Part shown: positions 1 to 64,000 of the stretch, piece by piece
How positions within the stretch are numbered: the stretch's first letter is position 1
Layout of the letters: each line of letters starts with the position of its first letter
Source of the DNA: a virus
Taxonomy: Duplodnaviria > Heunggongvirae > Uroviricota > Caudoviricetes
IMG/VR virus record: IMGVR_UViG_3300011339_000564
Span: 14,318-78,317 of that record
Reading direction: 5' to 3' (one strand)
Length of the DNA: 64,000 nt
Notes under the pieces: model-generated
Database searches by the model: none
Seen by the model: only the letters and a program-made list of their open reading frames with translations
What the model was told of the DNA's origin: nothing
Made by a program: the position numbers and the translations under genes

Positions 1-378
1 TTTGGAGCGTCAACGTCTGTCTTTGGAAGCGCACAAAACATTAACCAATCAACCGGAAATCAATCAGTACTCACGGGAGCCGCACCAACAAATGCCGCCA
101 GCGGAGCAGACGTATTAGTAGCAAATGATAACACAGATTGGATTAACAAAAAATGGCGTCCAGTTATGGGTTGGGTGTATATGTTAACTTGCACTATGGA
201 CTTTGTTGTATTCCCTATATTATGGAGTTTACTGCAAGCATTGAGTAAAGGTAGCGTTACTATGCAATGGCAACCATTAACATTACAAGGTGCTGGTCTT
301 TACCATATTGCTATGGGTGCAGTTCTTGGTATTGCGGCTTATGGGCGTACTAAAGAAAAGATTGAAGGTAAATCATAA
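1..378 (+). CDS. Partial CDS (5' end outside window) with a membrane-anchored C-terminus
   Basis: Frame 1 is open from nt 1 to the stop at 376-378; the track lists only the part from the internal ATG at 166. The C-terminus (WINKKWRPVMGWVYMLTCTMDFVVFPILW...) has two hydrophobic helices. Confidence 0.5.
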   Translation, partial: FGASTSVFGSAQNINQSTGNQSVLTGAAPTNAASGADVLVANDNTDWINKKWRPVMGWVYMLTCTMDFVVFPILWSLLQALSKGSVTMQWQPLTLQGAGLYHIAMGAVLGIAAYGRTKEKIEGKS

Positions 379-444
379 GTAACACTATGATAATAGATGA
401 AGTTGACCATTTGCGGTAATGGAACAATTAACTAGAAAACTAGT

Positions 445-473
445 TTGACAATTTTAATTGTATAGTATATAAT
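445..473 (+). promoter_or_regulatory. sigma70-type promoter TTGACA-17-TATAAT; leaderless transcript predicted
   Basis: TTGACA at 445-450 and TATAAT at 468-473. The ATG at 481 lies only 7 nt after the -10 element. Confidence 0.6.
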
Positions 474-480
474 ATATGTT

Positions 481-849
481 ATGCATATTTTGTCAACTCA
501 ATTAAAATTCACCAAAGAACAAATACTTGAATTTGGTAAAATAACCGGAGACTCGGGGCCTATACATAGCATTGATTTAATAGTACAAGGCGGATTAATT
601 ATAAGTTGTTTACCAAAAATTCTAAATGATATTATGACTAGAGATAATATTGATGAAGGTTATACTCATAGTGTTAGTATGATTTTAGAAGCAAAATTTA
701 GAAACAAATTGCCAGCCGATACATTAGTTACTGTTGATTTTATCCGCGAAGATACTACCAAATTAATTTCCAGATTTAGTTGGCGTGTATATAGTGTAGA
801 TACTGAATATTGTTTTGGTAAATGGGTAATTTACAAAGCTAAACGTTGA
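481..849 (+). CDS. MaoC-like hot-dog fold dehydratase/thioesterase domain protein
   Basis: FGKITGDSGPIHS...IVQGGLI matches the MaoC dehydratase pattern (F..sGD.nPiH....ivhG). 122 aa. Confidence 0.5.
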   Translation: MHILSTQLKFTKEQILEFGKITGDSGPIHSIDLIVQGGLIISCLPKILNDIMTRDNIDEGYTHSVSMILEAKFRNKLPADTLVTVDFIREDTTKLISRFSWRVYSVDTEYCFGKWVIYKAKR

Positions 850-857
850 CTTGATTA

Positions 858-1661
858 ATGGATCATTATGTAACTTTAGGGGTAAACAAAAATGCTACCC
901 CGGACGATATTAAAAAAGCATATCGCAAACTGGCAAGTAAACATCATCCCGATAAAGGGGGCGATACCGCAACGTTTCAACAAATTGAAGAAGCATATCG
1001 TATTCTCAGTGATCCACAACAACGTCAACAATATGACAATCCAATGCCACAAGGCTTTGGGCAGAATTTTAATTTTAACGGTGGACCTGATATCTTCCAA
1101 GACTTTATGAGTCAGGTGTTTAGGCAACAACATCAGCAACATCAACACCGCCAGAGACAAAAACCAGTATTTAGAACCACAGTAACTGTAACACTTGAAC
1201 AGTCATACAAAGGTGAAGAGCAAGTTATCAGACTACAAACACCTACACTTACACATGCGGCAAATATTCAAACTCCGAAAGGGGTTCATAATGGTGACCA
1301 AGTTAAATTTGATAATATCATACAAGAGGCAAGTCTTATTGTAGAGTTTAAAATTATACCACATTTAAAATATGATAGAAATGGAAATGACTTGTTATCA
1401 AATCACCCGATATCAATATTAGATTTAATTACAGGGACATCGTTTGAGTTTACTACTATTTCAGGTAAAACATTTGAAGTTACAGTTAAACCTAAAACGC
1501 AACCATTTATACAATTAAAAATTACAGGACAAGGTATGCCCATACATGGAACCAATCAGTTTGGCGACCAAATAATCTTGTTAAAACCCTATATACCTGA
1601 TATAATTGACGAATCAATTATTAACAGCATTCTACAATCTAAAAATAAGGAATCAATATGA
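858..1661 (+). CDS. J-domain co-chaperone (DnaJ/CbpA-like, no zinc finger)
   Basis: J-domain with HPD motif ([15 protein letters not shown]...QQRQQYD) and a DnaJ C-terminal beta-sandwich region. There is no Cys-rich zinc finger. Confidence 0.9.
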
Positions 1662-3919
1662 CAAATTCTCCGGAAATAGAAAACATTATCGAACAATCGA
1701 TTGAGTATGCCAAACAACGTAAACATCAATATGTTACAGTTGAACACTTACTTCTTGCATTAATTAATCATCCATCTTTTACTAAATGCGTAGTTGGCTT
1801 TGGCATAGATGTTGAGTCAATGTCACACGAAATCACTGGTTATTTAGATAGCTTACACGCTATTGTTTATACTGAAACTGAAGTAGTTCCACGCAAAACA
1901 AGTAGTTTAGAACGGGTTATGAATCGTTCTGTCACTCAGGTTCTATTCACCGGACGTAGACAAGTTACTACTATTGATTTGTATCTAAGTATTGCAAGTG
2001 AAGGTAACAGTCACGCACATTATTTCATGCTCAAATACGGTATGCAAAAGAATGAGTTTGTTGCGTACTGGCAAAAACACTATAAGAATGAAGGCGCCGG
2101 CAATCTTACTGAAAATCAAGCAGATGAAATTCTTGAAGAATATACTATTAACCTAAGTGAACTTGCTAGTCAAGGTAAACTTGAACCATTGATTGGTCGT
2201 GCAAAAGAACTTGATGATATTATCAATGTGCTTGCTAAACGATTTAAATCAAATGTATTGATGGTGGGTGATCCGGGTGTAGGTAAAACTGCTATTGCCG
2301 AAGGTCTTGCACAAATGATGCACGACAAACAAGTGCCTGAATTTTTAGAAGGTCATCAACTATATTCATTAGAAGTTGGTTCATTACTTGCCGGCAGCAA
2401 ATATCGCGGGGACTTTGAAGAAAAAGTCAAAGCCATTATCGATGCATTGAATACTAAAAAGAAAGCTATTTTATTCATTGACGAAGCACATACTATGCAA
2501 GGTGCAGGTTCAAGCTCCAATGGTAGTGTTGACTTTGCTAATATGATTAAACCAGCAATTACTAAAGGCACATTGAAAGTTATTGCTAGTACTACTTGGG
2601 AAGAATACTACGAAAGTTTTGAGAAGGATCGTGCATTAATGCGTAGATTCTATCGTGTCTCAATTGATGAACCAAGCAACGAATCTACTGTTCGAATTCT
2701 TTCTGGACTAAGCACACGATTGAATGACTTTCATAGTGTTGAAATTCAAGAAGATGCAATTAAAGCATCAGTTGAAATGTCAACACGATACATTCACGAC
2801 CGAAAAAATCCTGATAAAAGTATTGACTTATTGGATGCGGCTTGTGCTAAACAACGTGTTGCAGGTAATAAAGGTGCACATATTACTAAAGACTTAGTGT
2901 TTGACCAAGTAGAGAAGTTTACGGGAGTTCCTGCAGATAAGATGAAGGGTGATAATTTTGACCTTATCAATAACCTTGAGATTAATATCAAAGGTAAATT
3001 ATATGGTCAAGATGAAACCGTTCAGCAAGTGTTAGAACGTATCTATGTTAACTTTGCTGGTATCGGTAATGATACTAAACCAACAGGTAGTTTCTTGTTT
3101 TTAGGCCCAACAGGTACAGGTAAAACAGAATTGGCTAAGTTGTTAAGTAAGAACCTTGACATGCCATTGCTCAAATATGATATGAGTGAATACGGAGAAA
3201 AACATTCAGTATCTAGTTTGATCGGTCCGCCCCCTGGTTATGTTGGCTTCGGTGACAGTCAAGTCGGTGGTGGCCGTTTAATCAACGACTTAAGTAAGAA
3301 CCCACATGCTATCATGTTGTTTGATGAAGTTGAAAAAGCACACCCTGATATATTTAACATCTTCTTACAGATGTTAGACGAAGGTACTATTACAGGAAGT
3401 AATGGTAAGAAGGTTAACTGTAAGAATGCTATTATCATTATGACTAGTAACTTAGGTAGTGCCGATGGTGAGCGCAATAACATTGGTTTTGGATCACAAG
3501 ACAAGCAAGGAGAAGATGATAAAGCATTGAAAGAATTCTTTAAGCCAGAATTCAGAAATCGTGTTGATTTGATTTGCAAGTTTAACAAACTTGATAGCTT
3601 GGCTATTAAGAAAATTGTTATTAAGTTTACTGAAGATTTGAAAAAATCATTAATTGAAAAACACAATATCAATTTAGTATTGACAGAACCAGTAGTTGAG
3701 TATCTAGCTGAACAAGGGTATGACAAGAAAATGGGTGCTAGACCACTAGCACGTAAGATTGACGAATTGATTCGTGTACCACTGAGTAAAAAAGTATTGT
3801 TTGAACGCATTAAAAATGCTACTATTACTGCCAACATTGTTGGTGACACTATTGATTTTGCAGTGACACACAAATTAACAGCTAAGGTGAATGACGATGG
3901 CATTATTGAGGTCAGTTGA
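1658..3919 (+). CDS. clpA: ClpA-like AAA+ unfoldase
   Basis: Clp N-domain and two AAA+ modules (Walker A GDPGVGKT and GPTGTGKT). 753 aa with no ClpB middle domain. [11 protein letters not shown] aligns with the ClpA IGL ClpP-docking loop. ATGA overlap with the upstream J-domain gene. Confidence 0.85.
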
Positions 3920-4631
3920 AAATATACCCGGTGTTAATTTTTATGAACATCGGGATCAGCTTTATTATAACAAATATGAATATAGAGCTAGATTTTATCT
4001 AGTGGGAGTTCGGTATACATGGTATATCAAAGATAATATTCAGGAACTAGTTGACAAATTAAATGGCCCTGCAATAGGCTACAGCTACAGTTACATAAAT
4101 GGAGAAACCAATAGAGATGAGATTAAAGAAAATATTCCTAAATTAAAGAAATTTTTACACTGGCGTAACGAAATTAAAAAGAAGAAAAATTCTACTATAA
4201 GAGTTGAGCATAATACTGTTGCGGTGTTCAGTAATGATTTACAAGAATTACACGACATTACAAATATTATTCCTGATATTGAAATAGATATCACACAAGC
4301 ACAAACATCTAATTTTGTTGGGGTTAGGTATTTTGTGCGTAAACCAAAACATAGTTATAGAGTTTATTTAAAATCTAGGCGTATTGAGGGTTCATTTGCT
4401 AAGGATTTACATGAATTGTTTAAAAAGAACAAAAAGTTGTATCCATGCAATTCGCTTAAACATTGGGCTAAGGGTAGTGCAAGCAATACTAATATGTGGA
4501 GGTATCGTTTTAGTAGTGCTACTCACTTTATTGACTATGATGATGAGAGCACCTTAAGCTATCTAGCAATATTGCACGGAGATATGCTTGGAAAACGCTA
4601 TAAATTAGAAAAACGTCCTGATCCTATCTAA
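3891..4631 (+). CDS. Hypothetical protein
   Basis: 246-aa ORF in the same-strand operon, overlapping the clpA-like 3' end. No motif recognised. Confidence 0.55.
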   Translation: MTMALLRSVENIPGVNFYEHRDQLYYNKYEYRARFYLVGVRYTWYIKDNIQELVDKLNGPAIGYSYSYINGETNRDEIKENIPKLKKFLHWRNEIKKKKNSTIRVEHNTVAVFSNDLQELHDITNIIPDIEIDITQAQTSNFVGVRYFVRKPKHSYRVYLKSRRIEGSFAKDLHELFKKNKKLYPCNSLKHWAKGSASNTNMWRYRFSSATHFIDYDDESTLSYLAILHGDMLGKRYKLEKRPDPI

Positions 4632-4633
4632 AA

Positions 4634-4642
4634 TGATAAATA
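4634..4642 (+). promoter_or_regulatory. TGATAAATA motif (candidate T4-late-type promoter element)
   Basis: Exact 9-mer in the intergenic region 25 nt upstream of the ATG at 4667. T4 late promoters have the consensus TATAAATA. Confidence 0.3.
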
Positions 4643-4666
4643 CTCTAATAAAATGGAGTATTTACC

Positions 4667-4831
4667 ATGGCAAAGATTGTCGAAGATGTATTAGTCATCA
4701 AATTCAGTAAAATCGTTAAGGACAGCGAAGAAGGTTCTCCTATCGCTGGTTCTGATGTTCAAGCCGCATTAGAGCAAGTAGCACAGGAACTAGTTGGTTC
4801 GGGTGTTGTTGTTGAGGTTGTTCAAGCATGA
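4667..4831 (+). CDS. Small hypothetical protein (54 aa, below the track cutoff)
   Basis: ATG at 4667 preceded by GGAG. Translation MAKIVEDVLVIKFSKIV...VVEVVQA. The stop overlaps the ATG at 4828 (ATGA). Confidence 0.45.
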   Translation: MAKIVEDVLVIKFSKIVKDSEEGSPIAGSDVQAALEQVAQELVGSGVVVEVVQA

Positions 4832-5202
4832 GCCAAACTACAACATTAATACTGTTGCCGCAAACTACATACCAGAATCCAGGTAACGGAGCACCTTACA
4901 CAGTTGTAGGGAACGCTCAACCAGCCGCTGCCTACTATCTAGGTAACAGAGACTTGCAAACAGTTAATCTTAGTTTAACTAACATGACAGGTAATATTGT
5001 AATTCAAGCTACACTATCAAATCCAGCAACACTTGATAGTCAATGGTTTGATGTATATGAATTAGATGCAAATGCTAATTCATCCGGCGATAACTCAAAC
5101 GCACAAACATATACAAATATAACAGGTAACTTTGTTTATATGAGAGCAAAGATTGTAGACTTCCAAGCTGGAGGCGTTAATTTTGTTAAGCTAAGTTATT
5201 AA
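4828..5202 (+). CDS. Hypothetical protein (possible virion protein)
   Basis: 124-aa ORF, translationally coupled. Rich in Asn/Thr/Gln with a beta-rich appearance. Confidence 0.55.
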   Translation: MSQTTTLILLPQTTYQNPGNGAPYTVVGNAQPAAAYYLGNRDLQTVNLSLTNMTGNIVIQATLSNPATLDSQWFDVYELDANANSSGDNSNAQTYTNITGNFVYMRAKIVDFQAGGVNFVKLSY

Positions 5203-5203
5203 T

Positions 5204-6487
5204 ATGAAACAAATTGTCATTATGCCGGGAGGCTTTCATCCATTTCATGCAGGGCACGCCGCACTATATCAAAGTGCAGTGAAAGCATTTCCGAGTGCAG
5301 AAGTATATGTTGCCGCTACCAATGACACAAAAACAAGACCTTTCCCCTTTAATATCAAAGAAAAACTAGCAAAACTTGCTGGCGTAGCTCCTGGACATTT
5401 TGTACAAGTTAAAAGTCCTTTTAAAGCAGAAGAAATCACAAGTCAATATAATCCAGAAGAAGATGTATTAATTTTTGTGCGTAGTGAAAAAGATAGAACA
5501 GAACAACCTAAACCAGGTGGCACAAAGAAAGATGGTACACCTGCTTACTTTCAACCATGGACCGGTAAGAATTTACAGCCATTCAGTAAACATGCTTACA
5601 TTGCTTACTTACCAACTGTAGAGTTTGGACCTGGAATTCAGAGTGCGACTGAGATTCGCAACATGTGGCCTAAACTAAACGATAAGCGCAAGACTGCATT
5701 GGTTATGAGTTTATATCCGATAACACAGACAAATCCTAAACTTGCCGCTAACGTTGTTAAGATGTTAGATATAGGCATGGGTGAACGACAAGGTGTGGCG
5801 GAGGATAAAGAATCCGATCCAGTCACAAGTGCTGTATTAAATTTCTATAAGCCAGTAATAAATGATATCCACAAAGAAAAACTACCAGACTATGTTGACC
5901 AAGCTCGTGGATTGTTACAGAAAACAAATGATCCTGATATTCGTAGTAAATTAGTTGATATCTTTAAAAAGGGTAAAGAAAATCCATATATTCAAGGTGG
6001 CATTGTTACTACCGTTGGTGCAGTATTAGCCGGTGGTATATTAACTACAGCACAGAAGATGGGACTAAGCCCTGCACAAACTAACTTAGCATTACAAGCA
6101 ATATTGAATACAGTTATTCCTACAGTTGTTTCACGTATCAATGGTAAAAACTGGAGTGATACAATTAAGTATACATTAGCAAGTGCAGGTATAGGTACAG
6201 GTATTGCCGGCGCAAGTTTAGTAGAAAACGATCCTTGGGGAGATCAAGGTAACTTTGCAGGTGATCGACACGTTGATATTGGTGGAATTTTTACTAGACC
6301 TAAATTAGGTGTAGGTGATATGGTTAAAGTAAATGCAGGTCATTTCAAAGGCATCGGAGAGATATCAGAAATTAAAGGTGACCGTGCAGAAGTTTGGATG
6401 GACAGCTATGCTAAATCCTTCATGTTTGATTTATCTGACCTAGTAAAGTATATACCCGAATCCATAGATTACTTAGAAGAAAAATAA
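5204..6487 (+). CDS. HxGH nucleotidyltransferase domain fused to a Gly/Ala-rich hydrophobic region and a KOW-like C-terminus
   Basis: N-terminal MPGGFHPFHAGH (cytidylyl/adenylyltransferase HxGH signature), a central QGVAED motif, hydrophobic G/A-rich segments, and C-terminal VGDMVKVNAGHFKGIGEISEIKGDRAEV. Confidence 0.6.
   Translation: MKQIVIMPGGFHPFHAGHAALYQSAVKAFPSAEVYVAATNDTKTRPFPFNIKEKLAKLAGVAPGHFVQVKSPFKAEEITSQYNPEEDVLIFVRSEKDRTEQPKPGGTKKDGTPAYFQPWTGKNLQPFSKHAYIAYLPTVEFGPGIQSATEIRNMWPKLNDKRKTALVMSLYPITQTNPKLAANVVKMLDIGMGERQGVAEDKESDPVTSAVLNFYKPVINDIHKEKLPDYVDQARGLLQKTNDPDIRSKLVDIFKKGKENPYIQGGIVTTVGAVLAGGILTTAQKMGLSPAQTNLALQAILNTVIPTVVSRINGKNWSDTIKYTLASAGIGTGIAGASLVENDPWGDQGNFAGDRHVDIGGIFTRPKLGVGDMVKVNAGHFKGIGEISEIKGDRAEVWMDSYAKSFMFDLSDLVKYIPESIDYLEEK
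5789..5805 (+). repeat. Copy of the dispersed GC-rich motif CAAGGTGTGGCGGA(G/A)G (encodes QGVAE)
   Basis: CAAGGTGTGGCGGAGGA; one of six copies in the window. Confidence 0.8.
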
Positions 6488-6538
6488 TTTGACCCCCTCG
6501 ATAGAGTGTAAATATCTTTATCTTAACAAGAGGACCAA

Positions 6539-7435
6539 ATGGCAACTAAGAAAACCAAAAAAACTGAAGAAAAAACTGTACCCGTAGAAAAGGTACAGGA
6601 AATCGCTGAACAAGCGGCACAAGAACAGCAACAAGCCCCGCAACAGGGTCAAGTTCAAGTTAATGTTGACTTTCTAAAAACTACCCGTGTGCACATTGCT
6701 ATGCCATGTTACGGTGGTATGTTGACAGAATCAACATTTATGTCATTCATCAAGTGGGCTAACACAGCCCGTCAACTTGGTATTGACTGGACATTAGAAA
6801 CAATGGTTAACGAATCATTGATTAGCCGAGCACGTAATACACTAACTGCAAAGTTCTTGGACATGCCAGACGCTACTCACTTGTTCTTTGTTGACGCTGA
6901 CATTGGCTGGGAACCCTGGCATCTATTAGTTCTATTGAACCGTGATGTTGATGTTATTGGTGGACTATATCCAATGAAGACTATGCCTATTAAATGGGTA
7001 GTTAATGGTTTTGAAGGTGCAGAAGAAGGCACTGATGGCCTACAGGAAGTATCTAAAGCAGGTACCGGTTTCTTACTAATGAAGAAGCATGTATTTGACA
7101 AATTGAAGTCTCATCCTGCAGTTAAGCAGTATAAGAACGACATTGGTTTAGATCCAAGATTTGACCAACACTTAAAGACTTACTTTGATACAGCAGTTCG
7201 TCAGAATCGTTACTACAGTGAAGACTGGACATTCTGTGAAAACTGGCGTGATATAGGTGGTAAGATTTGGGTTGACAAGCGTGTACTATTACGTCACAGC
7301 GGCTCATATGTTTTCTGCCAAGAGAACCAAGAACACTTGATGAAGACTATTGGACCCATGTACGTAGACCAATTGACTCAACAAGGTATTAAGCTAGTTG
7401 ACAAAGACGGCAACGAAGCTAAAATCAACAAATAA
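6539..7435 (+). CDS. GT-A fold (GT2-like) glycosyltransferase, putative
   Basis: IAMPCYGG..., SRARN, a FFVDADIGW DxD-like motif, and YSEDWTFCENW...HSG. Confidence 0.5.
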   Translation: MATKKTKKTEEKTVPVEKVQEIAEQAAQEQQQAPQQGQVQVNVDFLKTTRVHIAMPCYGGMLTESTFMSFIKWANTARQLGIDWTLETMVNESLISRARNTLTAKFLDMPDATHLFFVDADIGWEPWHLLVLLNRDVDVIGGLYPMKTMPIKWVVNGFEGAEEGTDGLQEVSKAGTGFLLMKKHVFDKLKSHPAVKQYKNDIGLDPRFDQHLKTYFDTAVRQNRYYSEDWTFCENWRDIGGKIWVDKRVLLRHSGSYVFCQENQEHLMKTIGPMYVDQLTQQGIKLVDKDGNEAKINK

Positions 7436-7438
7436 AAC

Positions 7439-7466
7439 AAAGCCCCGAAAGGGGCTTTTGTTTGAT
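7439..7466 (+). terminator. Rho-independent terminator
   Basis: AAAGCCCC-GAAA-GGGGCTTT hairpin followed by TTTTGTTT, 4 nt after the stop at 7433-7435. Confidence 0.8.
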
Positions 7467-7471
7467 AAATA
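7463..7471 (+). promoter_or_regulatory. TGATAAATA motif (candidate late promoter element)
   Basis: Exact 9-mer just upstream of the ATG at 7476. Confidence 0.3.
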
Positions 7472-7475
7472 CACT

Positions 7476-8792
7476 ATGAATTTAAAAGAACTTGATTCCT
7501 TTCGCATCTCTGACGCTATTAGTTTCCATGACAAATTGAACCCTAAGTTATGGAATAATACACGGTTGCGTCCTGAAGTAAAACAACAACTATTAATAAT
7601 AGCAGAAGATTTTTTAGAAGAATTAGGTATTAGTGGATTAGATGTAATAGACATGACTGTATCTGGTTCTAATGCCGCATTTAGTTATACACCCAACAGC
7701 GACCTAGACTTACACATATTAGTTGATATGAGTAAGTTGCCAAATGATGAAGTTTACAGAGAATTATTTACAGCAAAAAAATCATTATACAATGACAGCC
7801 ACGACATAAAAATACACGGGATACCAGTAGAGTTATATGTACAAGACGCCAGAGAACCAGTCGTAAGTCTAGGTGAGTACAGTCTCACAAATGATAACTG
7901 GCTTAAAATCCCATCAAAACGCAGAGCCAATTTTGACCAAACCGCCACCAAGACGAAATATGAAAAGTTATTAACATTAATAGAGCTAGCCCTCAAATCT
8001 AGAAAATACAGTAAAGTAAGTAACATAGCTAAAACAATTAAAAGATATAGACAATCAGGATTAGATAAGGGTGGCGAGTTTGGTCCTGAAAATCTAGCAT
8101 ACAAAGCATTAAGAGCACAGGGTTACATTACTAAGTTATACGATTTGCGTGACAAGTTACATAGTGAGAAGTTAACTATTGAAACGATGTACCAGCCCAT
8201 AAACGATGACTATGATCCAAATGGTCCTCCTCCAGGTCCCGAGTTTAAACCAACTATGCCTAAAGGTACTGTTAAAGTAGACGTAAGTGATGTATATGAT
8301 TGGTATAAGTTAGGACAACATATTAGTAATCTTAAGGGTCTAGGTAAGCACGACTTTGGTAGTGGACCTCCTAGTACTATTTTTTCATTTGGTGATGAAG
8401 ATACAGAACACCAGTACATTAAAGATTTAGAGAAGACCGGATTAACGACAACTGATATTGATCCAGTTGATCCCAAGCAACCCAAGGGTATGAAGCGTCA
8501 GAAAGTTGATCCTACATATAACGTCAATGAATACAACACTATGCAATTTGCGGCTGAAAAAACACCAGCAACAAACCCATATGGTGGTCTTAAAGATAAT
8601 CAATTTCGAGGAAGTATGTCAGAAGCAAGTGGATATATACCTTCAGAAAAACAAAAAAATGATCCTCGTTTTAGTACAGCATTGACAGTGGATGTTCATC
8701 CTGATTCAATCAAAAAGAACGCAAAAGCATTTGGATGGCTCACTAGCAGAGCCGGAATCCCTCCTACAGCGAAAGCAAACGGCAAAATCTGA
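7476..8792 (+). CDS. Pol-beta superfamily nucleotidyltransferase domain protein with a CTS-like N-terminus and a disordered C-terminal half
   Basis: The start was moved from 7398 to the ATG at 7476 because the longer ORF runs through the terminator. VSGSNAAFSYTPNSDLDLHILVD matches the GS...DxD NTase signature. N-terminus is MNLKELDSF. Confidence 0.55.
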   Translation: MNLKELDSFRISDAISFHDKLNPKLWNNTRLRPEVKQQLLIIAEDFLEELGISGLDVIDMTVSGSNAAFSYTPNSDLDLHILVDMSKLPNDEVYRELFTAKKSLYNDSHDIKIHGIPVELYVQDAREPVVSLGEYSLTNDNWLKIPSKRRANFDQTATKTKYEKLLTLIELALKSRKYSKVSNIAKTIKRYRQSGLDKGGEFGPENLAYKALRAQGYITKLYDLRDKLHSEKLTIETMYQPINDDYDPNGPPPGPEFKPTMPKGTVKVDVSDVYDWYKLGQHISNLKGLGKHDFGSGPPSTIFSFGDEDTEHQYIKDLEKTGLTTTDIDPVDPKQPKGMKRQKVDPTYNVNEYNTMQFAAEKTPATNPYGGLKDNQFRGSMSEASGYIPSEKQKNDPRFSTALTVDVHPDSIKKNAKAFGWLTSRAGIPPTAKANGKI

Positions 8793-8841
8793 TGGTAAAA
8801 AATTCTCTTTTGACTAAATATAAGTATCAAGGGAATTTTCT

Positions 8842-9087
8842 ATGCCAATTGCGAATAGCTATAATAATACACCAAACGTAGTTTTAGGTCCTCCAACTAG
8901 TTCTCCACCTACAGTTGATCCGGGCGCGGCTACAGGAACTAACCCAATAGTTAGAAGACCAACTCCTACAATATCATCTAATACTGAAGTAGCAAGTAAT
9001 GCTATTCCTGAAGCAGTTCCTACTCCGACTGTTAATCTTCCCACCGCAACTAACACAACAATATTGAAGTTGTGGAAAACAGCATAA
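8842..9087 (+). CDS. Hypothetical Pro/Thr-rich protein
   Basis: 81-aa ORF on the + strand with AAGGGA upstream. An antisense ORF (8859-9233) shares the same wobble positions, so the strand is not certain. Confidence 0.35.
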   Translation: MPIANSYNNTPNVVLGPPTSSPPTVDPGAATGTNPIVRRPTPTISSNTEVASNAIPEAVPTPTVNLPTATNTTILKLWKTA

Positions 9088-9130
9088 TAAACTAACAAGT
9101 TTGGTGGAATTCCTTGTCTATATAGATTTT

Positions 9131-9139
9131 TGATAAATA
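9131..9139 (+). promoter_or_regulatory. TGATAAATA motif (candidate late promoter element)
   Basis: Exact 9-mer 23 nt upstream of the ATG at 9163, flanked by two GGAATTCC palindromes (9105-9112 and 9152-9159). Confidence 0.3.
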
Positions 9140-9162
9140 CTATATAATATTGGAATTCCATC

Positions 9163-9942
9163 ATGCGTTTTACAGAAATATCAGAATCTACAACATCAGG
9201 CTCAGTATCTACTGTAGCAATGCCACTAGGCAAAACTCAAACACGTACTCAAGTATCTGGTTTAGAACCCGTGAAAAAAGTAATGGGCGGCACTGCTAAG
9301 AAAAAAGGTCCATATGGAAATAGTCTTACTGAAGGTGCTATGAAGCAACTTTCAATGGATCTTAAAGAGTTAAAAGACGAAGAATTCAAAAAGAAATATA
9401 ATATGACTAAGCAGGAAGCCCGTACTGAATTATCTGCAAAGCCTGAACCCATCAAAGAAGCAGAACTATCTGAAGATGATATCATATTAGTTCCAGGACA
9501 GGGACGCAAAATGAAAACTGGATTTGTACCGCATGGTCAAAGTCGTGTAGACCATGAAGTAGAAATGGCACGTAGTGATTTATTCAGTGCGGCAAAGAAC
9601 GCTAAACAAGTATATGAAATGATTCATAGTGTATCTGAAGATGAGGGTCTTGAGGGCTGGGTACAAGAAAAGATTATCAAAGCCAACGACTACCTAAATA
9701 CAGTACGTGAATACTTAGAAGGTAAACAAATTCAACAAGAAGCTAGTAGTCTTACATATGAAGGTAAGATTGACTTTGCCAAAAAGATACAAAAGAATGT
9801 AGATAAGAGTAACAAAGCAGTAGTAAAGACTAGAAAAGAAGTTGGTGCAAGAATTGCTGATATTGGTGCAGGCGGCAAAGAACACAATGTTAAAACTGAC
9901 AAAGCGTGGGACGATGCACAAAAAGCAAAGAAAGCAAAATAA
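9163..9942 (+). CDS. Hypothetical protein with a CTS-like N-terminus (candidate capsid-internal protein)
   Basis: N-terminus MRFTEISES. Charged and low in complexity. 259 aa. Confidence 0.55.
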   Translation: MRFTEISESTTSGSVSTVAMPLGKTQTRTQVSGLEPVKKVMGGTAKKKGPYGNSLTEGAMKQLSMDLKELKDEEFKKKYNMTKQEARTELSAKPEPIKEAELSEDDIILVPGQGRKMKTGFVPHGQSRVDHEVEMARSDLFSAAKNAKQVYEMIHSVSEDEGLEGWVQEKIIKANDYLNTVREYLEGKQIQQEASSLTYEGKIDFAKKIQKNVDKSNKAVVKTRKEVGARIADIGAGGKEHNVKTDKAWDDAQKAKKAK

Positions 9943-9943
9943 A

Positions 9944-12900
9944 ATGAGCAATATTCTACAAGGCTTAAACGAAACACAAAAACATGACGGTGTATTCTTG
10001 TTAACAGAATCTCGTACATACAAGTTATGGGAGAGTGCTGGACAAAAGATTAGTGAAGCACAACTAACTGCCGATCAGATTAATCAAATCTTTAAACAAG
10101 TTGAACAAGGTGCTACTGCCGCAGGTGGTAATCGTACAATGCTCGGTAAAGGTAAAGACGCAGCCGGCGCAGTAAAGCAAGCATATGATGATTTGGTGAG
10201 TAAAGCACAGAACTCAGGACCTATTAAAGGTGTTGATGCGATGTACGACAAAGCCGCCGAAAAATTAAAACAAGCAACTGGTGGCGATCAGGGTGTAATG
10301 AAATATGTACAGAAATATCGTGACTTTGCTAAAGAACACCCAGTAGCACAAGGTTTAATATATTCAGCATTAATTGCAGCCGCTGGTATCAGTGGTGCAG
10401 GTATTGGTGGTGCAGCCGCACTAGGTTTGTTTAAGATGGTAGACAAATTGTTACAGGGTGAGAAGTTTAGTACTGCTGTAGGTAAAGGCGTAACTACTGG
10501 TGCAATGGCTTATGGTGCAAGTAAAGTTGGTGATCTTTTCAAAGGTTCACCGCAAGGCGCACCTACTACTGCTGGATCAGACGCTACCGCAGGTGCGGCA
10601 CAAGATACATTGTCTGCGACTAGACAAGCAGTGGAAAAAGAAGCTATGGATGCCATTAAGTCTAGAATTGCCAATGGAGAAATAGCACCCGGCGATCAAG
10701 GTGCCATACGATATTTGGCATACAAAATGCTAGCTGGATCATGTATGCCGCCGCCGTCTATAGAAACTTCTGTAGAAAAATTAATAACACGATCTATGGG
10801 TGATGTAGGAACTAGCGCAACTAATACAGTGTCCGGCACATTGTCAGGTGTTACCGGAGAACAGATGGCTAGTCATCCTGCATACCAAGCAATGATTCAA
10901 AAGTTTGGCAATACACCCGGCGCTCGTCAGGCGGCTATGGCTGCTGCCAAGTCAGCAATTCTTAAGGGACAAGTCAATGAAAGTATCAATTTATCAGAAT
11001 CTCAAATCTTTCTATTGATAGGTAAGATTGTTGAACGTCAACGTAAACTTGACGAAGGCATCATGGATACACTTAAAGGCGCCGCAGGTAAAGCCGCCGA
11101 TTGGGCACAAACTAAAGGAACTAATTTAACAACTAAAGTTACTGCTGACAAATTATTACAAGCGTGGAAGAAAGCTGGTAGTCCAACAGATAGTTTAGAT
11201 GTTGCAAGCATTATTCAAAAAGCTGGTGTACCATCTGATTCAATCAAACAAGTATACACTACAATGCAAATACCTTTTGCAGGTGAAAAAGGTGCAGGTG
11301 CGAGTACAAAACGTAATATAGATGTTGATCCATCAAGTGTTGCACCAGCCGCTCCAACAAGTACACCCACTGCTTCTGCACCGTCAGCTACAGCAAATGC
11401 GCCGGCGGCAGATGCATCACAGCCTGCTACGGCCGCAACTGGCTCTTTAGCACAAGCACAAGAACTCATTGCAAAATTAGATCCAGAAACTAAAACAAAA
11501 CTTATATCAACATTGAAACAAGAGTTGAGTGTAGCTGAAAGTCGAATCAATGAATTATCTAATGAAAAATTAGGACAATACAAAAAAGCCGCAAGTGCTG
11601 ACGCTACTGCCGCTGACAAAGCAGGTGACTATAAGCGTGGTGATAAACGTTTCAGTGGTATTGTTCGTGCAACTAACAAACAGTTTGCTAATGATACTAA
11701 AAAACATGGTCAGCAAGGTGTGGCGGAAGGCTTAGAGCAATCATTATCGTCAATGGTAAGACAAGATCAGACTGAGCGGAATGAGTATGCAACCTTTGTA
11801 AAATCACAAGCAGGTGGTGATTGGTCCAAAGGGGCTAAAATGTATGCTCAACTCAAAAAAAGACCCATCGATGATATATTTGGTGATGCAATAAGATTAA
11901 ACCAGTTTATGAAAATGAAGTTTGATTTTGATAAATTTACCAATGAAGATTGGGACAATTATTGGTTGTTAGCACAGCATTGTGATAATAATCGTGACTT
12001 TCAAAAGAATGCTTTATCAATAATTAAAAAATATCAAGGTACAGATCATTCGCACTACAAATATCTATACGATAGAATCAGTATGGGTCTAACTGGTAAA
12101 CAGAAATACGGAACACAGAATATTAAAGAGCAAGGCGTGGCAGAAGGCTTCCCTCATGATGTTGACCATATGCCGGGTCCTGTGATTCGCAATGCTGATA
12201 TGACTACAGATAATGTCAAGACCAAAGACAAAGCAGAATGGGACAGAGCCACTGATAGCATCAACGCACGGGTGTTTGATGATATGAGTGAATTTCGCAC
12301 TGACAACAACGGTGAAACAGTTGTCGGTGATAGCGCAGTTTGGGCCAAGTGGGACAATGCTACACAAACAGGTTGGTTCAATGCCAAAGGTCGCCCATTA
12401 AAGCCTTGGCCTGTTAAAGAGCAAGGTGTGGCGGAAGGTGATGGGCCAAGATATATTGATAACATAATGAACCAGTATAAGGCAGGCTTGCCTGGCCAAA
12501 ACCCGGCGGCCTTATCTAAACCAACTAGAGCAGTTGATGCCAGAGGTCGCACACAAGAACAATGGGCACAATTAGTTAGGAGCAAGTTTCCGGGTGCTAA
12601 AATTACACAGGCTAAAATGATTGACGGGCCTATGCAAGCAACCTTACCTGATGGTAGAAAACTTGGATGGAAAAAAGTTGAACAAATTGATGAAATTATT
12701 GATCCTAGCACAAAGATGGCATGGGCATTACGCCACATCGCCGGGTTCCTTACTAGATTATTTCCTTACGCAGTGGGCGCCGGAACTTTGTGGGCAGCCA
12801 GTGGACTGTTGGCCCCACTAGTGGCTGCATCCGGTGGAGTGGCCGCGGCAATTTCTGCATTAGGCGGTTCAATGGGATCAGCTACAGGCGCGGCTGCAGG

Positions 12901-13795
12901 AGCAGTTGGCGGTGCCAGTATAATGCAAATTATTAAAAACTTATTTGCCGCAGACGAGAATAGTATACAAGCAGGAATTAAAAAGTGGGTAGAAAGACAA
13001 GTAGGTGACGAAGCCGATGTACAAGAATTTTTACTAACTCATGCCAAAGCCGCATATGACGGTAAACCTGGTTTCCGTTGGAGGGCTAAAGAGTGGCCTG
13101 TTAAATTAAGTAAAGATCAAGCAGAAGCATATTTAGAAAAGAAAGATAAATCTTGGCTTGATTATGAAAAGCAAAAAATAATCGATGCTGAAAAAGCGAA
13201 GGCTGAAAAAGATAAAGAAGGTATGATGGAAGAACAACTTGATGAACTAAATTGCTGGTCAGGTTACCATAGAGTTGCCGGCACTAAAGCAGGCTTTCCA
13301 GGTAGTTGTGCTAAAAATAAAACAAATGAATCAGAACATAAATGCCCACATTGCGGTGGCGAGATGGTTAGTGAAGAACTAATGAATGAAAAGAAAGATG
13401 CTTGCTACTATAAAGTAAAGAGCCGTTATAAAGTATGGCCAAGTGCTTATGCTAGTGGTGCGTTAGTTAAGTGCCGTAAGAGTGGTGCTGATAGCTGGGG
13501 CAACGGTGGAAAGAAGAATGAAGGTTCTATACTAGAAGGTATTAACCGAGCAGACGAAAGTTTGCATGATTGGTTTAATAAAGAAAAGTGGGTTCGCATG
13601 GATACTAAAGGAAAGATTAAAGGTCCGTGTGCTAGAGAACCAGGAGAAGGTAAACCTAAATGTTTACCTCAAGCAAAGGCACATAGTTTAGGCAAAAAAG
13701 GTCGTGCAAGCGCGGCTGCTAGAAAACGCAGAGAAGATCCCAATCCAGAACGTAGTGGTAAAGCCATCAATGTTAATACTAAAAAGAAAGACTAA
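9944..13795 (+). CDS. Giant modular protein (1283 aa), candidate virion-internal or ejection polyprotein
   Basis: Start set at the ATG at 9944, 1 nt after the upstream stop (the track start at 9842 overlaps the upstream gene). It has three QGVAEG motifs, an EGMMEEQLDELN motif, G/A-rich hydrophobic segments, an Ala/Pro/Thr low-complexity linker, and a Cys-rich basic C-terminus (CPHCGG...). Confidence 0.7.
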   Translation: MSNILQGLNETQKHDGVFLLTESRTYKLWESAGQKISEAQLTADQINQIFKQVEQGATAAGGNRTMLGKGKDAAGAVKQAYDDLVSKAQNSGPIKGVDAMYDKAAEKLKQATGGDQGVMKYVQKYRDFAKEHPVAQGLIYSALIAAAGISGAGIGGAAALGLFKMVDKLLQGEKFSTAVGKGVTTGAMAYGASKVGDLFKGSPQGAPTTAGSDATAGAAQDTLSATRQAVEKEAMDAIKSRIANGEIAPGDQGAIRYLAYKMLAGSCMPPPSIETSVEKLITRSMGDVGTSATNTVSGTLSGVTGEQMASHPAYQAMIQKFGNTPGARQAAMAAAKSAILKGQVNESINLSESQIFLLIGKIVERQRKLDEGIMDTLKGAAGKAADWAQTKGTNLTTKVTADKLLQAWKKAGSPTDSLDVASIIQKAGVPSDSIKQVYTTMQIPFAGEKGAGASTKRNIDVDPSSVAPAAPTSTPTASAPSATANAPAADASQPATAATGSLAQAQELIAKLDPETKTKLISTLKQELSVAESRINELSNEKLGQYKKAASADATAADKAGDYKRGDKRFSGIVRATNKQFANDTKKHGQQGVAEGLEQSLSSMVRQDQTERNEYATFVKSQAGGDWSKGAKMYAQLKKRPIDDIFGDAIRLNQFMKMKFDFDKFTNEDWDNYWLLAQHCDNNRDFQKNALSIIKKYQGTDHSHYKYLYDRISMGLTGKQKYGTQNIKEQGVAEGFPHDVDHMPGPVIRNADMTTDNVKTKDKAEWDRATDSINARVFDDMSEFRTDNNGETVVGDSAVWAKWDNATQTGWFNAKGRPLKPWPVKEQGVAEGDGPRYIDNIMNQYKAGLPGQNPAALSKPTRAVDARGRTQEQWAQLVRSKFPGAKITQAKMIDGPMQATLPDGRKLGWKKVEQIDEIIDPSTKMAWALRHIAGFLTRLFPYAVGAGTLWAASGLLAPLVAASGGVAAAISALGGSMGSATGAAAGAVGGASIMQIIKNLFAADENSIQAGIKKWVERQVGDEADVQEFLLTHAKAAYDGKPGFRWRAKEWPVKLSKDQAEAYLEKKDKSWLDYEKQKIIDAEKAKAEKDKEGMMEEQLDELNCWSGYHRVAGTKAGFPGSCAKNKTNESEHKCPHCGGEMVSEELMNEKKDACYYKVKSRYKVWPSAYASGALVKCRKSGADSWGNGGKKNEGSILEGINRADESLHDWFNKEKWVRMDTKGKIKGPCAREPGEGKPKCLPQAKAHSLGKKGRASAAARKRREDPNPERSGKAINVNTKKKD
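11714..11731 (+). repeat. Copy of the dispersed motif CAAGGTGTGGCGGAAGGC (QGVAEG)
   Basis: Contains the exact 16-mer core AAGGTGTGGCGGAAGG. Confidence 0.85.
12131..12148 (+). repeat. Copy of the dispersed motif (CAAGGCGTGGCAGAAGGC, QGVAEG)
   Basis: Two synonymous mismatches to the core. Shares the extended TTAAAGAGCAAGG context with the copy at 12422. Confidence 0.8.
12422..12439 (+). repeat. Copy of the dispersed motif CAAGGTGTGGCGGAAGGT (QGVAEG)
   Basis: Contains the exact 16-mer core. Confidence 0.85.
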
Positions 13796-13804
13796 AGGAC
13801 AATA

Positions 13805-14245
13805 ATGTTATCAGATAATCTAAAAGTACTTTTAGCTAGTACACAAAGTTTTGCTATTAAAACACAAAACTTTCATTGGAATGTTGAGGGGAGTAATTTT
13901 CCACAGTATCATGCATTTTTTGATACGTTATACGGTGATGTAAGTGCTACTATCGATCCTATCGCTGAATATATCAGAATATTAGGTGCTTACACACCCG
14001 GCAGTTTACAACGTTATGCTGAACTAAGTATCATTCAAGACCAAATCAAAATCCCACGTGCTCAACTAATGTTTGCTGAATCACTACAAGATTGTGAAAA
14101 AATGAGTGAATTAGTCGTTGCTATGTTTGACGAAGCAACAAACGAACGTCAGCAAGGCATTGCTAATTACATGGCTGAACTACAAGACCTATACGGTAAG
14201 AAAGCATGGTTCATTCGTTCTACATTGAAAACAGAACGTGAGTAA
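13805..14245 (+). CDS. dps: Dps-family ferritin-like DNA-protection protein
   Basis: KTQNFHWNVEGSNFPQYHAFFDTLY...IDPIAEYIRILG matches the Dps signature (fHWnv.G..F...H..f...y...D.iAEri..lG). Confidence 0.8.
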   Translation: MLSDNLKVLLASTQSFAIKTQNFHWNVEGSNFPQYHAFFDTLYGDVSATIDPIAEYIRILGAYTPGSLQRYAELSIIQDQIKIPRAQLMFAESLQDCEKMSELVVAMFDEATNERQQGIANYMAELQDLYGKKAWFIRSTLKTERE

Positions 14246-15515
14246 ATTAGAATTTACCCAGAAAGAATGGGAAAAGATAGAAAATAACGGGACTTATTGT
14301 CCCGGTTTATTTAACAGCAAATACATAGAAACTGACGGTGGACTGAGAGCATGTTGTGTTCAAGATTTAAAAGGTGAACATTATACAAATACAGAATCCT
14401 ATAACACCACTTCGTTAAAACAAGCCAGACAAAATTCATTATCAGGGATTAAAGATTCCAGTTGCGCTAGATGTTGGGAAAATGAATCATTAAACACCAG
14501 ATCATATAGACAAGGTCTAGTAGAGTCTGCTATTCACTGGAAAAGTAAAATCAAAGATAATATAAATGTTGACTATTCCATCACAGAACCCACCATAGAC
14601 TACTTAGACATTAGATTTGATAATATCTGTAATTTAAGATGTAGATATTGCAGTACTATTTTTAGTTCTAGTTGGAGACACGAAACTGAGTTACTAGAAA
14701 AAGAATTACCAATATTTAAATATATAAAAAGAAGATCAGTAGATACAAAAATATTGAATAGTGTAACCGATATTGACACGATATTAGCTGACCTTAGAAC
14801 AGTTAAAAAAATATTTTTTGCGGGTGGCGAGCCATTAGTAAACGATAAACATTATGAAGTGTTAGAATATCTAATAGATAATAATAGAACCAACATTGAA
14901 ATAACGTATAATACTAATTTTACAAACATTAAAAAAGTTATTCCTTATTGGAAAAAGTTTTCAAACATACACGTGGGTGCAAGTTTAGATGCAAATTATA
15001 AAAGAGGAGAATACATTCGTAAAAATCTCGTATGGGACCAGATTGTAGAAAATAGAAAATTAATGATTGCCGAAGTTCCTCATGTTCAATTTGAAATAAA
15101 TGCGTCAATGAGTATATTGAATGCGTATAATGTAGTAGATTTTCATAAAGAATGGATTAATGATAAATTAATTGGACCTTTTGATTTAACTGCATGGAAT
15201 TTTGTATCTAAACCTGAACATTATGATATTAGGAATTTACCTGACCATCATAAGATTAAATTAAAAGAAATATATCAAACTCATATTGATTGGTTAAACT
15301 CCCTCACATCAGGCAATGATATTAAGTTTAAAAGTAAAAATGATTCTAGTTTTGCTATTCAATCATATCAAGGTATAATTAATAGGTTAAATTTAAGTAG
15401 AAATTCATCTTTTGACAAATTTTGGGAATTTGACAAATGGTTAGATAATAATAGAGATGAAAACTTTTTTGATGTGTTTCCTGAGTATGAGGACTTTGCT
15501 AGATATTTTAGCTAA
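14238..15515 (+). CDS. Radical SAM enzyme with an N-terminal Cys-rich (SPASM/twitch-like) segment
   Basis: CNLRCRYC is a CxxxCxxC motif. An N-terminal YCPGLFNSKYIETDGGLRACC...SCARCW resembles a SPASM-type auxiliary cluster motif. GTG start overlapping the dps stop. Confidence 0.7.
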   Translation: MSKLEFTQKEWEKIENNGTYCPGLFNSKYIETDGGLRACCVQDLKGEHYTNTESYNTTSLKQARQNSLSGIKDSSCARCWENESLNTRSYRQGLVESAIHWKSKIKDNINVDYSITEPTIDYLDIRFDNICNLRCRYCSTIFSSSWRHETELLEKELPIFKYIKRRSVDTKILNSVTDIDTILADLRTVKKIFFAGGEPLVNDKHYEVLEYLIDNNRTNIEITYNTNFTNIKKVIPYWKKFSNIHVGASLDANYKRGEYIRKNLVWDQIVENRKLMIAEVPHVQFEINASMSILNAYNVVDFHKEWINDKLIGPFDLTAWNFVSKPEHYDIRNLPDHHKIKLKEIYQTHIDWLNSLTSGNDIKFKSKNDSSFAIQSYQGIINRLNLSRNSSFDKFWEFDKWLDNNRDENFFDVFPEYEDFARYFS

Positions 15516-15544
15516 ATATTATTATAAGAACAATAGAGAGTAAC

Positions 15545-15982
15545 ATGAAAAAAATTATAACAACAATACTATTGGCATTAGCCACTGTAACATATGCACA
15601 GAAAACACCTCAAGGTGTTACATACGATGCAAACATCATTAAAGTAAGTGACGGTGACACTATTGTTATTGCCGCACCTTTTTTACCAGCTCCATTAAAG
15701 CCACAGTTAGCAGTTAGAATATTTGGTGTTGACACCCCTGAAAAAGGATTCAGAGCTAAATGTGAATCAGAAAATCAACGTGGTTTAGCCGCTAGCGAGT
15801 TTACTAAGAAACTCGTAGGTGCTAGTCAGAAGCGTCAAGTGATATTATATGATTGGGATAAGTTTGGCGGCCGTGTCTTGGGTGACATTATATTAGACGG
15901 CAAAAGCCTACGACAACAATTGATTGCTAATGGCTTTGCCCGTGAGTATTTTGGTGAAGCCAAGCAATCTTGGTGTAATTAA
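15545..15982 (+). CDS. Secreted thermonuclease (SNase-like)
   Basis: Signal peptide MKKIITTILLALATVTYAQ. VSDGDTIVI and RIFGVDTPE are staphylococcal-nuclease motifs. Confidence 0.8.
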   Translation: MKKIITTILLALATVTYAQKTPQGVTYDANIIKVSDGDTIVIAAPFLPAPLKPQLAVRIFGVDTPEKGFRAKCESENQRGLAASEFTKKLVGASQKRQVILYDWDKFGGRVLGDIILDGKSLRQQLIANGFAREYFGEAKQSWCN

Positions 15983-16707
15983 TTCTTAGTATAAACAAAG
16001 TATAATCTATCGTTATTGTCTTTCTTAAAGGTATCTAACTTTAGATTGTATTTCTCAGCAAACTCATTTACAACTTCAAAGCTCCAAGGGAAGATTTCTA
16101 CATAAGGTCCATTTTTGTGAGGAATTCCTGGATTGGCTCGTAGATAAAATTTTCCACCTACCTTTAGCAAACTAACACAGTGTTCAAATCGTGTTTCAAT
16201 CTCATCTTTGCTATTGAAGTTAATTGAACCAAGAGCCAGAATTACATCGTGTGATTCTGGTTTTACTTTGTACTCTAATATATCAACTTCATAATCAGCT
16301 TGATTATTGTATGGATCAATGCCAATCAGATTCTGAATGCGACCCTTGAATGGGTGATATCCGCAACCAACATCAAGTACTTTTTCTGGGTTTAGTTTGT
16401 TAACTTCATCAGCTAGTTCCCAACCAGTGTGTTCATAGTCACCTGTGCGTGGTTTCCAAATCTCACTAAAAAAACGTAAGATATAACGTTCACTTAAGTC
16501 ATGTACAATTTCTTTTAATGTACCCACATAGTCGCAGGGTAGACTTAATTCAGCTTCCACCGCGTTTTTAAACTTGCTATATCGTGCAGGAGTCCAGGGT
16601 AAGTCTTGGACAATAGTGTTTTCATCAATAGAAATTTTGGAATACTTAGGTAAATTAAACGCAAGTTCTAAATTTTCCTTGACTAACTTAAAAATTTTTG
16701 TGTTCAT
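15979..16707 (-). CDS. Class I SAM-dependent methyltransferase
   Basis: VLDVGCGYHPF is motif I. Isolated minus-strand gene, convergent with the nuclease gene by a 4-nt overlap. Confidence 0.7.
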   Translation of the reverse strand: MNTKIFKLVKENLELAFNLPKYSKISIDENTIVQDLPWTPARYSKFKNAVEAELSLPCDYVGTLKEIVHDLSERYILRFFSEIWKPRTGDYEHTGWELADEVNKLNPEKVLDVGCGYHPFKGRIQNLIGIDPYNNQADYEVDILEYKVKPESHDVILALGSINFNSKDEIETRFEHCVSLLKVGGKFYLRANPGIPHKNGPYVEIFPWSFEVVNEFAEKYNLKLDTFKKDNNDRLYFVYTKN

Positions 16708-16787
16708 AGTAATTTTTTCTATATTTTGTAAATTTTTATGCCAAATGGAATAAATATATGTTCATCATATTTATTATCGGAGGACAG

Positions 16788-17747
16788 ATGAGAAAACTTT
16801 TAGTATTATTAGCATTTATACCGTTAGTTGCTTTTGCTTGGCAACCAACAAAACCTGTAACAGTTATATTCCCAAATGGCCCGGGAGCAGGAAATGAAAT
16901 ATCATTTCGTATTGTAGCAGAGATTGTAGAAAAACAAACTGGTGCAAAATTTGTACCTGAATATAGGCCGGGAGCTGATGGCAATATAGCTATCAATCAC
17001 TTTGTAACAGTTCCTACTGATGGGCACACTATCAGTGTTCCGGCATGTCAGTCAAATTGGGTCACCCCTGAAGTGTGGTATCCAAAGGTAATCAAGTATA
17101 ACCCAATGGATTTAGAACCCATTGCTAATATTGCACGTAGTCCATTAGCATTCTGGGCGCATCCTAGCAGTAAGATTAATACTCCCGAAGAACTAGTAGC
17201 CGCTATTCGCAAAAAAGAGCGCCCTATTACAATAGCAATAGGTGGCGGCGGTCATAAGTTAGCAGTTGAATATCTTGCTGCCAAACTAAATGTACCGGGC
17301 GGTGATCGAATAGAAACAGCTATGTATAAAGGTCCAGCACAAGCGTTATTAGATGTAATGGGAGGTCACGTTGAATTTGGAGTGACCCCGGTTGCTGTTG
17401 GATACCCTCACGTACAAACAGGAAAACTAAAGTTAATTGGTATTGCTGATACTAGACCATTGCCTGGATTAGAAACAGCACCATTGATGAATAAGGCAGC
17501 ACCTGGATTAAGCATACATGGTTGCTGGAATATAGTTCTACCTCCCAATACCCCGCAGGATATACAAAAATGGTATGCTGAACACTTTGTTCCTGCAATA
17601 CGTAGCGCGGAAGCAGGCGCTAAATTCAAAGAAAACATGATGTACATTACACCCGAAGAACATAGCCCAGCAGGTGTTCGTGCTAGTATGTCGAGACTAC
17701 AGCAAGTTTGGCAACCGATTGCTAGAAGAATAGATCCTAATAAATGA
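16788..17747 (+). CDS. Bug/TctC-family periplasmic solute-binding protein
   Basis: Start set at the ATG at 16788 behind GGAGGA. Signal peptide MRKLLVLLAFIPLVAFA. PTKPVTVIFPNGPGAGNEISFRIVAE...YRPGADGNIA...PTDGHTI matches the tripartite tricarboxylate receptor family pattern. Confidence 0.75.
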   Translation: MRKLLVLLAFIPLVAFAWQPTKPVTVIFPNGPGAGNEISFRIVAEIVEKQTGAKFVPEYRPGADGNIAINHFVTVPTDGHTISVPACQSNWVTPEVWYPKVIKYNPMDLEPIANIARSPLAFWAHPSSKINTPEELVAAIRKKERPITIAIGGGGHKLAVEYLAAKLNVPGGDRIETAMYKGPAQALLDVMGGHVEFGVTPVAVGYPHVQTGKLKLIGIADTRPLPGLETAPLMNKAAPGLSIHGCWNIVLPPNTPQDIQKWYAEHFVPAIRSAEAGAKFKENMMYITPEEHSPAGVRASMSRLQQVWQPIARRIDPNK

Positions 17748-18319
17748 AAATAGGTTTATCAATGGAGATGACCCGCAAGTTGCGTGATACGTGGCATGCG
17801 GCTATCAATTACGAATGGTATGACTTTTTATCAGAGCATGATACTGTTCCTTTATCCTGTCATGGAAAAGTTCCGCAGACAGATGAGTTTGACTTAATCA
17901 TATTGGCAGGTGGTAATGACATGCACGGCATTAAAACATGGCGTGACAATCATTATCCAATACGTGACCACTATGAGCATAGTTTGATTCAACAATGTTT
18001 GTTAACTAACACCCCTGTTGCTGGCATATGCAGAGGAGCTCATTTTATCAATCATGTTATGGGTGGCACACATAAGTTAATGGATCACCCATACGACAAT
18101 GTTAAAGTTCAATTGCCTCAGTTTGAAGTAACTTGCCATCACACAATTCAACTTGATACATTAGCTCCTGGCTTTGAAGTGTTACAACAAGATAAAAATG
18201 GTATTGTTGAATTAGCAGTAAATAAATCACAACGTATGTTAGGTATTGGTTGGCATCCAGAACGTGAAGTTAACAAACATACTAGACAATACATTTTAGA
18301 TTTGATTAAGGACTTATGA
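17744..18319 (+). CDS. Class I glutamine amidotransferase / peptidase C26-like
   Basis: GICRGAHFIN is the nucleophile elbow (GxCxG). GIGWHPE holds the catalytic His. Confidence 0.7.
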   Translation: MKIGLSMEMTRKLRDTWHAAINYEWYDFLSEHDTVPLSCHGKVPQTDEFDLIILAGGNDMHGIKTWRDNHYPIRDHYEHSLIQQCLLTNTPVAGICRGAHFINHVMGGTHKLMDHPYDNVKVQLPQFEVTCHHTIQLDTLAPGFEVLQQDKNGIVELAVNKSQRMLGIGWHPEREVNKHTRQYILDLIKDL

Positions 18320-18936
18320 AATACATATTTGTAGCAGGTGCACCGGGCAGTAAGTGGAGTAGTGTGGTAAAGAACATTTACTATAGCCCTAGTGTTGACC
18401 AATCAGACTATAGTGATGATAGAACATATTATCACGATGCCAGTGGTAAGTTGGAGTTGATGCATCTAGGTGCATACTATGATCCTGGTATGGAGTTTGG
18501 TAAATTGTTTCACAGACTACCTATGTATGACAAAGAAACATTAGAACGTGACTTTGATGAAGCATTTACTGGTGAAGGTGTTCGTATTATTAAGTCACAC
18601 GTGTTTAGTAATCACATTGACTATATCAAAGAAACATGGCCTGAATGTCCATTAGTTCTGGTGCATCGTCCCGATGACGCATGTTTAGGATGGTGGGTGA
18701 AGTGCGGGCATTTCAACATCACATACCCTGACTATAGTGAATATTATCAGAACTTGAAAGTAATGGCTGAAAAGATTAAAGAACAGAATCAGGGTATTAT
18801 CAAAGCAACATATAAGTATCCAGGTCGAGCACCATTAACTAATCACATGCTGTGTAAGATGCTAAATATAGAACTACCACCGAGTGAGTATGAACAAAAT
18901 TACGGTGTATCAAACATAAGGGTAACAGTAATATGA
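18316..18936 (+). CDS. Sulfotransferase-like P-loop protein (tentative)
   Basis: GAPGSKWSS (like the 5'-PSB loop), IIKSHVF (like K-[ST]-H) and LVHRPDDACLGWW (like the 3'-PB RxxxD) resemble sulfotransferase motifs. Confidence 0.35.
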   Translation: MKYIFVAGAPGSKWSSVVKNIYYSPSVDQSDYSDDRTYYHDASGKLELMHLGAYYDPGMEFGKLFHRLPMYDKETLERDFDEAFTGEGVRIIKSHVFSNHIDYIKETWPECPLVLVHRPDDACLGWWVKCGHFNITYPDYSEYYQNLKVMAEKIKEQNQGIIKATYKYPGRAPLTNHMLCKMLNIELPPSEYEQNYGVSNIRVTVI

Positions 18937-19619
18937 TAAGCAGTTGGGAACAAAGTAAGAAAAAAAGTAATTATCATTTTGATAATTTCAAAAATGATTT
19001 ACAAGTTGACAAAGTAACTAAGTTGGGTAAGATAGTTGCAGACTACAGTGAGGATGTTAAACATGCAATAGAATCTTCAAAGCCAGCAACATGGCGTACA
19101 CGTGGTGCAGTGGGTAAAACAAGACCTGAAGAAGAATTAGCCGCAGAAGACTATGATTTGGAACAATTTGGTTATGGTAAAGATTATCAAATCACTCACT
19201 TAAATTGGGAAATAACTCCTAACTTGAAAAAGATTAGTGATTTGTTCGGTCTATCAGATTGCATGGAACGTATACATGTTCAAAAGCCCGGTGAAGTTTG
19301 GAATCTGCATTTAGATAAATTAGAGAAGTGGGCACCCGATTCACCTTGGACAGTCATGCGTGTGCAAGTAGCATTGACTGATTGGGAGCAAGGTCATTTC
19401 TGGAGTTATGGTAATTACAATCATCAGCAATGGCATGCAGGCGATGTGACAACATTTGACTGGCATAATTTACCACATTGTACTGCAAATGCAGGACATA
19501 ACCCTAGAGTCACGTTTCAATTAACTGGTGTTATTACTGAAAAAACTAAAGAGTTTTTAAGTAGATTAAAGAGATTTGATAATTATACCTTGAATTTGTC
19601 AGAGAATTCTTGGTTCTGA
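18933..19619 (+). CDS. Cupin-type Fe(II)/2OG dioxygenase, Asp/Asn beta-hydroxylase (LpxO/AspH)-like (tentative)
   Basis: KPGEVWNLHLD (HxD), W.AGDVTTFDW..LPHCTANAGHNPRVTFQL matches the AspH family pattern. Confidence 0.45.
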   Translation: MISSWEQSKKKSNYHFDNFKNDLQVDKVTKLGKIVADYSEDVKHAIESSKPATWRTRGAVGKTRPEEELAAEDYDLEQFGYGKDYQITHLNWEITPNLKKISDLFGLSDCMERIHVQKPGEVWNLHLDKLEKWAPDSPWTVMRVQVALTDWEQGHFWSYGNYNHQQWHAGDVTTFDWHNLPHCTANAGHNPRVTFQLTGVITEKTKEFLSRLKRFDNYTLNLSENSWF

Positions 19620-19712
19620 ACACACCTTAGGACCGGTACTTGTTACCGCGGTGTAGCCGGCTGCTGGCTTGACGTATGAATTCGCTACTCAGAAGTCTAA
19701 AGTGAGCTTTAA

Positions 19713-19721
19713 TGATAAATA
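19713..19721 (+). promoter_or_regulatory. TGATAAATA motif (candidate late promoter element)
   Basis: Exact 9-mer 20 nt upstream of the ATG at 19742. Confidence 0.3.
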
Positions 19722-19741
19722 GTATACAAAGGACATTTATT

Positions 19742-19981
19742 ATGAAAGAACATATCTACACATCATCCAAAGGAGAGAGTTTTTTATCATGGGATGATTG
19801 GGCACTCCAAACACTAAACGAAAGTGATTTGAGTGTTTATCTTAGCCCCCAAGTAGAAGGTTCAACATTATCTGCTGATAAATTGGCTTTATATGCACGT
19901 TGGGTAGACGAAGAACAAATATTAACACACGTTGTTAAAGAAGATGATGTTATAATACAACAATCAAATGCACTCAAGTAA
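19742..19981 (+). CDS. Hypothetical protein
   Basis: ORF MKEHIYTSSKGESF... The alternative ATG at 19712 lies inside the TGATAAATA motif, so the downstream start is preferred. Confidence 0.5.
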   Translation: MKEHIYTSSKGESFLSWDDWALQTLNESDLSVYLSPQVEGSTLSADKLALYARWVDEEQILTHVVKEDDVIIQQSNALK

Positions 19982-20540
19982 TTTTATTACAGAATCTGCC
20001 GTAGATGAGTTAGCAAAAAAACTACCCTCATTGACTAAACACGACTATGATACCATTGATACATTAATGAGAAGTATTGCCAGTAGACATAGCATGAGTG
20101 GTAATGCATTACATGATTTGTTTGTAAAAAAATATAAAAGAACACCCGATAACTGGATTAAACATAAATTAGACGAAGGTGATGATTCAGATTTGCAACA
20201 AGAAGTTGATAAATTCTGCGATTGGGCATGTAAACGATTGCATATAAAATCTAAACCTGAAATTGAACTCAGTATGGATACTGAAGAAGCACAAAATAAT
20301 CATCATACAGGTGGTCATCAAATGGGCGCTGATAGTATTTGGGTATATGTAAATAATCGTAACCTAGTTGATATACTACGCACAGTATTTCATGAATTGG
20401 TTCATGTGCGCCAAGGTGAATTAGATATGATTAAGCCGGGTGATAGTTACCCAGGTAGCCCAATTGAAGCAATGGCAGATATGCTTGCGGGCAAATACAT
20501 CAAAATTTATGGTGAACAGAACCATCATATCTTTCAATAA
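19968..20540 (+). CDS. HExxH metallopeptidase-like protein with a CTS-like N-terminus
   Basis: The FHELVHVRQ HExxH motif and the N-terminus MHSSNFITES (compare MRAKEFITEG at 41773). Confidence 0.5.
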   Translation: MHSSNFITESAVDELAKKLPSLTKHDYDTIDTLMRSIASRHSMSGNALHDLFVKKYKRTPDNWIKHKLDEGDDSDLQQEVDKFCDWACKRLHIKSKPEIELSMDTEEAQNNHHTGGHQMGADSIWVYVNNRNLVDILRTVFHELVHVRQGELDMIKPGDSYPGSPIEAMADMLAGKYIKIYGEQNHHIFQ

Positions 20541-20560
20541 TTGATTATTTGTGCTATAAT
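20532..20560 (+). promoter_or_regulatory. Extended -10 promoter (TGcTATAAT); leaderless transcript predicted
   Basis: TGCTATAAT at 20552-20560, a weak -35 TTTCAA at 20532-20537, and the ATG at 20567 six nt after the -10. Confidence 0.45.
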
Positions 20561-20566
20561 GCACAG

Positions 20567-21163
20567 ATGATTAAGATTACAGTTCCATTACCCAAACAAA
20601 TTACTGTTGCATGTAGCGGCGGTGTTGATAGTATGGCTGTAGTTGACTTTCTAAGTCGCAAACACGATGTAACTATTGCCCATTTTAATCATAGAACACA
20701 AAACGGTGAACGTGCCGCCCAATTTGTTTCTGGGTATTGTGGTGATAATAATATTCCTATGCTATACGGATCACCTCGCAGTGAACGCGGAACAAAAGAA
20801 TCAATGGAAGAATATTGGCGCAGAGAACGATATGAATTCCTAAGCGAATTAGGACCGGTCATCACTTGTCATCATCTGGATGACTGTGTTGAGACATATG
20901 TTTGGTCTAGTTTACATGGTACAGCCAAAGTTATCCCACTCACTCGCAAAAATGTATTGCGCCCATTTTTAACTACACGTAAGAGTGAATTTGTTCGATG
21001 GTGTGAACAACATAAAGTTCCTTGGATTGAGGACGAATCAAACAAAGATACCAAATACACAAGAAATTACATTCGCAACGAAATGATGCCACATATATTG
21101 AAAGTCAATCCGGGCATTCATACTTTGGTCAAGAAGATTGTAGAAGGTAAGCAAAATACTTGA
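20567..21163 (+). CDS. tilS: TilS-like PP-loop ATPase, catalytic domain only
   Basis: ACSGGVDSMAVV PP-loop, HFNH, RRERYEF, CHHLDDCVETYVW, LRPFL, WIEDESN..TKYTRNYIRNEMMP. Together these match the N-terminal domain of tRNA(Ile)-lysidine synthase. At 198 aa it lacks the C-terminal tRNA-binding domains. Confidence 0.7.
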   Translation: MIKITVPLPKQITVACSGGVDSMAVVDFLSRKHDVTIAHFNHRTQNGERAAQFVSGYCGDNNIPMLYGSPRSERGTKESMEEYWRRERYEFLSELGPVITCHHLDDCVETYVWSSLHGTAKVIPLTRKNVLRPFLTTRKSEFVRWCEQHKVPWIEDESNKDTKYTRNYIRNEMMPHILKVNPGIHTLVKKIVEGKQNT

Positions 21164-21188
21164 CTTCTCTACGCAAGCCAAGTACAAT
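21160..21188 (+). promoter_or_regulatory. sigma70-type promoter TTGACT-17-TACAAT
   Basis: The -35 at 21160-21165 contains the tilS-like stop TGA (21161-21163). The -10 is at 21183-21188. AAGGAG RBS precedes the ATG at 21212. Confidence 0.55.
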
Positions 21189-21211
21189 AACTAATTATTT
21201 AAGGAGAAACT

Positions 21212-21478
21212 ATGTCAGATTATAACAGAACCTTTAACGGTGAGGCAAAAATTAAACTAACTCAACTAGTAAATGAGGGCATGACAGTCCTACATGAGAT
21301 TGATACATTGAATGGTGGATTGAATGACACTATTAAAGCAGTCGCAGAAGAACTTGAAATCAAGGCTTCTACTTTGAAGAAAGCAATTAAAATTGCTCAC
21401 AAAGCAAGTCTCGGTCAGACTAACAAAGACCACGATGAACTCAACACTATCTTGGAAACTGTGGGCAAAACACTTTGA
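21212..21478 (+). CDS. Hypothetical protein
   Basis: 88-aa ORF with a strong AAGGAG RBS, immediately upstream of the polymerase gene. Confidence 0.6.
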   Translation: MSDYNRTFNGEAKIKLTQLVNEGMTVLHEIDTLNGGLNDTIKAVAEELEIKASTLKKAIKIAHKASLGQTNKDHDELNTILETVGKTL

Positions 21479-24183
21479 GTTACGTTGACGCTATTCATAG
21501 TAGGGATGAAGACCGTATCTACGTGGTAGAACGTGATAAGAATGGCGTACGCCAGTATAAAGAATATCCTACTAACTATGTGTTGTATTACCCTGACCAC
21601 AAGGGTAAACATCGTAGTATCTATGGCAATCCAGTTAGTCGTTTCAGTACACGCAAACGCACCGAGTTTGAAAAAGAAAAGCGCATCCACTCAGGTAAAA
21701 CATTGTTTGAATCTGATATCAATGTAGTCTTTCGTTGTCTAAGCGAAAACTATCTTAAAGTTGATGCACCTAACCTTCATACTTGCTTCTTTGACATTGA
21801 AGTGGACTTTGATCCAGTCAAAGGATTCAGTCCTACAAGTGATCCATTCAATCCCGTAACTGCTATCAGTTGTTACTTAGATTGGCTTGACCAATGTATT
21901 ACATTAGTTATTGCTCCTAAGCACATGACCACTGAGACTGCGTGGGAAATAGTTAGAGAGTTTCCTAATTGTTTTCTTTGCAATAACGAAAAGGAAATGT
22001 TTGATACATTCTTTGAATTAATTGAAGATGCTGATGTATTAACTGGCTGGAACTCAGAAGGATACGATATTCCATATATGGTCAATCGTGTTACTAGAGT
22101 AATGAGTAAAGATGATACACGCAAGTTTTGCTTGATGGGTCAGCTTCCTAAACCTCGTGAGTACGAACGATTTGGTAAGAAAGAAATGACTTACGATTTA
22201 GTCGGTAGAATTCACCTTGACTATTTACAACTTTACAAAAAGTATAACTATGAATCTCGACATTCATATAAGTTAGATGCTATCGGTGAGATGGAAGTTG
22301 GTGAAAACAAAACACAATATGAAGGTACTCTTGACCAGTTGTATAACAAAGACTTTAAAAAGTTCATTGAATACAATAGGCAAGATACAATGTTGTTGGT
22401 GAAGATTCACAACAAACTTAAGTTTTTAGAATTAGCTAATCAACTTGCACACGAAAATACAGTACTGCTTCCAACAGTAATGGGTTCAGTGGCAATGATT
22501 GAGATGGCAATTTTTAATGAGGCCCACGAACGTGGGTTAGTTGTCCCAGATAAAAAACGAAAGGTTGAAAATGCAGAAGAAATCCAGCAGGCAGCAGGTG
22601 CCTATGTTGCTACGCCCAAAAGAGGTATGCACGAATGGGTCGGCGCCGTCGACATTAACTCGCTCTATCCCTCGGTTATTCGTGCCGTCAACATGGGAGG
22701 AGAAACGATTGTCGCACAAGTCAGACAAACATTAACCGATCACTACATAAAAGAAAAGGGTCGTAATCTTGCTGAAGGAAAGAAATATTTCAAAGAAGGT
22801 GATGAAGATGTGACTGGTGCTATATTATGGGAGAACTTGTTCGGCTCATTAGAATATACTGCTATTATGAACCAAGAGCGTGGCACAATGCTTACTGTAG
22901 ATTACGAAGATGGTCGTAGTGAAGAAATGAGTGCGGCAGAAGTATGGAAGATGATTTTTGATAGTCACAAACCCTGGATGCTCTCTGCAAACGGAACAAT
23001 CTTCACATATGAAAAAGAAGGTGTTGTTCCTGGTCTACTCACACGCTGGTATACAGAACGTAAAGTAATTCAAAAACAAGCAAAAGAAGCATATGGCACA
23101 GATATGTATGATTATTACGACAAGCGACAACTAGTTCGTAAGATTTTATTGAACTCCGCGTATGGTGCATTGTTGAACGAACATTGTCGTTTCTATGATA
23201 AGCGCATTGGTCAAAGTGTTACATTGAGTGGGCGTCAAATCGTGCGACACATGATGAGTACAATCAATGAATCAGTAACTGGTGATTATAATCACGAAGG
23301 TCCTGCAATTGTTTATGGTGATACTGACTCATGTTATTTCACAGCATATCCTATTCTTAAACAGCAAATTGAGAGTGGCGAACTAACTTGGGATAAAGAA
23401 ACTTGTATCGGATTGTATGATGGCATCGCTGACCAAGCTAATGAATCGTTCCCTGCATTTATGGAACGTGCATTTCATGCACCTCGCAAGAATGGTGAGA
23501 TTATTAAAGCTGGTCGTGAACTGATCGGTGATCGTAGTATCTTTATCACTAAGAAACGTTATGCTATTAACATCTTTGACAAAGAGGGCAAGCGTAAAGA
23601 TAAAGACGGTGCTCTTGGTGATATCAAAGCTATGGGTCTTGACTTGAAACGTGCTGATACACCTAAGTATGTACAAGAATTCTTAATGGATGTGCTTGAG
23701 ATGGTTCTTCAACGAGGTAAAAATCGTGAGGATGTAATTGAACGTGTTAAGGAATTTAAACGTGTTATGGTAGCACAGGACAGCTGGACTAAAGGTTCTC
23801 CTAAATCAGTTAATAATTTAACTAAGCATACACAAATATTTGACAAAACAGGTAAGTGTGGTGTTGGTCACGCACGTGCCGCAATCAATTGGAACTATCT
23901 ACGCAGAATGAATGGGGACAACTACAGTCAACAAATTGTTGATGGTATGAAAATTATTGTATGTAAACTTAAATCTAACCCATTAGGCTTTAATAGTATT
24001 GCTTATCCGGTTGATGAATTACGATTGCCTACATGGTTCAAAGAATTACCATTTGACGATAGTGCAATGGAATCAACATTGGTTGATGAAAAGATTGACA
24101 ACTTGCTTGGTGTTCTTAATTGGGACATTAAGAGTAACATTGATGTTAAATCTACGTTTGATGACTTATTCAGTTTCGGTTAA
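21475..24183 (+). CDS. Family B DNA polymerase (T4 gp43-like)
   Basis: Exo I FFDIEVD. Pol motif A DINSLYPSVI, motif B KILLNSAYGAL, motif C YGDTDS. TTG start overlapping the upstream stop. Confidence 0.95.
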   Translation: MSYVDAIHSRDEDRIYVVERDKNGVRQYKEYPTNYVLYYPDHKGKHRSIYGNPVSRFSTRKRTEFEKEKRIHSGKTLFESDINVVFRCLSENYLKVDAPNLHTCFFDIEVDFDPVKGFSPTSDPFNPVTAISCYLDWLDQCITLVIAPKHMTTETAWEIVREFPNCFLCNNEKEMFDTFFELIEDADVLTGWNSEGYDIPYMVNRVTRVMSKDDTRKFCLMGQLPKPREYERFGKKEMTYDLVGRIHLDYLQLYKKYNYESRHSYKLDAIGEMEVGENKTQYEGTLDQLYNKDFKKFIEYNRQDTMLLVKIHNKLKFLELANQLAHENTVLLPTVMGSVAMIEMAIFNEAHERGLVVPDKKRKVENAEEIQQAAGAYVATPKRGMHEWVGAVDINSLYPSVIRAVNMGGETIVAQVRQTLTDHYIKEKGRNLAEGKKYFKEGDEDVTGAILWENLFGSLEYTAIMNQERGTMLTVDYEDGRSEEMSAAEVWKMIFDSHKPWMLSANGTIFTYEKEGVVPGLLTRWYTERKVIQKQAKEAYGTDMYDYYDKRQLVRKILLNSAYGALLNEHCRFYDKRIGQSVTLSGRQIVRHMMSTINESVTGDYNHEGPAIVYGDTDSCYFTAYPILKQQIESGELTWDKETCIGLYDGIADQANESFPAFMERAFHAPRKNGEIIKAGRELIGDRSIFITKKRYAINIFDKEGKRKDKDGALGDIKAMGLDLKRADTPKYVQEFLMDVLEMVLQRGKNREDVIERVKEFKRVMVAQDSWTKGSPKSVNNLTKHTQIFDKTGKCGVGHARAAINWNYLRRMNGDNYSQQIVDGMKIIVCKLKSNPLGFNSIAYPVDELRLPTWFKELPFDDSAMESTLVDEKIDNLLGVLNWDIKSNIDVKSTFDDLFSFG

Positions 24184-24191
24184 ATTGCTCA

Positions 24192-24220
24192 TTGACATTT
24201 GCAATAAATGCCATTATAAT
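24192..24220 (+). promoter_or_regulatory. sigma70-type promoter TTGACA-17-TATAAT
   Basis: TTGACA at 24192-24197 and TATAAT at 24215-24220, upstream of the ATG at 24265. Confidence 0.6.
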
Positions 24221-24264
24221 ACACAACATAACTACCTAAATAGTACTATACATAAAGGAAAAAC

Positions 24265-24993
24265 ATGAAAGACTATCTTAAAGACTTAATCGACCATACA
24301 CATGGTCTTGGTATTGATTTGATTAAAATCACAGGTACCGACACAGAAACACAATTCAATGCTATTGCAGAAGATAAAAGTGTTATTGTTAGTGGAACAT
24401 TTAAAAACCCAATTCACGATTTCATCGGTGTATTTGGTATGCCTAACTTAAGCAAACTAAAAACAATCGTTGGCTTTGATGAGTATGATGAACATGCTAA
24501 AATCAATGTGTCTAAAACACAACGTGACGGTGAAGATGTTCCCGGAGCAATTCACTTTGAAACAAAGGCAGGTGACTTCATTAATGACTATCGTTTGATG
24601 TATAGAACAGTTGTTGAAGAAAAGATTAAATCTGTTGGCTTTAAAACTCCACCATGGAACGTTAGCTTTGAGCCTACTATTGCTGGCATTCAACGTTTGA
24701 AAAAACAAGCAAGTGCTAATAGCGAAGAAGAACATTTTGTTGCAAAAACTGACGGTGATGACTTGAAATACTATTTTGGTGACCCATCAACACACAGTGG
24801 TAGTTTTGTGTTTCATCCACAAGTAGGTGGTACATTATCTAAGAGTTGGTACTGGCCTGTTAAACAGGTTATTGGCATCATGGATCTAGTCGGTGATAAA
24901 ATTGTTCGTATCAGTGATGCTGGTGCAACAGAAATTATTGTTGATAGTGGTTTAGCTACATATTGCTATAGACTCCCAGCACAAGCAAAATGA
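24265..24993 (+). CDS. Possible sliding clamp (gp45-like); otherwise hypothetical
   Basis: 242 aa, directly downstream of the polymerase gene. Size and beta-rich pattern fit a T4-type clamp, but no decisive motif was seen. Confidence 0.35.
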   Translation: MKDYLKDLIDHTHGLGIDLIKITGTDTETQFNAIAEDKSVIVSGTFKNPIHDFIGVFGMPNLSKLKTIVGFDEYDEHAKINVSKTQRDGEDVPGAIHFETKAGDFINDYRLMYRTVVEEKIKSVGFKTPPWNVSFEPTIAGIQRLKKQASANSEEEHFVAKTDGDDLKYYFGDPSTHSGSFVFHPQVGGTLSKSWYWPVKQVIGIMDLVGDKIVRISDAGATEIIVDSGLATYCYRLPAQAK

Positions 24994-25382
24994 TAGACTA
25001 TATACATGGTGGCGAGTATCTTAATGTTGTTAGTAACAAAGGTGCTCAGCCTTATATCAATATGAGTAGTACTCAGCCCATGATTGGTGCATTGTCTTAT
25101 GACCATAGTAGTCAACATATGAAAGTATATGATGGTAATGGGTGGATGACTATTGGCGGTGGCAGTGCTACTGTCAATCTAGCACCAAATGCTATCAATA
25201 TTTTAAAGTGGGCTGAACAGAAAATGCTAGAAGAAGCCGAGCGCAACAAATTAGCAGAAACAACCCCCGCTATTAGAGATTTGATGGACCAGATAAAAGA
25301 AAAAGAAGAACAGATAAAAATGGTCATGACTTTAATTAAAAGTACTGGTAATGATGCAATTAAACCCTCAATGGTACCCTAA
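24990..25382 (+). CDS. Hypothetical protein
   Basis: 130-aa ORF with ATGA/TAATG coupling on both sides. Confidence 0.55.
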   Translation: MIDYIHGGEYLNVVSNKGAQPYINMSSTQPMIGALSYDHSSQHMKVYDGNGWMTIGGGSATVNLAPNAINILKWAEQKMLEEAERNKLAETTPAIRDLMDQIKEKEEQIKMVMTLIKSTGNDAIKPSMVP

Positions 25383-26935
25383 TGGAACAAGATAATCTAT
25401 CAGCAAAACAAAACCCAGAGTGGGCATTGTTCTTACCCGCAGTTAGTAGTTTTTATATTAGTGGTTTGGGTAAGCAACGTAAAGGTGAGGAGTACTTTGA
25501 TAAGGCTCGTATCCCTACTCAGTTCAACGGTGATGTTGAGAAATTAAATTTCTTAAACAGTAGTGAAGGTCTCTATTATTATAAATGGGGCTTGTACAGT
25601 GCTGGTCACGCTAACTTAGATACTACTAAAGACGATGCTAGTGAATCAATCATTAGAGAACGTGAAGAAGGTACATTTATGTTGGGTGACAGTGGTGGAT
25701 TTCAGATTCTTAAAGGTCAATGGCCAGCAGACTGGAAAGATCCTAACTGCCCACGTGCTATGATTAAGCGTAAAGCTGTGTTGAATTGGATGGATACATA
25801 TATGGATTATGGTATGTGTTTAGATATCCCAAGTCAATCACTAACAACGTTTGGCATGAAAGATAAGAATGGTAATAGTCTGCATGGTATCAGTACTATT
25901 GAAGAAGCTATTACTGCCACTCACATTAACAACGAATACTTTATTAAGAATCGTAATGGGAAATGTAAGTTCTTAAATGTACTTCAAGGTCGTAATCATG
26001 GTCAGTCGGAAGACTGGTACAATGAAATGAAGAAGTACTGTGATCCAAACGTATATCCGGACAATCATTTCAATGGCTGGGCATTCGGTGGTCAGAACAA
26101 GATTGATGTACACTTGATGTTAACACGTATGGTTGATATTATCCATGATGGATTGTTGGTAGAAGGTAAACATGATTTGATTCATTGTTTGGGTACAAGT
26201 ATCTTAGAGTATGCGGTATTGTTTACTGATATTCAAAAAGCTATACGTAAATATCATAACTCAAAACTTCAGATTACATTTGACTGTGCTAGTCCATTTT
26301 ATAGTGCGGCTAAAGGATTAGCATATTTCAATACTAACATTGAGCATAATAAAAAATGGTCATACAGTATGGAAAAGACTGCTGAAAAGAAAAGTTATGC
26401 TAATGATACACGTAAATACCGTGATGCTGTGTTAGCAGAAGGCATCCATAAACTCTTTACAGATAGTCCAGTTACTGATAAACTACTACTTAAGGACATG
26501 TGTTATCGTGGTCAAGGGTTCATAGGACAACATGGTAAAGAAACTAAAACTAGTTGGGATACATTAAGTTACACATTGATTCAAAGTCATAATGTTTGGA
26601 TGCATATGAATGCAGTTCAAGAGGCTAATCGTCAATATGAAACAGGTATTACTCCTAAAATGCTTATTCATAAATTTGAAGGTAGTAAGTTTTTTGGTGA
26701 AATAGTTGATGAAATTTTCTCAAAGAAAACTAAACAAGAAGCTATTGACTTGATTGATTATCATCGTAGTTATTGGATGCAATTTCAATCAGGTAGTCAG
26801 GGTATTAGTGGTAAGCGTACAGTTAATGCTATGACAATGTTTGACCAATTATTTGAAGTAAATACAGATGAACCGGAAGTTGATGAAGTCATTGAGGACA
26901 GTGATGATGAAATTTTCAAAGTACTAGGAGAATAA
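25382..26935 (+). CDS. dpdA: TGT-superfamily transglycosylase, DpdA-like (DNA 7-deazaguanine insertion)
   Basis: GDSGGFQILKG and ITFDCASPF correspond to the two catalytic Asp motifs of tRNA-guanine transglycosylases (DSGGFQ, FDC). No CxCxxC zinc site was seen. 517 aa. Confidence 0.7.
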   Translation: MEQDNLSAKQNPEWALFLPAVSSFYISGLGKQRKGEEYFDKARIPTQFNGDVEKLNFLNSSEGLYYYKWGLYSAGHANLDTTKDDASESIIREREEGTFMLGDSGGFQILKGQWPADWKDPNCPRAMIKRKAVLNWMDTYMDYGMCLDIPSQSLTTFGMKDKNGNSLHGISTIEEAITATHINNEYFIKNRNGKCKFLNVLQGRNHGQSEDWYNEMKKYCDPNVYPDNHFNGWAFGGQNKIDVHLMLTRMVDIIHDGLLVEGKHDLIHCLGTSILEYAVLFTDIQKAIRKYHNSKLQITFDCASPFYSAAKGLAYFNTNIEHNKKWSYSMEKTAEKKSYANDTRKYRDAVLAEGIHKLFTDSPVTDKLLLKDMCYRGQGFIGQHGKETKTSWDTLSYTLIQSHNVWMHMNAVQEANRQYETGITPKMLIHKFEGSKFFGEIVDEIFSKKTKQEAIDLIDYHRSYWMQFQSGSQGISGKRTVNAMTMFDQLFEVNTDEPEVDEVIEDSDDEIFKVLGE

Positions 26936-26936
26936 T

Positions 26937-27146
26937 ATGCCATATAAAAGCCGTATTAAAACATTAGAAGAATCACATAGATTAGTAGAAAATCAACTTT
27001 TTCAATTAGAAAAATCAAATGGTGATCCTGAAAAAATTAAAAAGTTGAGAGAGGCTAAGGAAAAGTATTTCACTGAATTACGTGCAATGAATCGGGCTCA
27101 ATGGGATCATGACCATGAAACTGTAGATTTGAACGATGACCGATGA
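26937..27146 (+). CDS. Small coiled-coil protein (DUF465/YdcH-like, tentative)
   Basis: IKTLEESHRLVENQLFQLEK...IKKLREAKEKYFTELRAM. Confidence 0.4.
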   Translation: MPYKSRIKTLEESHRLVENQLFQLEKSNGDPEKIKKLREAKEKYFTELRAMNRAQWDHDHETVDLNDDR

Positions 27147-27711
27147 TATTAAATTAATTCCCAATATACTAAAACCAGAGGTAGAGTGGGATATTAATAA
27201 ACGAGTTATTGTTATTGATAACGCAATTAGCCCGGATATGTGTGATAGTATTATTAATTTTGCAACTGATAGAGTAGCAAAAGGAGTAAACAAATATCCA
27301 CATGTATTTGGTATTAGTTTTCATTCATGTCTACTTCAGTTAGAACATGAAGTTCATCAATTGTTGCAACCAATATGGCAACAATCAATTAATCAATTGG
27401 GATTTGATATTGATTTCGTTGAACCATATGAAGTTAAAAAGTATACTTCTAAAGATTTCTTTGGTAAACACGTAGATAATTACTACAGTTTGACCAAAGA
27501 CATAGACAGAAAGATAACAATGAGTGTACAATTGACTGACAAATCAGAATATACTGGTGGTGAGCTATTAGTGTTAGGTAGAGACATGGGTGCTAAGTCT
27601 AAAGGTAGCGTCACTGTGTTTCCTAGCATTTTTTCACATGAAGTAAAACCCATTACTTTTGGTACACGATGGTCATTAATAAGTTGGGCTTGGGGCCCTT
27701 ATTGGAAATAA
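27136..27711 (+). CDS. Fe(II)/2-oxoglutarate dioxygenase (prolyl 4-hydroxylase-like)
   Basis: GKHVDNY (HxD), FPSIFSHEV (distal His) and GTRWSLISW (Arg-x-Ser). Confidence 0.65.
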   Translation: MTDDIKLIPNILKPEVEWDINKRVIVIDNAISPDMCDSIINFATDRVAKGVNKYPHVFGISFHSCLLQLEHEVHQLLQPIWQQSINQLGFDIDFVEPYEVKKYTSKDFFGKHVDNYYSLTKDIDRKITMSVQLTDKSEYTGGELLVLGRDMGAKSKGSVTVFPSIFSHEVKPITFGTRWSLISWAWGPYWK

Positions 27712-27712
27712 C

Positions 27713-28165
27713 ATGGAACAACATATTCAAGCAGAAACAGAAAAACGAGTACGCATTAAGCATCATGCAAAGCGTATGATTTTCGTAACATTTCAAAAAG
27801 AGGGTATTCATATGTACCCGGCGGCGGCAACAGATCCAGCACTCGCAACGGGTGATGAATATGATGTTCGCTTTTTAGGAACTCCACATCGTCACATCTT
27901 TCACTTTAACGTGGCGATTGAAGTATTTCACAACGACAGGGATATTGAATTCATTCAATTTAAACGCTGGTTAGAGAATCTCTATAAAGGCGGTACACTT
28001 GAATTGAATTACAAGAGTTGTGAAATGATTAGTGATGACCTCTATGAAGTTATTGCTACTCGCTATCCCGATCGTAACATTGAGATTACCGTCAGTGAAG
28101 ATGGTGAGAACGGTGCTACGATTTATTACAACACAATTAGACCTTATCTTTCAACCGCTATTTAA
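27713..28165 (+). CDS. Hypothetical protein (weak resemblance to the PTPS/QueD T-fold)
   Basis: GTPHRHIFHFNVAIEV...DIEFIQFKRWLENL...LELNYKSCE is loosely reminiscent of the HGH..v.v.v / Df..lk / LdH..LN pattern. Not decisive. Confidence 0.3.
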   Translation: MEQHIQAETEKRVRIKHHAKRMIFVTFQKEGIHMYPAAATDPALATGDEYDVRFLGTPHRHIFHFNVAIEVFHNDRDIEFIQFKRWLENLYKGGTLELNYKSCEMISDDLYEVIATRYPDRNIEITVSEDGENGATIYYNTIRPYLSTAI

Positions 28166-28177
28166 AGGATTATCAAA

Positions 28178-28384
28178 ATGGCAAAACCAACATTTCAAAC
28201 TAACCCACGTGTTCATCAAATATTTGAGGACTTGGAAAAGTATCTTGAATTCTGTCAAGAGTATGGATATAAGTATAATGAGGCAGACCTCTATGACCAA
28301 CGCAGTTATGTGTTTCGTCAGTTTGCAAAATGCATGACAGGTAAGCCTGCAAAAAATCAATGGACAGAACACTCACGTCCATGA
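28178..28384 (+). CDS. Hypothetical protein
   Basis: 68-aa ORF with ATGA overlap to the next gene. Confidence 0.5.
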   Translation: MAKPTFQTNPRVHQIFEDLEKYLEFCQEYGYKYNEADLYDQRSYVFRQFAKCMTGKPAKNQWTEHSRP

Positions 28385-29133
28385 AGATAGTATTAGTAAC
28401 TGGTGGATTTGATCCATTACACAGCGGTCATATTGAATATTTCAAAGCCGCAAAACAACTCGGTGTCAAGTTAGTTGTCGGGGTAAACAGTGATGCATGG
28501 TTGGCTCGTAAAAAGGGCCAACCTTTTATGCCTAGCATTGAGCGTATGTCAATAATTGAAAATTTAAAAATGGTAGATCATTGTGTTATCTTTAATGATG
28601 ATGATGGTTCTAGTATTGAAGCTATCAATAATGTAAAGATGATGTATCCTGATTCTGAAATCATCTTTGCTAATGGAGGGGATAGAACATCAGCCAACAT
28701 TCCAGAAATGATCTTTGATGATGTAGAATTTGTTTTTGGTGTAGGTGGCGAGAATAAAATGAACAGTAGTTCATGGATACTACGTGAATGGAAACAACCT
28801 AAAACATTGCGGCAATGGGGTTATTATCGTATACTACATGATGTGCCCGGGACTAAAGTAAAAGAACTAACAGTAGAATCTGGAAAGAGTTTGAGTTTAC
28901 AACGACACAAACATAGAGCAGAATACTGGCATGTATCAGAGGGAAGATGTGCAGTAGAACAAAGAATGCCTAATGGCTATCAACTACCTACTCTAGAATT
29001 AGATACACTAAGTCAAATAGTTATTCCTATGAATGATTGGCATAGGCTATACAATCCGTTTGATGTCCCATGTAGAATTATTGAAGTTCAATATGGTACT
29101 ATGTGCGAAGAAGAAGATATAGAACGCAAATGA
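28381..29133 (+). CDS. Bifunctional-looking HxGH nucleotidyl(cytidylyl/adenylyl)transferase with a C-terminal cupin (type II mannose-6-P isomerase-like)
   Basis: Start at the ATG at 28381 (ATGA overlap). VTGGFDPLHSGHIEYF. C-terminal WGYYRIL...VKELTVESGKSLSLQRHKHRAEYWHVSEG. Confidence 0.7.
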   Translation: MKIVLVTGGFDPLHSGHIEYFKAAKQLGVKLVVGVNSDAWLARKKGQPFMPSIERMSIIENLKMVDHCVIFNDDDGSSIEAINNVKMMYPDSEIIFANGGDRTSANIPEMIFDDVEFVFGVGGENKMNSSSWILREWKQPKTLRQWGYYRILHDVPGTKVKELTVESGKSLSLQRHKHRAEYWHVSEGRCAVEQRMPNGYQLPTLELDTLSQIVIPMNDWHRLYNPFDVPCRIIEVQYGTMCEEEDIERK

Positions 29134-29858
29134 ATCGTGCTATCTGTGCCCCGTGCGGTGGTTTAATGAATCATGTCAGATGGTTAACATTAATGTCATC
29201 TGAATTTAAACTTCCTTTTAAAGGTAAGTTAGAATTTATGAAGGGTGTTTACGCTACCAACAGATCGCCATTTGTATGGTTAAAAAATGAATATTTTTAT
29301 AGGGAACGACCTTTTATAAAGGATTTGGTATTTGGAACTCATCACATTGAAGACTGCCTAACATTAGAAAGTCCTAGAAAAATTTTAATATTGGTTCCTT
29401 CCCCTGAATTAAGTTTCACCCATTATTTAAAGTTTAATCCATCATTGAATGGATTATTAAAACTACGAATCAATCAGCCCTACCTTACAGTAGAAGATAT
29501 AAAAAATCTGTATTTGCTTGGCATTTCGGATCACAATTACCGTAATAAGTTGCATGATACCTCAACTAATGATATAATTACTTCAAATATTGATAAATTA
29601 TATACTAATAGAGAATTAGATGTGGACACGTATCGTACTATAACTGATTTTTTTGAGATATCAAATGAATACAACTTAGCAAATGAAGTTCACAATATGT
29701 GGTTTGATTTACAAGAACATGGTAAAAAATTAATGCTAACACTCTCAGAAAACGCAAAAGATGTAGAGAATTATTGGAGATTGAATCATATTGAAGCAAT
29801 CAACCAATCTGATTATAATATTGCACTTAAACTTATTAAAGAGACATACGGAGAATAA
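29130..29858 (+). CDS. Hypothetical protein
   Basis: Start at the ATG at 29130 (ATGA overlap). 242 aa with no motif recognised. Confidence 0.5.
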   Translation: MNRAICAPCGGLMNHVRWLTLMSSEFKLPFKGKLEFMKGVYATNRSPFVWLKNEYFYRERPFIKDLVFGTHHIEDCLTLESPRKILILVPSPELSFTHYLKFNPSLNGLLKLRINQPYLTVEDIKNLYLLGISDHNYRNKLHDTSTNDIITSNIDKLYTNRELDVDTYRTITDFFEISNEYNLANEVHNMWFDLQEHGKKLMLTLSENAKDVENYWRLNHIEAINQSDYNIALKLIKETYGE

Positions 29859-31058
29859 ATGAAAACATTATATTATATGGGACTAGAACCCTACAAAGCA
29901 CGTTACACTCTACAGTTACAAGAGTGGAATGAACGGGTCTTTAAACAACGTGGTATTAACTATGTCATTGTACCCGGTGAAACACTAACTAATGACCAAG
30001 CTATTGTAACTGGTCAAGTACTAGATGCACATGGTCGTACATACTTTGGTATGAGTCAACTTATGAATCTAGTTAAGATGATGAAGCAAGGTGAAGTAGG
30101 TGCAGGTGATATCGTATACTTTGAAGATATGTTTCAGCCGGGCATTGAGTCATTGCCATACATTATGAAACAGATTCCGATCACAAGTCGTCCTAAGATT
30201 TTTGTTCGCTGTTTAGCACAAAGTATTGACCCAGATGACTTTGTTCATGTCTGGGGTATGAGTGAATTCATGGGTCACTATGAGAAGATGGTTGATTCGT
30301 TTGTTGATGGTGTGCTTGCTAGTAACGAAGAAATGGTAATGCACATGAAGATTGCGGGTTGGAAAGCTCCTATCTATAATATATCAGGTCTAGCATTTGG
30401 TAAAGATGAAGTTCGTAGTCGTATTAATAATAATATTAAACCCTTTGATGAACGTAAAATGCGTATTGCTTTTAGTGCAAGATGGGACCAAGAGAAACAA
30501 CCTGACTTCTACATGGATGTGATTGAAGAATTCTTTAATCGGTATGGTGAGAAGGATCGTCACGGTATATATCGTGGTGTAGAATTTTGTGTATTCAGTG
30601 GTAGCAAATTAAAAAGCAATAACGATAGTTATATGAAACGCACACACGACTTTCAAGGTCGTGGATTGTTGACAGTTTATGAAGACTTGGACAAGAATGC
30701 ATATTATGAATTATTAAATGATACCAGAGTATTGTTTAATTGTGCATTACAAGATTGGGTAAGTAATACAGTTAGTGAAGCAGATAGTTTGGGTTGTAAT
30801 GTGTTGTATCCAGCATATCGCAGTTTTCCAGAAACGTTTGCAAACGACTATACAAGAATGTATGCGCCCTGGTCAGTTGAAGATGCGGCAATAAAGTTGT
30901 ATAATATGTTACATCAGCCACATATAAATCAAGGAAAGATTAGTGATTGGACTGATGGTACTATTGATAGAATCTGTGATATCTTAGAAGGTAAGGGACA
31001 ACAATGGTTGCGTATGGACAAAGATTATCGCAAACATACTAGAGAAAATAAATACTAA
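29859..31058 (+). CDS. Putative GT-B fold glycosyltransferase (tentative)
   Basis: 399 aa. C-terminal half RIAFSARWDQEKQPDFYMDV...SEADSLGCNVLYP is GT-B-like. Length and the N-terminal pattern (MKTLYYMGLE...) recall T4 alpha-glucosyltransferase, but this is unverified. Confidence 0.35.
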   Translation: MKTLYYMGLEPYKARYTLQLQEWNERVFKQRGINYVIVPGETLTNDQAIVTGQVLDAHGRTYFGMSQLMNLVKMMKQGEVGAGDIVYFEDMFQPGIESLPYIMKQIPITSRPKIFVRCLAQSIDPDDFVHVWGMSEFMGHYEKMVDSFVDGVLASNEEMVMHMKIAGWKAPIYNISGLAFGKDEVRSRINNNIKPFDERKMRIAFSARWDQEKQPDFYMDVIEEFFNRYGEKDRHGIYRGVEFCVFSGSKLKSNNDSYMKRTHDFQGRGLLTVYEDLDKNAYYELLNDTRVLFNCALQDWVSNTVSEADSLGCNVLYPAYRSFPETFANDYTRMYAPWSVEDAAIKLYNMLHQPHINQGKISDWTDGTIDRICDILEGKGQQWLRMDKDYRKHTRENKY

Positions 31059-31070
31059 AAGGAGAAAATT

Positions 31071-31760
31071 ATGTTTGAAACAACTTATACAGATAATGTA
31101 AATTACCGTTCTGCTAGCGAAATTAACTCAGCAATGGGCCGTGTTTATGGTCACATGAGTCTAGCTGTCATTGTATCAATGTTAGTTAGCTATTTTGTAG
31201 GCTCTAGTCCAGAGTTACTACAATTCTTTTTTACAGGTGTATTGAAATGGATTGTGATCTTTGCCCCATTAGCGGCAATATTTGGTGTTGCTATGGTCCT
31301 AGGTAACAACCCTAGTAAGGGCGTAGCACAACTATGTTTACATGGATTTGCCGCACTAATGGGATTAAGTTTTGCTACAATCTTTGCTGTATTCAACATG
31401 GGTAGTATTGTAAGCTCATTTATGGGAGCAGCCATATTGTTTGGCGTTATGAGTGGCTATGGTTATTTTACTAAACAAAGTTTAGACAGTCTTGGCAAGT
31501 TTATGTTTGTTGGATTGATTGCAATAGTTATTGCCAGCATTGTCAATATCTTTATCGGCAGTACCGTAATGCAAATGGTTATCAGTGCGTTGGCTATCAT
31601 TATCTTTTTAGGATTGACTGCTTACGACACACAAAAGATTCGTGAAGAATTAAGTCTAGAAACCAGTGATAGTGCAGAAGTACGCGGTGCATTAACATTG
31701 TACATGGACTTCATTAATTTGTTTATTAACCTCTTACAACTATTTGGTGATAGGAAATAA
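31071..31760 (+). CDS. BAX inhibitor-1/YccA family membrane protein
   Basis: MGRVYGHMSLAVIVSML N-terminal pattern, about 7 hydrophobic helices, and C-terminal LTLYMDFINLFINLLQLFG. Confidence 0.8.
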   Translation: MFETTYTDNVNYRSASEINSAMGRVYGHMSLAVIVSMLVSYFVGSSPELLQFFFTGVLKWIVIFAPLAAIFGVAMVLGNNPSKGVAQLCLHGFAALMGLSFATIFAVFNMGSIVSSFMGAAILFGVMSGYGYFTKQSLDSLGKFMFVGLIAIVIASIVNIFIGSTVMQMVISALAIIIFLGLTAYDTQKIREELSLETSDSAEVRGALTLYMDFINLFINLLQLFGDRK

Positions 31761-31762
31761 TC

Positions 31763-32179
31763 ATGGCAACATGGATATTAAAAACACTGCACAAAAAGAG
31801 TGCATATGAAAGACAGCATTGGTACAAAGATGGTAAAGAAATCATCCGTGAAGAAGGTTACCGTTGGGGCACATTTTACTGTGAAAGTGATGAGAAACCT
31901 GATATTGACCTAACTAATGATGATGGTTATGAAATTGGTCAAGATGAGTATGAGTGGGAGCTTGATAGCCTCGATGACGGTTGTTGGGCTGATTGGGAAT
32001 TCCCCGATGACATGAGTGAAGAAGAACAAGAAGAAATTCAAAATGCTTGGGATGAAAATTATTTTGAAGGCATGGAAGAATTAGGTTGGAGTTGCGATGA
32101 TACAGATTATATCTTGCAAGGTCCGTTAGAATTATCAGATGAAGATGGTAATGTAGTAGGTTCTGGTGATACAGAATAA
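31763..32179 (+). CDS. Highly acidic hypothetical protein (paralog of 32575-33060)
   Basis: Shared blocks with the paralog: L.KKS, YRWG, DWEF.DD..E.EQ.EI, and a Trp/Asp-rich C-terminus. Confidence 0.6.
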   Translation: MATWILKTLHKKSAYERQHWYKDGKEIIREEGYRWGTFYCESDEKPDIDLTNDDGYEIGQDEYEWELDSLDDGCWADWEFPDDMSEEEQEEIQNAWDENYFEGMEELGWSCDDTDYILQGPLELSDEDGNVVGSGDTE

Positions 32180-32202
32180 GTTCATTTCAAATAGGAGAAA
32201 AC

Positions 32203-32397
32203 ATGAGCGCACAAAATGATATCGAAACAAGTTTGGCAGCATACAACGCTGAAAACGATAAGTTTAACAAAGGAAATGCAGCCGCAGGTACACGTGCCCG
32301 CAAAGCATTAGCAGAACTAGCTAAAGCAGTTAAGGCTCGCCGTAACGAAATTACAGCAGAAAAAGCCGCACGTGCTGAAGCAAAGGTAAAGGCTTAA
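32203..32397 (+). CDS. Hc1-like histone H1-type DNA-binding protein
   Basis: KGNAAAGTRARKALAELAKAVKARRNEI parallels the chlamydial Hc1 N-terminal domain (KGNKAAAQRVRTESIKLEKIAKVYRKES). Basic Ala/Lys tail. Confidence 0.55.
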   Translation: MSAQNDIETSLAAYNAENDKFNKGNAAAGTRARKALAELAKAVKARRNEITAEKAARAEAKVKA

Positions 32398-32398
32398 T

Positions 32399-32572
32399 AT
32401 GACCTGCAGAGGCTATGATAGCAGGGCAATTAAATTGCCAAAAGAGATAAAATGCAGAGCGGCAACTATTTTAGATAATCATCAGCGAGGTGAATTTATA
32501 CGTAGTTGGGTAGCAATATATAAAGAGGCCGCACATTCAAGGGGCTCCAATAAAAAACATTCTAAGGATTAA
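32399..32572 (+). CDS. Small hypothetical protein (57 aa, below the track cutoff)
   Basis: The ATG at 32399 is 1 nt after the upstream stop. Translation MTCRGYDSRAIKLPKEIKCRAATILDNHQRGEF... The stop lies 2 nt before the next ATG. Confidence 0.4.
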   Translation: MTCRGYDSRAIKLPKEIKCRAATILDNHQRGEFIRSWVAIYKEAAHSRGSNKKHSKD

Positions 32573-32574
32573 TA

Positions 32575-33060
32575 ATGGCTAATGTCTACTGTATTAAACC
32601 ACTAGAGAAGAAAAGTATTAGCTGGCGGGTAGAAATGTACCGTGAGAATAGTGACGGATCTTTCAGTTGGTTTAATATGGAAGAATTATATCGTTGGGGT
32701 CAGGGTTTTATTGAAGAAGACCTTGATTGCAACCTGCCTTGGAAAGGTTCTAACTCTGCACATTGCAAAACAGATGCAGGTTGGGGATGTGAGTTTGAAG
32801 ATTCTATCAGTATTGACTGGGAATTTTCAGACGATATCACAGAATTGGAACAACAAGAAATTAAAGAATCATACTATGATGGTGGCGCGGCTTGGTTGTT
32901 TGACGGTGAACATGATTGGCAAACTGAAGATGATTATGTCATAGTCTTGGCGCCCTTTAGTGTTGACTATGCTAGTGACAACGGTGATATAATCACTGAG
33001 AACGTAGAATTAAAAGAACGTCCACCATTAGACCCAAATGCGGCATGGCCTTTTTCTTAA
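32575..33060 (+). CDS. Highly acidic hypothetical protein (paralog of 31763-32179)
   Basis: See 31763-32179. ISIDWEFSDDITELEQQEIKESYYDGG. Confidence 0.6.
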   Translation: MANVYCIKPLEKKSISWRVEMYRENSDGSFSWFNMEELYRWGQGFIEEDLDCNLPWKGSNSAHCKTDAGWGCEFEDSISIDWEFSDDITELEQQEIKESYYDGGAAWLFDGEHDWQTEDDYVIVLAPFSVDYASDNGDIITENVELKERPPLDPNAAWPFS

Positions 33061-33144
33061 ACAAACACACACTAAGATAAATAAAGATGTAACACAAAGG
33101 TTACAAAATTTCAAAACAAAAACCATCACAAAGGAAGGTTATCT

Positions 33145-33825
33145 ATGAGTTATAATAAAACAAAAACAGATCCAGAGTTGGGTCAACGAGTACACGAACA
33201 TCTAGTTAAGATGGGTGTTGAAACTCCCACTAATCCAAACAACTATGACCGTAAAGAAAAGATAGATCATATTGAAGCGCATTTTACACACATTATGCGT
33301 ATCTTGGGTCTTGACTTAACAGACGATAGTTTGATTGAAACCCCTAAGCGTGTTGCCAAGATGTATGTCAACGAAATCTTTTGGGGACTTGACTATGACG
33401 CATTCCCTAAATGTACAACAGTTGACAACAAGATGCAATACAACGAAATGGTTGTAGAGCGTAATGTTAACGTTCAATCTAACTGCGAACATCATTTTGT
33501 AGTCATCGATGGACTAGCTACTGTAGCTTATGTCCCTAAACAAAAAGTTCTAGGGCTTAGTAAGATAAACCGTATCGTAGAATATTTTAGCAAAAGGCCT
33601 CAAATCCAAGAGAGGTTAACAGAGCAAATTTTTCACACCTTACAGTTCATCCTTGAAACAGAAGATGTTGCAGTTATGATTGATGCACAACACTATTGTG
33701 TAAAATCACGTGGTGTAGAAGATACGGGATCTAGTACTGTTACTTGTCGTTTAGGTGGCGGTTTCAAATCAGATCCTGCGGCAAGACAAGAGTTTTTACA
33801 GATTGCTAACAAAGGTTGCAAATGA
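33145..33825 (+). CDS. folE: GTP cyclohydrolase I (FolE type 1)
   Basis: SNCEHHFVVIDG and RPQIQERLTEQI match the FolE active-site motifs. 226 aa. Confidence 0.9.
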   Translation: MSYNKTKTDPELGQRVHEHLVKMGVETPTNPNNYDRKEKIDHIEAHFTHIMRILGLDLTDDSLIETPKRVAKMYVNEIFWGLDYDAFPKCTTVDNKMQYNEMVVERNVNVQSNCEHHFVVIDGLATVAYVPKQKVLGLSKINRIVEYFSKRPQIQERLTEQIFHTLQFILETEDVAVMIDAQHYCVKSRGVEDTGSSTVTCRLGGGFKSDPAARQEFLQIANKGCK

Positions 33826-33953
33826 TTATTACAATATTAGTTACAATAGCAGTAATAATAGCTATTGTTATAATGATTGCTACGATGCCAAATGCTAGTA
33901 GATGTAACGGAGACTGCAATCAAGGTCGTAACTGTACTTGTAGGGAGCAATAA
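33822..33953 (+). CDS. Small membrane peptide with a Cys-rich tail (43 aa)
   Basis: ATGA overlap with the folE stop. Translation MIITILVTIAVIIAIVIMIATMPNASRCNGDCNQGRNCTCREQ. Confidence 0.4.
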   Translation: MIITILVTIAVIIAIVIMIATMPNASRCNGDCNQGRNCTCREQ

Positions 33954-34171
33954 TGGCACTGATATATAAAGAAGTAGAAGTTGATATTGATCTGAGCGAT
34001 TTTGATACTGACGAATTAGTTGAAGAATTGGAAAACCGTGGCTCAGGTGTTATGGACTACGATGACGGCAAGGAAGTACTACAGTCGATTTACGAAAAAC
34101 GTAGACTTGGACAAGACTATCAGCAAGAACTAGACCAATTAATTTGGTTAGGATTAGGGAGAGTTGTATGA
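33953..34171 (+). CDS. Hypothetical acidic protein
   Basis: 72-aa ORF, translationally coupled. Confidence 0.5.
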
Positions 34172-34362
34172 TGAAATTTAAATTAGGTGACATGGTTAAA
34201 AAAGTGTCTGGTTCACAATGGCATGGAAAAGTAGTTGGTACATACTCAACTGAGTTAACGCCTGAAGGATATGCAGTTGAGAGTCATACAGAAAAAGGTT
34301 CTGTACAAATATACCCTGCAAAGGCTCTTGAGTTATGGGAGTTGAATAATGGGATTTCGTAA
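34168..34362 (+). CDS. dfrB: Type II (R67/DfrB-like) dihydrofolate reductase
   Basis: Start at the ATG at 34168 (ATGA overlap). [52 protein letters not shown] aligns along its length with R67 DHFR ([52 protein letters not shown]), including the VQIY pore motif. Confidence 0.8.
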
Positions 34363-34585
34363 ACAAATGGACTACAATGCAGTACATCATCAAATCTATA
34401 TGAGTGGTGTAGAATTACATAGTAATTACAATGATGGTTACAATCAGTTTGAAATCAAAAAAGATTTACATCGTATCAAGTGGTTGTTAGATGAGATTAT
34501 GGCTGACAGCCCTACATTTGCAGGGGAAGACGAATTCTTAAAAGAACATGAACAAACTAAGATGTGGAGAACTCTTTCAAAATGA
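34349..34585 (+). CDS. Hypothetical protein
   Basis: 78-aa ORF, overlap-coupled on both sides. Confidence 0.5.
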
Positions 34586-35055
34586 TTTTCAATCACATTA
34601 AAAAACTCAAACAAGATGGAAAGAAGATAGGTATTACTTTTAGTACATTCGACCTACTTCACGCAGGTCATATTGCTATGTTAAGTGAAGCAAAAAATCA
34701 TTGTGATTATCTTATTTGTGGATTACAAACTGACCCCACGATTGATCGACCTGAAACAAAGAATAAACCCATTCAAAGTATCGTAGAACGACAGATTCAA
34801 CTTGCGGCTTGCCGCTATGTCGATGAAGTTGTTGTTTATCAAACTGAACAGGACCTTATTGACTTGTTACTTATTCTACCACTAGATGTTCGCATTTTGG
34901 GTGTAGAGTATGCAGATAAAGACTTTACCGGAAGATATGAAGGTAGTGAGCGTGGCATTGAAATTGTATTCAATGGTCGTGACCACAGTTTCAGCAGTAG
35001 TAGTTTACGAAAACGGGTAGCTGATGCCCAGATTATTAACGTTCTTAATAAATAA
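34582..35055 (+). CDS. HxGH cytidylyltransferase-family protein (TagD/RfaE-domain II-like)
   Basis: Start at the ATG at 34582 (ATGA overlap). GITFSTFDLLHAGHIAMLSEAK...YVDEVVVY. Confidence 0.7.
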   Translation: MIFNHIKKLKQDGKKIGITFSTFDLLHAGHIAMLSEAKNHCDYLICGLQTDPTIDRPETKNKPIQSIVERQIQLAACRYVDEVVVYQTEQDLIDLLLILPLDVRILGVEYADKDFTGRYEGSERGIEIVFNGRDHSFSSSSLRKRVADAQIINVLNK

Positions 35056-35083
35056 CTATAGCGGTCTTTGGACATCATCCCGC

Positions 35084-35112
35084 TTTACAAATTCTGCTGC
35101 CTATGCTATAAT
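35084..35112 (+). promoter_or_regulatory. sigma70-type promoter TTTACA-17-TGcTATAAT
   Basis: TTTACA at 35084-35089 and TATAAT at 35107-35112 with an extended TG. AGGAG RBS before the ATG at 35130. Confidence 0.55.
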
Positions 35113-35129
35113 CAACATAGGAGAAATTC

Positions 35130-35612
35130 ATGGCAAACAAAAAATTCTTTTCAACAAAGACATACAGACAAATAGGTCCTGTCGCTTATCGTCAATGGCG
35201 TGCTGACAGTCATTGTAACTTAATTCATGGCTATGCTATGAGTTTTCACTTTGAGTTTGAGGCTGATACGTTAGACGCACGTAACTGGGTAACTGACTTC
35301 GGTGGATTACGACCTCTCAAAGATAAACTAGAAGAATGGTTTGACCATACATTACTAGTTGCACAAGATGACCCAATGCGTGAACATCTATTAGAACTAG
35401 GTCGTTTAAAGCTAGCTAAAATTACAGAAGTAGAACGTACTGGGTGTGAAGGTATTTCTGACTTTTTATATGAATACATTAACACAATTTTTTTGCCTAA
35501 CTGCGGTAGTGAAGAAGCTAAACGTGTATGGTGCTGTAGAGTAGAAGTCCGCGAGACTGATAGTAACATGGCAGGACGTAGTGGTCATAGGGAAGATAGA
35601 GAGTTTGAATAA
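35130..35612 (+). CDS. queD: 6-carboxy-5,6,7,8-tetrahydropterin synthase (QueD/PTPS family)
   Basis: HCNLIHGYAMSFHFEFE, DFGGLRPLKDKLEEWFDHTLL and the small T-fold size (160 aa). Confidence 0.7.
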   Translation: MANKKFFSTKTYRQIGPVAYRQWRADSHCNLIHGYAMSFHFEFEADTLDARNWVTDFGGLRPLKDKLEEWFDHTLLVAQDDPMREHLLELGRLKLAKITEVERTGCEGISDFLYEYINTIFLPNCGSEEAKRVWCCRVEVRETDSNMAGRSGHREDREFE

Positions 35613-36235
35613 TGTTAGAAACAATTTGCGATACATTAGTTGAAGCATATAAACGCAACTGGATTACCAGTCGTGATGGCAATGTAAGTATTCGTCATCA
35701 TGATCGGGATCATTTTTACATCACACCCAGTGGTGTGCGTAAGCAGACAATGCAACCGGATCAGTTTAAGAAGATTCGTATTGTTGGTAGTATGTTATGG
35801 GAAGAGCAACCATACACTGATATCAGTGCTAATCTTAAACCGTCAGGTGAGCTACCACTACACCTCGGACTACAGCGAAAAATGGGACAGCACAATAATG
35901 ATGTTAGAGTAGTAGTACATTTACATCCCACATACTGTGTTGCCGCTATGCACCGCGGCATTGAGTTGAGTAGTCTGGCTAATGACTTTCCTGAACTCAG
36001 TCGCTATACTAGCGTGGCACCCAATGTGGGTGATGTGCCTCCTATTAGCCAGGAACTTGCAGACCGCTGTCATGAAAATTTGGGACTAGATAAGAATGGT
36101 ACTATTGCTTATGACATTGTAGGTATCAAAGGTCACGGTGTGGTCGCTATAGATACTAGCCCATGGAGGGCTTTTGAACATATTGAACGATTAGAACATA
36201 TTTGTCAAATCGTATTAGCATCAGGGAAATATTAA
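35612..36235 (+). CDS. Class II aldolase/adducin-domain protein (epimerase/aldolase/dehydratase family)
   Basis: SRDGNVSIRH, YITPSGV, and VVVHLHPTY metal-binding His motifs. Confidence 0.7.
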   Translation: MLETICDTLVEAYKRNWITSRDGNVSIRHHDRDHFYITPSGVRKQTMQPDQFKKIRIVGSMLWEEQPYTDISANLKPSGELPLHLGLQRKMGQHNNDVRVVVHLHPTYCVAAMHRGIELSSLANDFPELSRYTSVAPNVGDVPPISQELADRCHENLGLDKNGTIAYDIVGIKGHGVVAIDTSPWRAFEHIERLEHICQIVLASGKY

Positions 36236-36236
36236 A

Positions 36237-36650
36237 ATGTTAGACTGTATAATTATAGGTGATAGCATTGCAGTTGGTACAGCTATGGCTCGTCCAGAGT
36301 GTGTAAGTTATTCAAAAGGCGGCTGGAACAGTTGGCAATGGAACAAGGATTACTTAGCCAAAGCCTCTGCTCAACCTGCTCAAACTATAATCATTAGTCT
36401 TGGAGCCAACGACCACAAGGGTGTTAAGACTGAGCTTGAGTTACGTAAAATGCGAGAAGCAGTTAAGGGCCAGCGTGTGTTTTGGATCGATCCAGGTCAA
36501 GACCGTAAACCTATTCCACACGATGCAATTATTCGCATTGCTAAAGAATATGGTGATACAGTATTGCCTAGGCCAAAGAATCATATGAGTGCTGACGGAG
36601 TACATCCAACTGGTCGAGGTTATAAGATTTTAGGAGAGATGGCAAAATGA
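36237..36650 (+). CDS. SGNH/GDSL-family hydrolase
   Basis: IIIGDSIAVG (block I, GDS), SLGANDH (block III) and DGVHP (block V). Confidence 0.6.
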   Translation: MLDCIIIGDSIAVGTAMARPECVSYSKGGWNSWQWNKDYLAKASAQPAQTIIISLGANDHKGVKTELELRKMREAVKGQRVFWIDPGQDRKPIPHDAIIRIAKEYGDTVLPRPKNHMSADGVHPTGRGYKILGEMAK

Positions 36651-37282
36651 GTTATATTGTAGGATCATTACCTCCTATTAAGTGTTGGATAAAACGTGAA
36701 TTTCTTTACAACTTTGAAAAAGGTCACGGAGAATTAGAACCTGCCATATGGGTAAGTCTTAAAGCATTACGTGGACAAGTGTTTCGTATTGAATCATTAT
36801 TACCCAATTACGGAGCACTCTACGATAAACTGCCCATTCATGCCTATGTATGGCAAGACAACTACACAGGCAATCTACCTATAGATACTTTACAACTCTG
36901 GGACTGCATGGGTTATCGCTTTACTATCATTGAAAAAATAGGTTTACGTAATCTAGGTGTTAAGTTCTTGGGCAAAGATAAAGAATGGCATCACGGAACT
37001 TATTTATTTACAGTAGATTTTTGTGCTGATGGAATGGATGTAGATACAGGTTTTACTGAAGTAGCAGAAGAACACAAGTCGTTTAATTTTATTAGATTAG
37101 AAAATGGACAGTTTGCTTGTCAACCCAATAATCGATGTTTGTGGTACGACCAAAGTTTGATTTCAGGTACAGTGAAATTTCCAGACTTTAAAGCCGCACA
37201 GACCATATTTACAGTAGATGGTACTCGCAAGTGGAGTGCAGGAGATGATTGGTTTTATTCTATTGAGGAAAAAAATGAATAG
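36647..37282 (+). CDS. Hypothetical protein
   Basis: 211-aa ORF with ATGA coupling. Confidence 0.55.
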   Translation: MSYIVGSLPPIKCWIKREFLYNFEKGHGELEPAIWVSLKALRGQVFRIESLLPNYGALYDKLPIHAYVWQDNYTGNLPIDTLQLWDCMGYRFTIIEKIGLRNLGVKFLGKDKEWHHGTYLFTVDFCADGMDVDTGFTEVAEEHKSFNFIRLENGQFACQPNNRCLWYDQSLISGTVKFPDFKAAQTIFTVDGTRKWSAGDDWFYSIEEKNE

Positions 37283-37466
37283 TTTAGAAAAAATATGGGC
37301 TAGAGCAACTGGTCATTTAATGGGTAACACTGATGATGATAGACCCGATGTACCTATTCTTACTTTACGAGAAGCAAGAATTGCATTGTTCCTAAAAACT
37401 TTCTGGATTATACTACATGTGATAACATGTTGTTTCATCATAGCAAATACATTACGTCATTGGTAA
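37275..37466 (+). CDS. Small membrane protein
   Basis: Start at the ATG at 37275. C-terminal TM segment FLKTFWIILHVITCCFIIANTL. Confidence 0.45.
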   Translation: MNSLEKIWARATGHLMGNTDDDRPDVPILTLREARIALFLKTFWIILHVITCCFIIANTLRHW

Positions 37467-37469
37467 AAT

Positions 37470-37667
37470 ATGAACAAAAAAATTACAGAACTATGGGAAC
37501 AGGCCGCTCAACGAGATGACTTACTAGACGAAAAACGGTATGAGCATTTTGCTGAATTATTAATTAGAGATTGTGCAAAACAAGTTAATCATCTGGCTAA
37601 ACAAGGTGGCGGAACTTGGGGCGAAGTCATTCTAGAAAACTACAATATAAGTGTATATAAAAAATGA
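37470..37667 (+). CDS. Member of the small 'FAELIVREC' paralog family
   Basis: MNKKITELWEQAA...HFAELLIRDCAKQV. Divergent C-terminus. Confidence 0.55.
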   Translation: MNKKITELWEQAAQRDDLLDEKRYEHFAELLIRDCAKQVNHLAKQGGGTWGEVILENYNISVYKK

Positions 37668-38512
37668 GTCATTTAAAAGTATCAGAATTATTTTACAGTA
37701 TCCAGGGAGAAGGTCGCTATATGGGAGTGCCAAGTATTTTCCTAAGAACATATGGATGCAATTTTACATGCGGTGGCTTCGGTATGCCTAAGGGAGAAAT
37801 GAGTAATGAGAGAGATGTTATCGCAATTAAAGCAGAAGATTATACAGATTATAAATCCTTACCACTTGTCAGTACTGGATGTGATAGTTACGCATCTTGG
37901 GACCCTCGCTTTAAACATCTTAGTCCTGTTATCTCTACCGATTCTATTGCTGACAGTATTATGGATATACTTCCTCACAAGCGTTGGATGGATGAACATC
38001 TTGTTATTACAGGTGGTGAACCTTTGCTTGGATGGCAAAGAGCGTATCCAGACTTACTTTCAAACGAGAAAATGAGAGCATTGAAAGAGATTACATTTGA
38101 AACTAATGGCACACAAGAACTAAGTAAAGACCTTACTAACTATCTTCATCAATGGAAGATCAGCCGTGAAAATAACGCACTTACATTCAGTGTGAGTCCT
38201 AAACTTAGTATCAGCGGTGAGAAGTGGGAAGAAGCAATATGTCCACAAGTTGTTCGTCAATATGAAAGTGTTGGCTTTGTATATCTTAAATTTGTTATTG
38301 CTACTAAAGAAGATGCGATTGAGGCAGATAAAGCAGTTAAAGAATTTCGTACAGCTGGATTCAGAGGTCCAATATACTTCATGCCATGCGGTGGTGTAGA
38401 AAGTATCTATAATTTAAATGCTAGAAATGTTGCTATTGAAGCAATGAATCGTGGCTATCGCTATAGTGATAGATTACAGGTGCCTCTATTTAAAAATGAA
38501 TGGGGGACATAA
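37664..38512 (+). CDS. queE: 7-carboxy-7-deazaguanine synthase (QueE, radical SAM) with atypical Cys spacing
   Basis: ELFYSIQGEGRYMGVPSIFLRTYGCNFTC is the QueE N-terminal signature. The third Cys of CxxxCxxC is missing locally, and the next Cys (GCDSYASWDP) lies 36 residues later. VITGGEPLL. Confidence 0.75.
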   Translation: MSHLKVSELFYSIQGEGRYMGVPSIFLRTYGCNFTCGGFGMPKGEMSNERDVIAIKAEDYTDYKSLPLVSTGCDSYASWDPRFKHLSPVISTDSIADSIMDILPHKRWMDEHLVITGGEPLLGWQRAYPDLLSNEKMRALKEITFETNGTQELSKDLTNYLHQWKISRENNALTFSVSPKLSISGEKWEEAICPQVVRQYESVGFVYLKFVIATKEDAIEADKAVKEFRTAGFRGPIYFMPCGGVESIYNLNARNVAIEAMNRGYRYSDRLQVPLFKNEWGT

Positions 38513-38715
38513 TGACAGAAACAAAAAAACGCACAGTGGTAAGGATGCTTACCTATAGATTGACAGCATGGTTATTCACAATCTTTTGGACTTATCTGTT
38601 TACAGGTAATCTAGGTAACTCAGCCGGCTTTGCTACTGCATTACATATATTATTAAGTATAGACTATTACATTCACGAACGCATTTGGTTGAGAATCAAA
38701 TGGGGTAAGGAATAA
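38512..38715 (+). CDS. DUF2061-like small membrane protein
   Basis: Start at the ATG at 38512 (TAATG). MLTYRLTAW...TG...DYYIHERIW pattern. Confidence 0.45.
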   Translation: MTETKKRTVVRMLTYRLTAWLFTIFWTYLFTGNLGNSAGFATALHILLSIDYYIHERIWLRIKWGKE

Positions 38716-38716
38716 T

Positions 38717-38941
38717 ATGCCATTAGATCAAGTCCAATCATATGATTACTTTTATGACAAATTGATAGGTACTGAACTTAAGTTTACTTGGCTACCCCAA
38801 ACTTGTGACATATCAGGTAAGCGTATTTGGTTAAAGTATGGGTATAGGATGACTAGGATGATTACTGGACCGGGCACACCTGTCTTTGAGTATAGATGGC
38901 ACGATAAGAATACCCATATTATATGGAAACTAAAAAGGTGA
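38717..38941 (+). CDS. Hypothetical protein
   Basis: 74-aa ORF. Confidence 0.5.
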   Translation: MPLDQVQSYDYFYDKLIGTELKFTWLPQTCDISGKRIWLKYGYRMTRMITGPGTPVFEYRWHDKNTHIIWKLKR

Positions 38942-38945
38942 ATAT

Positions 38946-39125
38946 ATGTATGAATTAAGATATCTTGTCCGAAACGGTTGGGATGGACCTGAACAAGTGT
39001 TACAATATAGAACTCAACATGAAGTAACAGACTATAGTGGCACAGATCCTAAAACAGGTGGATTCATTAGAAAAATAGAATGGACTGAATGGAAGTATGT
39101 CCCCACCGTAGATGAAACAAAATGA
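38946..39125 (+). CDS. Small hypothetical protein (59 aa, below the track cutoff)
   Basis: MYELRYLVRNGWDGPEQVLQYRTQHE... The stop overlaps the ATG at 39122 (ATGA). Confidence 0.45.
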   Translation: MYELRYLVRNGWDGPEQVLQYRTQHEVTDYSGTDPKTGGFIRKIEWTEWKYVPTVDETK

Positions 39126-40471
39126 AATTATACGATAAACGAATTGCTTTTTTGATTAGTGACCAACATTTTATACCGCATGGTGGTATAGGTAGTTTTG
39201 CTAAAGGCTTTACTGAGATGTGTGGTCGTATCGGGTGGAAGGTTGATATTATATTAGACAAAGCACCTACTAATTTATTCAGTGATTTAATTATTAGTCT
39301 AGGTGCTAACATTGTTTACCCTGATGAACCACTACGATACAGTGACCATACTGCTACGTTTGCATTTAGCGATACTATCAACTTTGAAAAGATTATCAAC
39401 TTCCGTAAAGCAATATTAAAAGCATTTGAAACAAATGTATACGACATGATTGTGTGTAATACACAAGAGGCAATGACTGCTAGTTATGCCATGACGGTTA
39501 ACAAGTATATACCTGTTGTATTCTATACTCATTTGCACAGTATGATTTTTCGTGAAAGTCAAGGTAGTGATGTATTTTTAGACAGCTATCACAATTTCTA
39601 TAACAAACATATGGAGTTTACTGATATCATTATAGGCACACAAAGTCAAAAGAACATTGACGAACTAACTAAGTTTGGTGCAACTAACTGTCAGTTATTG
39701 CGTATGCCAATGAGTGAACGTGGTCTATTAGAACGATACAATGGATCTAAGAAGGGTGTACTATTCATTGGACGATGGGAAGAAGGTAAGAACCCTGAAG
39801 CATATATTCGTGTAATGAAAGAATGTAAATTACCATGTAAGGTAATGACAAATAGTAACGGTGCAAAAAAGTTTGAGAAGGCATTCAGTGACGCAGGTAT
39901 TACTGATTATGAAATCAAAGCCGGTATTACTGGACAAGAGAAAGTAGATTTTGTTCGTGGTGCTAATGTATTCTTTATGCCCAGCCTTCGTGAAAACTAT
40001 CCATTTGCATTTTTAGAATGTCTTGGTCATATGCCTTGTGTTGTGCTTGATAATCAAGATTGGTCAGACAACTTTGAGCGAGAATACTATCATCAAGTTT
40101 CAATTGGTTCAGCAGCCGACATGATTAAAACATTGTATGGCACAAATCAATTATCTTCAGTATTAGACTATGTGAAACAATTAGATGATGAGGTAGCTCA
40201 AGGTTGGATTACATTCTTAGATAATTTTGCAGGCAAGCGTAGCAACACAAATGCCGCAAAGATTAATACATATGATACAGTTAAGTATAGTGATTATATC
40301 AAGGATTTAAATCGTACACATTTAGCACGTGAGGACTTTGAAAGCGTACTCGCAAACAAATATAAGTTTTTAAATGTCTGCTACACAGATAGTGACACTT
40401 ACCTAAGCAAAGACCCAACATATAAACCAGTCGAGGAAGAAACAGCATTAAGTCTGTTTGAAGGATTATGA
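39122..40471 (+). CDS. GT-B (GT4-like) glycosyltransferase
   Basis: HGGIGSFAKG N-terminal motif, FIGRWEEGKNP, and RENYPFAFLECLGHMPCVV (the E-x7-E region). Confidence 0.7.
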   Translation: MKLYDKRIAFLISDQHFIPHGGIGSFAKGFTEMCGRIGWKVDIILDKAPTNLFSDLIISLGANIVYPDEPLRYSDHTATFAFSDTINFEKIINFRKAILKAFETNVYDMIVCNTQEAMTASYAMTVNKYIPVVFYTHLHSMIFRESQGSDVFLDSYHNFYNKHMEFTDIIIGTQSQKNIDELTKFGATNCQLLRMPMSERGLLERYNGSKKGVLFIGRWEEGKNPEAYIRVMKECKLPCKVMTNSNGAKKFEKAFSDAGITDYEIKAGITGQEKVDFVRGANVFFMPSLRENYPFAFLECLGHMPCVVLDNQDWSDNFEREYYHQVSIGSAADMIKTLYGTNQLSSVLDYVKQLDDEVAQGWITFLDNFAGKRSNTNAAKINTYDTVKYSDYIKDLNRTHLAREDFESVLANKYKFLNVCYTDSDTYLSKDPTYKPVEEETALSLFEGL

Positions 40472-41298
40472 AAAAAGTTTTAATTACAGGTAACTCAGGT
40501 TACATTGGCAGTCATCTAAGTAAGATGTTAATGGATACAATGAAATATGAAGTTCATGGATTAGATATCCGTGACCCGCAATATGCATTGAATAGATTTT
40601 ATCGTCAAGATATCAATAGACAATTTTCATTAGATGAAGAATTTGATGCAGTCATTCACTTAGCCGCATTAGTTAATGTAGGTGAAAGTGAACAGATACC
40701 CATTCAATATTATATCACTAACTTAAATGGCACAATGAATGTCATTAACAAAGTAAAGACTAAAAACTTTATATTTGCAAGTACGGGTGCCGCAGTTGGT
40801 TGCGAAAGTGCTTATGGTATCAGTAAACGTGCCGCAGAAGATGTAGTCAAAGAATACTGCACACATCACAATAAAAAAGATTATACTATCTTTAGATTTT
40901 ATAATGTGATTGGTACTACCGTTGTTCCACCTACAAATCCAGATGGATTAATGTATAACTTAATGAAAGCACGTGAAACAGGTGAGTTTACTATCTTCGG
41001 TAATGACTATGACGTTAGTGATGACGGTACATGTGTGCGTGATTATGTACATGTGAATGAAATTTGTGACTCATTAGCACAGGCTATCGAAAAGCCTAGT
41101 AACCAAATTGAATCATTGGGTCACGGAGTGGGATGGACAGTTAAAGAGATTGTCGATGAGTTTCAAAAAGTCAATCACGTTGACTTTGAAGTAAAATACG
41201 GCCCAAGAAGAAAGGGTGATCTTGCTAGTTCTGTACTAGAAGATGTTTCACCCTATATGCGTAATCTATATACTATGGATGAGTTGCTTAAGGTTTAA
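40468..41298 (+). CDS. NAD-dependent sugar epimerase/dehydratase (GalE-like SDR)
   Basis: VLITGNSGYIGSHL Rossmann motif and the YGISKRAAE catalytic YxxxK. Confidence 0.8.
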   Translation: MKKVLITGNSGYIGSHLSKMLMDTMKYEVHGLDIRDPQYALNRFYRQDINRQFSLDEEFDAVIHLAALVNVGESEQIPIQYYITNLNGTMNVINKVKTKNFIFASTGAAVGCESAYGISKRAAEDVVKEYCTHHNKKDYTIFRFYNVIGTTVVPPTNPDGLMYNLMKARETGEFTIFGNDYDVSDDGTCVRDYVHVNEICDSLAQAIEKPSNQIESLGHGVGWTVKEIVDEFQKVNHVDFEVKYGPRRKGDLASSVLEDVSPYMRNLYTMDELLKV

Positions 41299-41299
41299 T

Positions 41300-41773
41300 T
41301 TATAGACCAATCTTGGGTGGATACATTGGGCCAGACTTTATTCGTTCACCACCGTCAAAGTAACTAATTTCTACTGGTAATTCTTTCCAGCCTAATCTAT
41401 GTGCAGCCATGATACGATGATTACCTTCGTTTACCCAGGCACTGCCATCATAGGCCACATTGATAAAAGGTTTGTATTCTTCACTAGAGTGTGAATGTAA
41501 TGGTAGCTTGCCGGTGTCCTTCATTATTTTCATAATTGCAATAAGATCACCTTGACGCACATTTTGTTGTTCGTTTCGCATACCGGGTATTTGTCTTAGT
41601 AAGTTAACAGGAATTTCAACTTTTCTGACAGTAGCAGTTGTCTTTCCCATGTAGGGCAAACCATTACGATCAGGACTTTTTTGCTTGGCATACGCAATAG
41701 CATCGTTTAGCCATTCCTCATTAGGCACATCAACACTAAGTGTTCCTTCAGTTATAAATTCTTTTGCTCTCAC
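41300..41773 (-). CDS. ParB/sulfiredoxin-fold domain protein with a CTS-like N-terminus
   Basis: N-terminus MRAKEFITEG. VEIPVNLLRQIPGMR...DGSAWVNEGNHRIMAAHRLGWKELPV matches the ParB N-terminal domain pattern (DG....eGnHR..Aa..lG). Confidence 0.5.
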   Translation of the reverse strand: MRAKEFITEGTLSVDVPNEEWLNDAIAYAKQKSPDRNGLPYMGKTTATVRKVEIPVNLLRQIPGMRNEQQNVRQGDLIAIMKIMKDTGKLPLHSHSSEEYKPFINVAYDGSAWVNEGNHRIMAAHRLGWKELPVEISYFDGGERIKSGPMYPPKIGL

Positions 41774-42444
41774 ATTGATCCTTTAGAATTAACAAACCAG
41801 GGGTCAACTATAACTAATTCTCCATTACTACGTTGCATGACATTTTCGGTGTGCAAGTCCCAACCAAATTTGTTTATTCTACCCGATTGATATAATAGTT
41901 TCATTACACTAAACAAGGTAGCATACGTCTTATAAAAAGTAACACCTTGCTGTGTCATTGCATTATCTATAAGTTTAGCCATTTTAGATGATATTGGGCT
42001 AGAGAAGAATTTCCAAGTTTCAGGATCAGTTAGTGAAGGTAAGATTTGTTGCCAAGTCTCACCTGTAACAGCATAGTCACTTAATATCCAGACCATTGCT
42101 TCTTCAACACTGTTCTTTTTAATAGGCTGAAGATGTTCCATGTCAATTTGTATGTAATCCTCACCGGCAATATCGATTGTATTCATTTCATTAAATATAG
42201 GTAAACAAGAAATCTCAGGATGATTTTCACAGAATTCGTAAAACTTTTTAAATACTTTTTCAGCGTGACCACTAGGATCATCTGGCATTAATATTTTAAT
42301 CACATGACTAGTATCTTTAGCCCATACTCTTGCATCAGCTCCGCTACCAATATGTTTGTAACCTAGTGATTTTAAATGCGCGGCAATTTCTTTGAAGGCT
42401 GGTCCTGTTGCAGCCTCATCTACTGCAAATTCATTGGCTCTCAT
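41770..42444 (-). CDS. Protein kinase-like (APH/choline kinase-like) fold protein with a CTS-like N-terminus
   Basis: N-terminus MRANEFAVDEA. IGSGADARVW (Gly loop), HVIKIL (Lys), DLHTENVM (catalytic loop) and LVIVDPW. Confidence 0.5.
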   Translation of the reverse strand: MRANEFAVDEAATGPAFKEIAAHLKSLGYKHIGSGADARVWAKDTSHVIKILMPDDPSGHAEKVFKKFYEFCENHPEISCLPIFNEMNTIDIAGEDYIQIDMEHLQPIKKNSVEEAMVWILSDYAVTGETWQQILPSLTDPETWKFFSSPISSKMAKLIDNAMTQQGVTFYKTYATLFSVMKLLYQSGRINKFGWDLHTENVMQRSNGELVIVDPWFVNSKGSM

Positions 42445-42623
42445 TTCTTGCGACCCCTAAACCCTACTGGCATCTGCAAATCATTAACGGGAAACATTGC
42501 TTTGAACCACTCATCAGTACCAGGCTTAGCAGTAATTTTGCTACGGTCTATAGGCACAGAAGATGTAGGTTTTCCTCTATGGTCGGTAACTCCTGCAAGT
42601 CTTTTAAGTTGATCTATGTTCAT
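42441..42623 (-). CDS. Small hypothetical protein
   Basis: 60 aa, MNIDQLKRLAGV..., overlap-coupled within the minus-strand operon. Confidence 0.5.
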   Translation of the reverse strand: MNIDQLKRLAGVTDHRGKPTSSVPIDRSKITAKPGTDEWFKAMFPVNDLQMPVGFRGRKK

Positions 42624-43174
42624 AGACTCTTACCCCAGCGTGTGTTAATCACATTCCAGTTGATAATCTTCCACTGTTCAGCCAAATACTTTTTCTTATC
42701 AGCACCGTAGTCTAATATCCACGCATGTTCCCACCAATCAACTAATAACAATATATCATTGCGTACTTCATGGTTCTTAATTGTTTTAATTTTACCATCA
42801 GTTGCTAAATATACCCACCCACTACCTTGTATCTTCATTGCTTCAGTTTCAAACTGTGACTTCATATTATCGTATGAGCCAAAATGTTTGTTAATAAAGC
42901 CCATCATGGGGCCGTTTGGATTGTTTTTATTTCTTACTTCACGGAACTGAGGGAACAATGTATTATGTAAGAATGCACCTGCATAGTTAAATTCTTTATC
43001 TCCGATATCTTTGTTATATCTTTCAGCATAGCCATGTGCTAACTTGCCATAGTGTAAGTCTATAGTGTCTACCGACAAAACCGGACTTAGTTCTTTTGGC
43101 TCAAAATTAAGCTGAATGATTTCTATATCTTGAGGTTTTGACTTATCCTCAAGTAACTGAATTAAATCACGCAT
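42620..43174 (-). CDS. sodB: Fe/Mn superoxide dismutase
   Basis: DTIDLHYGKLAHGY, FLHNTLF, FGSYDNMKSQF, GSGWVYL, LLLVDWWEHAWILDY and INWNVI align with SodB blocks. All four metal ligands are present. Confidence 0.8.
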   Translation of the reverse strand: MRDLIQLLEDKSKPQDIEIIQLNFEPKELSPVLSVDTIDLHYGKLAHGYAERYNKDIGDKEFNYAGAFLHNTLFPQFREVRNKNNPNGPMMGFINKHFGSYDNMKSQFETEAMKIQGSGWVYLATDGKIKTIKNHEVRNDILLLVDWWEHAWILDYGADKKKYLAEQWKIINWNVINTRWGKSL

Positions 43175-44955
43175 CAGTGTTTCAATAATAATGTAGAAAT
43201 GATGTTAGGATCGTTAGCACTGATATCACCTTCACCGGGTGCAACGATAACATTGTACTTCATACCGGCTGGTATTGATTTACGTTTAGCCATGTACTGA
43301 TTATAGTCTAATATAGAGTTGGCACTTAATCCATACTCTTTTGCAAGACGATTCTTTAGTTCAGGTAACTTATCAGGTTGTACTTGCCATTGGCCTTCTG
43401 ACCCCTTAACTAAGTTTTTCTTTTCGTCCTTAACTAATAAATCTTGGAACAAGTCATCTGGAACAATACGACTATTCTTAGTTTTATCTAAGTTAGCATC
43501 ACTTGCCTTAACTTGTTTCTCTTGTGATGTATGAGCACCTTCACTCCAATTGATAATAAAGTTAGGTGGCTTCTGACCTAATGCGGCACCAGCCATCTTT
43601 GTGTAAGCATAGAACTTAGTATCAGGATGCTTTGCAGCCATCTTTAATGCCAAGTCTAAATATTCTGGGCTGAAGAAGTCACCAGCATCATGCCAACGAA
43701 TAGTAGTTTGCCAACCTTTAGGGAATTTCTTATCACCCTTTTGACCAGCTTGTTCTTCTTTGCTAATCTCACTACTTAATTGATTGAAGAACCCGTCTGG
43801 ATCATTCAATAGATATGTTAATATTCTTCCGTCACTTTGCCATGCGTTCTTAAACTGAATTTTTCCGCCCTTCATAGCAAAACAATCTATTTTACATGAG
43901 CCTGCGCCCGGGCATGTATTAACAATGATTAGTTTATTTGTTTGTTCGTCTAGTGCAATACCAGTCAATGCCGCAAAGCCAACGTTGAAGAATTGTTCAA
44001 ACTCTCCGTTACTATGCTTCATCTTTTCGTTTTGCTTTAGTAATGATTTAGGGCGTTGTGACAATGTTTTCTTAACTGCATCCTCATCATATGTTGCACC
44101 ATCTGGACCTAAGTATTCAACTACACTACTACGGTGGATATAAGGCATTTTGTATCTATCTGTTTTTGTTTTACCAGATACATATTTTTCATTACCCTTT
44201 TTATCTACCTTAACATTACCTGCTTTGTCTGTATCAGGAGTACCAACAATACGTTTCATGTAATCTTGGAACTCATCGCCACCAAACTCACGGCTACTTG
44301 CTGGCAGTTTAGTTGCTTCTTCTAAGCCAGATAGTTTGCGAATTCTATCTAAGCCTTCCGCCACACCTTCATTTGCACTTTGACTAGCCAATTTATAAAT
44401 ATACGCAGTACCGTTGGGTAATAGATACGTAGTATAATTTCCTATACCCCTCTCACCCATTTGAGCCTGTTGAATTGTTATCATTTTTGCGCCGCGCGGC
44501 GTTGGGCCATCATTAGGTACCAGCATACCTTTATATTCTTTGCCTCCATGGTGCACAACTATACCAGTGTCGCTTCGTTCTACTTTTTCTGCTGTATCAA
44601 CATTTTGATTTGGCATCTGACCACCAGATTTTTCTGCACTGGCTTGAAATCCTTGTTGAGCCATTTGTTGTGCGGCACTAGGTGACATTTGGCCATCAGC
44701 ACCAAGACTAACTCTTGCGTGTGCAGAGCCAGCTGACCCTAACGCACCCATTGCACCTAATGCCATTGCACCTGTTGCGGCTGCTTTTTTCCAATTAATT
44801 TCGTCAAGTTGCTCTTCCGTCATACCTTCTTCTGATTCTTCATCGGGCATATCACCCGCTTTAGTAACGAATTGCTGAGGTGTCATAATTTGGATGCCAC
44901 TAGGTGCTCCAGGCATTTTTGGCTCTACGCCTTCGAATAGTTCTTTGAAATTCAT
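43174..44955 (-). CDS. Large modular protein with a CTS-like N-terminus, an internal signal-peptide-like segment and a Cys-rich C-terminal domain
   Basis: N-terminus MNFKELFEG. EGMTEEQLDEINWKKAAATGAMALGAMGALGSAGSAHA. One NEGVAEG motif. The C-terminal TCPGAGSCKIDCFAMKG...IRWHDAGDF...YAYTK recalls the phage GP88-type domain (from memory, unverified). Confidence 0.6.
   Translation of the reverse strand: MNFKELFEGVEPKMPGAPSGIQIMTPQQFVTKAGDMPDEESEEGMTEEQLDEINWKKAAATGAMALGAMGALGSAGSAHARVSLGADGQMSPSAAQQMAQQGFQASAEKSGGQMPNQNVDTAEKVERSDTGIVVHHGGKEYKGMLVPNDGPTPRGAKMITIQQAQMGERGIGNYTTYLLPNGTAYIYKLASQSANEGVAEGLDRIRKLSGLEEATKLPASSREFGGDEFQDYMKRIVGTPDTDKAGNVKVDKKGNEKYVSGKTKTDRYKMPYIHRSSVVEYLGPDGATYDEDAVKKTLSQRPKSLLKQNEKMKHSNGEFEQFFNVGFAALTGIALDEQTNKLIIVNTCPGAGSCKIDCFAMKGGKIQFKNAWQSDGRILTYLLNDPDGFFNQLSSEISKEEQAGQKGDKKFPKGWQTTIRWHDAGDFFSPEYLDLALKMAAKHPDTKFYAYTKMAGAALGQKPPNFIINWSEGAHTSQEKQVKASDANLDKTKNSRIVPDDLFQDLLVKDEKKNLVKGSEGQWQVQPDKLPELKNRLAKEYGLSANSILDYNQYMAKRKSIPAGMKYNVIVAPGEGDISANDPNIISTLLLKH
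44353..44370 (-). repeat. Copy of the dispersed motif (reverse complement GAAGGTGTGGCGGAAGGC, EGVAEG)
   Basis: Contains the exact 16-mer core on the minus strand. Confidence 0.85.
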
Positions 44956-45644
44956 TTCTTGTGGTTCCTAATAAATTGTTCTGCTAGCATTACTAATTCT
45001 TGCATTTGCTCAATAGATTCACAATGCCATCTACGTAAACTCTTATTAATATTGCTGTTTGGATCACGTGCTGTTTTAGCACTTGTACGATGTTTCTTCA
45101 TACCGCGCATTCTAGCGCAAAAACTAGCACGGCGCTTTGCGTCCTTGCTACCCTTTTTAATCTTGCTTGGCTTTTTAGTAACTGCTGTTTGAATCTTGCT
45201 ACCAGGATGACTACGGCGATAACTACTTACAGATTTTTTACTCATCCCACCTACACGTTTGTTATTGTGCTTTGACCAATTCTCGCCTTCCGCCACACCT
45301 TGACTTAATAATTTTTTAACAGATATTGGACCTGATTGATTTTCTGCACCGGTTAAAAATTCATTTCCCCATGGGGTTATCCAACCATCAAATTCAATAT
45401 CATTGCCTTGAACCATAATATCATTATTACCATCAAGGTTTTGATATCCATTCAACTCTTTGTACCATTTTCTTAATGATTGTAACTTGTATGGACCTTT
45501 GTAGCCTTGTTTTTTCAAAATAGAAATAATTTCCGGAGTAAATCCAACTGGTTGACCCTCAGATACTTTCTCTTTTTTGCTAATAGCAATAGCGGCTTGT
45601 TGTGCTGGATTTGCGGCTTCTGTTAAAATTTCTGTTATTCTCAT
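44952..45644 (-). CDS. Hypothetical protein with a CTS-like N-terminus and a basic C-terminal domain
   Basis: N-terminus MRITEILTEAA, one SQGVAEG motif, and a basic C-terminus RRASFCARMRGMKKHR...RRWHC. Confidence 0.6.
   Translation of the reverse strand: MRITEILTEAANPAQQAAIAISKKEKVSEGQPVGFTPEIISILKKQGYKGPYKLQSLRKWYKELNGYQNLDGNNDIMVQGNDIEFDGWITPWGNEFLTGAENQSGPISVKKLLSQGVAEGENWSKHNNKRVGGMSKKSVSSYRRSHPGSKIQTAVTKKPSKIKKGSKDAKRRASFCARMRGMKKHRTSAKTARDPNSNINKSLRRWHCESIEQMQELVMLAEQFIRNHKK
45285..45302 (-). repeat. Copy of the dispersed motif (reverse complement CAAGGTGTGGCGGAAGGC, QGVAEG)
   Basis: Contains the exact 16-mer core on the minus strand. Confidence 0.85.
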
Positions 45645-45662
45645 AATGGTATCCGTAAATAG

Positions 45663-45691
45663 TTGACTTTATTGCGTAGTTGTGCTACACT
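45663..45691 (+). promoter_or_regulatory. sigma70-type promoter TTGACT-17-TGcTACACT
   Basis: TTGACT at 45663-45668 and TACACT at 45686-45691 with an extended TG. This argues that the uvdE-like gene starts at the ATG at 45721 rather than at 45682. Confidence 0.5.
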
Positions 45692-45699
45692 GTATATAT

Positions 45700-45708
45700 T
45701 ATTTATCA
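45700..45708 (-). promoter_or_regulatory. TGATAAATA motif on the minus strand (candidate late promoter for the 45644-41300 operon)
   Basis: TATTTATCA on the + strand, 56 nt upstream of the minus-strand ATG at 45644. Confidence 0.3.
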
Positions 45709-45720
45709 CTTTGGGCTTTT

Positions 45721-46749
45721 ATGTACACAAATCAATCAGTCAAACGTATCGGCTTTGCTTGCAAATGGGCAGAAATCAACAAGAAAGGTGAAATTGCTTC
45801 AGCCGAAGGTCTTAACACTGGCGGCACAACTCATGCTTGGGCAAAGCGTAATAGTCGTAATGTAGTAGAAGAAAAGATTATGGATGTTGCAAAACGCAAT
45901 ATTATGAATACACATGCACTAGTTAAACGTGTCGCTACACTAGAACCACAATTACGTATGTTGCGTCTTACTAGCGATATGCTGAGTTTTTACACACTAG
46001 ATGAATATAAAGGCTTTTGGCAAAGTAGTGATGTACAAAACAGCTTGGCTCGATGGTTTGCCCCGATCGGGGAAACAGCACGTGCCAATGATGTTCGTCT
46101 TAGTTTTCACCCTGACCAGTTTGTAGTTTTAGCAAGCGACCGTGAAGAAGTAGTAAATAAGAGTATTGAAGAATTTGAATATCATTGTGACATGGTTCGT
46201 TGGATGGGCTATGGCAAAGAGTTTCAAGACTTCAAAGTAAATGTACATATCTCGGGACGTAAAGGCCCACAAGGCATCAGGGATGTGTACAACAGATTGT
46301 CGCCAGAAGCGAGAAACACACTAACACTAGAGAATGAGGAATACACACATGGACTTACTGACTGCTTATCATTATCTGACCTCGTACCTACGGTCATGGA
46401 CATACATCACAATTGGATTCGTGAGGGAGAATATATTTCCCCCAATGATGACAACGTTAAAAAGGTTATTGATAGTTGGCGCGGTATTAGGCCTACTTTA
46501 CATTACTCCGTCAGCCGTGAAGATGTACTTGTCGGGCATTCCGGATCACAGTTACCCGATCATGGTGCGTTGATTGAATCTGGATACAGTAAGCAAAAAC
46601 TTCGGGCACATAGTGATTACTATTGGAACGAAGCTGTGAACGATTGGGCATTGACATTCATTGATAAATTTGATATGATGTGTGAATCGAAGGCAAAGAA
46701 TCTTGCCAGCTTTAAATTATTAGAGAGATATAAATGTTTGACAAAATAA
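45721..46749 (+). CDS. uvdE: UV damage endonuclease (UvdE family)
   Basis: RIGFACKW, LRLTSDMLSFYT, RLSFHPDQFVVLAS, TLENEE, MDIHHNW and LHYSVSRE match the UvdE TIM-barrel motif series. Confidence 0.7.
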   Translation: MYTNQSVKRIGFACKWAEINKKGEIASAEGLNTGGTTHAWAKRNSRNVVEEKIMDVAKRNIMNTHALVKRVATLEPQLRMLRLTSDMLSFYTLDEYKGFWQSSDVQNSLARWFAPIGETARANDVRLSFHPDQFVVLASDREEVVNKSIEEFEYHCDMVRWMGYGKEFQDFKVNVHISGRKGPQGIRDVYNRLSPEARNTLTLENEEYTHGLTDCLSLSDLVPTVMDIHHNWIREGEYISPNDDNVKKVIDSWRGIRPTLHYSVSREDVLVGHSGSQLPDHGALIESGYSKQKLRAHSDYYWNEAVNDWALTFIDKFDMMCESKAKNLASFKLLERYKCLTK

Positions 46750-47165
46750 AAAACTTATTTAAAAAGCCAGAACCTGTAAAGCCTGTACAGCAAAAGAAAC
46801 CACGACAGCCTAAAAAGAAGAAGGAAGATACACCTCTTTCAGAAAAAGAAAAAGCTACAATGGAAGGCATGCCCTATGTTAATATTCTTAAAATGGAACT
46901 AGATCCATACGATATTAATACAGGTGCATTTGAATTAGATTGGAACGATAAGTTTGTATTGAACTTAATCAAATCTGGATTTAAGATTCGTGAGGATGAT
47001 ACTGATACAATGATTGTTGAACGTTGGTTTCAAACAGTATGCCGCAATGTCGCACTAGAACTCTATGAACAGCAACAAGCTGATCCAGAGAATCGTACAA
47101 TGGCTAGTGAAATGCGTGTGGTCCGTGCTAAAGATTTGGGCGATGGCCGTACTGAGGTAAGCTAA
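46734..47165 (+). CDS. Hypothetical protein with a Lys/Pro-rich N-terminus
   Basis: 143-aa ORF overlapping the uvdE-like 3' end. Confidence 0.5.
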   Translation: MFDKIKNLFKKPEPVKPVQQKKPRQPKKKKEDTPLSEKEKATMEGMPYVNILKMELDPYDINTGAFELDWNDKFVLNLIKSGFKIREDDTDTMIVERWFQTVCRNVALELYEQQQADPENRTMASEMRVVRAKDLGDGRTEVS

Positions 47166-47191
47166 TTTACCCAAAATCTTAACGAATAAAG

Positions 47192-47220
47192 TTGACATAT
47201 ATTCCATTTAACTGTATAAT
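47192..47220 (+). promoter_or_regulatory. sigma70-type promoter TTGACA-17-TGtTATAAT
   Basis: TTGACA at 47192-47197 and TATAAT at 47215-47220. Confidence 0.6.
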
Positions 47221-47255
47221 ACTATTTCTTTCAACAACTCTTAAGGGGTAAACAA

Positions 47256-48440
47256 ATGGCTTATTTCTATAAATGGAAAAACAATAGTCAAAAACGCAAA
47301 CTTGTCCCAATCGACAATAAACTCAAACGTGAGAAGAATACCTTTAAGGTTAAGGATGTTGTTGGATTAGCAAAAGAATTGAATGATCCTTCCAATACAG
47401 GATGGCATGACAACATTGCACACTATACTGCAAACAATATTTATTTTGAACTTAACAAGCGTCCTAAGCATGACCAAATTGAATTGCGTCTGTTACTTAG
47501 TGACGAGGACATTCAACGGTTGTTAGATGGTGGACACTGTGCTGACATTTCGGCCCCGGGAGTATTTGATGAGCGCAGACTTAATCCCATTTTTGCTGTA
47601 AAATTACCTAACGAAGATTATTTTCACGTTACTGATGGCCAACACACTCTTGCAGTTATTGCTGGATTAGCACTAGCAGGTAGATTGAAACTTAATGGTA
47701 AAATCATTGAGTCAAAAGATTGGTTGAGCGTTAAGGTTGATGTGATGTATGTAGAAAGTGATAGCCTAAGTTTTGCACGTAAACACTTCCTATATATCAA
47801 TGGTGAAGGTAAGAAACCAATTGAAGAATATGATACTCATGCAGTTAATACATTATGTGTTCGTTTAGATAGTGATACTGATCCAGATTCTCTCAAAGCA
47901 GAAGAATTGCAGGCTATTGCAGAAGAATATGGTATTACTACATTACCTAAAAATCATTCTCAATCAGAAGAACCAAACGCAGTAACTCACATTAGTGGTA
48001 TGAATAAGATGACTGCTGAGGCATGGCGCTTCTTATGTGCAAATCACGCAAAATATTGGTCAAGCGAGAAAGTTGACAATGCTGAATTTGGTTTGTTTGG
48101 TGGACTGTATGAACATTGTACTAAAACTAAATCTGGAATACGTACTGATACTAAAGCATTCACTGAATTTCTCCGTGATTTTAATGCTACAGTAAAAGAA
48201 GTTTTTGTAAATCCAAATGGATTAAAGGAAGCTACTACTGAAGCATATAAAAAGTATTCACTGCAAACAGTTAAGTATGAAAAAAGTCCTGATAAAACAG
48301 TTGCATTGGCAATCGTACTAAAGATTTACAAAAAAGCAGGTGGCACACATATTGTTCCCGGAGTTATTATGGCTCACGCACAAGATGGGTACGATGTTAC
48401 TGATTTTCTTTCTGATGAAATTAAGGCAAAGTTACCATGA
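47256..48440 (+). CDS. DGQH(R)-motif ParB-like domain protein (DndB/DpdB/DUF262-like)
   Basis: YFHVTDGQHTLAVIAGLALAG resembles the DGQHR (DndB, DpdB) and DGQQR (DUF262) motifs. 394 aa. Confidence 0.45.
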   Translation: MAYFYKWKNNSQKRKLVPIDNKLKREKNTFKVKDVVGLAKELNDPSNTGWHDNIAHYTANNIYFELNKRPKHDQIELRLLLSDEDIQRLLDGGHCADISAPGVFDERRLNPIFAVKLPNEDYFHVTDGQHTLAVIAGLALAGRLKLNGKIIESKDWLSVKVDVMYVESDSLSFARKHFLYINGEGKKPIEEYDTHAVNTLCVRLDSDTDPDSLKAEELQAIAEEYGITTLPKNHSQSEEPNAVTHISGMNKMTAEAWRFLCANHAKYWSSEKVDNAEFGLFGGLYEHCTKTKSGIRTDTKAFTEFLRDFNATVKEVFVNPNGLKEATTEAYKKYSLQTVKYEKSPDKTVALAIVLKIYKKAGGTHIVPGVIMAHAQDGYDVTDFLSDEIKAKLP

Positions 48441-48859
48441 AATGGTTCTATGTTATTAAAACAAGTCACAATGACACACTAGGATTTGGAATTACTATTC
48501 ATTTGTCTAAACGATTAGTTGATGGTTATTGTAATCCTAGTGCGGCAAAACAACAATTTTCAAAATTGTATTATGGAGAAAATCTCCATATCAATCAATT
48601 AGAAAAATATATCAAACAGGTATATAGTAATAAACGATTAAACTTTACTAACACACGTACCCGTAAATTAGAATGGATAGATCCAAAATATGACATTTCA
48701 ATTGAGGATTTGATTGATACTGTTGAGGATCGTATTTTGGGCTACCCATTACCTATCAAACGTATCAGGGATAAATTCTTACCATACACCCTTGATAATC
48801 CGGATATCTTTAAAACAATCAATGAGAATCCTGATTTGTTTTTGGAACAACTCGGTTGA
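48437..48859 (+). CDS. Hypothetical protein (weak GIY-YIG-like N-terminus)
   Basis: WFYVIKTSHNDTLGFGITIHLSKRL is loosely similar to GIY...YIGxT...R. Not decisive. Confidence 0.3.
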   Translation: MKWFYVIKTSHNDTLGFGITIHLSKRLVDGYCNPSAAKQQFSKLYYGENLHINQLEKYIKQVYSNKRLNFTNTRTRKLEWIDPKYDISIEDLIDTVEDRILGYPLPIKRIRDKFLPYTLDNPDIFKTINENPDLFLEQLG

Positions 48860-48884
48860 CAACATCTAAATAGTAGTATATAAT
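48856..48884 (+). promoter_or_regulatory. sigma70-type promoter TTGACA-17-TATAAT; leaderless transcript predicted
   Basis: The -35 at 48856-48861 contains the upstream stop TGA (48857-48859). The -10 is at 48879-48884 and the ATG at 48891 follows 6 nt later. Confidence 0.6.
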
Positions 48885-48890
48885 AGACAC

Positions 48891-49889
48891 ATGAAATACG
48901 CACTCATTGACACAGCAAATACATTCTTCCGTGCCCGTCACATTGCATCACGTAATAGTGATACATGGGAAAAGATCGGCATGGCCCTACACTTGACATT
49001 GGCAAGTACTAATCAAATTGTTCGCAAGTTTGGTGTGGATCACGTTGTGTTTTGTTTAGAGGGTCGTAGCTGGCGCAAAAGTTTCTACGAGCCATACAAG
49101 AAAAATCGCATTGTTGATACACTATCACAAACAGAAGCCGAGATTGAAGAAAATAAAATGTTCTGGGAGACGTATGAAGTATTTACAAATTTTTTACGTG
49201 AGAAAACTAATGTTAGTGTCCTTCGTCATGCTGAGGCTGAGGCTGATGACTTAATTGCACGTTTCATTCACTTGCATCCCGATGATGAACATTTTATTAT
49301 CAGTAGCGATAGCGACTATGTGCAATTGATTACCGAAAATGTAAAACAATATAATGGGGTAGCTAATCAACTGATTACGTTAGATGGTTACTTTGATGAC
49401 AAGGGTAAGATTGTCAAAGATAAGAAAACTAAAGAACCCAAGCTACTAGAAGATCCACAATATTTGCTATTTAAAAAATGTATGCGGGGTGATGGTACTG
49501 ACAATGTGTTTAGTGCTTATCCTGGTGTGCGTGAGAAAGGTAGCAAGAATAAAGTTGGCTTGATGGAAGCATATGCTGATAGAGAAAAACAGGGCTACCA
49601 GTGGAACAATCTACTACTTCAACGCTGGCTAGACCATAATGGAGTAGAACATCGTGTACGTGAGGATTATGAACGTAATCGTATACTAATTGATTTGACT
49701 GCACAACCTCAGGATATCAAAGACAAGGTTGATGCTAGTATCATTGAGGGTGTTCGTACAACTACTACCCCTCAAGTTGGTATTCACTTTATGCGATTCT
49801 GTGGCAAATATGAGTTGACTAAGATTAGTGAACAAGCAGAAACATATGCGAAATGGTTGAATAGTCCTTACATGGGAAGTTTAGTATGA
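48891..49889 (+). CDS. 5'-3' exonuclease / flap endonuclease (T4 RNase H-like)
   Basis: LIDTANTFFRARH, AEAEADDLIA, ISSDSDYVQL, and an H3TH-like GDGTDNV. Confidence 0.8.
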   Translation: MKYALIDTANTFFRARHIASRNSDTWEKIGMALHLTLASTNQIVRKFGVDHVVFCLEGRSWRKSFYEPYKKNRIVDTLSQTEAEIEENKMFWETYEVFTNFLREKTNVSVLRHAEAEADDLIARFIHLHPDDEHFIISSDSDYVQLITENVKQYNGVANQLITLDGYFDDKGKIVKDKKTKEPKLLEDPQYLLFKKCMRGDGTDNVFSAYPGVREKGSKNKVGLMEAYADREKQGYQWNNLLLQRWLDHNGVEHRVREDYERNRILIDLTAQPQDIKDKVDASIIEGVRTTTTPQVGIHFMRFCGKYELTKISEQAETYAKWLNSPYMGSLV

Positions 49890-50092
49890 ATGAAATAATT
49901 AAAGAACTAATGAAACATGCCGGTACTGATACTAGTGGTAAATGGATGGGTGTAGAACACGCTGAAAAGTTCACCGAATTGATTGTGCAGGAATGTGCTG
50001 ATGTTCTATTAAAGTGGAAGGGTGAACCCTTTCCATTTGATGAAGACCTTGCGGCAAGTCTAATTAAAGAACATTTCGGAGTTGGATCGTGA
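49886..50092 (+). CDS. Member of the small 'FAELIVREC...HFGVEE' paralog family
   Basis: MNEIIKELMKHAG...KFTELIVQECADV...KEHFGVGS. Confidence 0.6.
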   Translation: MNEIIKELMKHAGTDTSGKWMGVEHAEKFTELIVQECADVLLKWKGEPFPFDEDLAASLIKEHFGVGS

Positions 50093-50292
50093 ACGAACGA
50101 ATTAAACAGATTGCAGATGACTGCGGATTGTATATTGCCTACGACAATAGAGAAGTGACTAACAAAGAGTTATCATTTTTTGCCGAGACAATCGTGCGAG
50201 AATGTATGGATGTTGTTAGTAAAGCCACTGCCAGTCCAAACGGATATCAGGCTCTTATGAAACATTTCGGAGTTGATAATGTGGGCACGTGA
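50089..50292 (+). CDS. Member of the small 'FAELIVREC...HFGVEE' paralog family
   Basis: GTG start. MNERIKQIADDCG...FFAETIVRECMDV...MKHFGVDN. Confidence 0.6.
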   Translation: MNERIKQIADDCGLYIAYDNREVTNKELSFFAETIVRECMDVVSKATASPNGYQALMKHFGVDNVGT

Positions 50293-50479
50293 ACAAAGTA
50301 TACACTATCTCAAACAGTATATTCATGCCAGGAAAACAACACCATGGGTTGTGAGTATGTGTCCCAATAGTGAAGAACGTGCTAGATGTGCTATACAATA
50401 CTTAGGTGGCATGGCCGGAGATTGGTATGGTAACCGAAATGACTGTCACTACTATTATTCTCAACAGGTAAAAGAATGA
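50279..50479 (+). CDS. Hypothetical protein
   Basis: The ATG at 50279 is preferred over the TTG at 50273. 66 aa. Confidence 0.45.
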   Translation: MWAREQSIHYLKQYIHARKTTPWVVSMCPNSEERARCAIQYLGGMAGDWYGNRNDCHYYYSQQVKE

Positions 50480-50619
50480 AACTATACAAACACAGCAACG
50501 GTAAGTCAAGTCTCTTCCCCGAGCATATCCCTAAGGGTTGGGAAGTTATGTTGAAGCCAACTACATTCGAAATTGTATGGCGTAGAATTAAATCAGGCCT
50601 ACTGCATATCAAGCGTTAA
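50476..50619 (+). CDS. Small hypothetical protein (47 aa, below the track cutoff)
   Basis: ATGA overlap with the upstream stop. Translation MKLYKHSNGKSSLFPEHIPKGWEVMLKPTTFEIVWRRIKSGLLHIKR. Confidence 0.4.
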   Translation: MKLYKHSNGKSSLFPEHIPKGWEVMLKPTTFEIVWRRIKSGLLHIKR

Positions 50620-50645
50620 TGGAACATTGGAGTATTGAAGAATGA
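50619..50645 (+). pseudogene. 8-codon mini-ORF MEHWSIEE resembling the conserved family 3' end (...HFGVEE-ATGA); possible decayed remnant
   Basis: GGAACATTGGAGTATTGAAGAATGAAC versus the family consensus GAACATTTCGGAGTTGAAGAATGAA, with the same ATGA junction to the next gene (50642). Confidence 0.3.
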
Positions 50646-50869
50646 ACTACTCATTCCCTGACAAAATTATCAAAACGATTAGGAAAGATGATCCAGACTT
50701 TCATATTGTTAATGGCATCACTATGGCACCACGTGCAGGGTTTGAGATTAGTAACAAATGTCCGAGTCAATATAAATTTATGATTATAGAAGCTATTAAC
50801 AATGGTTGGCTCAAACCCATAGCATACATGAAAGATTCTGAATATATGTGGGAAAAACTAGGAGAATAA
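50642..50869 (+). CDS. Hypothetical protein
   Basis: 75-aa ORF in the coupled operon. Confidence 0.55.
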   Translation: MNYSFPDKIIKTIRKDDPDFHIVNGITMAPRAGFEISNKCPSQYKFMIIEAINNGWLKPIAYMKDSEYMWEKLGE

Positions 50870-50870
50870 T

Positions 50871-51113
50871 ATGAATGATGAAGGACGAGAATACATTATC
50901 AATGGATTAACCCCAGCAGAAGTTAAAATGCTTGAAATAATGTGGAATATCCAATCGTCTGACGATATGGAAGATTGGTTAATGAGCCTTAGTCGTAAAA
51001 AACGTGTAATGGCGCATCGTCTTAAAATGTTGTTGCTCATTGAAATGATTGATTATGATGCAATAAAAGATTTGTCTATAGCCAAAACTTACTTGAAAAA
51101 GTTTCAATTATGA
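50871..51113 (+). CDS. Hypothetical protein
   Basis: 80-aa ORF starting 1 nt after the upstream stop. Confidence 0.55.
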   Translation: MNDEGREYIINGLTPAEVKMLEIMWNIQSSDDMEDWLMSLSRKKRVMAHRLKMLLLIEMIDYDAIKDLSIAKTYLKKFQL

Positions 51114-51574
51114 AAAAAATATTTTATGAAAAGGTAGGTCGTAGATACGTACCAGTGTACGAATACGACCAAACCATGATGGATGCTTTTCCCAAAGGTA
51201 ATCACATTGTGATGTGCTACCCAGGGGGACAAAGCCGTCGGTACAATATTGATCCCAACTATGCGGCTATGATTGCCGCAGGGCGTGTAGCTGAGGATGC
51301 TATTAGCAGTGCTATTCACAAAGCAAGCGAACTAAGTCCACAACGAACACCACTAACTAAGAGTCAACTTAAGGCTTGGCAGAACTTGGCTAAAGAGTTT
51401 GGTGAAGAGCTTTGCACCTTGCAAGGGGCAAGCACCCGAGACATTGCGGAAGCAGGCGTAAAGGCTATGATGGAAGAGGCTAATAAATTGATGTCAAATC
51501 CAGCCGCTAAAAAAGCATTCGAACATTTTCTTTTAGTGTGTGAATTAACTAAAGAACAACATGAACCTAGCTGA
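51110..51574 (+). CDS. Hypothetical protein
   Basis: 154-aa ORF with ATGA overlap. Confidence 0.55.
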   Translation: MKKIFYEKVGRRYVPVYEYDQTMMDAFPKGNHIVMCYPGGQSRRYNIDPNYAAMIAAGRVAEDAISSAIHKASELSPQRTPLTKSQLKAWQNLAKEFGEELCTLQGASTRDIAEAGVKAMMEEANKLMSNPAAKKAFEHFLLVCELTKEQHEPS

Positions 51575-51839
51575 TTACTTTGATAAACATCGGTACAAGC
51601 CCAAATATGAGTTTATGGCTAGGGTAACCGGAATGCACGGAAAAATCAGATGGATTGGTAGTGTGGGTAATGACACTGTTATAAGTGAACAGCGTGGACC
51701 CGAATTACATATCCATCTAGATTTACCATTAAAGATTGACAATAGATACACAAATGTGTTAGTATGTACACATAAGGGCGTAACAAGATTAACTAATTTT
51801 GATGACGAGCCTTCAACAAAGAAAAGAAAAAAATTATGA
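51561..51839 (+). CDS. Hypothetical protein
   Basis: 92-aa ORF, overlap-coupled. Confidence 0.55.
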   Translation: MNLADYFDKHRYKPKYEFMARVTGMHGKIRWIGSVGNDTVISEQRGPELHIHLDLPLKIDNRYTNVLVCTHKGVTRLTNFDDEPSTKKRKKL

Positions 51840-52297
51840 CTAATAAAATACTAATTGCAAAACCAGTAGTACAGAACCAGTTCTGGATAGTAACAGACGG
51901 AAACGAAAAAGTCGGTAACGTATTAGCTGATGGTTCCGGGTTTGAAGTTAAACTGAATGGTAACAAAACTCATTTTAAAAATACAAATGCTATTGAGAAG
52001 CAAACTAAAATTGAATTCCAGAAGGTTAAGAAAGAAAAAGTTAAAAAAGATATTCCTTTCAGTGAATACCCAACAACTAAAAAGGTATATAATTCTATCT
52101 TAGATATCAAACGTAAGATTCACTTGTTTACAAAGACACCAAAAAGTAAGTGTTATTATGCCGCAGGATGGTATATTGTTAGTCAGGGTAGTGAACCTAC
52201 TATAGAATTTTGCCCTAAATATATCTTTATTCAGCGTTATGACTACGTTGGTCCATTTAAAACAGAAGATGAAGCAAAAGACTTGATAAATATCTAA
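51836..52297 (+). CDS. Hypothetical protein
   Basis: 153-aa ORF with ATGA overlap. Confidence 0.55.
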   Translation: MTNKILIAKPVVQNQFWIVTDGNEKVGNVLADGSGFEVKLNGNKTHFKNTNAIEKQTKIEFQKVKKEKVKKDIPFSEYPTTKKVYNSILDIKRKIHLFTKTPKSKCYYAAGWYIVSQGSEPTIEFCPKYIFIQRYDYVGPFKTEDEAKDLINI

Positions 52298-52494
52298 TGA
52301 TTCAAATTAAGCGGTTTATTGAGAGAGTATCGTTAATTGAGGGGCGCCAAGGTAAGGATGTGGTTATTCCAGTATCTGACGCTAGAGGCCTACGTGATGA
52401 ATTATCTAAGCTATTAGCAGACCACTATGAAATGAAAAAGGATTCCCCGAATGAGGTAATTCAAGTTCAAGTAACCGGGGGAACATTTAAATGA
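52297..52494 (+). CDS. Hypothetical protein
   Basis: 65-aa ORF with TAATG overlap. Confidence 0.5.
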   Translation: MIQIKRFIERVSLIEGRQGKDVVIPVSDARGLRDELSKLLADHYEMKKDSPNEVIQVQVTGGTFK

Positions 52495-52784
52495 GTAGAA
52501 CACAACCAAAAGTCTTACTAGAATTAGTAGATAAAGTAACATACAAGTGCGATCAGATTGTTGAAGCAAGTGGCATCTGGGCTGTATTCTATGATGGACA
52601 ACCAATTAATCTAAAATCACAACATTACTTAGATAACGAGGCTACACCCAAGTATAAGAAGACAAGTTTTAGTAATCCCGGTCACGCAAGAAACTTATGT
52701 AGAAAATTAAACGCACAATTTAAATCTGATAAATTTACTGTCGTGTTTATGAATAATGGTACTATTGTGTACCCCAATGAGTGA
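52491..52784 (+). CDS. Hypothetical protein
   Basis: 97-aa ORF with ATGA overlap. Confidence 0.55.
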   Translation: MSRTQPKVLLELVDKVTYKCDQIVEASGIWAVFYDGQPINLKSQHYLDNEATPKYKKTSFSNPGHARNLCRKLNAQFKSDKFTVVFMNNGTIVYPNE

Positions 52785-53169
52785 TAGCAAATCAAATAAG
52801 CAACGTATCACTGAGGCTGTACTTAAACAGTTGCCGCCCACAGATCAACCTATAGATAAAATAATTAACGAATGGTGGTTCACTAGATCCAGTGAGGGAC
52901 TACGATTATCTGCCATTGGTGATTTAAGTTTTCGTCACGCACAAATAGAATTCTTTAATCTCCCATTAAAAATTACTCAGGACAATTGGCATAAGTTTAT
53001 AGTTGATTGTAGTAAGAAGATTAAATGTCCATATTACTTTGGTGTCAATAAAAATGAATTAAAAGAAAAAGAGGCATACATAAGATTGTATGACAGTAAA
53101 ATTGCTATGATGATACAATTATATGGGGATATACACAGTTATTTAGAATCAGTAAAGGCAAGAAAATGA
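52777..53169 (+). CDS. Hypothetical protein
   Basis: The ATG at 52777 (MSDSKSNKQ...) is preferred over the upstream non-ATG start at 52756. Confidence 0.5.
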   Translation: MSDSKSNKQRITEAVLKQLPPTDQPIDKIINEWWFTRSSEGLRLSAIGDLSFRHAQIEFFNLPLKITQDNWHKFIVDCSKKIKCPYYFGVNKNELKEKEAYIRLYDSKIAMMIQLYGDIHSYLESVKARK

Positions 53170-53333
53170 CAGAAGAAAAGAAAAGTAAAAATCCGTTTAT
53201 TAATTTAGCTAATGCCGCTAAGAAAGATAGTAAGCATCCTGGATTAGGTAAAGCTCCTAAATCACAAGGACCTAAACCAACTAAGGGTAACGGTGGTGCA
53301 ACGGTTGTTCGTAGAAGCGGTCGCGGTGGTTAA
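53166..53333 (+). CDS. Small basic Gly/Lys-rich protein (55 aa, below the track cutoff)
   Basis: ATGA overlap. Translation MTEEKKSKNPFINLANAAKKDSKHPGLGKAPKSQGPKPTKGNGGATVVRRSGRGG. Confidence 0.45.
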   Translation: MTEEKKSKNPFINLANAAKKDSKHPGLGKAPKSQGPKPTKGNGGATVVRRSGRGG

Positions 53334-53818
53334 TACCATCTACCTTCATTACGCATACGTTTAATGAGAGTTAGATAAGTGCTACATACACCATAGCATT
53401 TTAATTGCACAGTACTAAACAAACTACGGTCATCTATTTCGGGAAGAAAGATAATACTAGTATTGTTTATAGCAACAGTACCCGGAGTGATTAGTTTCCC
53501 ACTACTTGTAGTAACTGGGGTACTCTCAGTAGCATCGGGAAACCAAAAGTAATTAGGATATAATTTACTCGGTTGAGTAGTTAACCAAGTTTGCATGTCT
53601 GTATTTCTAGCGTTGATCCAAAAACGTACACCTTGTAGATATTTTTCGGTCACTTCAGTAGTTGGTTCAAAACTACCCAAATATAGTTTTCCATCTACTC
53701 TCCAAACATCTACCATGCAGGAATATCCGGCGTTGAATGCTTTTCCTATTTGTGCTGGGGTATTAGCATCTTCAAAATTTTGGCTATCAAAGATACCCTG
53801 GTAAGATATATATAACAT
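53330..53818 (-). CDS. Hypothetical protein (weak GDPD/PLC-like pattern)
   Basis: 162-aa isolated minus-strand ORF. ANTPAQIGKAFNAGYSCMVDVWRVDGKLYLG loosely recalls ENT..af..A...G...iE.Dv....dg, but the catalytic residues are not evident. Confidence 0.45.
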   Translation of the reverse strand: MLYISYQGIFDSQNFEDANTPAQIGKAFNAGYSCMVDVWRVDGKLYLGSFEPTTEVTEKYLQGVRFWINARNTDMQTWLTTQPSKLYPNYFWFPDATESTPVTTSSGKLITPGTVAINNTSIIFLPEIDDRSLFSTVQLKCYGVCSTYLTLIKRMRNEGRWY

Positions 53819-53916
53819 AATATGTATTTATGTCAACGGAATACATAGCTGCCGCGTTATATATATGTAGACACAAAAAATGTTGTTCTACTTTCATTAA
53901 CATAAAGGAAATCAAA

Positions 53917-54237
53917 ATGAAACAACTTATCGCTCTATTTGCCGCTGTTGCAGTTGGCACCGCTTTTGCTCAAGCTCCTGCTAAAAAGGAAGAAGCCAAG
54001 CCAGCCGCGGCTGCTCCTGCTAAAAAGGAAGAAGCCAAGCCAGCCGCGGCTGCTCCTGCTCCAGCTAAAGCAACAGCGCCGGCTGCACCTGCTAAAGCAG
54101 AAGCACCAAAAGAAGAAATGAAATTAGCTAAGAAGAAAGAAGACAAAAAAGCTGATGCCACTAAAAGTGAAGCAAAGCCTGCTAGTCCAGCGCCAGCAAA
54201 AGCTGACGATAAAAAAGCCGAAGCTCCTAAGAAGTAA
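53917..54237 (+). CDS. Secreted Lys/Ala/Pro-rich repeat protein
   Basis: Start set at the ATG at 53917 behind AAGGAA. Signal peptide MKQLIALFAAVAVGTAFAQ followed by APAKKEEAKPAAA repeats. Confidence 0.6.
   Translation: MKQLIALFAAVAVGTAFAQAPAKKEEAKPAAAAPAKKEEAKPAAAAPAPAKATAPAAPAKAEAPKEEMKLAKKKEDKKADATKSEAKPASPAPAKADDKKAEAPKK
53974..54060 (+). repeat. 39-bp perfect tandem repeat (2 full copies plus a 9-nt partial third) inside the CDS
   Basis: GCTCCTGCTAAAAAGGAAGAAGCCAAGCCAGCCGCGGCT at 53974-54012 and again at 54013-54051. Confidence 0.9.
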
Positions 54238-54520
54238 TCCATATAGGCTCACTGCAATTAGAATCTGGGGTTTCGATCCCAATAAGGTTCTAGTTGATGA
54301 TGAGGATATATTAGTTAATTCCCGTCGTATCATATTAAAGATTAAAACTTCTTTAGATAATGATGTGGAATTAACTGATTATGTCAAGTTAAGATTGTTT
54401 CTGGCCAGAGAAATGGCTATGTCAAAATATAGAGAAATCTATCAGACGGCATAAATATACATGAAGTTATGAGTTCTTCATAAAAACTCAATTTTTAAAC
54501 ACACACATAGGAGATATAAA

Positions 54521-54796
54521 ATGTTTAACACAGCAACTTACGCCTTTATTGACGGCGTTTCAGACTTCAAAAAGAAATTCGTAGAACAAACAGTTCAACA
54601 CGATGGCATCAAAACAGCATTAAACGGTTTTGTTGATGCACAATCAAAATACACAAAAGCAGCCGCAGATGCAGGAATGCAATCTATGATGGCTATGGGT
54701 ATGATTTTTAGTAGCAAAGAATTCTACACACAATTAGCTGACCAGTATAAAGCAATGGTTCCTGCTTTCAACGCTAAAAAAGCTAAGGCTAAGTAA
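54521..54796 (+). CDS. Hypothetical protein
   Basis: 91-aa ORF with a GGAG RBS and an Ala/Lys tail. Confidence 0.55.
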   Translation: MFNTATYAFIDGVSDFKKKFVEQTVQHDGIKTALNGFVDAQSKYTKAAADAGMQSMMAMGMIFSSKEFYTQLADQYKAMVPAFNAKKAKAK

Positions 54797-54798
54797 TT

Positions 54799-54963
54799 AT
54801 GAAACTTTTAGGAATGCTAATAGCGTTCCTAGGTTTCTCTACAGACACCTACGGAACTGAGTTGGAAAAATATATAGTCGGCCGAAATCCACAAGATGTA
54901 GGTGACATTGAACGATTAACATACGAGTTCCATCGCAAACAATCTGATTGGAGATTTCTATGA
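54799..54963 (+). CDS. Small hypothetical protein (54 aa, below the track cutoff)
   Basis: Translation MKLLGMLIAFLGFSTDTYGTELEKYIVGRNPQ..., starting 2 nt after the upstream stop. Confidence 0.35.
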   Translation: MKLLGMLIAFLGFSTDTYGTELEKYIVGRNPQDVGDIERLTYEFHRKQSDWRFL

Positions 54964-55169
54964 ACACACTTAAACAACTTTTTAACAGCCTACTAGAGGC
55001 AATACAATCTATCAAAGACTACAAAGCGAGTAAAATGAAATGAATCAATGGCAACCTATGACTGACGAAGATTGGGAATGGGTTAATCATGGTACATTAC
55101 CAAAACCGGTTGACATCCCAGTCAAAACAAACTATAATTAACACACATACACTTTTTTAAGGAAATAAA

Positions 55170-55445
55170 ATGACAGACTTTACACCAAAATTGCCAGAAG
55201 TTAAATTTAACAAAAATGGCTACGAACTACGTACAGATATTTTAGCTATGGCTAAAGATGTTGTTCAACAAGAATATCAAATGAAATTTCAAGGTTGGGA
55301 ACTAACAGCAAAACGTGATGAGAAAACAGGTCAACTAGTAACAACAGTTGGTATGCCTGAGTTTCCAGGTCTAGATAAGGTCCTTGAAACTGCTGAAAAA
55401 ATGTACGGCTTTGTAAATCAAGGTCAAACACAATCTAAGAAGTAA
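55170..55445 (+). CDS. Hypothetical protein
   Basis: 91-aa ORF with an AAGGAAA RBS. Confidence 0.6.
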   Translation: MTDFTPKLPEVKFNKNGYELRTDILAMAKDVVQQEYQMKFQGWELTAKRDEKTGQLVTTVGMPEFPGLDKVLETAEKMYGFVNQGQTQSKK

Positions 55446-55455
55446 TTCTTAACAT

Positions 55456-55480
55456 GAAGGCTCTTTGTGAGCCTTCCTTT
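55456..55480 (+). terminator. Hairpin terminator candidate
   Basis: GAAGGCTC-TTTGT-GAGCCTTC (8-bp stem) followed by CTTT. The ATG at 55454 used by the track lies inside this stem. Confidence 0.45.
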
Positions 55481-55485
55481 ACGGC

Positions 55486-55493
55486 TATAAATA
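55486..55493 (+). promoter_or_regulatory. TATAAATA (exact T4 late promoter consensus octamer)
   Basis: Located 5 nt upstream of the ATG at 55499. Confidence 0.3.
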
Positions 55494-55498
55494 ATTTT

Positions 55499-56122
55499 AT
55501 GAAATATCATATTTTAGGAAGACCGGGCGGAAGCAGACCACTAGTATCAACTATTTTTAATATGATGGGATACAATTCGTATTACGGCTCTTTAGATAAA
55601 CCCAATGACAATGATACAGCAATATTAATAACATATCAATACGATATGTTCGCATGGGTAATGACCTCTAGATACGTTGAAGATATATTATACAATTATA
55701 ATTTAGGTAATAAAGAAAACTTTAATCATTGGCTTACTCACTATGTGGGTCCAGGCACACCGTCAACCCCAGATGATATCAGCATGAGTGATTGGGCGGC
55801 GCACGTAGTGAACAGTTATAAACACATAGGAATGTTTGCTCCTTTAAACGGTATCTATGAAGATTTAGAATTATATTGTAAAGATTCAAAATGTATGCGA
55901 CACGAATTGCCGTTAGAATTAATTGTAGATAGTCCAAATCAGGCTATAATTAGGATAGAAGAAATTACAGAAAAAGTTATGGATCAACAAATTAAGAATT
56001 TTTTCTTAAAAGAAGTTGAGAAACAAAAAATATTACTTTCTCCATGGATGGATGATTACTATAAAGCAAAAGAAAAATCCACAGACAGTTATCTGTGGCT
56101 TAAAAAGCAATCCTCAATTTGA
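55499..56122 (+). CDS. Hypothetical protein
   Basis: Start moved to the ATG at 55499 (MKYHILGRPGGS...), downstream of the hairpin. Confidence 0.5.
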   Translation: MKYHILGRPGGSRPLVSTIFNMMGYNSYYGSLDKPNDNDTAILITYQYDMFAWVMTSRYVEDILYNYNLGNKENFNHWLTHYVGPGTPSTPDDISMSDWAAHVVNSYKHIGMFAPLNGIYEDLELYCKDSKCMRHELPLELIVDSPNQAIIRIEEITEKVMDQQIKNFFLKEVEKQKILLSPWMDDYYKAKEKSTDSYLWLKKQSSI

Positions 56123-56147
56123 CATAAATTCCAAATAGTGTTACAAT
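56119..56147 (+). promoter_or_regulatory. sigma70-type promoter TTGACA-17-TGtTACAAT; leaderless transcript predicted
   Basis: The -35 at 56119-56124 contains the upstream stop TGA (56120-56122). The -10 is at 56142-56147 and the ATG at 56154 follows 6 nt later. Confidence 0.55.
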
Positions 56148-56153
56148 AAGGGT

Positions 56154-57455
56154 ATGAAAAAATTTATACTCATACTATCTATTGTTCTATCCGGTTGTGG
56201 GGGCGGTGGTGGCACCAGTACTGGCGATAGTTCGCAGGCAGTATCAGTAAAATCAACGTGTACCCTTGCTGTAAATTCAAATACAGTTCCACAATCATAT
56301 TATGGCACTAATTCAATACCCACACCATTATCAAAATTTGATAATACTATTCTAAGAGGTATTGGTCTTAAAGATTATCATCCTAGATTTAATCTGGCAA
56401 ATACAAATTGCACTCAAGATGAACATTCCAGATTACTATATCAAAAAACACTAGACAGATTAAAACTATTAAACGTAGATTATGTTGAAGTATATCAATA
56501 TGGCCCGGTAGTTGATTTTAATGCTACTACTTGGGTAGTAGATAAATCTACATGGCAAATACCAGAAAGTGAATTGATCTGGTTTATTAAAGAGGCTAAT
56601 AGTAGAAACATTAAAGTAAATATTATTTGGCAATTATGGCCAACTGATAGTAAAGGTAATACTATAAATTCAAGTTATGATATGTCAGAAGCGGAAATGT
56701 TAAAAGTATTGCGGGGATGGCATAATATTATTGTAGATTTAGCTAAGTTTGGTGGTAGTAATGGTTTGAATATATTAACCGTACATTGGAATGCATTTCA
56801 TTTTCCAGTAACTAACAAATATAAAGAATCTGCCACCTTAGAATTTTTATCAATCATTAATGATGTGCGACAACATTTTAATGGTAAATTATTTATGGGA
56901 GCATCGCCTGTATTTTTTGATAAGAGAATTGTTGAAAAGGTCGATGGTATTATTATTCCATTAACTCCTAGTAATTGGTCTAGAAATGATGATATTAATA
57001 TATCTGTCAGTTTGTTAAAAAGCCGATATTTAGATAATATATTAGGAAAAGCATTAGAACTTTCTATGGCTACTGGATTAGATTTAAAAAGTATTCCGGT
57101 TATCTGGGATTTTAATATTCAGAGCAGAGATAAAGCATTGAGTGAAGGTTGGGTAGAAGATGGATTTTGTATTAAAGAAGGTGGCGATGGTGCCCCTGTA
57201 AGTTGGGGTAATCCTGAATGTGCCAAACAAATGAATTATATAACCGATTTTAGTATTCAAGCATTAGCTATTGAAGGTGCATTTCAGGCTATTAAAGAAC
57301 AAACATTAATTAAAACATATGGTATTAACTTTAGTACTAGTTATTGGCATACTGATACGTTAGTACCCGGGCAAGAAGGCTTTCCCAACTTGTCGCAATC
57401 TATTCGAGGAAAACCTGCTGAGAATGTAGTCAAACATTGGTTCTCCAAAAATTGA
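56154..57455 (+). CDS. Lipoprotein, possible TIM-barrel glycoside hydrolase-like
   Basis: Lipobox LSGC followed by a GGGGG linker. 433 aa. The enzymatic assignment is not supported by a clear motif. Confidence 0.6.
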   Translation: MKKFILILSIVLSGCGGGGGTSTGDSSQAVSVKSTCTLAVNSNTVPQSYYGTNSIPTPLSKFDNTILRGIGLKDYHPRFNLANTNCTQDEHSRLLYQKTLDRLKLLNVDYVEVYQYGPVVDFNATTWVVDKSTWQIPESELIWFIKEANSRNIKVNIIWQLWPTDSKGNTINSSYDMSEAEMLKVLRGWHNIIVDLAKFGGSNGLNILTVHWNAFHFPVTNKYKESATLEFLSIINDVRQHFNGKLFMGASPVFFDKRIVEKVDGIIIPLTPSNWSRNDDINISVSLLKSRYLDNILGKALELSMATGLDLKSIPVIWDFNIQSRDKALSEGWVEDGFCIKEGGDGAPVSWGNPECAKQMNYITDFSIQALAIEGAFQAIKEQTLIKTYGINFSTSYWHTDTLVPGQEGFPNLSQSIRGKPAENVVKHWFSKN

Positions 57456-57480
57456 CAATAAATGGGTATTGTGCTATAAT
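57452..57480 (+). promoter_or_regulatory. sigma70-type promoter TTGACA-17-TGcTATAAT
   Basis: The -35 at 57452-57457 contains the upstream stop TGA (57453-57455). The -10 is at 57475-57480. Confidence 0.6.
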
Positions 57481-57512
57481 AGAATCTTAAACAGTAAAGA
57501 AAAGGAAACGAA

Positions 57513-57785
57513 ATGTCAGCACTCACAGAATACACATTGGAAATTTACAAAACTGACAAGCGTACCAAAGAAGGTAAGCGTTTGGTTTCAAAGCAAGATT
57601 TTGCACCAGTAACAGTAGACTACATTAATGCCGTTGCAGACGGTAAGCGTAGGTTGGGTTTTGTTGTTGAAGTGTTCGAAACCTTTGTTACCCGCAAAAA
57701 CTTGATGGCAGGTAAGTCATTCCAAGAACGTTATGACACCCCTTACTTTTGTTCACCAAGTTCCGAATCTTACTGGTCAATGTAA
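57513..57785 (+). CDS. Hypothetical small protein (early-gene cassette 1)
   Basis: 90-aa ORF with an AAGGAAA RBS. Confidence 0.6.
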   Translation: MSALTEYTLEIYKTDKRTKEGKRLVSKQDFAPVTVDYINAVADGKRRLGFVVEVFETFVTRKNLMAGKSFQERYDTPYFCSPSSESYWSM

Positions 57786-57788
57786 AGG

Positions 57789-57817
57789 TTGACAGTAATT
57801 GGATTTGGGTATATAAT
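57789..57817 (+). promoter_or_regulatory. sigma70-type promoter TTGACA-17-TATAAT
   Basis: TTGACA at 57789-57794 and TATAAT at 57812-57817. Confidence 0.6.
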
Positions 57818-57848
57818 ACTTGTATTGACTTGATTAAAGGACTACAAA

Positions 57849-58115
57849 ATGGCTAAGAAAATCTCTATCAAAGTGTTTGCAGACCCCGGACATGCTTGGG
57901 CACGTTTTCCCAAAGCAAAATTGGTCAGTCTCGGTATTGCTGACAAAATTAGTACTTATAGTTACATGAATGGTTCCAATGCATTCTTGGAAGAGGACTG
58001 TGATTTGTCTGTATTGCTGGTTGCTCTCCGTAATCGTGGCTATGAGATTAAATTTAACGAAAGTCACACAAACCGTCAAAGCAAAATCCGCAATTATTTT
58101 ACCTACAAGGCTTGA
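57849..58115 (+). CDS. Hypothetical small protein (early-gene cassette 2)
   Basis: 88-aa ORF. Confidence 0.6.
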   Translation: MAKKISIKVFADPGHAWARFPKAKLVSLGIADKISTYSYMNGSNAFLEEDCDLSVLLVALRNRGYEIKFNESHTNRQSKIRNYFTYKA

Positions 58116-58140
58116 CAATAAATCACTTTGGGTATATAAT
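58112..58140 (+). promoter_or_regulatory. sigma70-type promoter TTGACA-17-TATAAT
   Basis: The -35 at 58112-58117 contains the upstream stop TGA (58113-58115). The -10 is at 58135-58140. Confidence 0.6.
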
Positions 58141-58174
58141 AGAGTCTTATTCAGTCAAACAACAGGAGTTAAAA

Positions 58175-58378
58175 ATGGGTCTCGAAAAAGACGTTCTCGC
58201 TAAGGTTGCTAGTGTTATCGGTGATGACAAATCTGCCGCGTTTGAATATGGTACTTTGTTTGTTATGTGTGAAGAAAGTCAGGCCCGTTCAGTGTTTCAC
58301 AAACTGAGCAAAGACTACGGTTTTGGTAAAGTACGTGTTTCTAAAACCCCCTTTGAATATGCTTTTGATTTTGTTTAA
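58175..58378 (+). CDS. Hypothetical small protein (early-gene cassette 3)
   Basis: Start at the ATG at 58175 behind AGGAG. The track start at 58112 lies inside the promoter. Confidence 0.55.
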   Translation: MGLEKDVLAKVASVIGDDKSAAFEYGTLFVMCEESQARSVFHKLSKDYGFGKVRVSKTPFEYAFDFV

Positions 58379-58387
58379 GGAGTAATC

Positions 58388-59041
58388 ATGGCTCGCTATC
58401 AAAAACCCGTTCTCAATATCCCTGCTGAAAACGTCTGGGGTGCGGCATGTCAGGCACAACGCATTAACGGTGCCTATGTTAAACTGAGTGTGTTGACAGA
58501 GGCTGACAAGACAGAGAACAAATTGTCCAATCGTCAACTGGTCGAAAGTTTCATGGTTGACCCTAGCTTGATTACCGAAGAAGATATGGAGCAAGGTAAA
58601 AAAGTTCGTGCATTTTATCAGGCATTCACTTTCAAAATCTTGCAAGGCAAACGATTGAATGAATTTGACAACACCGCAATGTTGCTTGCCAATCGTGATG
58701 TTATTACTGGTAGTTATGATGTTGCGGTTATTGCTAGTTTGCCAAGTTGCTATGAGCGTGGTATGAAACGTCAAACAGCAGACCAACGTGTTAATTTTGC
58801 TAGCGGTGGATTTGTGGGTTCAGTTGGTGATAAAGTTTCAACTACTATTGAAGTATTGAAATCTGTATTCTCAATGAAATGGGGCACACACTATGTTACC
58901 GGCATCACTAGTGATGACCAAGTAGTGTTCTTTGCTTACAAAAGTGAATTACCAATTGGTAAGATATATGATATTTATGGTACTGTTAAAGCACACCGAG
59001 ATAACACTACCCAACTTAATCGTGTAAAGGTTATTGTATGA
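58388..59041 (+). CDS. Hypothetical protein
   Basis: 217-aa ORF with a GGAG RBS. Confidence 0.6.
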   Translation: MARYQKPVLNIPAENVWGAACQAQRINGAYVKLSVLTEADKTENKLSNRQLVESFMVDPSLITEEDMEQGKKVRAFYQAFTFKILQGKRLNEFDNTAMLLANRDVITGSYDVAVIASLPSCYERGMKRQTADQRVNFASGGFVGSVGDKVSTTIEVLKSVFSMKWGTHYVTGITSDDQVVFFAYKSELPIGKIYDIYGTVKAHRDNTTQLNRVKVIV

Positions 59042-59325
59042 ACGAACGAATTCGACAACTGGCTCTACAGGCTGATGAATATGCTGAACAAACTGTTCAT
59101 TATTATATGGGTCAGTTTGATGGATTGACTTGGGAAGGCAAAATCAAACAAACAAGAGATACAAAGTTCGCCGAGTTGATTGTTAGGGAATGTATTGACA
59201 AGATTACAACTTATGATTTGGTTCCAGGTCATTCAGCCAAATGGGAAGATATCTACGATATCCATACTAGGCTGCTACAAGACTTAGGTGAAGAATTGAA
59301 AGAACATTTCGGAGTTGAAGAATGA
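59038..59325 (+). CDS. Member of the small 'FAELIVREC...HFGVEE' paralog family
   Basis: MNERIRQLALQADEY...KFAELIVRECIDK...KEHFGVEE. Confidence 0.65.
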   Translation: MNERIRQLALQADEYAEQTVHYYMGQFDGLTWEGKIKQTRDTKFAELIVRECIDKITTYDLVPGHSAKWEDIYDIHTRLLQDLGEELKEHFGVEE

Positions 59326-59549
59326 ATACAGAATTGATTCAGAAATTGAAGTCACAATGTATCTTCCGTGAAATGCGTGGTACTACTGCGTTTAACAGTT
59401 ATATGGTAGATCGGTTTGATAGTGAAAAGTTTGCAGAACTGATTGTACGAGAGTGTGACCGTTATGCCCGTAGTGTATGGGAACATGGTCCATTGTTAGG
59501 TAAGGATTTGTTAATACATTTTGGAATTGAGGAGATGAGTGATGAGTAA
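59322..59549 (+). CDS. Member of the small 'FAELIVREC...HFGVEE' paralog family
   Basis: MNTELIQKLKSQC...KFAELIVRECDRY...IHFGIEE. Confidence 0.6.
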   Translation: MNTELIQKLKSQCIFREMRGTTAFNSYMVDRFDSEKFAELIVRECDRYARSVWEHGPLLGKDLLIHFGIEEMSDE

Positions 59550-59670
59550 ATTAATTATTGGTTTTATTCTTGGTATTGTTGTATCAACGGTTGGCTTTAG
59601 TGGCATCGCTAGAATGGCTGATAAAGGCGTAGACAAGGTTAAAGAAGTAACCATCGAACAAGCAAAGTGA
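59542..59670 (+). CDS. Small membrane peptide (42 aa)
   Basis: Translation MSKLIIGFILGIVVSTVGFSGIARMADKG..., overlapping the upstream 3' end. Confidence 0.4.
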   Translation: MSKLIIGFILGIVVSTVGFSGIARMADKGVDKVKEVTIEQAK

Positions 59671-59699
59671 AATTTAAACGTAAACAGGTGGAGGATAAA

Positions 59700-60122
59700 A
59701 TGGGACTAGATATGTATGCTTATGTTGCCAGCAGAAAAGGTCAGTATGATGAATTCCATGAAAAGGCTGAATGGGATGAGACTATAAAAGATTTTACCTC
59801 TCCTATCAGTAAGCCATTGGAGATTGCTTATTGGCGTAAGCATCCTAACTTGCATGGTTGGATGGAACAACTATGGGAACGCAAAGGCAAACCCGGTGCA
59901 GGCCCTAAAGAAATATTCAATGGCATTGAATTGGAACTGACATGGGATGATTTGGATGAGCTTGAACGAGCTATTCTCCGTGGTCAACTCCCGGATACTC
60001 AAGGTTTCTTTTTTGGTAAACCAGCAGATAATCGTTATTATGAACAAGACCTAGAGTTTGTAGACAACGCTAAGGCGGAAGTGTTTTTGGGATTGAAAGT
60101 ATTTTACAACAGTAGTTGGTAA
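59700..60122 (+). CDS. Hypothetical protein
   Basis: Start at the ATG at 59700 behind GGTGGAGG (the track GTG at 59667 is less likely). Translation MGLDMYAYVASRKG...YWRKHPNLHGWM. Confidence 0.55.
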   Translation: MGLDMYAYVASRKGQYDEFHEKAEWDETIKDFTSPISKPLEIAYWRKHPNLHGWMEQLWERKGKPGAGPKEIFNGIELELTWDDLDELERAILRGQLPDTQGFFFGKPADNRYYEQDLEFVDNAKAEVFLGLKVFYNSSW

Positions 60123-60229
60123 TGTATATTACAAATAAATATCATTCAATTAAGTTGCCATATAGTGAAGATTTATTAGAATGGCTGATTGAAACATATC
60201 CTAAATCAGAATATAGAGTAGTAAAATGA
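60122..60229 (+). CDS. Very small ORF (35 aa), uncertain
   Basis: TAATG and ATGA overlaps link it to both neighbouring genes. Translation MYITNKYHSIKLPYSEDLLEWLIETYPKSEYRVVK. Confidence 0.3.
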   Translation: MYITNKYHSIKLPYSEDLLEWLIETYPKSEYRVVK

Positions 60230-60564
60230 ACGAAAATATTAAAGCAGGTGGAGACATTCACGCAGGTGATGGTGGTTACTCTATTGGCACCAAAGAAAAA
60301 TATGATGAATTTGTGAAGAATAGGAATCGTATGAACGACCGAATTCGACAACTTATAGAGCAAGCTACGGATACTATAGAAATTGTTAATCCAGATACTG
60401 GAATCACTCATTATCGTGAGTTTTTTGATAAGGAAAAATTTGCCGAGTTGATTGTGTGGGAATGTATGGAACAGGTTTGGTATAGTCGTGAAGATAGTAT
60501 CAACGGCAATGTTTCCGAAGTTATCAAAGACAGGATTAAGAAACATTTCGGAGTTGAAGAATGA
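60226..60564 (+). CDS. Member of the small 'FAELIVREC...HFGVEE' paralog family (N-terminally extended)
   Basis: ...MNDRIRQLIEQATD...KFAELIVWECMEQ...KKHFGVEE. Confidence 0.6.
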   Translation: MNENIKAGGDIHAGDGGYSIGTKEKYDEFVKNRNRMNDRIRQLIEQATDTIEIVNPDTGITHYREFFDKEKFAELIVWECMEQVWYSREDSINGNVSEVIKDRIKKHFGVEE

Positions 60565-60956
60565 ACTTAACAAAATACAGTAAAAACAAAATGTTGCAAA
60601 CATTTGCACGTTGGGAAGTTCCCAAAGAGTTTGTTGAACCTTTCTATAACTATCTAGTCTGGGGATTTAGGCCAGGTAGTTGTTTTGAAGCAATACTGGC
60701 TAATGATTTTGCCAAGGCAATCTCACGTAGTCATCCTAGTAATACTATAGAAGCGTACAAAGCCTTGGTAGGTTGGATTGACAGCACAGTACCGAAAGTA
60801 GCACGTGGCAGTCATAAACAGATTCTGCTTTGGTCTAGTATTGATGAAGAACAACGTAGAAGTATTTTAGAAGAACATCGCTTGATCTTCACCAGCAAGG
60901 AAGAAGTTATGTTGATTCTAAAAGATGAACGTATAGTTGAACCACACTTATATTAA
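60561..60956 (+). CDS. Hypothetical protein
   Basis: 131-aa ORF with ATGA overlap. Confidence 0.55.
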   Translation: MNLTKYSKNKMLQTFARWEVPKEFVEPFYNYLVWGFRPGSCFEAILANDFAKAISRSHPSNTIEAYKALVGWIDSTVPKVARGSHKQILLWSSIDEEQRRSILEEHRLIFTSKEEVMLILKDERIVEPHLY

Positions 60957-60996
60957 GGTAACATAATCACTAACTAAATATGCTACTAGGTGTAGT

Positions 60997-61230
60997 ATGT
61001 TCCACAAATTGTTTAAAGATGTAATTATAATAATATTATCAATATTAGCAATATACTTTTGGTTGGGAAATGAAACAGAATATTATGAATATGATAACTC
61101 CGATGATGTTACCATTGAATATAAATGTAGTGTAATTAAAGAATACCAACATGTTCCAGCCGAAGTTCTTAAGGAATGTAGGAAACGGAAAAACGTACCC
61201 GAAGATATTGACGATAAAACAGCAGTGTGA
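60997..61230 (+). CDS. Small membrane protein
   Basis: N-terminal TM segment VIIIILSILAIYFWLG. 77 aa. Confidence 0.5.
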   Translation: MFHKLFKDVIIIILSILAIYFWLGNETEYYEYDNSDDVTIEYKCSVIKEYQHVPAEVLKECRKRKNVPEDIDDKTAV

Positions 61231-61236
61231 TATAAT
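61208..61236 (+). promoter_or_regulatory. sigma70-type promoter TTGACG-17-TGaTATAAT
   Basis: TTGACG at 61208-61213 and TATAAT at 61231-61236. The upstream stop TGA (61228-61230) sits in the extended -10. Confidence 0.55.
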
Positions 61237-61265
61237 ATAACATATTATTAACTTAAGGAATTTTC

Positions 61266-62603
61266 ATGTCAGCATCGTGGATTCGTAAACTAAATGAATC
61301 AGACAGCCGCCTTCACAAGGAAGACGTAATCAAACAAGCATTAGAGGCAAGTGTCCTTGGTAGCACAAATGCTATTAATTTCCTCTCATTCACTAAAGCC
61401 TGTTATAACCCGTATGTAACATTTGGTGTTCGTCAAATACCAGAACTGGTAGGGATCACTAACGCAGAAAATCCCTGGGAAGAATTTAATGAGTTGATGT
61501 TACAACTTAGTCAACGTAGATTGACTGGTCATGCCGCACGTGATGCTATTCAAAGTATGGCTGAACGTTTTGATAGTGACGAATGGAATACATTCTTAGC
61601 ACCTGTATTGCGTAGAGACTTACGTGCAGGCATTAGCGACAAAACAATCAATAAAATTTGTAAGAAAACAGATTATGAAATTCCAATCTTTGGTTGTCAA
61701 TTAGCGACCAACAGTGAAGGTCGTCCTGAGATGAAAGGCATCAAACGTCTTGAACCTAAGTTAGACGGTGTTCGCATGTTGATGATGGTCATCCCAAGCG
61801 ATTTTGGTGATGTGACTATTATCTGTTTTAGTCGCAATGGCAAACAGTTTGATAACTTCATTGACATTGAAAAACAAGTGCGTGATAATTGGGTCAAGAT
61901 GGTTCGCAAGGCCGCAACGTCAAACTTGAGTATGGGATTTGTACTTGATGGTGAAGTGATTGGTAATAGTTTCCAAGAACTAATGCGACAAGCCCGCCGC
62001 AAGACTGATGTACGAGCAGAAGATAGTGTCTATAATGTGTTTGACATTTTACCTCTAGATGCTTTCCGTGAAGGTCATTGGAATGCTCAACTTGAAAAGC
62101 GCATCAAAATCTTAGATGACATGCGCCCGATCATTGATACTATGCCTAATGTCGAATTGCTTCCGCACATCATGGTTGACCTTGATACGGCCGCAGGTAA
62201 GGATCAACTTGAACGCTATGCCAAAGATAATGTGAACGCAGGGTTTGAGGGCATTATGATTAAAGAATTAGAAGCACCATATATCTGTAAGCGTAGTACA
62301 GATTGGATGAAATGGAAACCTACGATTACAGTAGACTTGGAGGTAGTAGGTGTTGAAGAAGGAACTGGTAGAAATTTGGGAAGACTTGGAGCACTTGTTT
62401 GTCATGGAGTTGACGACGGGAAAGAAATTACAGTCAATGTGGGTAGTGGCTTTAGTGATACTGATAGAGATGACTATTGGACTAACCGTAATTTGGTCAT
62501 TGGTCGTACTGCTGAAGTCCTGTGTGATGTGATTACACAGAACCAAGATGGAACATACAGTTTACGTTTTCCTCGATTTGTTAGATTTAGGGATGACAAA
62601 TGA
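61266..62603 (+). CDS. ATP-dependent DNA ligase
   Basis: Motif I LEPKLDGVRM (KxDG), motif IV FEGIMIK, motif V DWMKWKP, and an OB-domain C-terminus. Confidence 0.85.
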   Translation: MSASWIRKLNESDSRLHKEDVIKQALEASVLGSTNAINFLSFTKACYNPYVTFGVRQIPELVGITNAENPWEEFNELMLQLSQRRLTGHAARDAIQSMAERFDSDEWNTFLAPVLRRDLRAGISDKTINKICKKTDYEIPIFGCQLATNSEGRPEMKGIKRLEPKLDGVRMLMMVIPSDFGDVTIICFSRNGKQFDNFIDIEKQVRDNWVKMVRKAATSNLSMGFVLDGEVIGNSFQELMRQARRKTDVRAEDSVYNVFDILPLDAFREGHWNAQLEKRIKILDDMRPIIDTMPNVELLPHIMVDLDTAAGKDQLERYAKDNVNAGFEGIMIKELEAPYICKRSTDWMKWKPTITVDLEVVGVEEGTGRNLGRLGALVCHGVDDGKEITVNVGSGFSDTDRDDYWTNRNLVIGRTAEVLCDVITQNQDGTYSLRFPRFVRFRDDK

Positions 62604-62776
62604 TTAAAGTAGTATTTGCATTCATTGTTATTTTTGCACTATTCTTTTTGGGCATCAAAACTATCAGAAATATGTCCGGTAAAGATGCATTGGCATTGAC
62701 AAAAATAGTAGGTTATAGTATACTATGTTCACTACTGACGATTGCGATATTAATTTCAATCGTTGTTATTTTTTAA
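62600..62776 (+). CDS. Small two-TM membrane protein (58 aa)
   Basis: ATGA overlap with the ligase stop. Translation MIKVVFAFIVIFALFFLG...ILCSLLTIAILISIVVIF. Confidence 0.45.
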   Translation: MIKVVFAFIVIFALFFLGIKTIRNMSGKDALALTKIVGYSILCSLLTIAILISIVVIF

Positions 62777-62874
62777 GGACTATAATATGTTTCCTGACTT
62801 TCTTATTAGACCTTTGTATTTTATACTTGGGTTTGTTTTTTGTTTTTTTCTTTTTGTAAAAGGTATTATCTAAA

Positions 62875-63672
62875 ATGATTCGCTCTATTAAAATTGGTTT
62901 TGTTCTCACCGCAGTTGCACTGGTTAGTGCATGTACTCGCATTGAGACTGGTGAGGTTGGTGTACGTGTTGGTTTTGATAAACAAGTGCAAAGTGGTGAA
63001 CTCTTACCCGGCTCATTTAATCAAACCTTTATTGGTGACGTTCTTACATTTCCAATCAAAGACGTTAATGTTAAACTGGATGATATGACTCCAGTTGCTA
63101 AAGATAACAGCACCATGAAAGACTTTGATGCTGTGGTTATCTATAACATCAATCAAGCACAGGTTGCTGAATTGTACTCAACTAAGAGTCAAGCATTCCA
63201 CGCTCGGCATAACGGTGATATTTACTTGATGTACAACTATATTGTTCAAGCTACACGTAATGCTATCTACAAAGAAGCACGTAAGTATGAAGCACTGGAT
63301 ATGGCAGACAATCGCCAGGCTATGGAACAGGCAATTAAAGAACAAGTTCAAAAGTCACTAGCTGATGAAAAACTTGACGGTAGTTTAATTATTGGACAGG
63401 TATTGATTCGAAATATTGTACCTGCAGATTCAGTTGTTGCTAGTGCAAATGAGTTGGTTCGTGCTAAGAATGAATTGAAACAAAAAGAAGTTGAAGTTAA
63501 GACAGCAAAGATGGAAGCTGAACGTATGCAAGCATTGAGTAATCAAGGTGCTCAAAGTATTGCTTACATGCAAGCGCAGGCCATGATGAATATTTCTGAA
63601 GGTATTAAGAACGGCAAGGTGCAGACTATTGTTGTTCCAAGTAACTTCAATGCATTGATGATGAGCAGGTAA
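62875..63672 (+). CDS. SPFH/Band 7 (prohibitin/HflKC-like) lipoprotein
   Basis: Lipobox LVSAC, an SPFH-domain pattern, and a C-terminal coiled coil (KNELKQKEVEVKTAKMEAERMQA). Confidence 0.75.
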   Translation: MIRSIKIGFVLTAVALVSACTRIETGEVGVRVGFDKQVQSGELLPGSFNQTFIGDVLTFPIKDVNVKLDDMTPVAKDNSTMKDFDAVVIYNINQAQVAELYSTKSQAFHARHNGDIYLMYNYIVQATRNAIYKEARKYEALDMADNRQAMEQAIKEQVQKSLADEKLDGSLIIGQVLIRNIVPADSVVASANELVRAKNELKQKEVEVKTAKMEAERMQALSNQGAQSIAYMQAQAMMNISEGIKNGKVQTIVVPSNFNALMMSR

Positions 63673-63681
63673 TAAAAATAG

Positions 63682-63716
63682 GGGAGATTCTCTCCCTTAT
63701 TCCTTAATTTTTGAAA
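63682..63716 (+). terminator. Rho-independent terminator candidate
   Basis: GGGAGA-TTC-TCTCCC hairpin followed by a T-rich tract (TTATTCCTTAATTTTT). Confidence 0.55.
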
Positions 63717-63726
63717 GGACCATATT

Positions 63727-64000
63727 ATGGTAACAATCGTTAAACATGAATGGCATCAACATGATAGACAATATGCTATTGAACTTGATGAAGCACTATT
63801 GAGTGAGATTTATCCCGACAAGGAAGAAGATGAGATTAAAGTAATACTAGATGGTATTGCTGATGGCACATATGATTATGAAGATGTTATTAATGATGCC
63901 TATGAGAATGACGTAGAGATTGAATGGGAGTTTCAATATGATGATTGTTGGACTGACCGCAAAGGTGGTTACGATGTTACATACGAACTAGGTGATGAGG
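63727..64000 (+). CDS. Partial CDS (3' end outside window), acidic protein
   Basis: ATG at 63727, open to the window edge. VEIEWEFQYDDCWTD weakly recalls the acidic WEF paralogs at 31763 and 32575. Confidence 0.5.
   Translation, partial: MVTIVKHEWHQHDRQYAIELDEALLSEIYPDKEEDEIKVILDGIADGTYDYEDVINDAYENDVEIEWEFQYDDCWTDRKGGYDVTYELGDE

Follow-up and report, generated by a model that had tools for sequence, protein, structure and literature searches.

How could a phage that encodes a putative DNA guanine transglycosylase together with FolE, QueD and QueE complete a 7-deazaguanine DNA modification without QueC, and do the sugar-related genes interleaved with this set take part? The window, i.e. the whole stretch of DNA analyzed (64,000 nt, IMGVR_UViG_3300011339_000564:14318-78317), belongs to the roughly 350-kb genome of an uncultured jumbo myovirus, and the module is located just downstream of the phage DNA polymerase. 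Our preferred reading, to which we assign a probability of about 0.7, is a QueC-independent, DpdL-type 7-deazaguanine DNA-modification module with a possible sugar step downstream. A total of 80 related loci, retrieved with DpdL as query, served for comparison; counts out of 57 refer to loci with enough upstream sequence, counts out of 32 to loci whose sequence runs on for 9 kb or more downstream of DpdL, and counts out of 10 to loci with enough sequence after QueE. The listed genes were all found at the coordinates given, all on the plus strand:

21475-24183, plus strand: family B DNA polymerase (PolB; Pfam DNA_pol_B and exonuclease domains)
24265-24993, plus strand: sliding-clamp-like protein, a context gene (homology to Phosso and PA5oct genes)
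25382-26935, plus strand: divergent TGT-fold protein, predicted DNA guanine transglycosylase (DpdA-like; motifs, AlphaFold model, hhalign)
27136-27711, plus strand: 2OG-Fe(II) oxygenase, accessory (PF13640, E 1.9e-12; phrog_61)
27713-28165, plus strand: DpdL, QueD-like T-fold protein, predicted 7-carboxy-7-deazaguanine decarboxylase (tblastn and signature motif)
28360-29133, plus strand: cytidylyltransferase-like nucleotidyltransferase fused to a mannose-6-phosphate-isomerase-type cupin (PF01467 and PF01050)
29859-31058, plus strand: GT-B (GT4-like) glycosyltransferase, here called X (predicted structure)
33145-33825, plus strand: GTP cyclohydrolase I, FolE (PF01227, E 1.9e-61)
34564-35055, plus strand: RfaE-domain-II/TagD-like nucleotidyltransferase (PF01467; TIGR02199 E 5e-23, below its cut-off)
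35130-35612, plus strand: QueD, 6-carboxytetrahydropterin synthase family (PF01242, E 3e-15)
35612-36235, plus strand: class II aldolase/epimerase, accessory (PF00596, E 4e-30)
36237-36650, plus strand: partial GDSL/SGNH-like hydrolase, accessory, a weak assignment (PF13472, E 1.6e-7, just below cut-off)
37664-38512, plus strand: QueE-like radical SAM enzyme, 7-carboxy-7-deazaguanine synthase (NCBIfam, homology)
39122-40471, plus strand: probable second glycosyltransferase, weak GT1-type (PF13692 and PF00534, E 5e-4, below cut-offs)
40468-41298, plus strand: GalE-like NAD-dependent sugar epimerase, short form of 276 aa (PF01370, E 4.6e-32)

PolB (49% identity to the Phosso polymerase) anchors a block that it forms with the clamp and DpdA-like genes, all three of which were kept in 57/57 related loci. 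The clamp is homologous to a Phosso gene annotated 'DNA polymerase III sliding clamp beta' and to EST35_0314 of PA5oct. Shared ancestry, rather than shared function, could partly explain the kept gene order near the polymerase.

The DpdA-like protein (517 aa) had no match by sequence in Pfam, PHROGs, NCBIfam or PDB and contains no CxCxxC zinc motif. It carries the motifs MLGDSGGFQ and ITFDCASP, and the best 26 PDB fold matches of its AlphaFold model (pLDDT 87.9) were exclusively tRNA-guanine transglycosylases (probability 1.0, E about 1e-6). Across 88 diverse representatives of the family, 23-42% identical to the window protein, D103, S104, G106 and D301 were invariant, including both catalytic aspartates (D103 and D301). 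The protein reached no TGT sequence model, and PF01702 touched just 3 of the 88 family members (E about 0.005). An earlier note on this DNA had proposed a DpdA-like enzyme with two Asp motifs and no zinc site, which is borne out by the TGT fold and the invariant aspartates. By hhalign, the protein aligned to ACP17 DpdA2 with 90% probability, with no BLAST match between them; the probability for DpdA3 of phiST was only 32%, which rules out a DpdA3 identity. We predict that it represents a new DpdA-like subfamily, distantly related to DpdA2.

The FolE, QueD and QueE assignments of the earlier note all held. FolE was present in 31/32 related loci and QueD, a PTPS-family protein with 71% identity to ACP17 QueD, in 28/32. 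In the window QueD, HGY replaces the canonical Zn-binding HGH within a variant CxxxHGY motif (CNLIHGY) common to the phiST and ACP17 proteins. For the QueE-like enzyme, which has FYSIQGEG at its N-terminus, QueE NCBIfam models were the best matches (E 1e-12), yet the scores fell far short of the cut-offs. Homologues are the QueE proteins annotated in PA5oct (E 3e-29) and phage 9g (E 1e-9).

No QueC was detected among the 549 six-frame ORFs of the window by phmmer (queries: QueC of E. coli, Gat-QueC of phage 9g), in Pfam scans of 60 of its longer ORFs, or across essentially the whole genome of PA5oct, a phage that shares the DpdA-like, X and DpdL genes. The claimed absence of a QueC-like ORF from the 64 kb is thus correct for every frame, but its novelty is not, since DpdL already explains it (Cui et al, 2023; PMC10516641). 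The window covers 64 kb of the genome, and a queC or a pyrimidine-hydroxylating enzyme could lie elsewhere in the roughly 350 kb. The gene at 27713-28165 had been noted as a possible extra T-fold protein; the fold was right, but a clear DpdL identity had been missed. By tblastn it was 57%, 35%, 57% and 68% identical to DpdL of ACP17, phiST, PA5oct and Phosso, respectively, and it carries the DpdL signature LxxxHRHxF as LGTPHRHIF. DpdL, a predicted decarboxylase, is typical of phages with DpdA, FolE, QueD and QueE and without QueC (Cui et al, 2023; PMC10516641). If 7-carboxy-7-deazaguanine (CDG) is decarboxylated by DpdL, no QueC is needed, and the queC-free route is already known, as the DpdL type. 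In phiST, the single DpdL phage measured, 2'-deoxy-7-deazaguanosine (dDG) replaces all G in the DNA and CDG was not detected, while ACP17 dpdA and dpdL in E. coli produced no dDG (PMC10516641).

From folds, motifs, homology and co-occurrence we infer every enzymatic step of the following route. FolE, QueD and QueE would convert GTP to CDG, from which DpdL would remove the carboxyl group to give 7-deazaguanine. The TGT-fold enzyme would then swap guanine in the phage DNA for 7-deazaguanine, after replication, and this base exchange would protect the DNA from restriction enzymes. X and the SDR epimerase most likely act after DpdL and may place a nucleotide-activated sugar onto the deazaguanine or a derivative, with the 39122 product as a possible second transferase in the window-like sub-clade. 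This glycosylation is the least certain step of the pathway, and we hold it tentatively, at somewhat under even odds.

The earlier note had called X a glycosyltransferase, and its predicted structure agrees with GT-B. Its model (pLDDT 75.7) gave PimB', BshA, MshA and a PBCV glycosyltransferase as the best Foldseek matches, and the DX7E motif (D299-x7-E307) was invariant. The arabinosyltransferases that phages are known to use on their DNA share these GT4-like structural neighbors (PMC13326640). X was kept in 31/32 related loci, and its family occurred in only 23 of 50,697 phage records, 18 of which also encode DpdL. In the records checked, X lies at most about 3 kb from DpdL and usually adjoins DpdL or the transglycosylase; phages with X near DpdL include Acidovorax phage ACP17, Pseudomonas phage PA5oct, Sinorhizobium phage Phosso and several others, and direct adjacency to DpdL or DpdA was seen in ACP17, Phosso, PA5oct and BUDD. 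Even between distant phages, X is kept as a partner of DpdA and DpdL. DpdL can occur without X (e.g. in phiST and RHph_I1_18), whereas most X-family records (18 of 23) have DpdL as well, which is consistent with X acting after DpdL. The SDR epimerase, for which UDP-glucose 4-epimerases were the best PDB matches (E 1e-33), was kept in both sub-clades and in the divergent contigs L096 and L097, with a fragment in PA5oct; X and the epimerase are the conserved sugar genes and belong to the core.

The remaining sugar-related genes are more variable. The earlier note described que genes interleaved with sugar genes; these genes are present, but about half of them are accessory and not kept in close relatives, among them the 2OG oxygenase (0/32 loci, 6/80 overall), the aldolase (5/32), the SGNH hydrolase (0/32) and the nucleotidyltransferase-cupin fusion (9/32; nearest PDB relatives cytidylyltransferases). 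Two more accessory genes of this stretch are the Bax1-I gene, which like these four varies between close relatives, and a 251-aa ORF at 29103. The nucleotidyltransferase at 34564-35055, with ethanolamine-phosphate and glycerol-3-phosphate cytidylyltransferases as PDB relatives, was found in 17/32 loci. The count of two or three glycosyltransferases stands for 29859, whereas 39122-40471 gave just a sub-threshold GT1 signal and no PDB match by sequence; a gene of this type follows QueE in 7/10 loci.

The same base pathway might instead end at plain dDG, with the glycosyltransferases, nucleotidyltransferases and epimerase acting on the host envelope, teichoic acid or LPS, or virion proteins, and merely sharing the early/replication region. 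We consider this rather unlikely. It is consistent with phiST, which makes dDG with DpdL and without an X homologue, with the differences in many window sugar genes between close relatives, as for accessory metabolic genes, and with the auxiliary metabolic label of the 2OG oxygenase's PHROG. Moreover, 7-deazaguanine has no hydroxyl group, so it is not obvious what a GT4-type transferase would use as acceptor. Against it stand the near confinement of X to DpdL phages, its retention in the relatives and its contiguity with DpdA2 and DpdL in ACP17 and BUCT-ZZ01; tracking of DpdL across Pseudomonas, Acidovorax, Sinorhizobium, Xanthomonas, Burkholderia and Synechococcus hosts would be unexpected for an envelope enzyme.

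Of the three options offered by the earlier note, a sugar-decorated deazapurine gains support from the conservation of X and the epimerase with DpdA and DpdL; the other two lose ground. A pathway ending at CDG, with dCDG as the DNA base, would account for the absent QueC in the window and PA5oct, its carboxylate could in principle be esterified, and low-level dCDG is known from Sulfolobus virus STSV-2 (named SVST-2 in the cited paper). This ending is nevertheless highly improbable, given the DpdL present in 80/80 related loci (themselves retrieved by DpdL) and dDG as the end product in phiST. Equally improbable is a route outside the earlier note's options, in which the deazaguanine enters DNA as a nucleotide before replication and the TGT-like protein acts on something else, for instance tRNA. 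In its favor, the PA5oct cluster includes a phosphoribosyltransferase and the phage has a MazG, contig L097 has a weak MazG match beside the cluster, and G is fully replaced in phiST, but neither the window nor its close relatives yielded a phosphoribosyltransferase, all deazaguanine-modified viruses studied so far encode DpdA, for which the authors argue post-replicative insertion, and the TGT-like gene lies beside polymerase and clamp in 57/57 loci. The remaining alternative, a non-canonical amidation route, involves two further genes:

17744-18319: class I glutamine amidotransferase, upstream of the cluster
20549-21163, plus strand: TilS-like PP-loop protein (TilS N-terminal domain, 126 bits, cut-off 93.6)

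That these turn CDG into ADG or preQ0 by a non-canonical amidation is extremely unlikely: both lie upstream of the cluster and QueC is itself a PP-loop ATPase, but the sole PP-loop protein is TilS-like, as the earlier note had it, and passes the equivalog cut-off for that domain, its gene occurs in just 19/57 related loci, in PA5oct the homologue is 50 kb away from the que genes, next to a tRNA cluster, and DpdL already covers the missing step.

Returning to the DpdL-type module with a possible downstream sugar step, the closest measured system is that of Cellulophaga phage phiST (DpdA3, DpdL, FolE, QueD, QueE; PMC10516641). Both clusters combine FolE, QueD, QueE and a DpdL with LxxxHRHxF without QueC, share the CxxxHGY variant of QueD and adjoin a replicative polymerase. 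They differ in the transglycosylase, which is DpdA3 in phiST, and in the X glycosyltransferase and epimerase, which the phiST cluster lacks. ACP17 (DpdA2 ASD50403, GT ASD50404, DpdL ASD50405, QueE ASD50406) resembles the window in QueD (71% identity), FolE (60%), DpdL (57%), an X-family glycosyltransferase (E 1e-14), the lack of QueC and the position just downstream of a family B polymerase. Its transglycosylase is a 424-aa DpdA2, only remotely related to the 517-aa window protein, and its cluster has no nucleotidyltransferases or second glycosyltransferase.

In PA5oct (Pseudomonas jumbo phage, Wroclawvirus; EST35_0316 to 0322), a DpdA-like family member with 35% identity to the window protein, X (EST35_0317), DpdL, an epimerase fragment and QueE follow PolB in the same order as in the window. 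FolE and QueD are about 55 kb away, a phosphoribosyltransferase is added, and the nucleotidyltransferases, second glycosyltransferase (GT449) and full-length epimerase of the window are missing. A deazaguanine system in PA5oct was already noted (Iyer et al, 2021), and the way in which PA5oct DNA withstands five restriction enzymes points to a modified G. As X tracks DpdL and G is probably modified in PA5oct DNA, a glycosylated deazaguanine in phage DNA is plausible; we found no report of one in the literature. In unrelated phages, X and the epimerase accompany the deazaguanine genes, a hint of a sugar-decorated guanine, which if true would be a new base.

Sugar-decorated pyrimidines offer the nearest parallel, with T4 alpha/beta-GT acting on 5hmC and the RB69/DLP3 arabinosyltransferases on 5-hydroxycytosine (PMC13326640). 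These transferases, like X, are GT-B/GT4-like, with BshA, MshA, PimA and sucrose-phosphate synthase as common PDB neighbors, and the phages encode their own sugar-activation enzymes (isomerase, nucleotidyltransferases), as does the window phage. The pyrimidine systems start from a pyrimidine hydroxylated by a thymidylate-synthase homologue, a gene for which Pfam scans of the window gave no match; in the window, unlike in those systems, the glycosyltransferase tracks deazaguanine genes.

The cluster lies in a stretch of the window, from 17.7 to 41.3 kb, in which all genes are carried on the + strand, at a G+C content of ~37%. The family B DNA polymerase encoded there was 44–49% identical to those of Sinorhizobium phage Phosso, Agrobacterium phage Atu_ph07 and the RaK2 / K64-1 group. 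When the 16-kb region was compared by megablast with 50,697 phage genomes, no match at the DNA level emerged. Homologues of the DpdA-like protein number thousands in metagenomes; the search for them reached contigs of up to 359 kb, and the long contigs that carry the subfamily measure ~150–390 kb. Based on the polymerase relatives, the absence of a DNA-level match and the large contigs, the window, as judged from sequence, belongs to a jumbo myovirus that is abundant and uncultured.

Several genes outside the cluster were also recorded. A DnaJ-like co-chaperone is followed by a 753-aa ClpB/ClpA-type double AAA+ ATPase (858-3919), and a DnaJ and ClpA pair also occurs in PA5oct. A 427-aa protein (5204-6487), far upstream of the cluster, has a third cytidylyltransferase-like domain at its N-terminus (weak, E 1.2e-4), and a 1317-aa ORF (9842-13795) gave a sub-threshold DUF2076 match and otherwise no family. 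A ferritin-like protein is directly followed by a second radical SAM enzyme (425 aa), which is not QueE-like (13805-15515). A TctC-like (tripartite tricarboxylate transporter receptor) protein and a class I glutamine amidotransferase / peptidase C26 (16758-18319) are both unusual auxiliary genes in a phage. Downstream, 42620-46749 encodes an Fe/Mn superoxide dismutase (minus strand) and a UvdE UV-damage endonuclease; 41300-45644 is the sole minus-strand stretch of the window, and the sign of the GC skew changes there.

All genes listed for this stretch in the earlier note were found in the window. Every window gene was mapped onto 80 IMG/VR loci whose DpdL is 69–93% identical to the window DpdL. 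The denominators in the list are the 57 loci with at least 6 kb of upstream sequence and the 32 loci with at least 9 kb of downstream sequence.

Genes of the cluster and its upstream flank (window coordinates, all on the + strand), with the number of related loci that hold a homologue.
20549-21163 (+), TilS-like PP-loop gene; 19/57
21475-24183 (+), family B DNA polymerase (PolB); 57/57
Clamp; 57/57
25382-26935 (+), DpdA-like protein; 57/57
27713-28165 (+), DpdL; gene used to select the loci
28360-29133 (+), nucleotidyltransferase-cupin fusion; 9/32
29103 (+), ORF; 2/32
29859-31058 (+), GT-B glycosyltransferase, here called X; 31/32
31071-31760 (+), Bax inhibitor-1 membrane protein (Bax1-I); 3/32
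33145-33825 (+), FolE; 31/32
34564-35055 (+), small nucleotidyltransferase; 17/32
35130-35612 (+), QueD; 28/32
37664-38512 (+), QueE; 21/32, a count limited by flank
39122-40471 (+), 449-aa putative glycosyltransferase (GT449)
40468-41298 (+), GalE-like SDR epimerase; 22/32
2OG oxygenase; 0/32
Class II aldolase; 5/32
SGNH hydrolase; 0/32

A stripped-down order was found in a 359-kb relative, which reads PolB, clamp, DpdA-like gene, DpdL, nucleotidyltransferase-cupin and X, and then FolE, nucleotidyltransferase, QueD, QueE, GT449 and epimerase. One sub-clade of the comparison loci (L064, L065, L075, L080, L088, L092) has the order QueE, small ORF, GT449, epimerase. In another (L018, L023, L032, L053, L060) the SDR epimerase directly follows X, and most members have a FolE homologue that is ~34% identical. 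Judged from gene presence across these related loci, about half of the interleaving of sugar genes and que genes described earlier is accessory gene flux, with X and the SDR epimerase in the conserved core; the 2OG oxygenase, the SGNH hydrolase, the aldolase and the cupin fusion are variable. The class II aldolase had no PDB match at E 1e-5. The Bax inhibitor-1 protein, which sits mid-cluster, is full-length (PF01027, E 5.5e-53), and elsewhere in its genome PA5oct has a gene annotated 'FtsH-interacting integral membrane protein'.

The ORF at 27713-28165 had been read as a possible extra T-fold protein. The fold assignment stood, but the specific identity had been missed: both tblastn and a signature motif identify the protein as DpdL. 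Identities by tblastn were 68% to Phosso, 57% to ACP17 (ASD50405), 57% to PA5oct (EST35_0318) and 35% to phiST (gp040). The published signature LxxxHRHxF, which replaces CxxxHGH in this QueD-like T-fold, is present as LGTPHRHIF at residues 55-63, and H59, H61 and F63 were invariant in an alignment with ACP17, phiST, PA5oct and others. DpdL has been proposed to decarboxylate 7-carboxy-7-deazaguanine (CDG) to 7-deazaguanine, and in phiST dG was measured to be fully replaced by 2'-deoxy-7-deazaguanosine (dDG) (Cui et al. 2023, PMC10516641).

The earlier FolE, QueD and QueE calls hold as well. FolE is unambiguous. QueD belongs to the PTPS family (PF01242, E 3e-15) and is 71% identical to ACP17 QueD. 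The canonical QueD motif CxxxHGH binds zinc; in the window protein it reads CNLIHGY, with Tyr in place of the second His, and the same variant occurs in phiST and ACP17 QueD. The CxxxHGY form was also recorded, beside the window (35130-35612), at L008:18158-18637, L007:7778-8254 and L006:5340-5969 of the comparison contigs and in PA5oct (EST35_0258), which has a canonical HGH QueD in addition (EST35_0254). Possibly this variant indicates a T-fold enzyme whose function has shifted and which co-evolves with DpdL. For QueE, a radical SAM protein, the best models were QueE models, at ~48 bits against cut-offs of 200–300, so that equivalog level was not reached. Its homology to the annotated QueEs of PA5oct and phage 9g and its QueE-like N-terminal motif are consistent with QueE function, although the assignment is weak.

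The absence of a QueC-like ORF from the 64 kb was confirmed: neither the E. coli protein nor the 9g Gat-QueC fusion, used as phmmer queries, retrieved one among 549 six-frame ORFs of the window, and PF06508 was absent from Pfam scans of 60 of its longer ORFs. An ORF at 19968-20540 was considered as a Gat-QueC relic; it matched 9g Gat-QueC at E 0.076, had no Pfam match and was treated as noise. A six-frame scan of 286,281 of the 286,783 bases of PA5oct likewise gave no QueC, and both the window and the PA5oct genome combine DpdL with the DpdA-like gene, FolE, QueD and QueE. ACP17 has DpdA2, FolE, QueD and QueE and no QueC (Hutinet et al. 2019). The lack of queC, which had been presented as an anomaly, is hence a known configuration, because DpdL-type phages have DpdA, FolE, QueD and QueE without QueC; the QueC-less, DpdL-type pathway is already known.

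Two of the three outcomes proposed earlier for this pathway fared poorly. A non-canonical amidation route is unlikely. Its candidate was the TilS-like protein acting with a glutamine amidotransferase in place of QueC, and this protein is indeed the sole PP-loop protein, as first noted. It passes the TilS N-domain equivalog cut-off (20549-21163), its gene is variable among relatives, and the PA5oct homologue adjoins a tRNA cluster 50 kb away from the que genes; together with the presence of DpdL this led to its rejection. The protein, 204 aa long, consists of a TilS N-terminal (PP-loop) domain alone. The tRNA cluster beside its PA5oct homologue (EST35_0433, E 2.6e-48) holds three tRNA genes annotated tRNA-Met (AUG codon), which suggests that the homologue serves lysidine formation on phage tRNA-Ile2; the window has no tRNA genes. 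That the pathway stops at CDG is also unlikely, given DpdL and the dDG of phiST.

The protein at 25382-26935 (517 aa) carries the motifs MLGDSGGFQ and ITFDCASP and lacks a CxCxxC zinc motif; the catalytic Asp motifs of E. coli Tgt are LTDSGGFQ and MFDCV. Sequence searches of Pfam, PHROGs, NCBIfam and the PDB all ended without a match, and phmmer searches of the window with DpdA of phage 9g and Tgt of E. coli gave nothing significant. An alignment of 132 homologues was built, which included the PA5oct branch (~35% identity). An AlphaFold2 model had a mean pLDDT of 87.9 and the TGT (beta/alpha)8-barrel fold, and its best 26 Foldseek matches in the PDB were all tRNA-guanine transglycosylases, of bacterial, archaeal or eukaryotic origin (probability 1.0, E ~1e-6). 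When 1.84 billion cluster representatives were searched with a profile, 1,110 DpdA-like family members were returned, a family size of >1,100 clusters when counted at 50% identity. The catalytic D103 and D301 were invariant both in the 132 members at close to middle distance and in 88 distant ones; in the latter, which are 23–42% identical to the window protein, S73, D103, S104, G106, P150, H268 and D301 were all invariant. The PF01702 model did not match the window protein and was touched by only 3 of the 88, at E 0.0045 or weaker.

A tblastn search with the window protein retrieved no phage of DpdA2, the subfamily of Vibrio phage nt-1 and ACP17. By hhalign, the family profile aligned to ASD50403 of ACP17 with 90% probability (E 1.6e-6, 182 columns), pairing DSGGFQ with DSGGLQ, HFLGIG with HLLGVG and SFDAAS with SYDS. 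ASD50403 is a published DpdA2 (Hutinet et al. 2019). Against the single sequence of phiST DpdA3 (CGPG_00065), whose subfamily also includes Campylobacter phages, the probability was 32% with the catalytic motifs unaligned, and against the single E. coli Tgt sequence it was 20%; both of these comparisons were uninformative. The motifs, the modelled TGT fold and the invariant D103 and D301 bear out the earlier call of a DpdA-like protein with both Asp motifs and no zinc site. In view of the fold, the invariant residues, the weak PF01702 signal and the hhalign link to ASD50403, the protein is best placed in a separate subfamily of TGT-fold, DpdA-like enzymes, related to DpdA2. This subfamily is new and very large, of a kind already known, and with it the TGT/DpdA family extends to proteins unseen by sequence models.

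X had no family match by sequence in Pfam, PHROGs or NCBIfam, and some of its homologues reached the Pfam GT1 models faintly. Its model (pLDDT 75.7) has a two-Rossmann GT-B fold, for which the best Foldseek PDB matches were the GT4-type retaining enzymes PimB', BshA and MshA (probability 1.0) and a chlorovirus glycosyltransferase. An EX7E-type motif, D299-x7-E307, is invariant. Among viral models, the second-best structural match was ASD50404, the ACP17 homologue of X, whose gene lies between those of DpdA2 and DpdL. Other homologues lie between the DpdA-like gene and DpdL in PA5oct (EST35_0317), directly after DpdL in Phosso, where it is annotated "glycosyltransferase", and directly before DpdA2 in Xanthomonas BUDD (USV40851). 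At E 1e-6 or better the X family was found in 23 of 50,697 phage genome records, 18 of which also have DpdL (counts uncorrected for kinship), and the two genes lie within ~3 kb where positions were compared. These 18 records represent six lineages, namely ACP17, Phosso, the PA5oct group, BUDD and X1, BCSR5, and Synechococcus phage BUCT-ZZ01. DpdL without X occurs in the phiST group, RHph_I1_18, Ahp1 and others. X is almost never seen without DpdL, whereas DpdL also occurs without X, which is the pattern expected of an enzyme acting downstream of DpdL's product.

The epimerase accompanies this pair. The order DpdA-like gene, X, DpdL, SDR epimerase, QueE recurs on two divergent metagenomic contigs (184 and 362 kb), and PA5oct keeps an epimerase fragment at the same place. 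A specific glycosyltransferase, usually with a nearby SDR sugar epimerase, accompanies DpdL and DpdA in phages of unrelated hosts. We found no literature report linking a glycosyltransferase to DpdA, DpdA2 or deazaguanine, and none on the conserved link of glycosyltransferase and epimerase with DpdL and DpdA. GT449 had no PDB sequence match and aligned to X by hhalign over just 36 columns; it is a possible second transferase, a weak assignment.

PA5oct provides an independent case. This phage is subject to restriction by END nucleases, which sense modified G, and so offers independent support that this family of phages modifies G. Its deazaguanine synthesis and incorporation system was noted earlier (Iyer et al. 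2021). The PA5oct cluster also encodes a type I phosphoribosyltransferase (EST35_0321, L001:15946-16380 of the PA5oct locus) in the interval from the epimerase fragment to QueE. Its presence there is a hint that the deazapurine base may be salvaged to a nucleotide; no homologue was found in the window clade.

By homology, FolE, QueD and QueE would make CDG, which DpdL would decarboxylate (steps 1–4). The fold, invariant catalytic residues and context of the TGT-fold enzyme suggest that it would then swap DNA guanine for the deazapurine (step 5). In a speculative step 6, X would add a sugar, supplied via the GalE-like epimerase, either to the base once installed or to a derivative of it; in the sub-clade that resembles the window, the TagD/ECT/RfaE-II-related phage nucleotidyltransferases may also take part, with GT449 as a possible second transferase. 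We give roughly one chance in three that X, with an epimerase-supplied sugar, glycosylates 7-deazaguanine or a derivative installed in DNA by the DpdA-like enzyme. The sugar-decorated deazapurine, the third of the earlier options, survives in sharper form. The main chemical objection to the sugar step is that 7-deazaguanine offers no hydroxyl group, so the acceptor would be a carbon, an exocyclic nitrogen, or a hydroxylated intermediate from a further enzyme. The 2OG oxygenase was considered as a core hydroxylase making this acceptor and was rejected, being absent from all 32 well-covered relatives. Should the sugar step prove unfounded, what remains is an ordinary DpdL-type system that carries accessory sugar genes.

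By modifying their DNA with 7-deazaguanines, phages gain a major protection from restriction enzymes; eight derivatives are known, none of which, to our knowledge, carries a sugar. Glycosylation by X, if true, would give the first glycosylated purine in natural DNA and a new class of purine DNA hypermodification, and might involve an unusual C- or N-glycosylation of the deazapurine. The modification would be common among jumbo phages that are abundant and uncultured, would occur in PA5oct and ACP17 too, and would explain the modified G of PA5oct, a therapeutic candidate. It would also explain a failed reconstitution: dpdA and dpdL of ACP17 gave no dDG in E. coli, for which the authors possibly blame "other unknown enzymes" (Cui et al. 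2023, PMC10516641), and the X homologue between these two genes was left out of that test. The sugar hypothesis is testable, because the cultured phages PA5oct, ACP17 and Phosso carry the same trio. A role of X as a DNA base glycosyltransferase finds indirect support in its co-occurrence with DpdL and DpdA and in its GT4-like structural neighbours, which it shares with the DNA arabinosyltransferases of phages RB69 and DLP3; in the RB69 and DLP3 systems, too, the transferases are accompanied by phage-encoded sugar-activation enzymes.

Follow-up and report, generated by a model that had tools for sequence, protein, structure and literature searches.

This locus raises two questions: whether a 64-codon gene lying shortly downstream of folE in the window, i.e. 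the whole 64,000-nucleotide stretch of viral DNA that was analyzed, encodes a dihydrofolate reductase (DHFR) subunit of the plasmid R67 (DfrB) type, and whether its neighbors reveal what such a protein does in a phage. The dfrB-like gene occupies 34168..34362 on the + strand, with an ATG start at 34168 and a TAA stop at 34360-34362, and direct reading places a Shine-Dalgarno-like GGGAGAG at 34157..34163 (+), 4 nt 5′ of the ATG. The start overlaps the stop of an upstream 72-aa ORF as ATGA, the last 14 nt are shared with the next ORF, of 78 aa, and with these overlaps the gene forms part of a tightly packed co-directional array. At the level of sequence the gene is confirmed to encode an R67/DfrB-type subunit, with a resemblance to R67 far above chance. 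Its 64-aa product matches PF06442 (R67 DHFR) at E=4.4e-22 and 78.2 bits over profile positions 24-75 of 78, where the Pfam gathering cut-off is 25 bits, and phmmer aligns it to R67 DHFR chains in the PDB (1vie and others) at E=2.6e-17 in a single ungapped stretch of 52 residues, over which tblastn with R67 as query gives 63.5% identity.

The product is a minimal R67-type protomer consisting of an SH3-like core and a 9-residue tail, with the disordered N-terminal ~20 residues of R67 absent; few known enzyme subunits are as small as the stand-alone DfrB core. With residues numbered so that R67 position equals phage position + 20, R67 K32, W38, Y46, T51, S59 and S65-V66-Q67-I68-Y69 are all retained, and the pore residues K32, S65, V66, Q67, I68 and Y69 align without gaps with phage K12 and S45-V46-Q47-I48-Y49. 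In an alignment of 41 sequences, comprising the window protein and 40 homologues, K12, W18 and S45-VQIY49 were fully or almost fully conserved (I48 in at least 90% of sequences), with W18, the counterpart of the dimer-dimer interface residue W38, invariant. An AlphaFold2 monomer model, for which 41 sequences were supplied and R67 was left out, had five strands and a mean pLDDT of 89.8, and the seven PDB chains that ranked highest against it in Foldseek were all R67 DHFR, 1vie among them, with rmsd of 0.8 Å and TM of 0.81-0.94; the predicted protomer fold is a five-stranded SH3-like beta-barrel. The preliminary description had proposed an R67-type identity, a gapless alignment to the R67 core that included a 10-residue match and the pore motif SVQIYP, and a protein type unrelated to FolA. 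The residue match and the motif were both found, the profile search and the alignment upheld the similarity, and membership in the R67/DfrB type is supported.

The phage protein does differ from R67 (DfrB1, the plasmid type II DHFR of PDB entries 1vie and 2rk1), with W45 replaced by T, K33 by V, Q39 by H, H62 by E and P63 by K. In R67, H62 is a pH-sensitive dimer-dimer contact, and the corresponding phage E42 is nearly invariant within the clade across the 41 sequences. The DfrB-H4 protein of Vibrio phage 1.030.O (NVP1030O_25) has 71% core identity with the window protein and carries the same 10-residue segment with the same changes of H62 to E and P63 to K, and both DfrB-H4 and its excised SH3 segment give trimethoprim resistance up to 600 ug/ml (MIC at least 600 ug/ml) (PMC9835603). 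Since DfrB-H4 still gives resistance with this replacement, H62 is dispensable to the family.

We consider it rather probable that the gene specifies a minimal DfrB protomer of a DHFR tetramer and is carried as an optional auxiliary cassette aiding nucleotide synthesis, its adjacency to folE being non-dedicated. That the protein forms tetramers, acts as a DHFR and has this role in the phage is inferred, the most likely product being an active, trimethoprim-insensitive DHFR tetramer. Four of the 64-aa SH3-like barrels would assemble into an R67-like homotetramer with a central pore lined by the equivalents of K32 and S65-V66-Q67-I68-Y69; the pore would bind NADPH with 7,8-dihydrofolate next to it, and hydride transfer would yield tetrahydrofolate in a reaction insensitive to trimethoprim. 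The cassette would be small and optional, placed where the early/metabolic region of this uncultured jumbo phage is hypervariable, and it would most likely top up tetrahydrofolate for dTMP and purine synthesis in infection, and the site beside folE would be one where small accessory ORFs are tolerated rather than a dedicated pterin/deazaguanine operon. DfrB enzymes are poor catalysts, which counts against this explanation, as does the published proposal of a binding role for the fold. An alternative explanation could be that the protein is a non-catalytic SH3-like module, kept for nucleotide (NADPH-like) or protein binding, in which any reduction of dihydrofolate is adventitious. We regard this as unlikely, even though a 2025 survey in MBE of 386 homologues, 11% of them viral and 148 of them assayed, proposed that the native or ancestral role of the DfrB fold may be binding and not catalysis (PMC12486381), numerous viral copies either form part of larger fusion proteins or have small early genes as neighbors, and a thymidylate synthase partner was not found within 10 kb of dfrB. 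Set against a purely binding role are the near-invariance of the catalytic-pore residues and of the W38 equivalent under strong purifying selection, and a pattern in the same survey: VQIY is a motif of cluster I alone, the cluster that also holds the clinical DfrB enzymes, DfrB1-like tetramers are predicted at high confidence for clusters I and II, and clusters III-V, which have no VQIY, show neither trimethoprim resistance nor a predicted DfrB1-like tetramer (PMC12486381).

The distribution and variation of the gene indicate that it is genuine and under strong purifying selection. Median pairwise dN/dS was 0.046 (376 pairs from 64 distinct DNA versions), and synonymous sites were often saturated among dfrB copies, which indicates long residence. 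The identical protein occurs on at least 22 metagenome contigs, 576 protein clusters match the product, every one with PF06442, relatives are encoded on 227 viral contigs in IMG/VR, and a stand-alone core of 59-66 aa is abundant in viral metagenomes. It could be argued that the gene is antibiotic-resistance cargo, i.e. a mobile trimethoprim-resistance gene carried for transfer to, or for the benefit of, the host, given that the DfrB family was discovered as plasmid-borne trimethoprim resistance and that such ORFs are flagged by antibiotic-resistance gene screens as DfrB2-like, as in freshwater viromes (PMC7265639). This is extremely unlikely. The product scores 87.8 bits against the NCBIfam resistance-allele model NF000331 trim_DfrB, below its curated cut-off of 137, and by sequence is a member of the DfrB family that is not among the named resistance alleles. 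Unlike R67 the phage gene is chromosomal with native GC (36.9%, against 37.2% for the window) and lies outside any plasmid or integron; the window ORFs scanned and the adjoining called genes included no integron, transposase or integrase, and the copies reside in lytic-type jumbo-phage genomes from environmental metagenomes.

The phage itself is an uncultured jumbo phage, as judged from its PolB, whose identity is 49% with Sinorhizobium phage Phosso, 46% with Agrobacterium phage Atu_ph07 and 44% with Rak2-like phages, from the size of related IMG/VR contigs, which span 350-525 kb (IMGVR_UViG_3300046787_000200 at 352 kb and IMGVR_UViG_3300027749_002876 at 525 kb, both dfrB-negative, and the dfrB-positive IMGVR_UViG_3300023174_002543 at 367 kb), and from a gene content typical of giant phages, with DnaJ, ClpB, ferritin, a TilS-like protein, SOD, Bax1-I, Hc1, ClpX, ClpS, HSP20 and ribosomal protein S21. 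The full genome is probably larger than 300 kb; of this the source contig, JGI contig Ga0153702_1008, represents 77,134 nt, and the window covers its positions 295-64294. A search of 50,697 phage records returned no nucleotide-level relative of the window. The T4-like frame in which the gene had initially been placed is wrong; a KVP40-/T4-like identity was considered and rejected, as there was no nucleotide match, FolE was only 64% identical to KVP40 FolE, and the nearest PolB proteins were those of jumbo phages.

The second question concerns the neighborhood. The order in the window is folE, ORFs of 43 and 72 aa, dfrB, an ORF of 78 aa, an RfaE-like nucleotidyltransferase, a QueD-like protein, a class II aldolase, a GDSL protein, ORFs of 211 and 65 aa, and a QueE-like protein. 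The folE gene for GTP cyclohydrolase I (33145..33825, +; PF01227 E=1.9e-61) ends ~340 nt upstream of dfrB on the same strand and forms the upstream border of a hypervariable slot. Within this slot are a 43-45-aa ORF (33816..33953, +), a variable occupant that is hydrophobic over an N-terminal stretch and Cys-rich in its tail (CNGDCNQGRNCTC), and the acidic 72-aa ORF (33953..34171, +), a variable cassette partner of dfrB with no Pfam or PHROG match that in relatives may be present, absent or placed after dfrB. The downstream border is the conserved 78-aa ORF (34349..34585, +), which was kept in 34 of the first 90 related loci (L001-L090). It is followed by the RfaE-domain-II-like nucleotidyltransferase of cytidylyltransferase-like fold (34564..35055, +; PF01467, phrog_7878, TIGR02199 below cut-off), by a divergent QueD-like protein of the PTPS family (35130..35612, +; PF01242, phrog_2389 E=2e-41), and further on by the QueE-like radical-SAM protein (37664..38512, +; phrog_2076 E=5e-53). 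A promoter and terminator scan around dfrB gave counts at shuffle background, the sole notable site preceding queD.

The deazaguanine label of this cluster is only partly secure. FolE passes the NCBIfam equivalog model with 330 bits against a cut-off of 202, whereas the QueD-like protein reaches 33 bits against the TIGR03367 cut-off of 89 and the QueE-like protein about 48 bits with the NCBIfam QueE models, far below their cut-offs. The QueD-like protein reads CNLIHGY where E. coli QueD has CGRLHGH, placing a Tyr at the position of E. coli His33, a zinc ligand. Neither QueC nor Tgt/DpdA was detected among the window ORFs scanned with Pfam, PHROG and NCBIfam profiles, by which a remote DpdA could be missed, and 5.1 Mb of related loci gave no match when searched by tblastn with E. 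coli QueC and Tgt. The PP-loop protein at 20549 is TilS-like.

Comparison of related loci shows that dfrB behaves as a movable cassette. Anchoring on QueE yielded 33 related loci with complete folE-queD-queE clusters, and dfrB was absent from 25 of these and present in 8, in 4 after folE and in 4 between queD and queE. The folE-to-78-aa slot is empty in L138 and L149, where the 78-aa ORF directly abuts folE; it holds a 62-aa ORF in L128, L130 and L157, the 43- and 72-aa ORFs in L145, dfrB alone in L012, L054 and L170, the 43-aa ORF and dfrB in L143, and all three in the window (43+72+dfrB) and, in changed order, in L042 (43+dfrB+72). A third position was seen in the sister clade (PolB ~61%), with dfrB after a 523-537-aa protein and before a conserved block of 171-aa, 75-96-aa and 149-aa proteins, and with a different folE-like gene 4.5-8 kb downstream. 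On a 301-kb contig (ERZ18638034 BUCK21-1 scaffold_5) folE precedes dfrB by 3 kb, and the last bases of dfrB are also the first of a dUTPase gene. The slots occupied by dfrB are general hot spots for small ORFs, and although one phage group does show a real and repeated adjacency to folE, the cluster can do without dfrB. The suggestion of an operon with folE and deazaguanine genes therefore holds as to the proximity and shared strand of folE, and fails as to a dedicated unit, because dfrB is found in so few complete clusters and at two positions in them, its slot contains shuffled small ORFs, and neither QueC nor Tgt/DpdA was detected. The idea that adjacency to folE points to the native pathway of the fold is not supported, the gene being an optional cassette.

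The association with pterin genes nevertheless has another side. When loci were anchored on dfrB, a QueD-like gene was within 10 kb in 38 of the 46 loci of the jumbo super-clade (L011-L054, L063 and L077), the remaining 8 being mostly sister-clade loci with PolB and/or a folE-like gene, or no marker gene, in reach. All ten contigs with the exact protein likewise had a QueD-like gene within 10 kb of dfrB, and every dfrB copy of the super-clade was within ~15 kb of folE and queD-like genes. The gene order queD-dfrB-queE, with ATGA and 14-nt overlaps and translational coupling on both sides, was found in L029, L033 and L022-type phages. We counted this coupling and the position of super-clade copies near folE and queD against the explanation that we favor, as they could indicate a role in the pterin pathway.

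Such a role would make the protein a helper whose pore reduces a dihydropterin of the folE/queD/queE pathway, e.g. oxidized 6-carboxy-7,8-dihydropterin back to CPH4 for QueE, by analogy with the salvage of dihydrobiopterin by DHFR, and it would explain why dfrB stays in that island. We judge this quite improbable. The proximity and overlaps just described are in its favor, as are the several different positions of dfrB inside the folE/queD/queE region, its place on the 301-kb contig between folE and a PTPS/YhhQ-type (Vut_1) pair, and the nature of the R67 pore, which makes few specific contacts with its ligands. It has to contend, however, with the majority of complete clusters that do without dfrB, with slots that also exchange unrelated small ORFs, with the searches that returned neither QueC nor DpdA, with other phages that have dfrB in nucleotide or replication modules without folE or que genes, and with a literature search that gave no paper linking an R67-type DHFR to QueD or GTP cyclohydrolase (FolE). 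A more specific form, in which a non-folate compound is the native substrate in this freshwater-type jumbo-phage super-clade and the pore re-reduces oxidized dihydropterin for an oxygen-sensitive deazapurine pathway in aerobic hosts of a ThyX-bearing phage, which would need no DHFR for thymidylate, we hold to be very improbable; if true, a pterin-reducing role would be the first physiological context outside folate for the “orphan” DfrB fold.

The setting of dfrB in other phages is varied. It lies 1.2 kb from a dCTP deaminase gene on a phiKZ-like contig, between DNA polymerase and RNR genes in the 45-kb podovirus MW202697, and among small early genes on other, smaller phage contigs, while some viral copies are a domain of larger proteins near DNA methylases. 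Neighbor clustering of 36 unrelated viral dfrB loci gave no recurrent metabolic partner. The nucleotide-metabolism neighbors in other phages (dUTPase, dCTP deaminase, polymerase/RNR) were counted in favor of a role in nucleotide synthesis.

Of the two types of thymidylate synthase, ThyA needs a DHFR, and the ThyX reaction yields no dihydrofolate. The 10 kb on either side of dfrB contained no ThyA, ThyX or FolA in the 90 loci L001-L090 or in the QueE-anchored loci. PF00186 and PF00303 had no match in the window ORFs scanned or in genes called on parts of the 77-kb contig, and tblastn added nothing; an E. coli FolA tblastn match at 59802-60053 (E=0.7) was discarded, Pfam finding nothing in that ORF. 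Relatives that lack dfrB had no FolA-type gene in its place. ThyX is present in the relative L179 and is very common in the sister clade, often directly after the Hc1 gene or ~8 kb after queE, and the best 120 ThyX homologue matches were all at least 84% identical and sister-clade proteins. It was never found on the same stretch as dfrB among stretches reached via SprT-like, QueE and ThyX anchors, including contig 3300008267_010527 as extended by a 78-nt string. Because relatives commonly carry ThyX, from which no dihydrofolate is made, the need of a thymidylate cycle for DHFR may not exist here. Also counted against the explanation that we favor were the findings that no ThyA, ThyX or FolA lies near dfrB, that relatives have ThyX, and that H62 and W45 are replaced by E and T. 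T4 offers a partial parallel in Frd (FolA-type) and Td, with the presumed reaction and the rationale of a phage-encoded DHFR in common, but T4 Frd has an unrelated fold, is monomeric and has a trimethoprim-type active site, and the 77-kb contig of the window phage has no FolA-type gene or td.

That phages encode DfrB homologues, that these can be active and that they may serve dTMP synthesis is already known from papers of 2023 and 2025. The experiments of Lemay-St-Denis et al. (2023) covered DfrB-H4 and a second phage homologue, DfrB-H3 of Pseudomonas phage PS-1 (PMC9835603); H3 and H4 are multi-domain proteins of 167 and 218 aa, respectively, from phages of ~46-49 kb with DNA methylases nearby, whereas the window protein is a stand-alone 64-aa protein of a jumbo phage. 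The MBE 2025 survey reported 20 viral genomes with DfrB, in which cluster II copies adjoin ThyA, and proposed that catalytic viral DfrBs stand in for FolA in ThyA-bearing phages (PMC12486381). The window protein resembles those viral DfrBs in being encoded by a member of the Caudoviricetes, in being a DfrB that would form tetramers and in its proposed role as DHFR of a phage whose genome has no FolA, but there the presence of ThyA within 20 kb carries the argument, and here there is no ThyA within 10 kb and relatives have ThyX. That paper makes no mention of folE, queuosine genes or jumbo phages (PMC12486381). DfrB homologues are present in 26 GenBank phage records, and many of them bear the name R67 or dihydrofolate reductase. 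Among annotated phage records the closest is the podovirus noted above, Caudoviricetes sp. ctOsX528 (MW202697, Manatee Spring), with a small stand-alone ORF of 78% identity named R67 DHFR; unlike in the window, this gene is flanked by DNA polymerase fragments, with RNR close by, and folE and que genes are absent.

The idea advanced in the preliminary description that phages are a reservoir of dfrB genes is accordingly correct, but it had already been published (PMC9835603, PMC12486381, PMC7265639) and is visible in GenBank annotation. The present locus extends the known range of DfrB to very large uncultured phages. A core maintained by strong selection, with a fully conserved pore, lends support to what has been published, namely that dfrB has long had a natural home in environmental phages, unrelated to the use of trimethoprim.

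Patterns of gene content beside folE (window 33145-33825) differed among close relatives of the phage. There is a hypervariable slot at window 33826-34348, bounded by folE and a conserved ORF of 78 aa (34349-34585), and comparison of loci L138, L128, L145, L012, L143 and L042 from related contigs showed that both the combination and the order of its contents differ. The slot may hold nothing, or a 62-aa ORF, a hydrophobic and Cys-rich 43-aa ORF, an acidic 72-aa ORF and/or dfrB, the R67-type dihydrofolate reductase gene, and it behaves like a hot spot in which small ORFs are shuffled between folE and the 78-aa ORF.

There were other settings for dfrB in viral contigs. On a 301-kb jumbo contig (ENA ERZ18638034 scaffold_5; locus L356, 10001-10640), dfrB lies between folE and a PTPS gene, and its end extends into the start of a dUTPase gene; folE there is flanked by GIY-YIG/NUMOD3 homing-endonuclease-like genes, and the PTPS gene is followed by one for a Vut_1/YhhQ-type queuosine-precursor transporter. 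In two further contigs the DfrB domain is part of a larger protein, situated in the middle of a 214-aa product (L061, 5359-6003) and at the N-terminus of a 345-aa product (L068, 5048-6085), both of them similar to the multi-domain proteins DfrB-H3 and DfrB-H4 already published (PMC9835603).

In the jumbo phages' sister clade, ThyX (flavin-dependent thymidylate synthase, PF02511) turns up extremely often, with more than 600 IMG/VR matches and 8000 protein clusters (loci L179 10231-10899 and L194-L273). It is often encoded directly 3' of the Hc1 gene, and the same post-Hc1 position in the window's clade is taken by two small ORFs and then folE. The Hc1 histone-like protein itself belongs to a striking collection of host-like proteins for proteostasis and stress that the phage encodes, together with DnaJ, a ClpB-like AAA+ protein, ClpX, ClpS, HSP20, a ferritin-like protein, Fe/Mn SOD, a Bax-inhibitor-1 membrane protein, a TilS-like PP-loop protein and ribosomal protein S21 (window 858-3919, 13805-14245, 20549-21163, 31071-31760, 32203-32397 and 42620-43174; L100 17365-19713). 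An ORF of 1317 aa (window 9842-13795) resembles hypothetical proteins of the T4-like cyanophages P-SSM2, S-SM1 and Syn30 only in its C-terminal ~140-175 residues, at 47-55% identity.

The QueD-like PTPS protein (window 35130-35612) falls far under the cut-off of the NCBIfam QueD model, and sequence comparison gives it no relative in the PDB; relatives also have a second QueD-like type, ~57% identical. It carries CNLIHGY in place of the CGRLHGH of E. coli QueD, placing Tyr at the position of His33, a Zn ligand, and, with the sequences read by eye and unaligned, Tyr may also stand at the position of the first Zn-ligand His. Among sigma-70-like promoter matches in the region, the best (35084-35112; TTTACA, 17-nt spacer, TATAAT and a TG extension) lies immediately upstream of the gene and agrees at 11 of 12 positions, with site counts overall equal to shuffle background. 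Because of this placement, queD may be transcribed apart from the folE-dfrB-nucleotidyltransferase stretch.

Neither QueC nor DpdA was found in window 28360-41298 or related loci. In this stretch, sugar-nucleotide genes are interleaved with the folE, queD-like and queE-like genes, and encode a mannose-1-P guanylyltransferase/cupin, an RfaE-like adenylyltransferase, a class II aldolase, a glycosyltransferase-like protein of 449 aa and an NAD epimerase, with DegT aminotransferase, UDP-glucose dehydrogenase and carbamoyltransferase in addition in relatives. The stretch may be an island for a glycan or for an unusual DNA modification, of deazapurine or glycosylated type.

Follow-up and report, generated by a model that had tools for sequence, protein, structure and literature searches.

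A T4-like N-terminal leader on unrelated proteins suggests that a jumbo phage ships an enzyme kit into its host along with its DNA

Results

The source phage is an uncultured freshwater jumbo phage with relatives in jumbo group 2.2 of the T4 superfamily, and its DNA polymerase is 44-49% identical to those of Phosso, Atu_ph07 and RaK2. The window, which is the whole 64,000 nt stretch that was analysed, contains a six-gene operon whose products are, in order, 230, 593, 184, 60, 224 and 157 aa long. Its final gene has a GTG start. Replication and repair genes on the plus strand flank the operon, opposite to it in direction, and the GC/AT skew flips there. The features are listed below, with a slash at each predicted leader end or junction.

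41300..45644, minus strand: six-gene translationally coupled operon, mostly leader-bearing cargo; ORFs overlap by 1-4 nt
45700..45708, minus strand: TGATAAATA, resembles TATAAATA of T4 late promoters; the first ATG of the operon lies 55 nt downstream
44952..45644, minus strand: g230; leader MRITEILTE/ (nt 45618-45644), 'AANPAQQ' module, QGVAE/G junction, basic Cys-containing DUF6321 module
45288..45296, minus strand: V-A-E of the g230 internal junction LSQGVAE/GENW, predicted protease site or linker
43174..44955, minus strand: g593; leader MNFKELFE/ (nt 44932-44955), QLDE/ junction, hydrophobic segment, NEGVAE/G junction (V-A-E at nt 44356-44364), GP88 domain (about nt 43516-44040)
42620..43174, minus strand: g184, Fe/Mn superoxide dismutase (SOD); leader MRDLIQLLE/ (nt 43148-43174)
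42441..42623, minus strand: g60, small basic protein; N-terminus MNIDQLKRLAG; gene kept by relatives (11 orthologues)
41770..42444, minus strand: g224, protein-kinase-like domain; leader MRANEFAVDE/ (nt 42415-42444)
41300..41773, minus strand: g157, ParB/Srx-fold domain; leader MRAKEFITE/ (GTG start, nt 41747-41773)
9131..9139, plus strand: TGATAAATA, T4-late-promoter-like; 23 nt upstream of the g259 start
9163..9942, plus strand: g259; leader MRFTEISE/ (nt 9163-9186), then STTSGSVSTVAMPLG.., then a further domain
9944..13795, plus strand: g1283, polyprotein-like; MSNILQGLNE/, Gly/Ala-rich hydrophobic segments, QGVAE junctions, Cys modules
19968..20540, plus strand: g190; leader MHSSNFITE/ (nt 19968-19994), helical N-domain, KLDE/G linker (nt 20169-20177), HExxH mini-zincin-like domain
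7476..8792, plus strand: NTase gene, not a leader gene; phrog_36119, E = 3e-45

The operon encodes several enzymes whose folds had been proposed in an earlier note on this DNA. The Fe/Mn SOD call for g184 holds by a Pfam match to Sod_Fe_C (E = 4e-24, above the cutoff), with Sod_Fe_N below the cutoff (E = 1.5e-4). The four metal ligands are present as judged by eye (HYGK, FLHNTLF, DWWEHAW), and the leader is kept in 31 orthologues. The proposed kinase fold of g224 is backed by a profile match to phrog_15752, a T7 gp0.7-type protein kinase (E = 4e-11, residues 4-216); Kinase-PolyVal is matched below the Pfam cutoff (E = 0.003). For g157, the structure model (pLDDT 91.5) and a fold search agree with the ParB/Srx call at a modest E of about 1e-2, and all top PDB matches are ParB-N, sulfiredoxin, Noc or KorB (prob 0.9-1.0). 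The domain has an invariant EGNHRI motif. The g157 leader is predicted to be disordered, with residues 1-6 of the model below 50. Of its aligned homologues 36/39 have the leader and the 3 most divergent do not; some members of this ParB-like family have inserts between leader and domain.

The g230 protein matches DUF6321 (E = 5e-11), with phrog_727 among its PHROG matches. DUF6321 is found in proteins of T4-like cyanophage and pelagiphage, and other proteins have the g230 modules in internal positions, behind ..GVGE/ and ..SQNE/. In g593, a signal-peptide-like hydrophobic segment (nt 44716-44799) follows the QLDE/ junction, the GP88 domain is assigned by PF17338 (E = 1e-23), and orthologue leaders read MNFKEL[FHLYM]EG or MKI[RT][QE]L.EG. 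The small g60 protein has no clear cleavable leader.

Leader genes also occur outside the operon. The MRFTEISES start had been placed on the large Cys-rich protein, but it sits on a separate 259-aa ORF (9163-9942). The Cys-rich g1283 is the next ORF, in a different frame and with the variant N-terminus MSNILQGLNE; in relatives the two genes are fused. The g1283 protein has three [QE]QGVAE/G junctions (V-A-E at nt 11720-11728, 12137-12145 and 12428-12436) and, at its C-terminus, four small basic Cys modules (about nt 13241-13795), each with x-x-E/ ahead of it. Such modules also exist as stand-alone leader proteins, e.g. MRAEEFITE/DLRKWFKEKW... The g190 model has two domains, and the LDE/G site lies inside the low-confidence interdomain linker (residues 67-72, pLDDT below 50). 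In its fold search abylysin, selecase and Wss1 match with a prob of 0.97-0.98, but with E values of 0.2-0.5, so the HExxH metallopeptidase-like call stands as mini-zincin-like, on a weak match. The leader pattern is present in 102/120 g190 homologues, and the remainder are near variants. The Pol-beta NTase fold encoded at 7476 is supported through homologues. Its N-terminus, MNLKELDSF, is rejected as a leader. It has no terminal Glu, and it belongs to the conserved NTase domain because homologues of unrelated phages (Maribacter, cyanophage and Lak phage) align from residue 1.

All eight N-termini listed in the earlier note are in the sequence where it had placed them. Seven window genes begin with M-R-x-x-E-[FIL]-[IL]-x-E; five lie within the operon, and the NTase is excluded. 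The leader consensus is M-R-A-x-E-F-I-x-E/[A/S/G/D], about 9 residues; the SOD leader (MRDLIQLLE) is off-consensus, and those of g593 and g259 are one residue shorter. The motif regex has 8 matches among the 1163 possible starts of the window and 7/8 are gene starts, that is 7/99 gene starts vs 1/1064 other starts (Fisher p = 2e-7). With a PSSM trained on sequences all from outside the window, the top four of the 1163 starts are 41773, 45644, 42444 and 19968 (+3.7 to +6.6 sd), and F, I and E are the best-conserved positions.

The same enrichment is seen beyond the window. Related loci totalling 1.4 Mb have the motif at 133/2037 first starts vs 50/10518 internal Met. A scan of IMG/VR for MRAxEFIxE gave at least 145 matches in at least 120 stretches; among the matches listed, 116/145 are the first start of an ORF, the proteins behind the tag are mutually unrelated, and 141 distinct 27-mers encode the leader, without nucleotide conservation. 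Since synonymous codons vary freely, the signal belongs to the peptide rather than the mRNA. More than 1700 homologues of one family retain the leader, with E-[FIL]-[IL]-x-E fixed while positions 2-4 and 8 drift. The leader is real: a portable, separable N-terminal module that occurs on unrelated proteins and is under selection as a peptide.

The same cargo domains occur elsewhere inside polyproteins, directly behind [V/I/L/M]-x-E, typically QGVAE. Within longer proteins, 217 non-redundant positions are homologous to a first mature residue. Of these, 58.5% have Glu at P1, against a background of 6.4%, and 27.6% have [VLIMF]-x-E, against a background of 2.0%. The six-frame translation of the window contains GVAEG 5 times, always within leader-type or polyprotein genes, and GVAE is 13-fold denser in leader-bearing ORFs. 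[VMLF]-x-E-G precedes DUF6321 in about 20 different proteins. Fusions of the ParB domain have the junctions DITE/G and QGVAE/, and protein P0014 has the layout leader-GNAT-DITE/G-ParB, as do P0012 and P0018. The g1283 homologue in one relative (L452) has 9 QG[VI][AT]E sites spaced 59-75 aa apart, and its last module lies behind an N-terminal leader in other proteins. The leader end coincides with domain junctions. These internal QGVAE linker sites, absent from the earlier note, are the strongest sequence evidence. Cut sites are not definable by sequence alone, because [V]-x-E-G also occurs within the folded ParB core (WVNE/GNHR).

Independent metagenome contigs carry the same operon. Its locus is hypervariable among relatives, with different cargo genes in the same place and about 20 unrelated cargo clusters adjoining it, and can be likened to the T-even internal-protein locus. 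The window cargo comprises the Fe/Mn SOD, kinase, ParB/Srx fold, mini-zincin, GP88 and small basic Cys modules. In relatives the set also includes an Alt-like ADP-ribosyltransferase (ART-PolyVal with a leader on related contigs, E = 5e-14), GNAT acetyltransferases and a GH19 wall hydrolase with a Tat signal; in some cargo a Sec or Tat signal lies directly behind the tag. The ART-PolyVal, the GNATs and the weak Kinase-PolyVal match would be typical of injected effectors (for context see PMC5512222, PMC7824862).

A gp21-type S77 peptidase is present in group 2 jumbo phages (PMC7824862), and Atu_ph07 gp204 is 32% identical to T4 gp21. At major-capsid-protein (MCP) loci in IMG/VR, 80/80 have the protease and an MCP bearing ..ALLE/GL. 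Relatives thus have T4-type proteases and LLE/G-type sites. On their contigs with a gp21-type protease, leader-type genes lie about 9.5 kb from the MCP gene, and a conserved head-proximal gene has a leader followed by Gly/Ala-rich segments. The lineage's own prohead protease, scaffold and MCP were not found by two MCP-based scans, a protease profile search and local BLASTs, which matched only other group 2.2 lineages. Tetranucleotide similarity to the best candidates is 0.72-0.76 (lineage median 0.87).

Discussion

The capsid targeting sequence (CTS) of T4 internal proteins was reportedly described by Mullaney and Black in 1996. In the T4 record, IPII and IPIII begin MKTYQEFIAE/A, IPI MKTFKEFTST.., Alt MELITELFDE/D, gp24 MAKINELLRE/S and gp22 MLKEQLIAE/A. 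The CTS of IPI, IPII, IPIII and Alt is processed by the gp21 prohead protease (PMC3012670, PMC9026906), and mutagenesis assigned targeting to residues 4 and 7 (F7) and processing to residues 8 and 10 (I8, E10) (PMC9026906). The leader keeps the T4 positions that matter, the Phe for targeting and the Ile and Glu for processing, and the junction motif [V/I/L/M]-x-E matches the gp21 cleavage rule (P3 hydrophobic, P1 Glu). It is therefore likely that the leader serves as capsid targeting sequence and propeptide in the manner of T4, and that the enzymes are packaged, processed and delivered with the DNA. All computational tests run agree with a leader of this type, and the reading in the earlier note is partly supported; the NTase and the assignment of MRFTEISES to the Cys-rich ORF drop out of it.

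The leader-bearing proteins would be made late in infection, and during prohead assembly the leader would attach them to the scaffolding core. Next, a prohead protease of the gp21 type (Pfam S77) may cut behind the Glu of the hydrophobic-x-Glu motif, and also at the internal [V/I/L/M]-x-E linkers, typically QGVAE/G, that join small modules into polyproteins. Once released, the enzymes, the NTP-binding ParB/Srx domain among them, and the small basic Cys-rich modules would remain in the head with the DNA and reach the next host together, where they could act in host take-over, anti-defence or DNA protection ahead of any phage gene expression. Here we infer core binding, cleavage, late timing, virion residence and injection. 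Given a tag nearly identical to that of T4 on many unrelated enzymes, the phage probably delivers a set of enzymes to its host together with the DNA.

The leader could also be a prohead-core propeptide on assembly components (core, scaffold or 'filler') and not on effectors for the next host. Such proteins would be degraded and expelled at maturation, or active inside the capsid alone, for example with the SOD and basic modules protecting or condensing packaged DNA. The T4 scaffold and vertex proteins (gp22, gp24, gp67/68) share the protease site and N-terminal style, most T4 core fragments leave the head (PMC9026906), many of the modules are tiny, basic and Cys-rich as DNA-binding internal peptides would be, and the conserved head-proximal gene has its Gly/Ala-rich segments behind a leader. 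However, the kinase, Alt-like ART, GNATs, zincin and Tat-signal GH19 have no obvious role in a sealed capsid and fit the known pattern of T4 Alt, of the internal proteins and of injected polyvalent proteins (PMC5512222). Replication and repair genes, not a head module, surround the operon, and this explanation is unlikely.

It is quite improbable that the leader is a non-capsid tag, such as a DnaJ/ClpB-type chaperone recognition site, a degron, a regulatory propeptide for a non-capsid protease or a translation-initiation feature. The free variation of synonymous codons places the signal in the peptide, the conserved residues are those important in the T4 CTS, and internal linkers distant from start codons repeat the x-E boundary, with P3 and P1 as in the gp21 rule. 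Contigs of relatives hold both leader-type genes and gp21-type proteases. In favour of such a tag, the window encodes DnaJ and a ClpB-like AAA+ protein, the searches did not find the lineage's capsid protease, and the late-promoter evidence is weak (motif upstream of leader genes 16% vs 10.7%, p = 0.003; a modest enrichment). The data disfavour a functionless origin of the shared N-termini, as a remnant of duplicated genes or recombined cassettes (a conserved recombination joint) or by chance, and this is very improbable. The hypervariable locus would suit it, but the extreme enrichment at true starts, the diversity of the 27-mers and the fixed core in the large family do not.

A T4-type targeting and processing system thus appears to be extended here to enzyme arrays and polyproteins. 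As in T4, the N-terminal tag has about 10 residues, an E-F-I-x-E core (identical to IPII/IPIII, similar in Alt and gp24) and a hydrophobic-x-Glu end. It is the sole shared part of unrelated cargo, the cargo locus varies among relatives, an ADP-ribosyltransferase is among the cargo (here in relatives), and the phage belongs to the T4 superfamily. The tag differs in being one residue shorter (MRAxEFIxE vs MKTYQEFIAE). The cargo families are also far more numerous, and most are recognisable enzymes (SOD, kinase, ParB/Srx, zincin, GNAT, GH19). Some cargo has a Sec/Tat signal behind the tag, and the predicted cut-site motif is reused as a regular QGVAE linker in polyproteins with as many as about 10 modules.

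Polyvalent proteins of phages and conjugative elements are reportedly the subject of Iyer et al. 2017. They combine several conflict-enzyme domains in one array that probably enters the host with the DNA, with ART-PolyVal, kinase, ParB-like, zincin and GNAT domains and extensive domain shuffling (PMC5512222). In contrast to their delivery via MuF or portal-associated giant proteins, a T4-type head core is proposed here; the cargo is often encoded by separate small genes with their own leader or joined by a fixed protease-type linker, and the Kinase-PolyVal match is below the Pfam cutoff.

The phiKZ-like giant phages (e.g. phiKZ gp175, SPN3US gp245, 201phi2-1; PMC5694885, PMC7411985, PMC10052503) are also jumbo phages that package dozens of proteins. 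In these phages a gp21-related protease cleaves behind Glu in the ejection or inner-body proteins, whose propeptides may target them to the head. However, they belong to jumbo group 1 and not 2.2, their motif has a small P3 (S/A/G) whereas P3 here is hydrophobic as in T4, and a short universal N-terminal tag is not described for them. The same basic Cys modules occur in cyanophage T4-GC119 (P-SSM2 PSSM2_123, between gp15 and gp16) and in Sf-FS3 genes 168/169, including DUF6321, 'KKDACYxKVKSRY' and 'SLHDWFNK..', with V-x-E-G ahead. In T4-GC119 the gene that encodes them belongs to the structural module and has no obvious N-terminal leader, and no enzyme cargo is seen there. Sf-FS3 gene 169 begins MRSFKQFMSE/S, in register with T4 IPIII.

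Leader peptides of the minus-strand operon

Six genes encoding proteins of 230, 593, 184, 60, 224 and 157 aa (g230, g593, g184, g60, g224 and g157) lie on the minus strand at 41300-45644, amid an otherwise plus-strand stretch. The genes have start/stop overlaps of 1-4 nt, and GC and AT skew invert over the same interval. The N-termini reported in the earlier note for the operon, and for the plus-strand genes at 9163 (g259), 7476 (a nucleotidyltransferase, NTase) and 19968 (g190), were exact in the sequence. The first 8-10 codons of seven window genes encode a leader with the consensus M-R-A-x-E-F-I-x-E, which is a short tag at the extreme N-terminus, as expected of a capsid targeting sequence (CTS; about 10-19 aa). 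In the T4 record, IPII and IPIII begin MKTYQEFIAE|A (the bar marks the predicted cut point), IPI begins MKTFKEFTST.., Alt MELITELFDE|D, gp24 MAKINELLRE|S and gp22 MLKEQLIAE|A. The proposed likeness to T4 holds: the entire E-F-I-x-E core of IPIII is present in MRAKEFITE|G. MRITEILTE|A of the window resembles the N-terminus of Alt.

The motif pattern matches 8 of 1163 candidate starts in the window, and 7 of these 8 are gene starts (Fisher p = 2e-7). A position matrix built from other contigs only ranks the starts at 41773, 45644, 42444 and 19968 as the top four of the 1163. In T4 IPIII, an aromatic or hydrophobic residue at position 7 is needed for targeting, and Ile/Leu at P3 and Glu at P1, counted back from the cut, for processing (PMC9026906). 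The leaders keep these residues (F in 194, I/L/V in 238 and E in 243 of 243, the last partly forced by the search pattern); Tyr4 of T4 is not conserved. The NTase was wrongly counted among the leader proteins. It is without the terminal Glu, and in alignments with homologues from unrelated phages the match runs from its first residue, so its N-terminus belongs to the homologous region.

The leader as a portable peptide

At 80 IMG/VR loci around orthologues of the 593-aa gene, the orthologues have the same leaders, as do about 20 further cargo clusters, which replace one another at the operon locus. IMG/VR contains at least 120 stretches, with at least 145 matches, of DNA that encodes M-R-A-x-E-F-I-x-E. 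Among the matches listed, 116 of 145 are at the first possible start of an ORF, and many are tandem genes of about 125 aa with a leader on each. The 145 listed matches include 141 distinct 27-mers and every synonymous codon is in use; therefore, selection acts on the leader peptide. This codon diversity ruled out an explanation at the mRNA level.

In the ParB-like family of g157, 36 of 39 aligned homologues have the leader, which is absent from the three most divergent, and inserts separate leader from domain in some homologues. The leader pattern fits 102 of 120 homologues of g190; the remainder are near variants such as MKTYQIVLES. The sole low-confidence segment of the g157 structure model is leader residues 1-6. 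The same tag is found on unrelated cargo and is separable from the cargo fold, as is characteristic of a CTS.

The leader end as a domain junction

Domains that follow the leader in one protein are internal to larger proteins elsewhere, where they come after a hydrophobic-x-Glu sequence. The ParB domain follows the leader in MRAKEFITE|GTLSVDV and an internal site in ..QQGVTE|GTLSVDV, ..QGLIE|STLSVDV and ..DITE|GRLSVDV. DUF6321 is preceded by V-A-E, M-D-E, L-N-E, F-S-E and others, with Gly next in each. Glu is at P1 in 58.5% of 217 non-redundant junctions (background 6.4%) and [VLIMF]-x-E in 27.6% (background 2.0%). The six-frame translation of the window contains GVAEG five times, with three copies in the 1283-aa protein (g1283; 9944-13795, plus strand), one in g593 and one in g230. 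The density of GVAE in leader-bearing ORFs of the window is 13-fold above that in the other ORFs. A homologue of the 1283-aa protein at a related locus (L452) has nine QG[VI][AT]E sites at intervals of 59-75 residues, and the last module of this polyprotein is found directly behind an N-terminal leader elsewhere. In the g190 model, an LDE|G site falls in a low-confidence linker between two predicted domains.

The coincidence of the leader end with a domain junction resembling a gp21 site is the key result, and one that the earlier note did not pick up. Because the leader end coincides with [VLIM]-x-E junctions, it offers indirect support for the predicted cleavage after the leader Glu during head maturation. 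The combination of a hydrophobic P3 and Glu at P1 is also that of the gp21-processed N-termini in the T4 record.

Cargo proteins

The cargo folds proposed from the sequence mostly held up. The g184 protein is an Fe/Mn superoxide dismutase, with a Sod_Fe_C score of 84.9 bits (cutoff 20.9) and the His/His/Asp/His metal-ligand motifs present by inspection; Sod_Fe_N scores 22.6 bits, under its cutoff of 27. The kinase-like fold of g224 was confirmed by a match to a T7 gp0.7-type protein kinase (E = 4e-11), with a weak Kinase-PolyVal match of 18 bits (cutoff 27). The g157 protein has no Pfam match. Its structure model has a pLDDT of 91.5, and nearly all of its top 50 PDB fold matches have a ParB/Srx fold (ParB-N, Srx, Noc, KorB, SerK, SbnI, PadC). 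The strongest reach probabilities of 0.9-1.0, with E about 1e-2 and TM about 0.4. EGNHRI is invariant in the family and fits a GxHR-type nucleotide-binding motif, so the ParB/Srx assignment stands.

The g190 protein has a helical domain and an HExxH domain with an invariant HELVH (model pLDDT 75). The HExxH domain resembles minigluzincins and Wss1; the C-domain fold matches are abylysin, selecase and Wss1 (probability 0.97-0.98, TM at most 0.63 on the target, weak E-values of 0.2-0.5). The g593 protein has a GP88 domain. Small basic Cys modules occur in g230 and at the g1283 C-terminus; such modules are strung together in PSSM2_123 of cyanophage P-SSM2, between gp15 and gp16, and in 'structural protein' 168 of Sf-FS3. 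Leader cargo of relatives includes an ART-PolyVal ADP-ribosyltransferase (E = 5e-14), which is a direct analogue of T4 Alt, as well as GNATs, a DnaJ-type zinc finger and a GH19 hydrolase. A PDB sequence search with g157, g593 and g190 gave nothing useful. By tblastn, the kinase had one distant T7-like homologue in cultured phages (E = 4e-3), and a common small cargo protein had none.

Some cargo at related loci has a Tat/Sec-type signal peptide directly behind the leader (L084:14162-14839, L079:13080, L100:2992), for example MRINEIITE|DMSRRGFLGALGAGAMAASGAAQA-GH19. In the window, g593 reads QLDE|INWKKAAATGAMALGAMGALGSAGSAHA at 44716-44799 (minus strand). The leader may mask the Tat/Sec signal until capsid processing.

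In g259 the leader is followed by STTSGSVSTVAMPLG (9187-9240, plus strand), and in small leader proteins elsewhere by NASVGATSSGSVATVAMPVGG. Each is similar to the mature N-terminus of gp23-type capsid proteins (..LME|NATAGATSSGNVAV in the jumbo-phage relative Atu_ph07) and of T4 gp24 (E|STTTNSNSIG), and this type of stretch may be a common capsid-interior contact motif. The related loci in this comparison are L154, L163 and L211:15734-16963. The g259 and 1283-aa proteins are read in two different frames, with 100 nt of overlap between the open frames at 9842-9944 (plus strand). A g259-like N-terminus and g1283-like C-terminal modules are in one ORF at L136:6265 (847 aa), L152:6505 and L169:13365. 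The frame break may reflect a true division of the gene, a programmed frameshift or an error in the assembly.

Promoters and timing

In front of the operon, g259 and the NTase stands TGATAAATA, a sequence that closely resembles the T4 late promoter TATAAATA. Since late-promoter-like motifs across all loci are only 1.6-fold enriched before leader genes, late expression of these genes is plausible rather than established. In the window and at related loci, (TG)ATAAATA often ends 4-6 nt before the ATG (34 of 64 cases upstream of leader genes), and this closeness suggests near-leaderless late mRNAs. The position of (TG)ATAAATA also supports an NTase start at 7476 and not at the upstream TTG at 7398. 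Several plus-strand genes have another recurring motif in front of them, GTATATAAT (extended -10-like), which is probably a different promoter class (early or middle).

Upstream motifs in the window
7463-7471, plus strand: T4-late-promoter-like motif
16750-16756, plus strand: T4-late-promoter-like motif
52284-52292, plus strand: T4-late-promoter-like motif
53825-53831, minus strand: T4-late-promoter-like motif
465-473, plus strand: GTATATAAT motif
48876-48884, plus strand: GTATATAAT motif
57809-57817, plus strand: GTATATAAT motif
58132-58140, plus strand: GTATATAAT motif

Genome and lineage

Among jumbo phages, Phosso, Atu_ph07 and RaK2/K64-1 have DNA polymerases that share 44-49% identity with that of the window. 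Megablast and blastn of the operon gave no nucleotide match to cultured phages. The lineage is very abundant in IMG/VR, with the polymerase on at least 593 contigs (the best 80 at 85-95% identity), and its contigs reach 364 and 524 kb. Judged by its relatives, the phage belongs to the jumbo 'group 2.2' of the T4 superfamily, which has gp23-type capsid proteins and a gp21-type S77 prohead peptidase (PMC7824862).

Elsewhere in the window are genes for DnaJ, a ClpB-like ATPase, Dps/ferritin, a radical-SAM enzyme, UvdE, a flap nuclease, DNA ligase, glycosyltransferases and an epimerase. The DnaJ and ClpB-like chaperone pair, the Dps/ferritin, a TctC-like solute-binding protein and a signal-peptide-bearing 145-aa protein are at 858-3919, 13805-14245, 15545-15982 and 16758-17747 (plus strand). 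In L452, the counterpart of the 145-aa protein is an enzyme that resembles staphylococcal nuclease (PF00565). Small paralogous genes with N-termini of the type MNERI(K/R)Q(I/L)A occur as two pairs, at 49886-50292 and 59038-59549 (plus strand). In each pair the 3' end of the first gene carries GAACATTTCGGAGTTG, immediately before the second gene; by eye it reads ..EHFGV.. there. These pairs are a duplicated mini-cassette.

Prohead protease and head genes

The window has no head genes, including a gp21-type protease. Atu_ph07 gp204 shares 32% identity with T4 gp21, and the GELDHP and GVSSRG motifs are conserved in it. The Atu_ph07 major capsid protein (MCP) begins ..AALLE|GK, the scaffold METGFEKLLE|G and a small post-portal protein MKLTELFNPLTE|S. 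The 80 IMG/VR loci retrieved with the Atu_ph07 MCP all have a protease and an MCP with ..ALLE|GL, and a second MCP group is very abundant (at least 598 contigs). A gp21/S77 protease and gp22/gp23-type core and shell proteins are present in all relatives examined. In both MCP groups, about 9.5 kb separate the MCP gene from an upstream gene that encodes a leader followed by Gly/Ala-rich segments; therefore, leader-type genes and gp21-type proteases share contigs in relatives.

Head-proximal leader gene, about 9.5 kb upstream of the MCP gene
L372-L451 and L212-L291 (e.g. L379:677, L411:489, L268:260)

This gene encodes a leader, ..LDE| and long Gly/Ala-rich hydrophobic repeats, like segments of g1283 and g593, and its product may be a membrane-active ejection protein. 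The gp21-type protease ORFs of L212-L291 begin ..YLRE|HLSFDQ..(V/I)xE|S, which echoes the suspected N-terminal autocleavage site (LIE-9) of T4 gp21.

None of the 80 loci from the Atu_ph07 MCP scan is of the window's lineage, and rescanning with the MCP nearest in composition (L235) gave no contig in common with that lineage. Tetranucleotide similarity of the best candidates was 0.72-0.76, against a median of 0.87 within the lineage. T4 gp20-23 matched none of the fetched loci, and Atu_ph07 and IMG/VR head proteins matched none of the lineage loci. The protease profile search gave no match to lineage contigs; a protease in the window's own lineage is a prediction. The virion proteome of Atu_ph07 (proteins detected by mass spectrometry) was set aside as a source of leader-like N-termini, since that phage is too distant.

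Interpretation

Targeting and processing of the T4 type is likely for these proteins: the leader would dock cargo on the prohead core, and the S77 protease would remove it and also cut QGVAE-type linkers. The enzymes and basic modules would stay with the DNA and be injected into the host.

The leader could be the same propeptide with assembly or capsid-internal roles only. Small basic Cys modules would suit such roles, but a kinase or an ADP-ribosyltransferase has no evident task inside a closed capsid; this reading is considered unlikely. Slightly less probable still is an unrelated tag, for example one for the phage's DnaJ/ClpB proteins. Both chaperones are encoded in the window, which speaks for such a tag; the T4 core of the leader and the [VLIM]-x-E context of its end speak against it. 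A functionless relic is very improbable; the enrichment of the leader at gene starts and the variety of its 27-mers speak against it.

Within the preferred reading of T4-type targeting and processing, a broader proposal is tentative and rather doubtful: that one T4-derived address-and-cut code has three uses in one of the most abundant lineages of freshwater jumbo phages, namely head loading, polyprotein release and signal masking. Perhaps dozens of enzymes per genome may be loaded into the head. 'Beads-on-a-string' polyproteins may consist of modules of about 70 residues that the prohead protease frees by cutting at QGVAE sites set at regular intervals. A Sec/Tat signal behind the tag may be masked so that the cargo is cytoplasmic for packaging; it may become export-competent only after capsid processing and so reach the periplasm of the next host.

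The main interest is that capsid cargo would be predictable from sequence. Lists of capsid cargo today need virion proteomics of cultured phages; if the reading is true, MRAxEFIxE and [VILM]-x-E linkers would make the cargo of an uncultured jumbo phage readable from sequence alone. Candidates for first-minute effectors and for anti-defence proteins would come to light in hundreds of families. The T4 CTS would be ancient and common to the T4 superfamily, including cyanophages. The T4 CTS is already the basis of protein delivery by engineered capsids, and new natural tags and cleavable linkers would be added.

Comparison with known systems

A literature search found no description of the leader, its spread in environmental jumbo phages or linker-coded polyproteins. 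Gene 169 of Sf-FS3 (L087:3360-3680), a cultured T4-like Synechococcus phage, lies between two annotated structural proteins. It begins MRSFKQFMSE|S, in register with MKTYQEFIAE|A of T4 IPIII, so the CTS seems conserved in cyanophages too.

Polyvalent proteins have two to 15 conflict-related domains per polypeptide and hallmark PolyVal domains (Iyer et al. 2017, PMC5512222). Multi-module proteins are found here (g1283, g593, fusions in relatives, L452). ART-PolyVal is above cutoff in a relative; Kinase-PolyVal in the window is below it. MuF, DarB and other large polyvalent hallmark domains were not seen.

The gp21 rule is usually stated as L/I-x-E and the phiKZ rule as S/A/G-x-E. The proteins described here differ from phiKZ-type inner-body and ejection proteins in this motif, since the junction families that are clearest have V, I, L or M at P3. 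Prohead proteases cut after Glu following a short motif, and the 201phi2-1 cleavages are after Glu (PMC9026906). T4 already provides the principle, and phiKZ-like phages are known to package processed proteins en masse.
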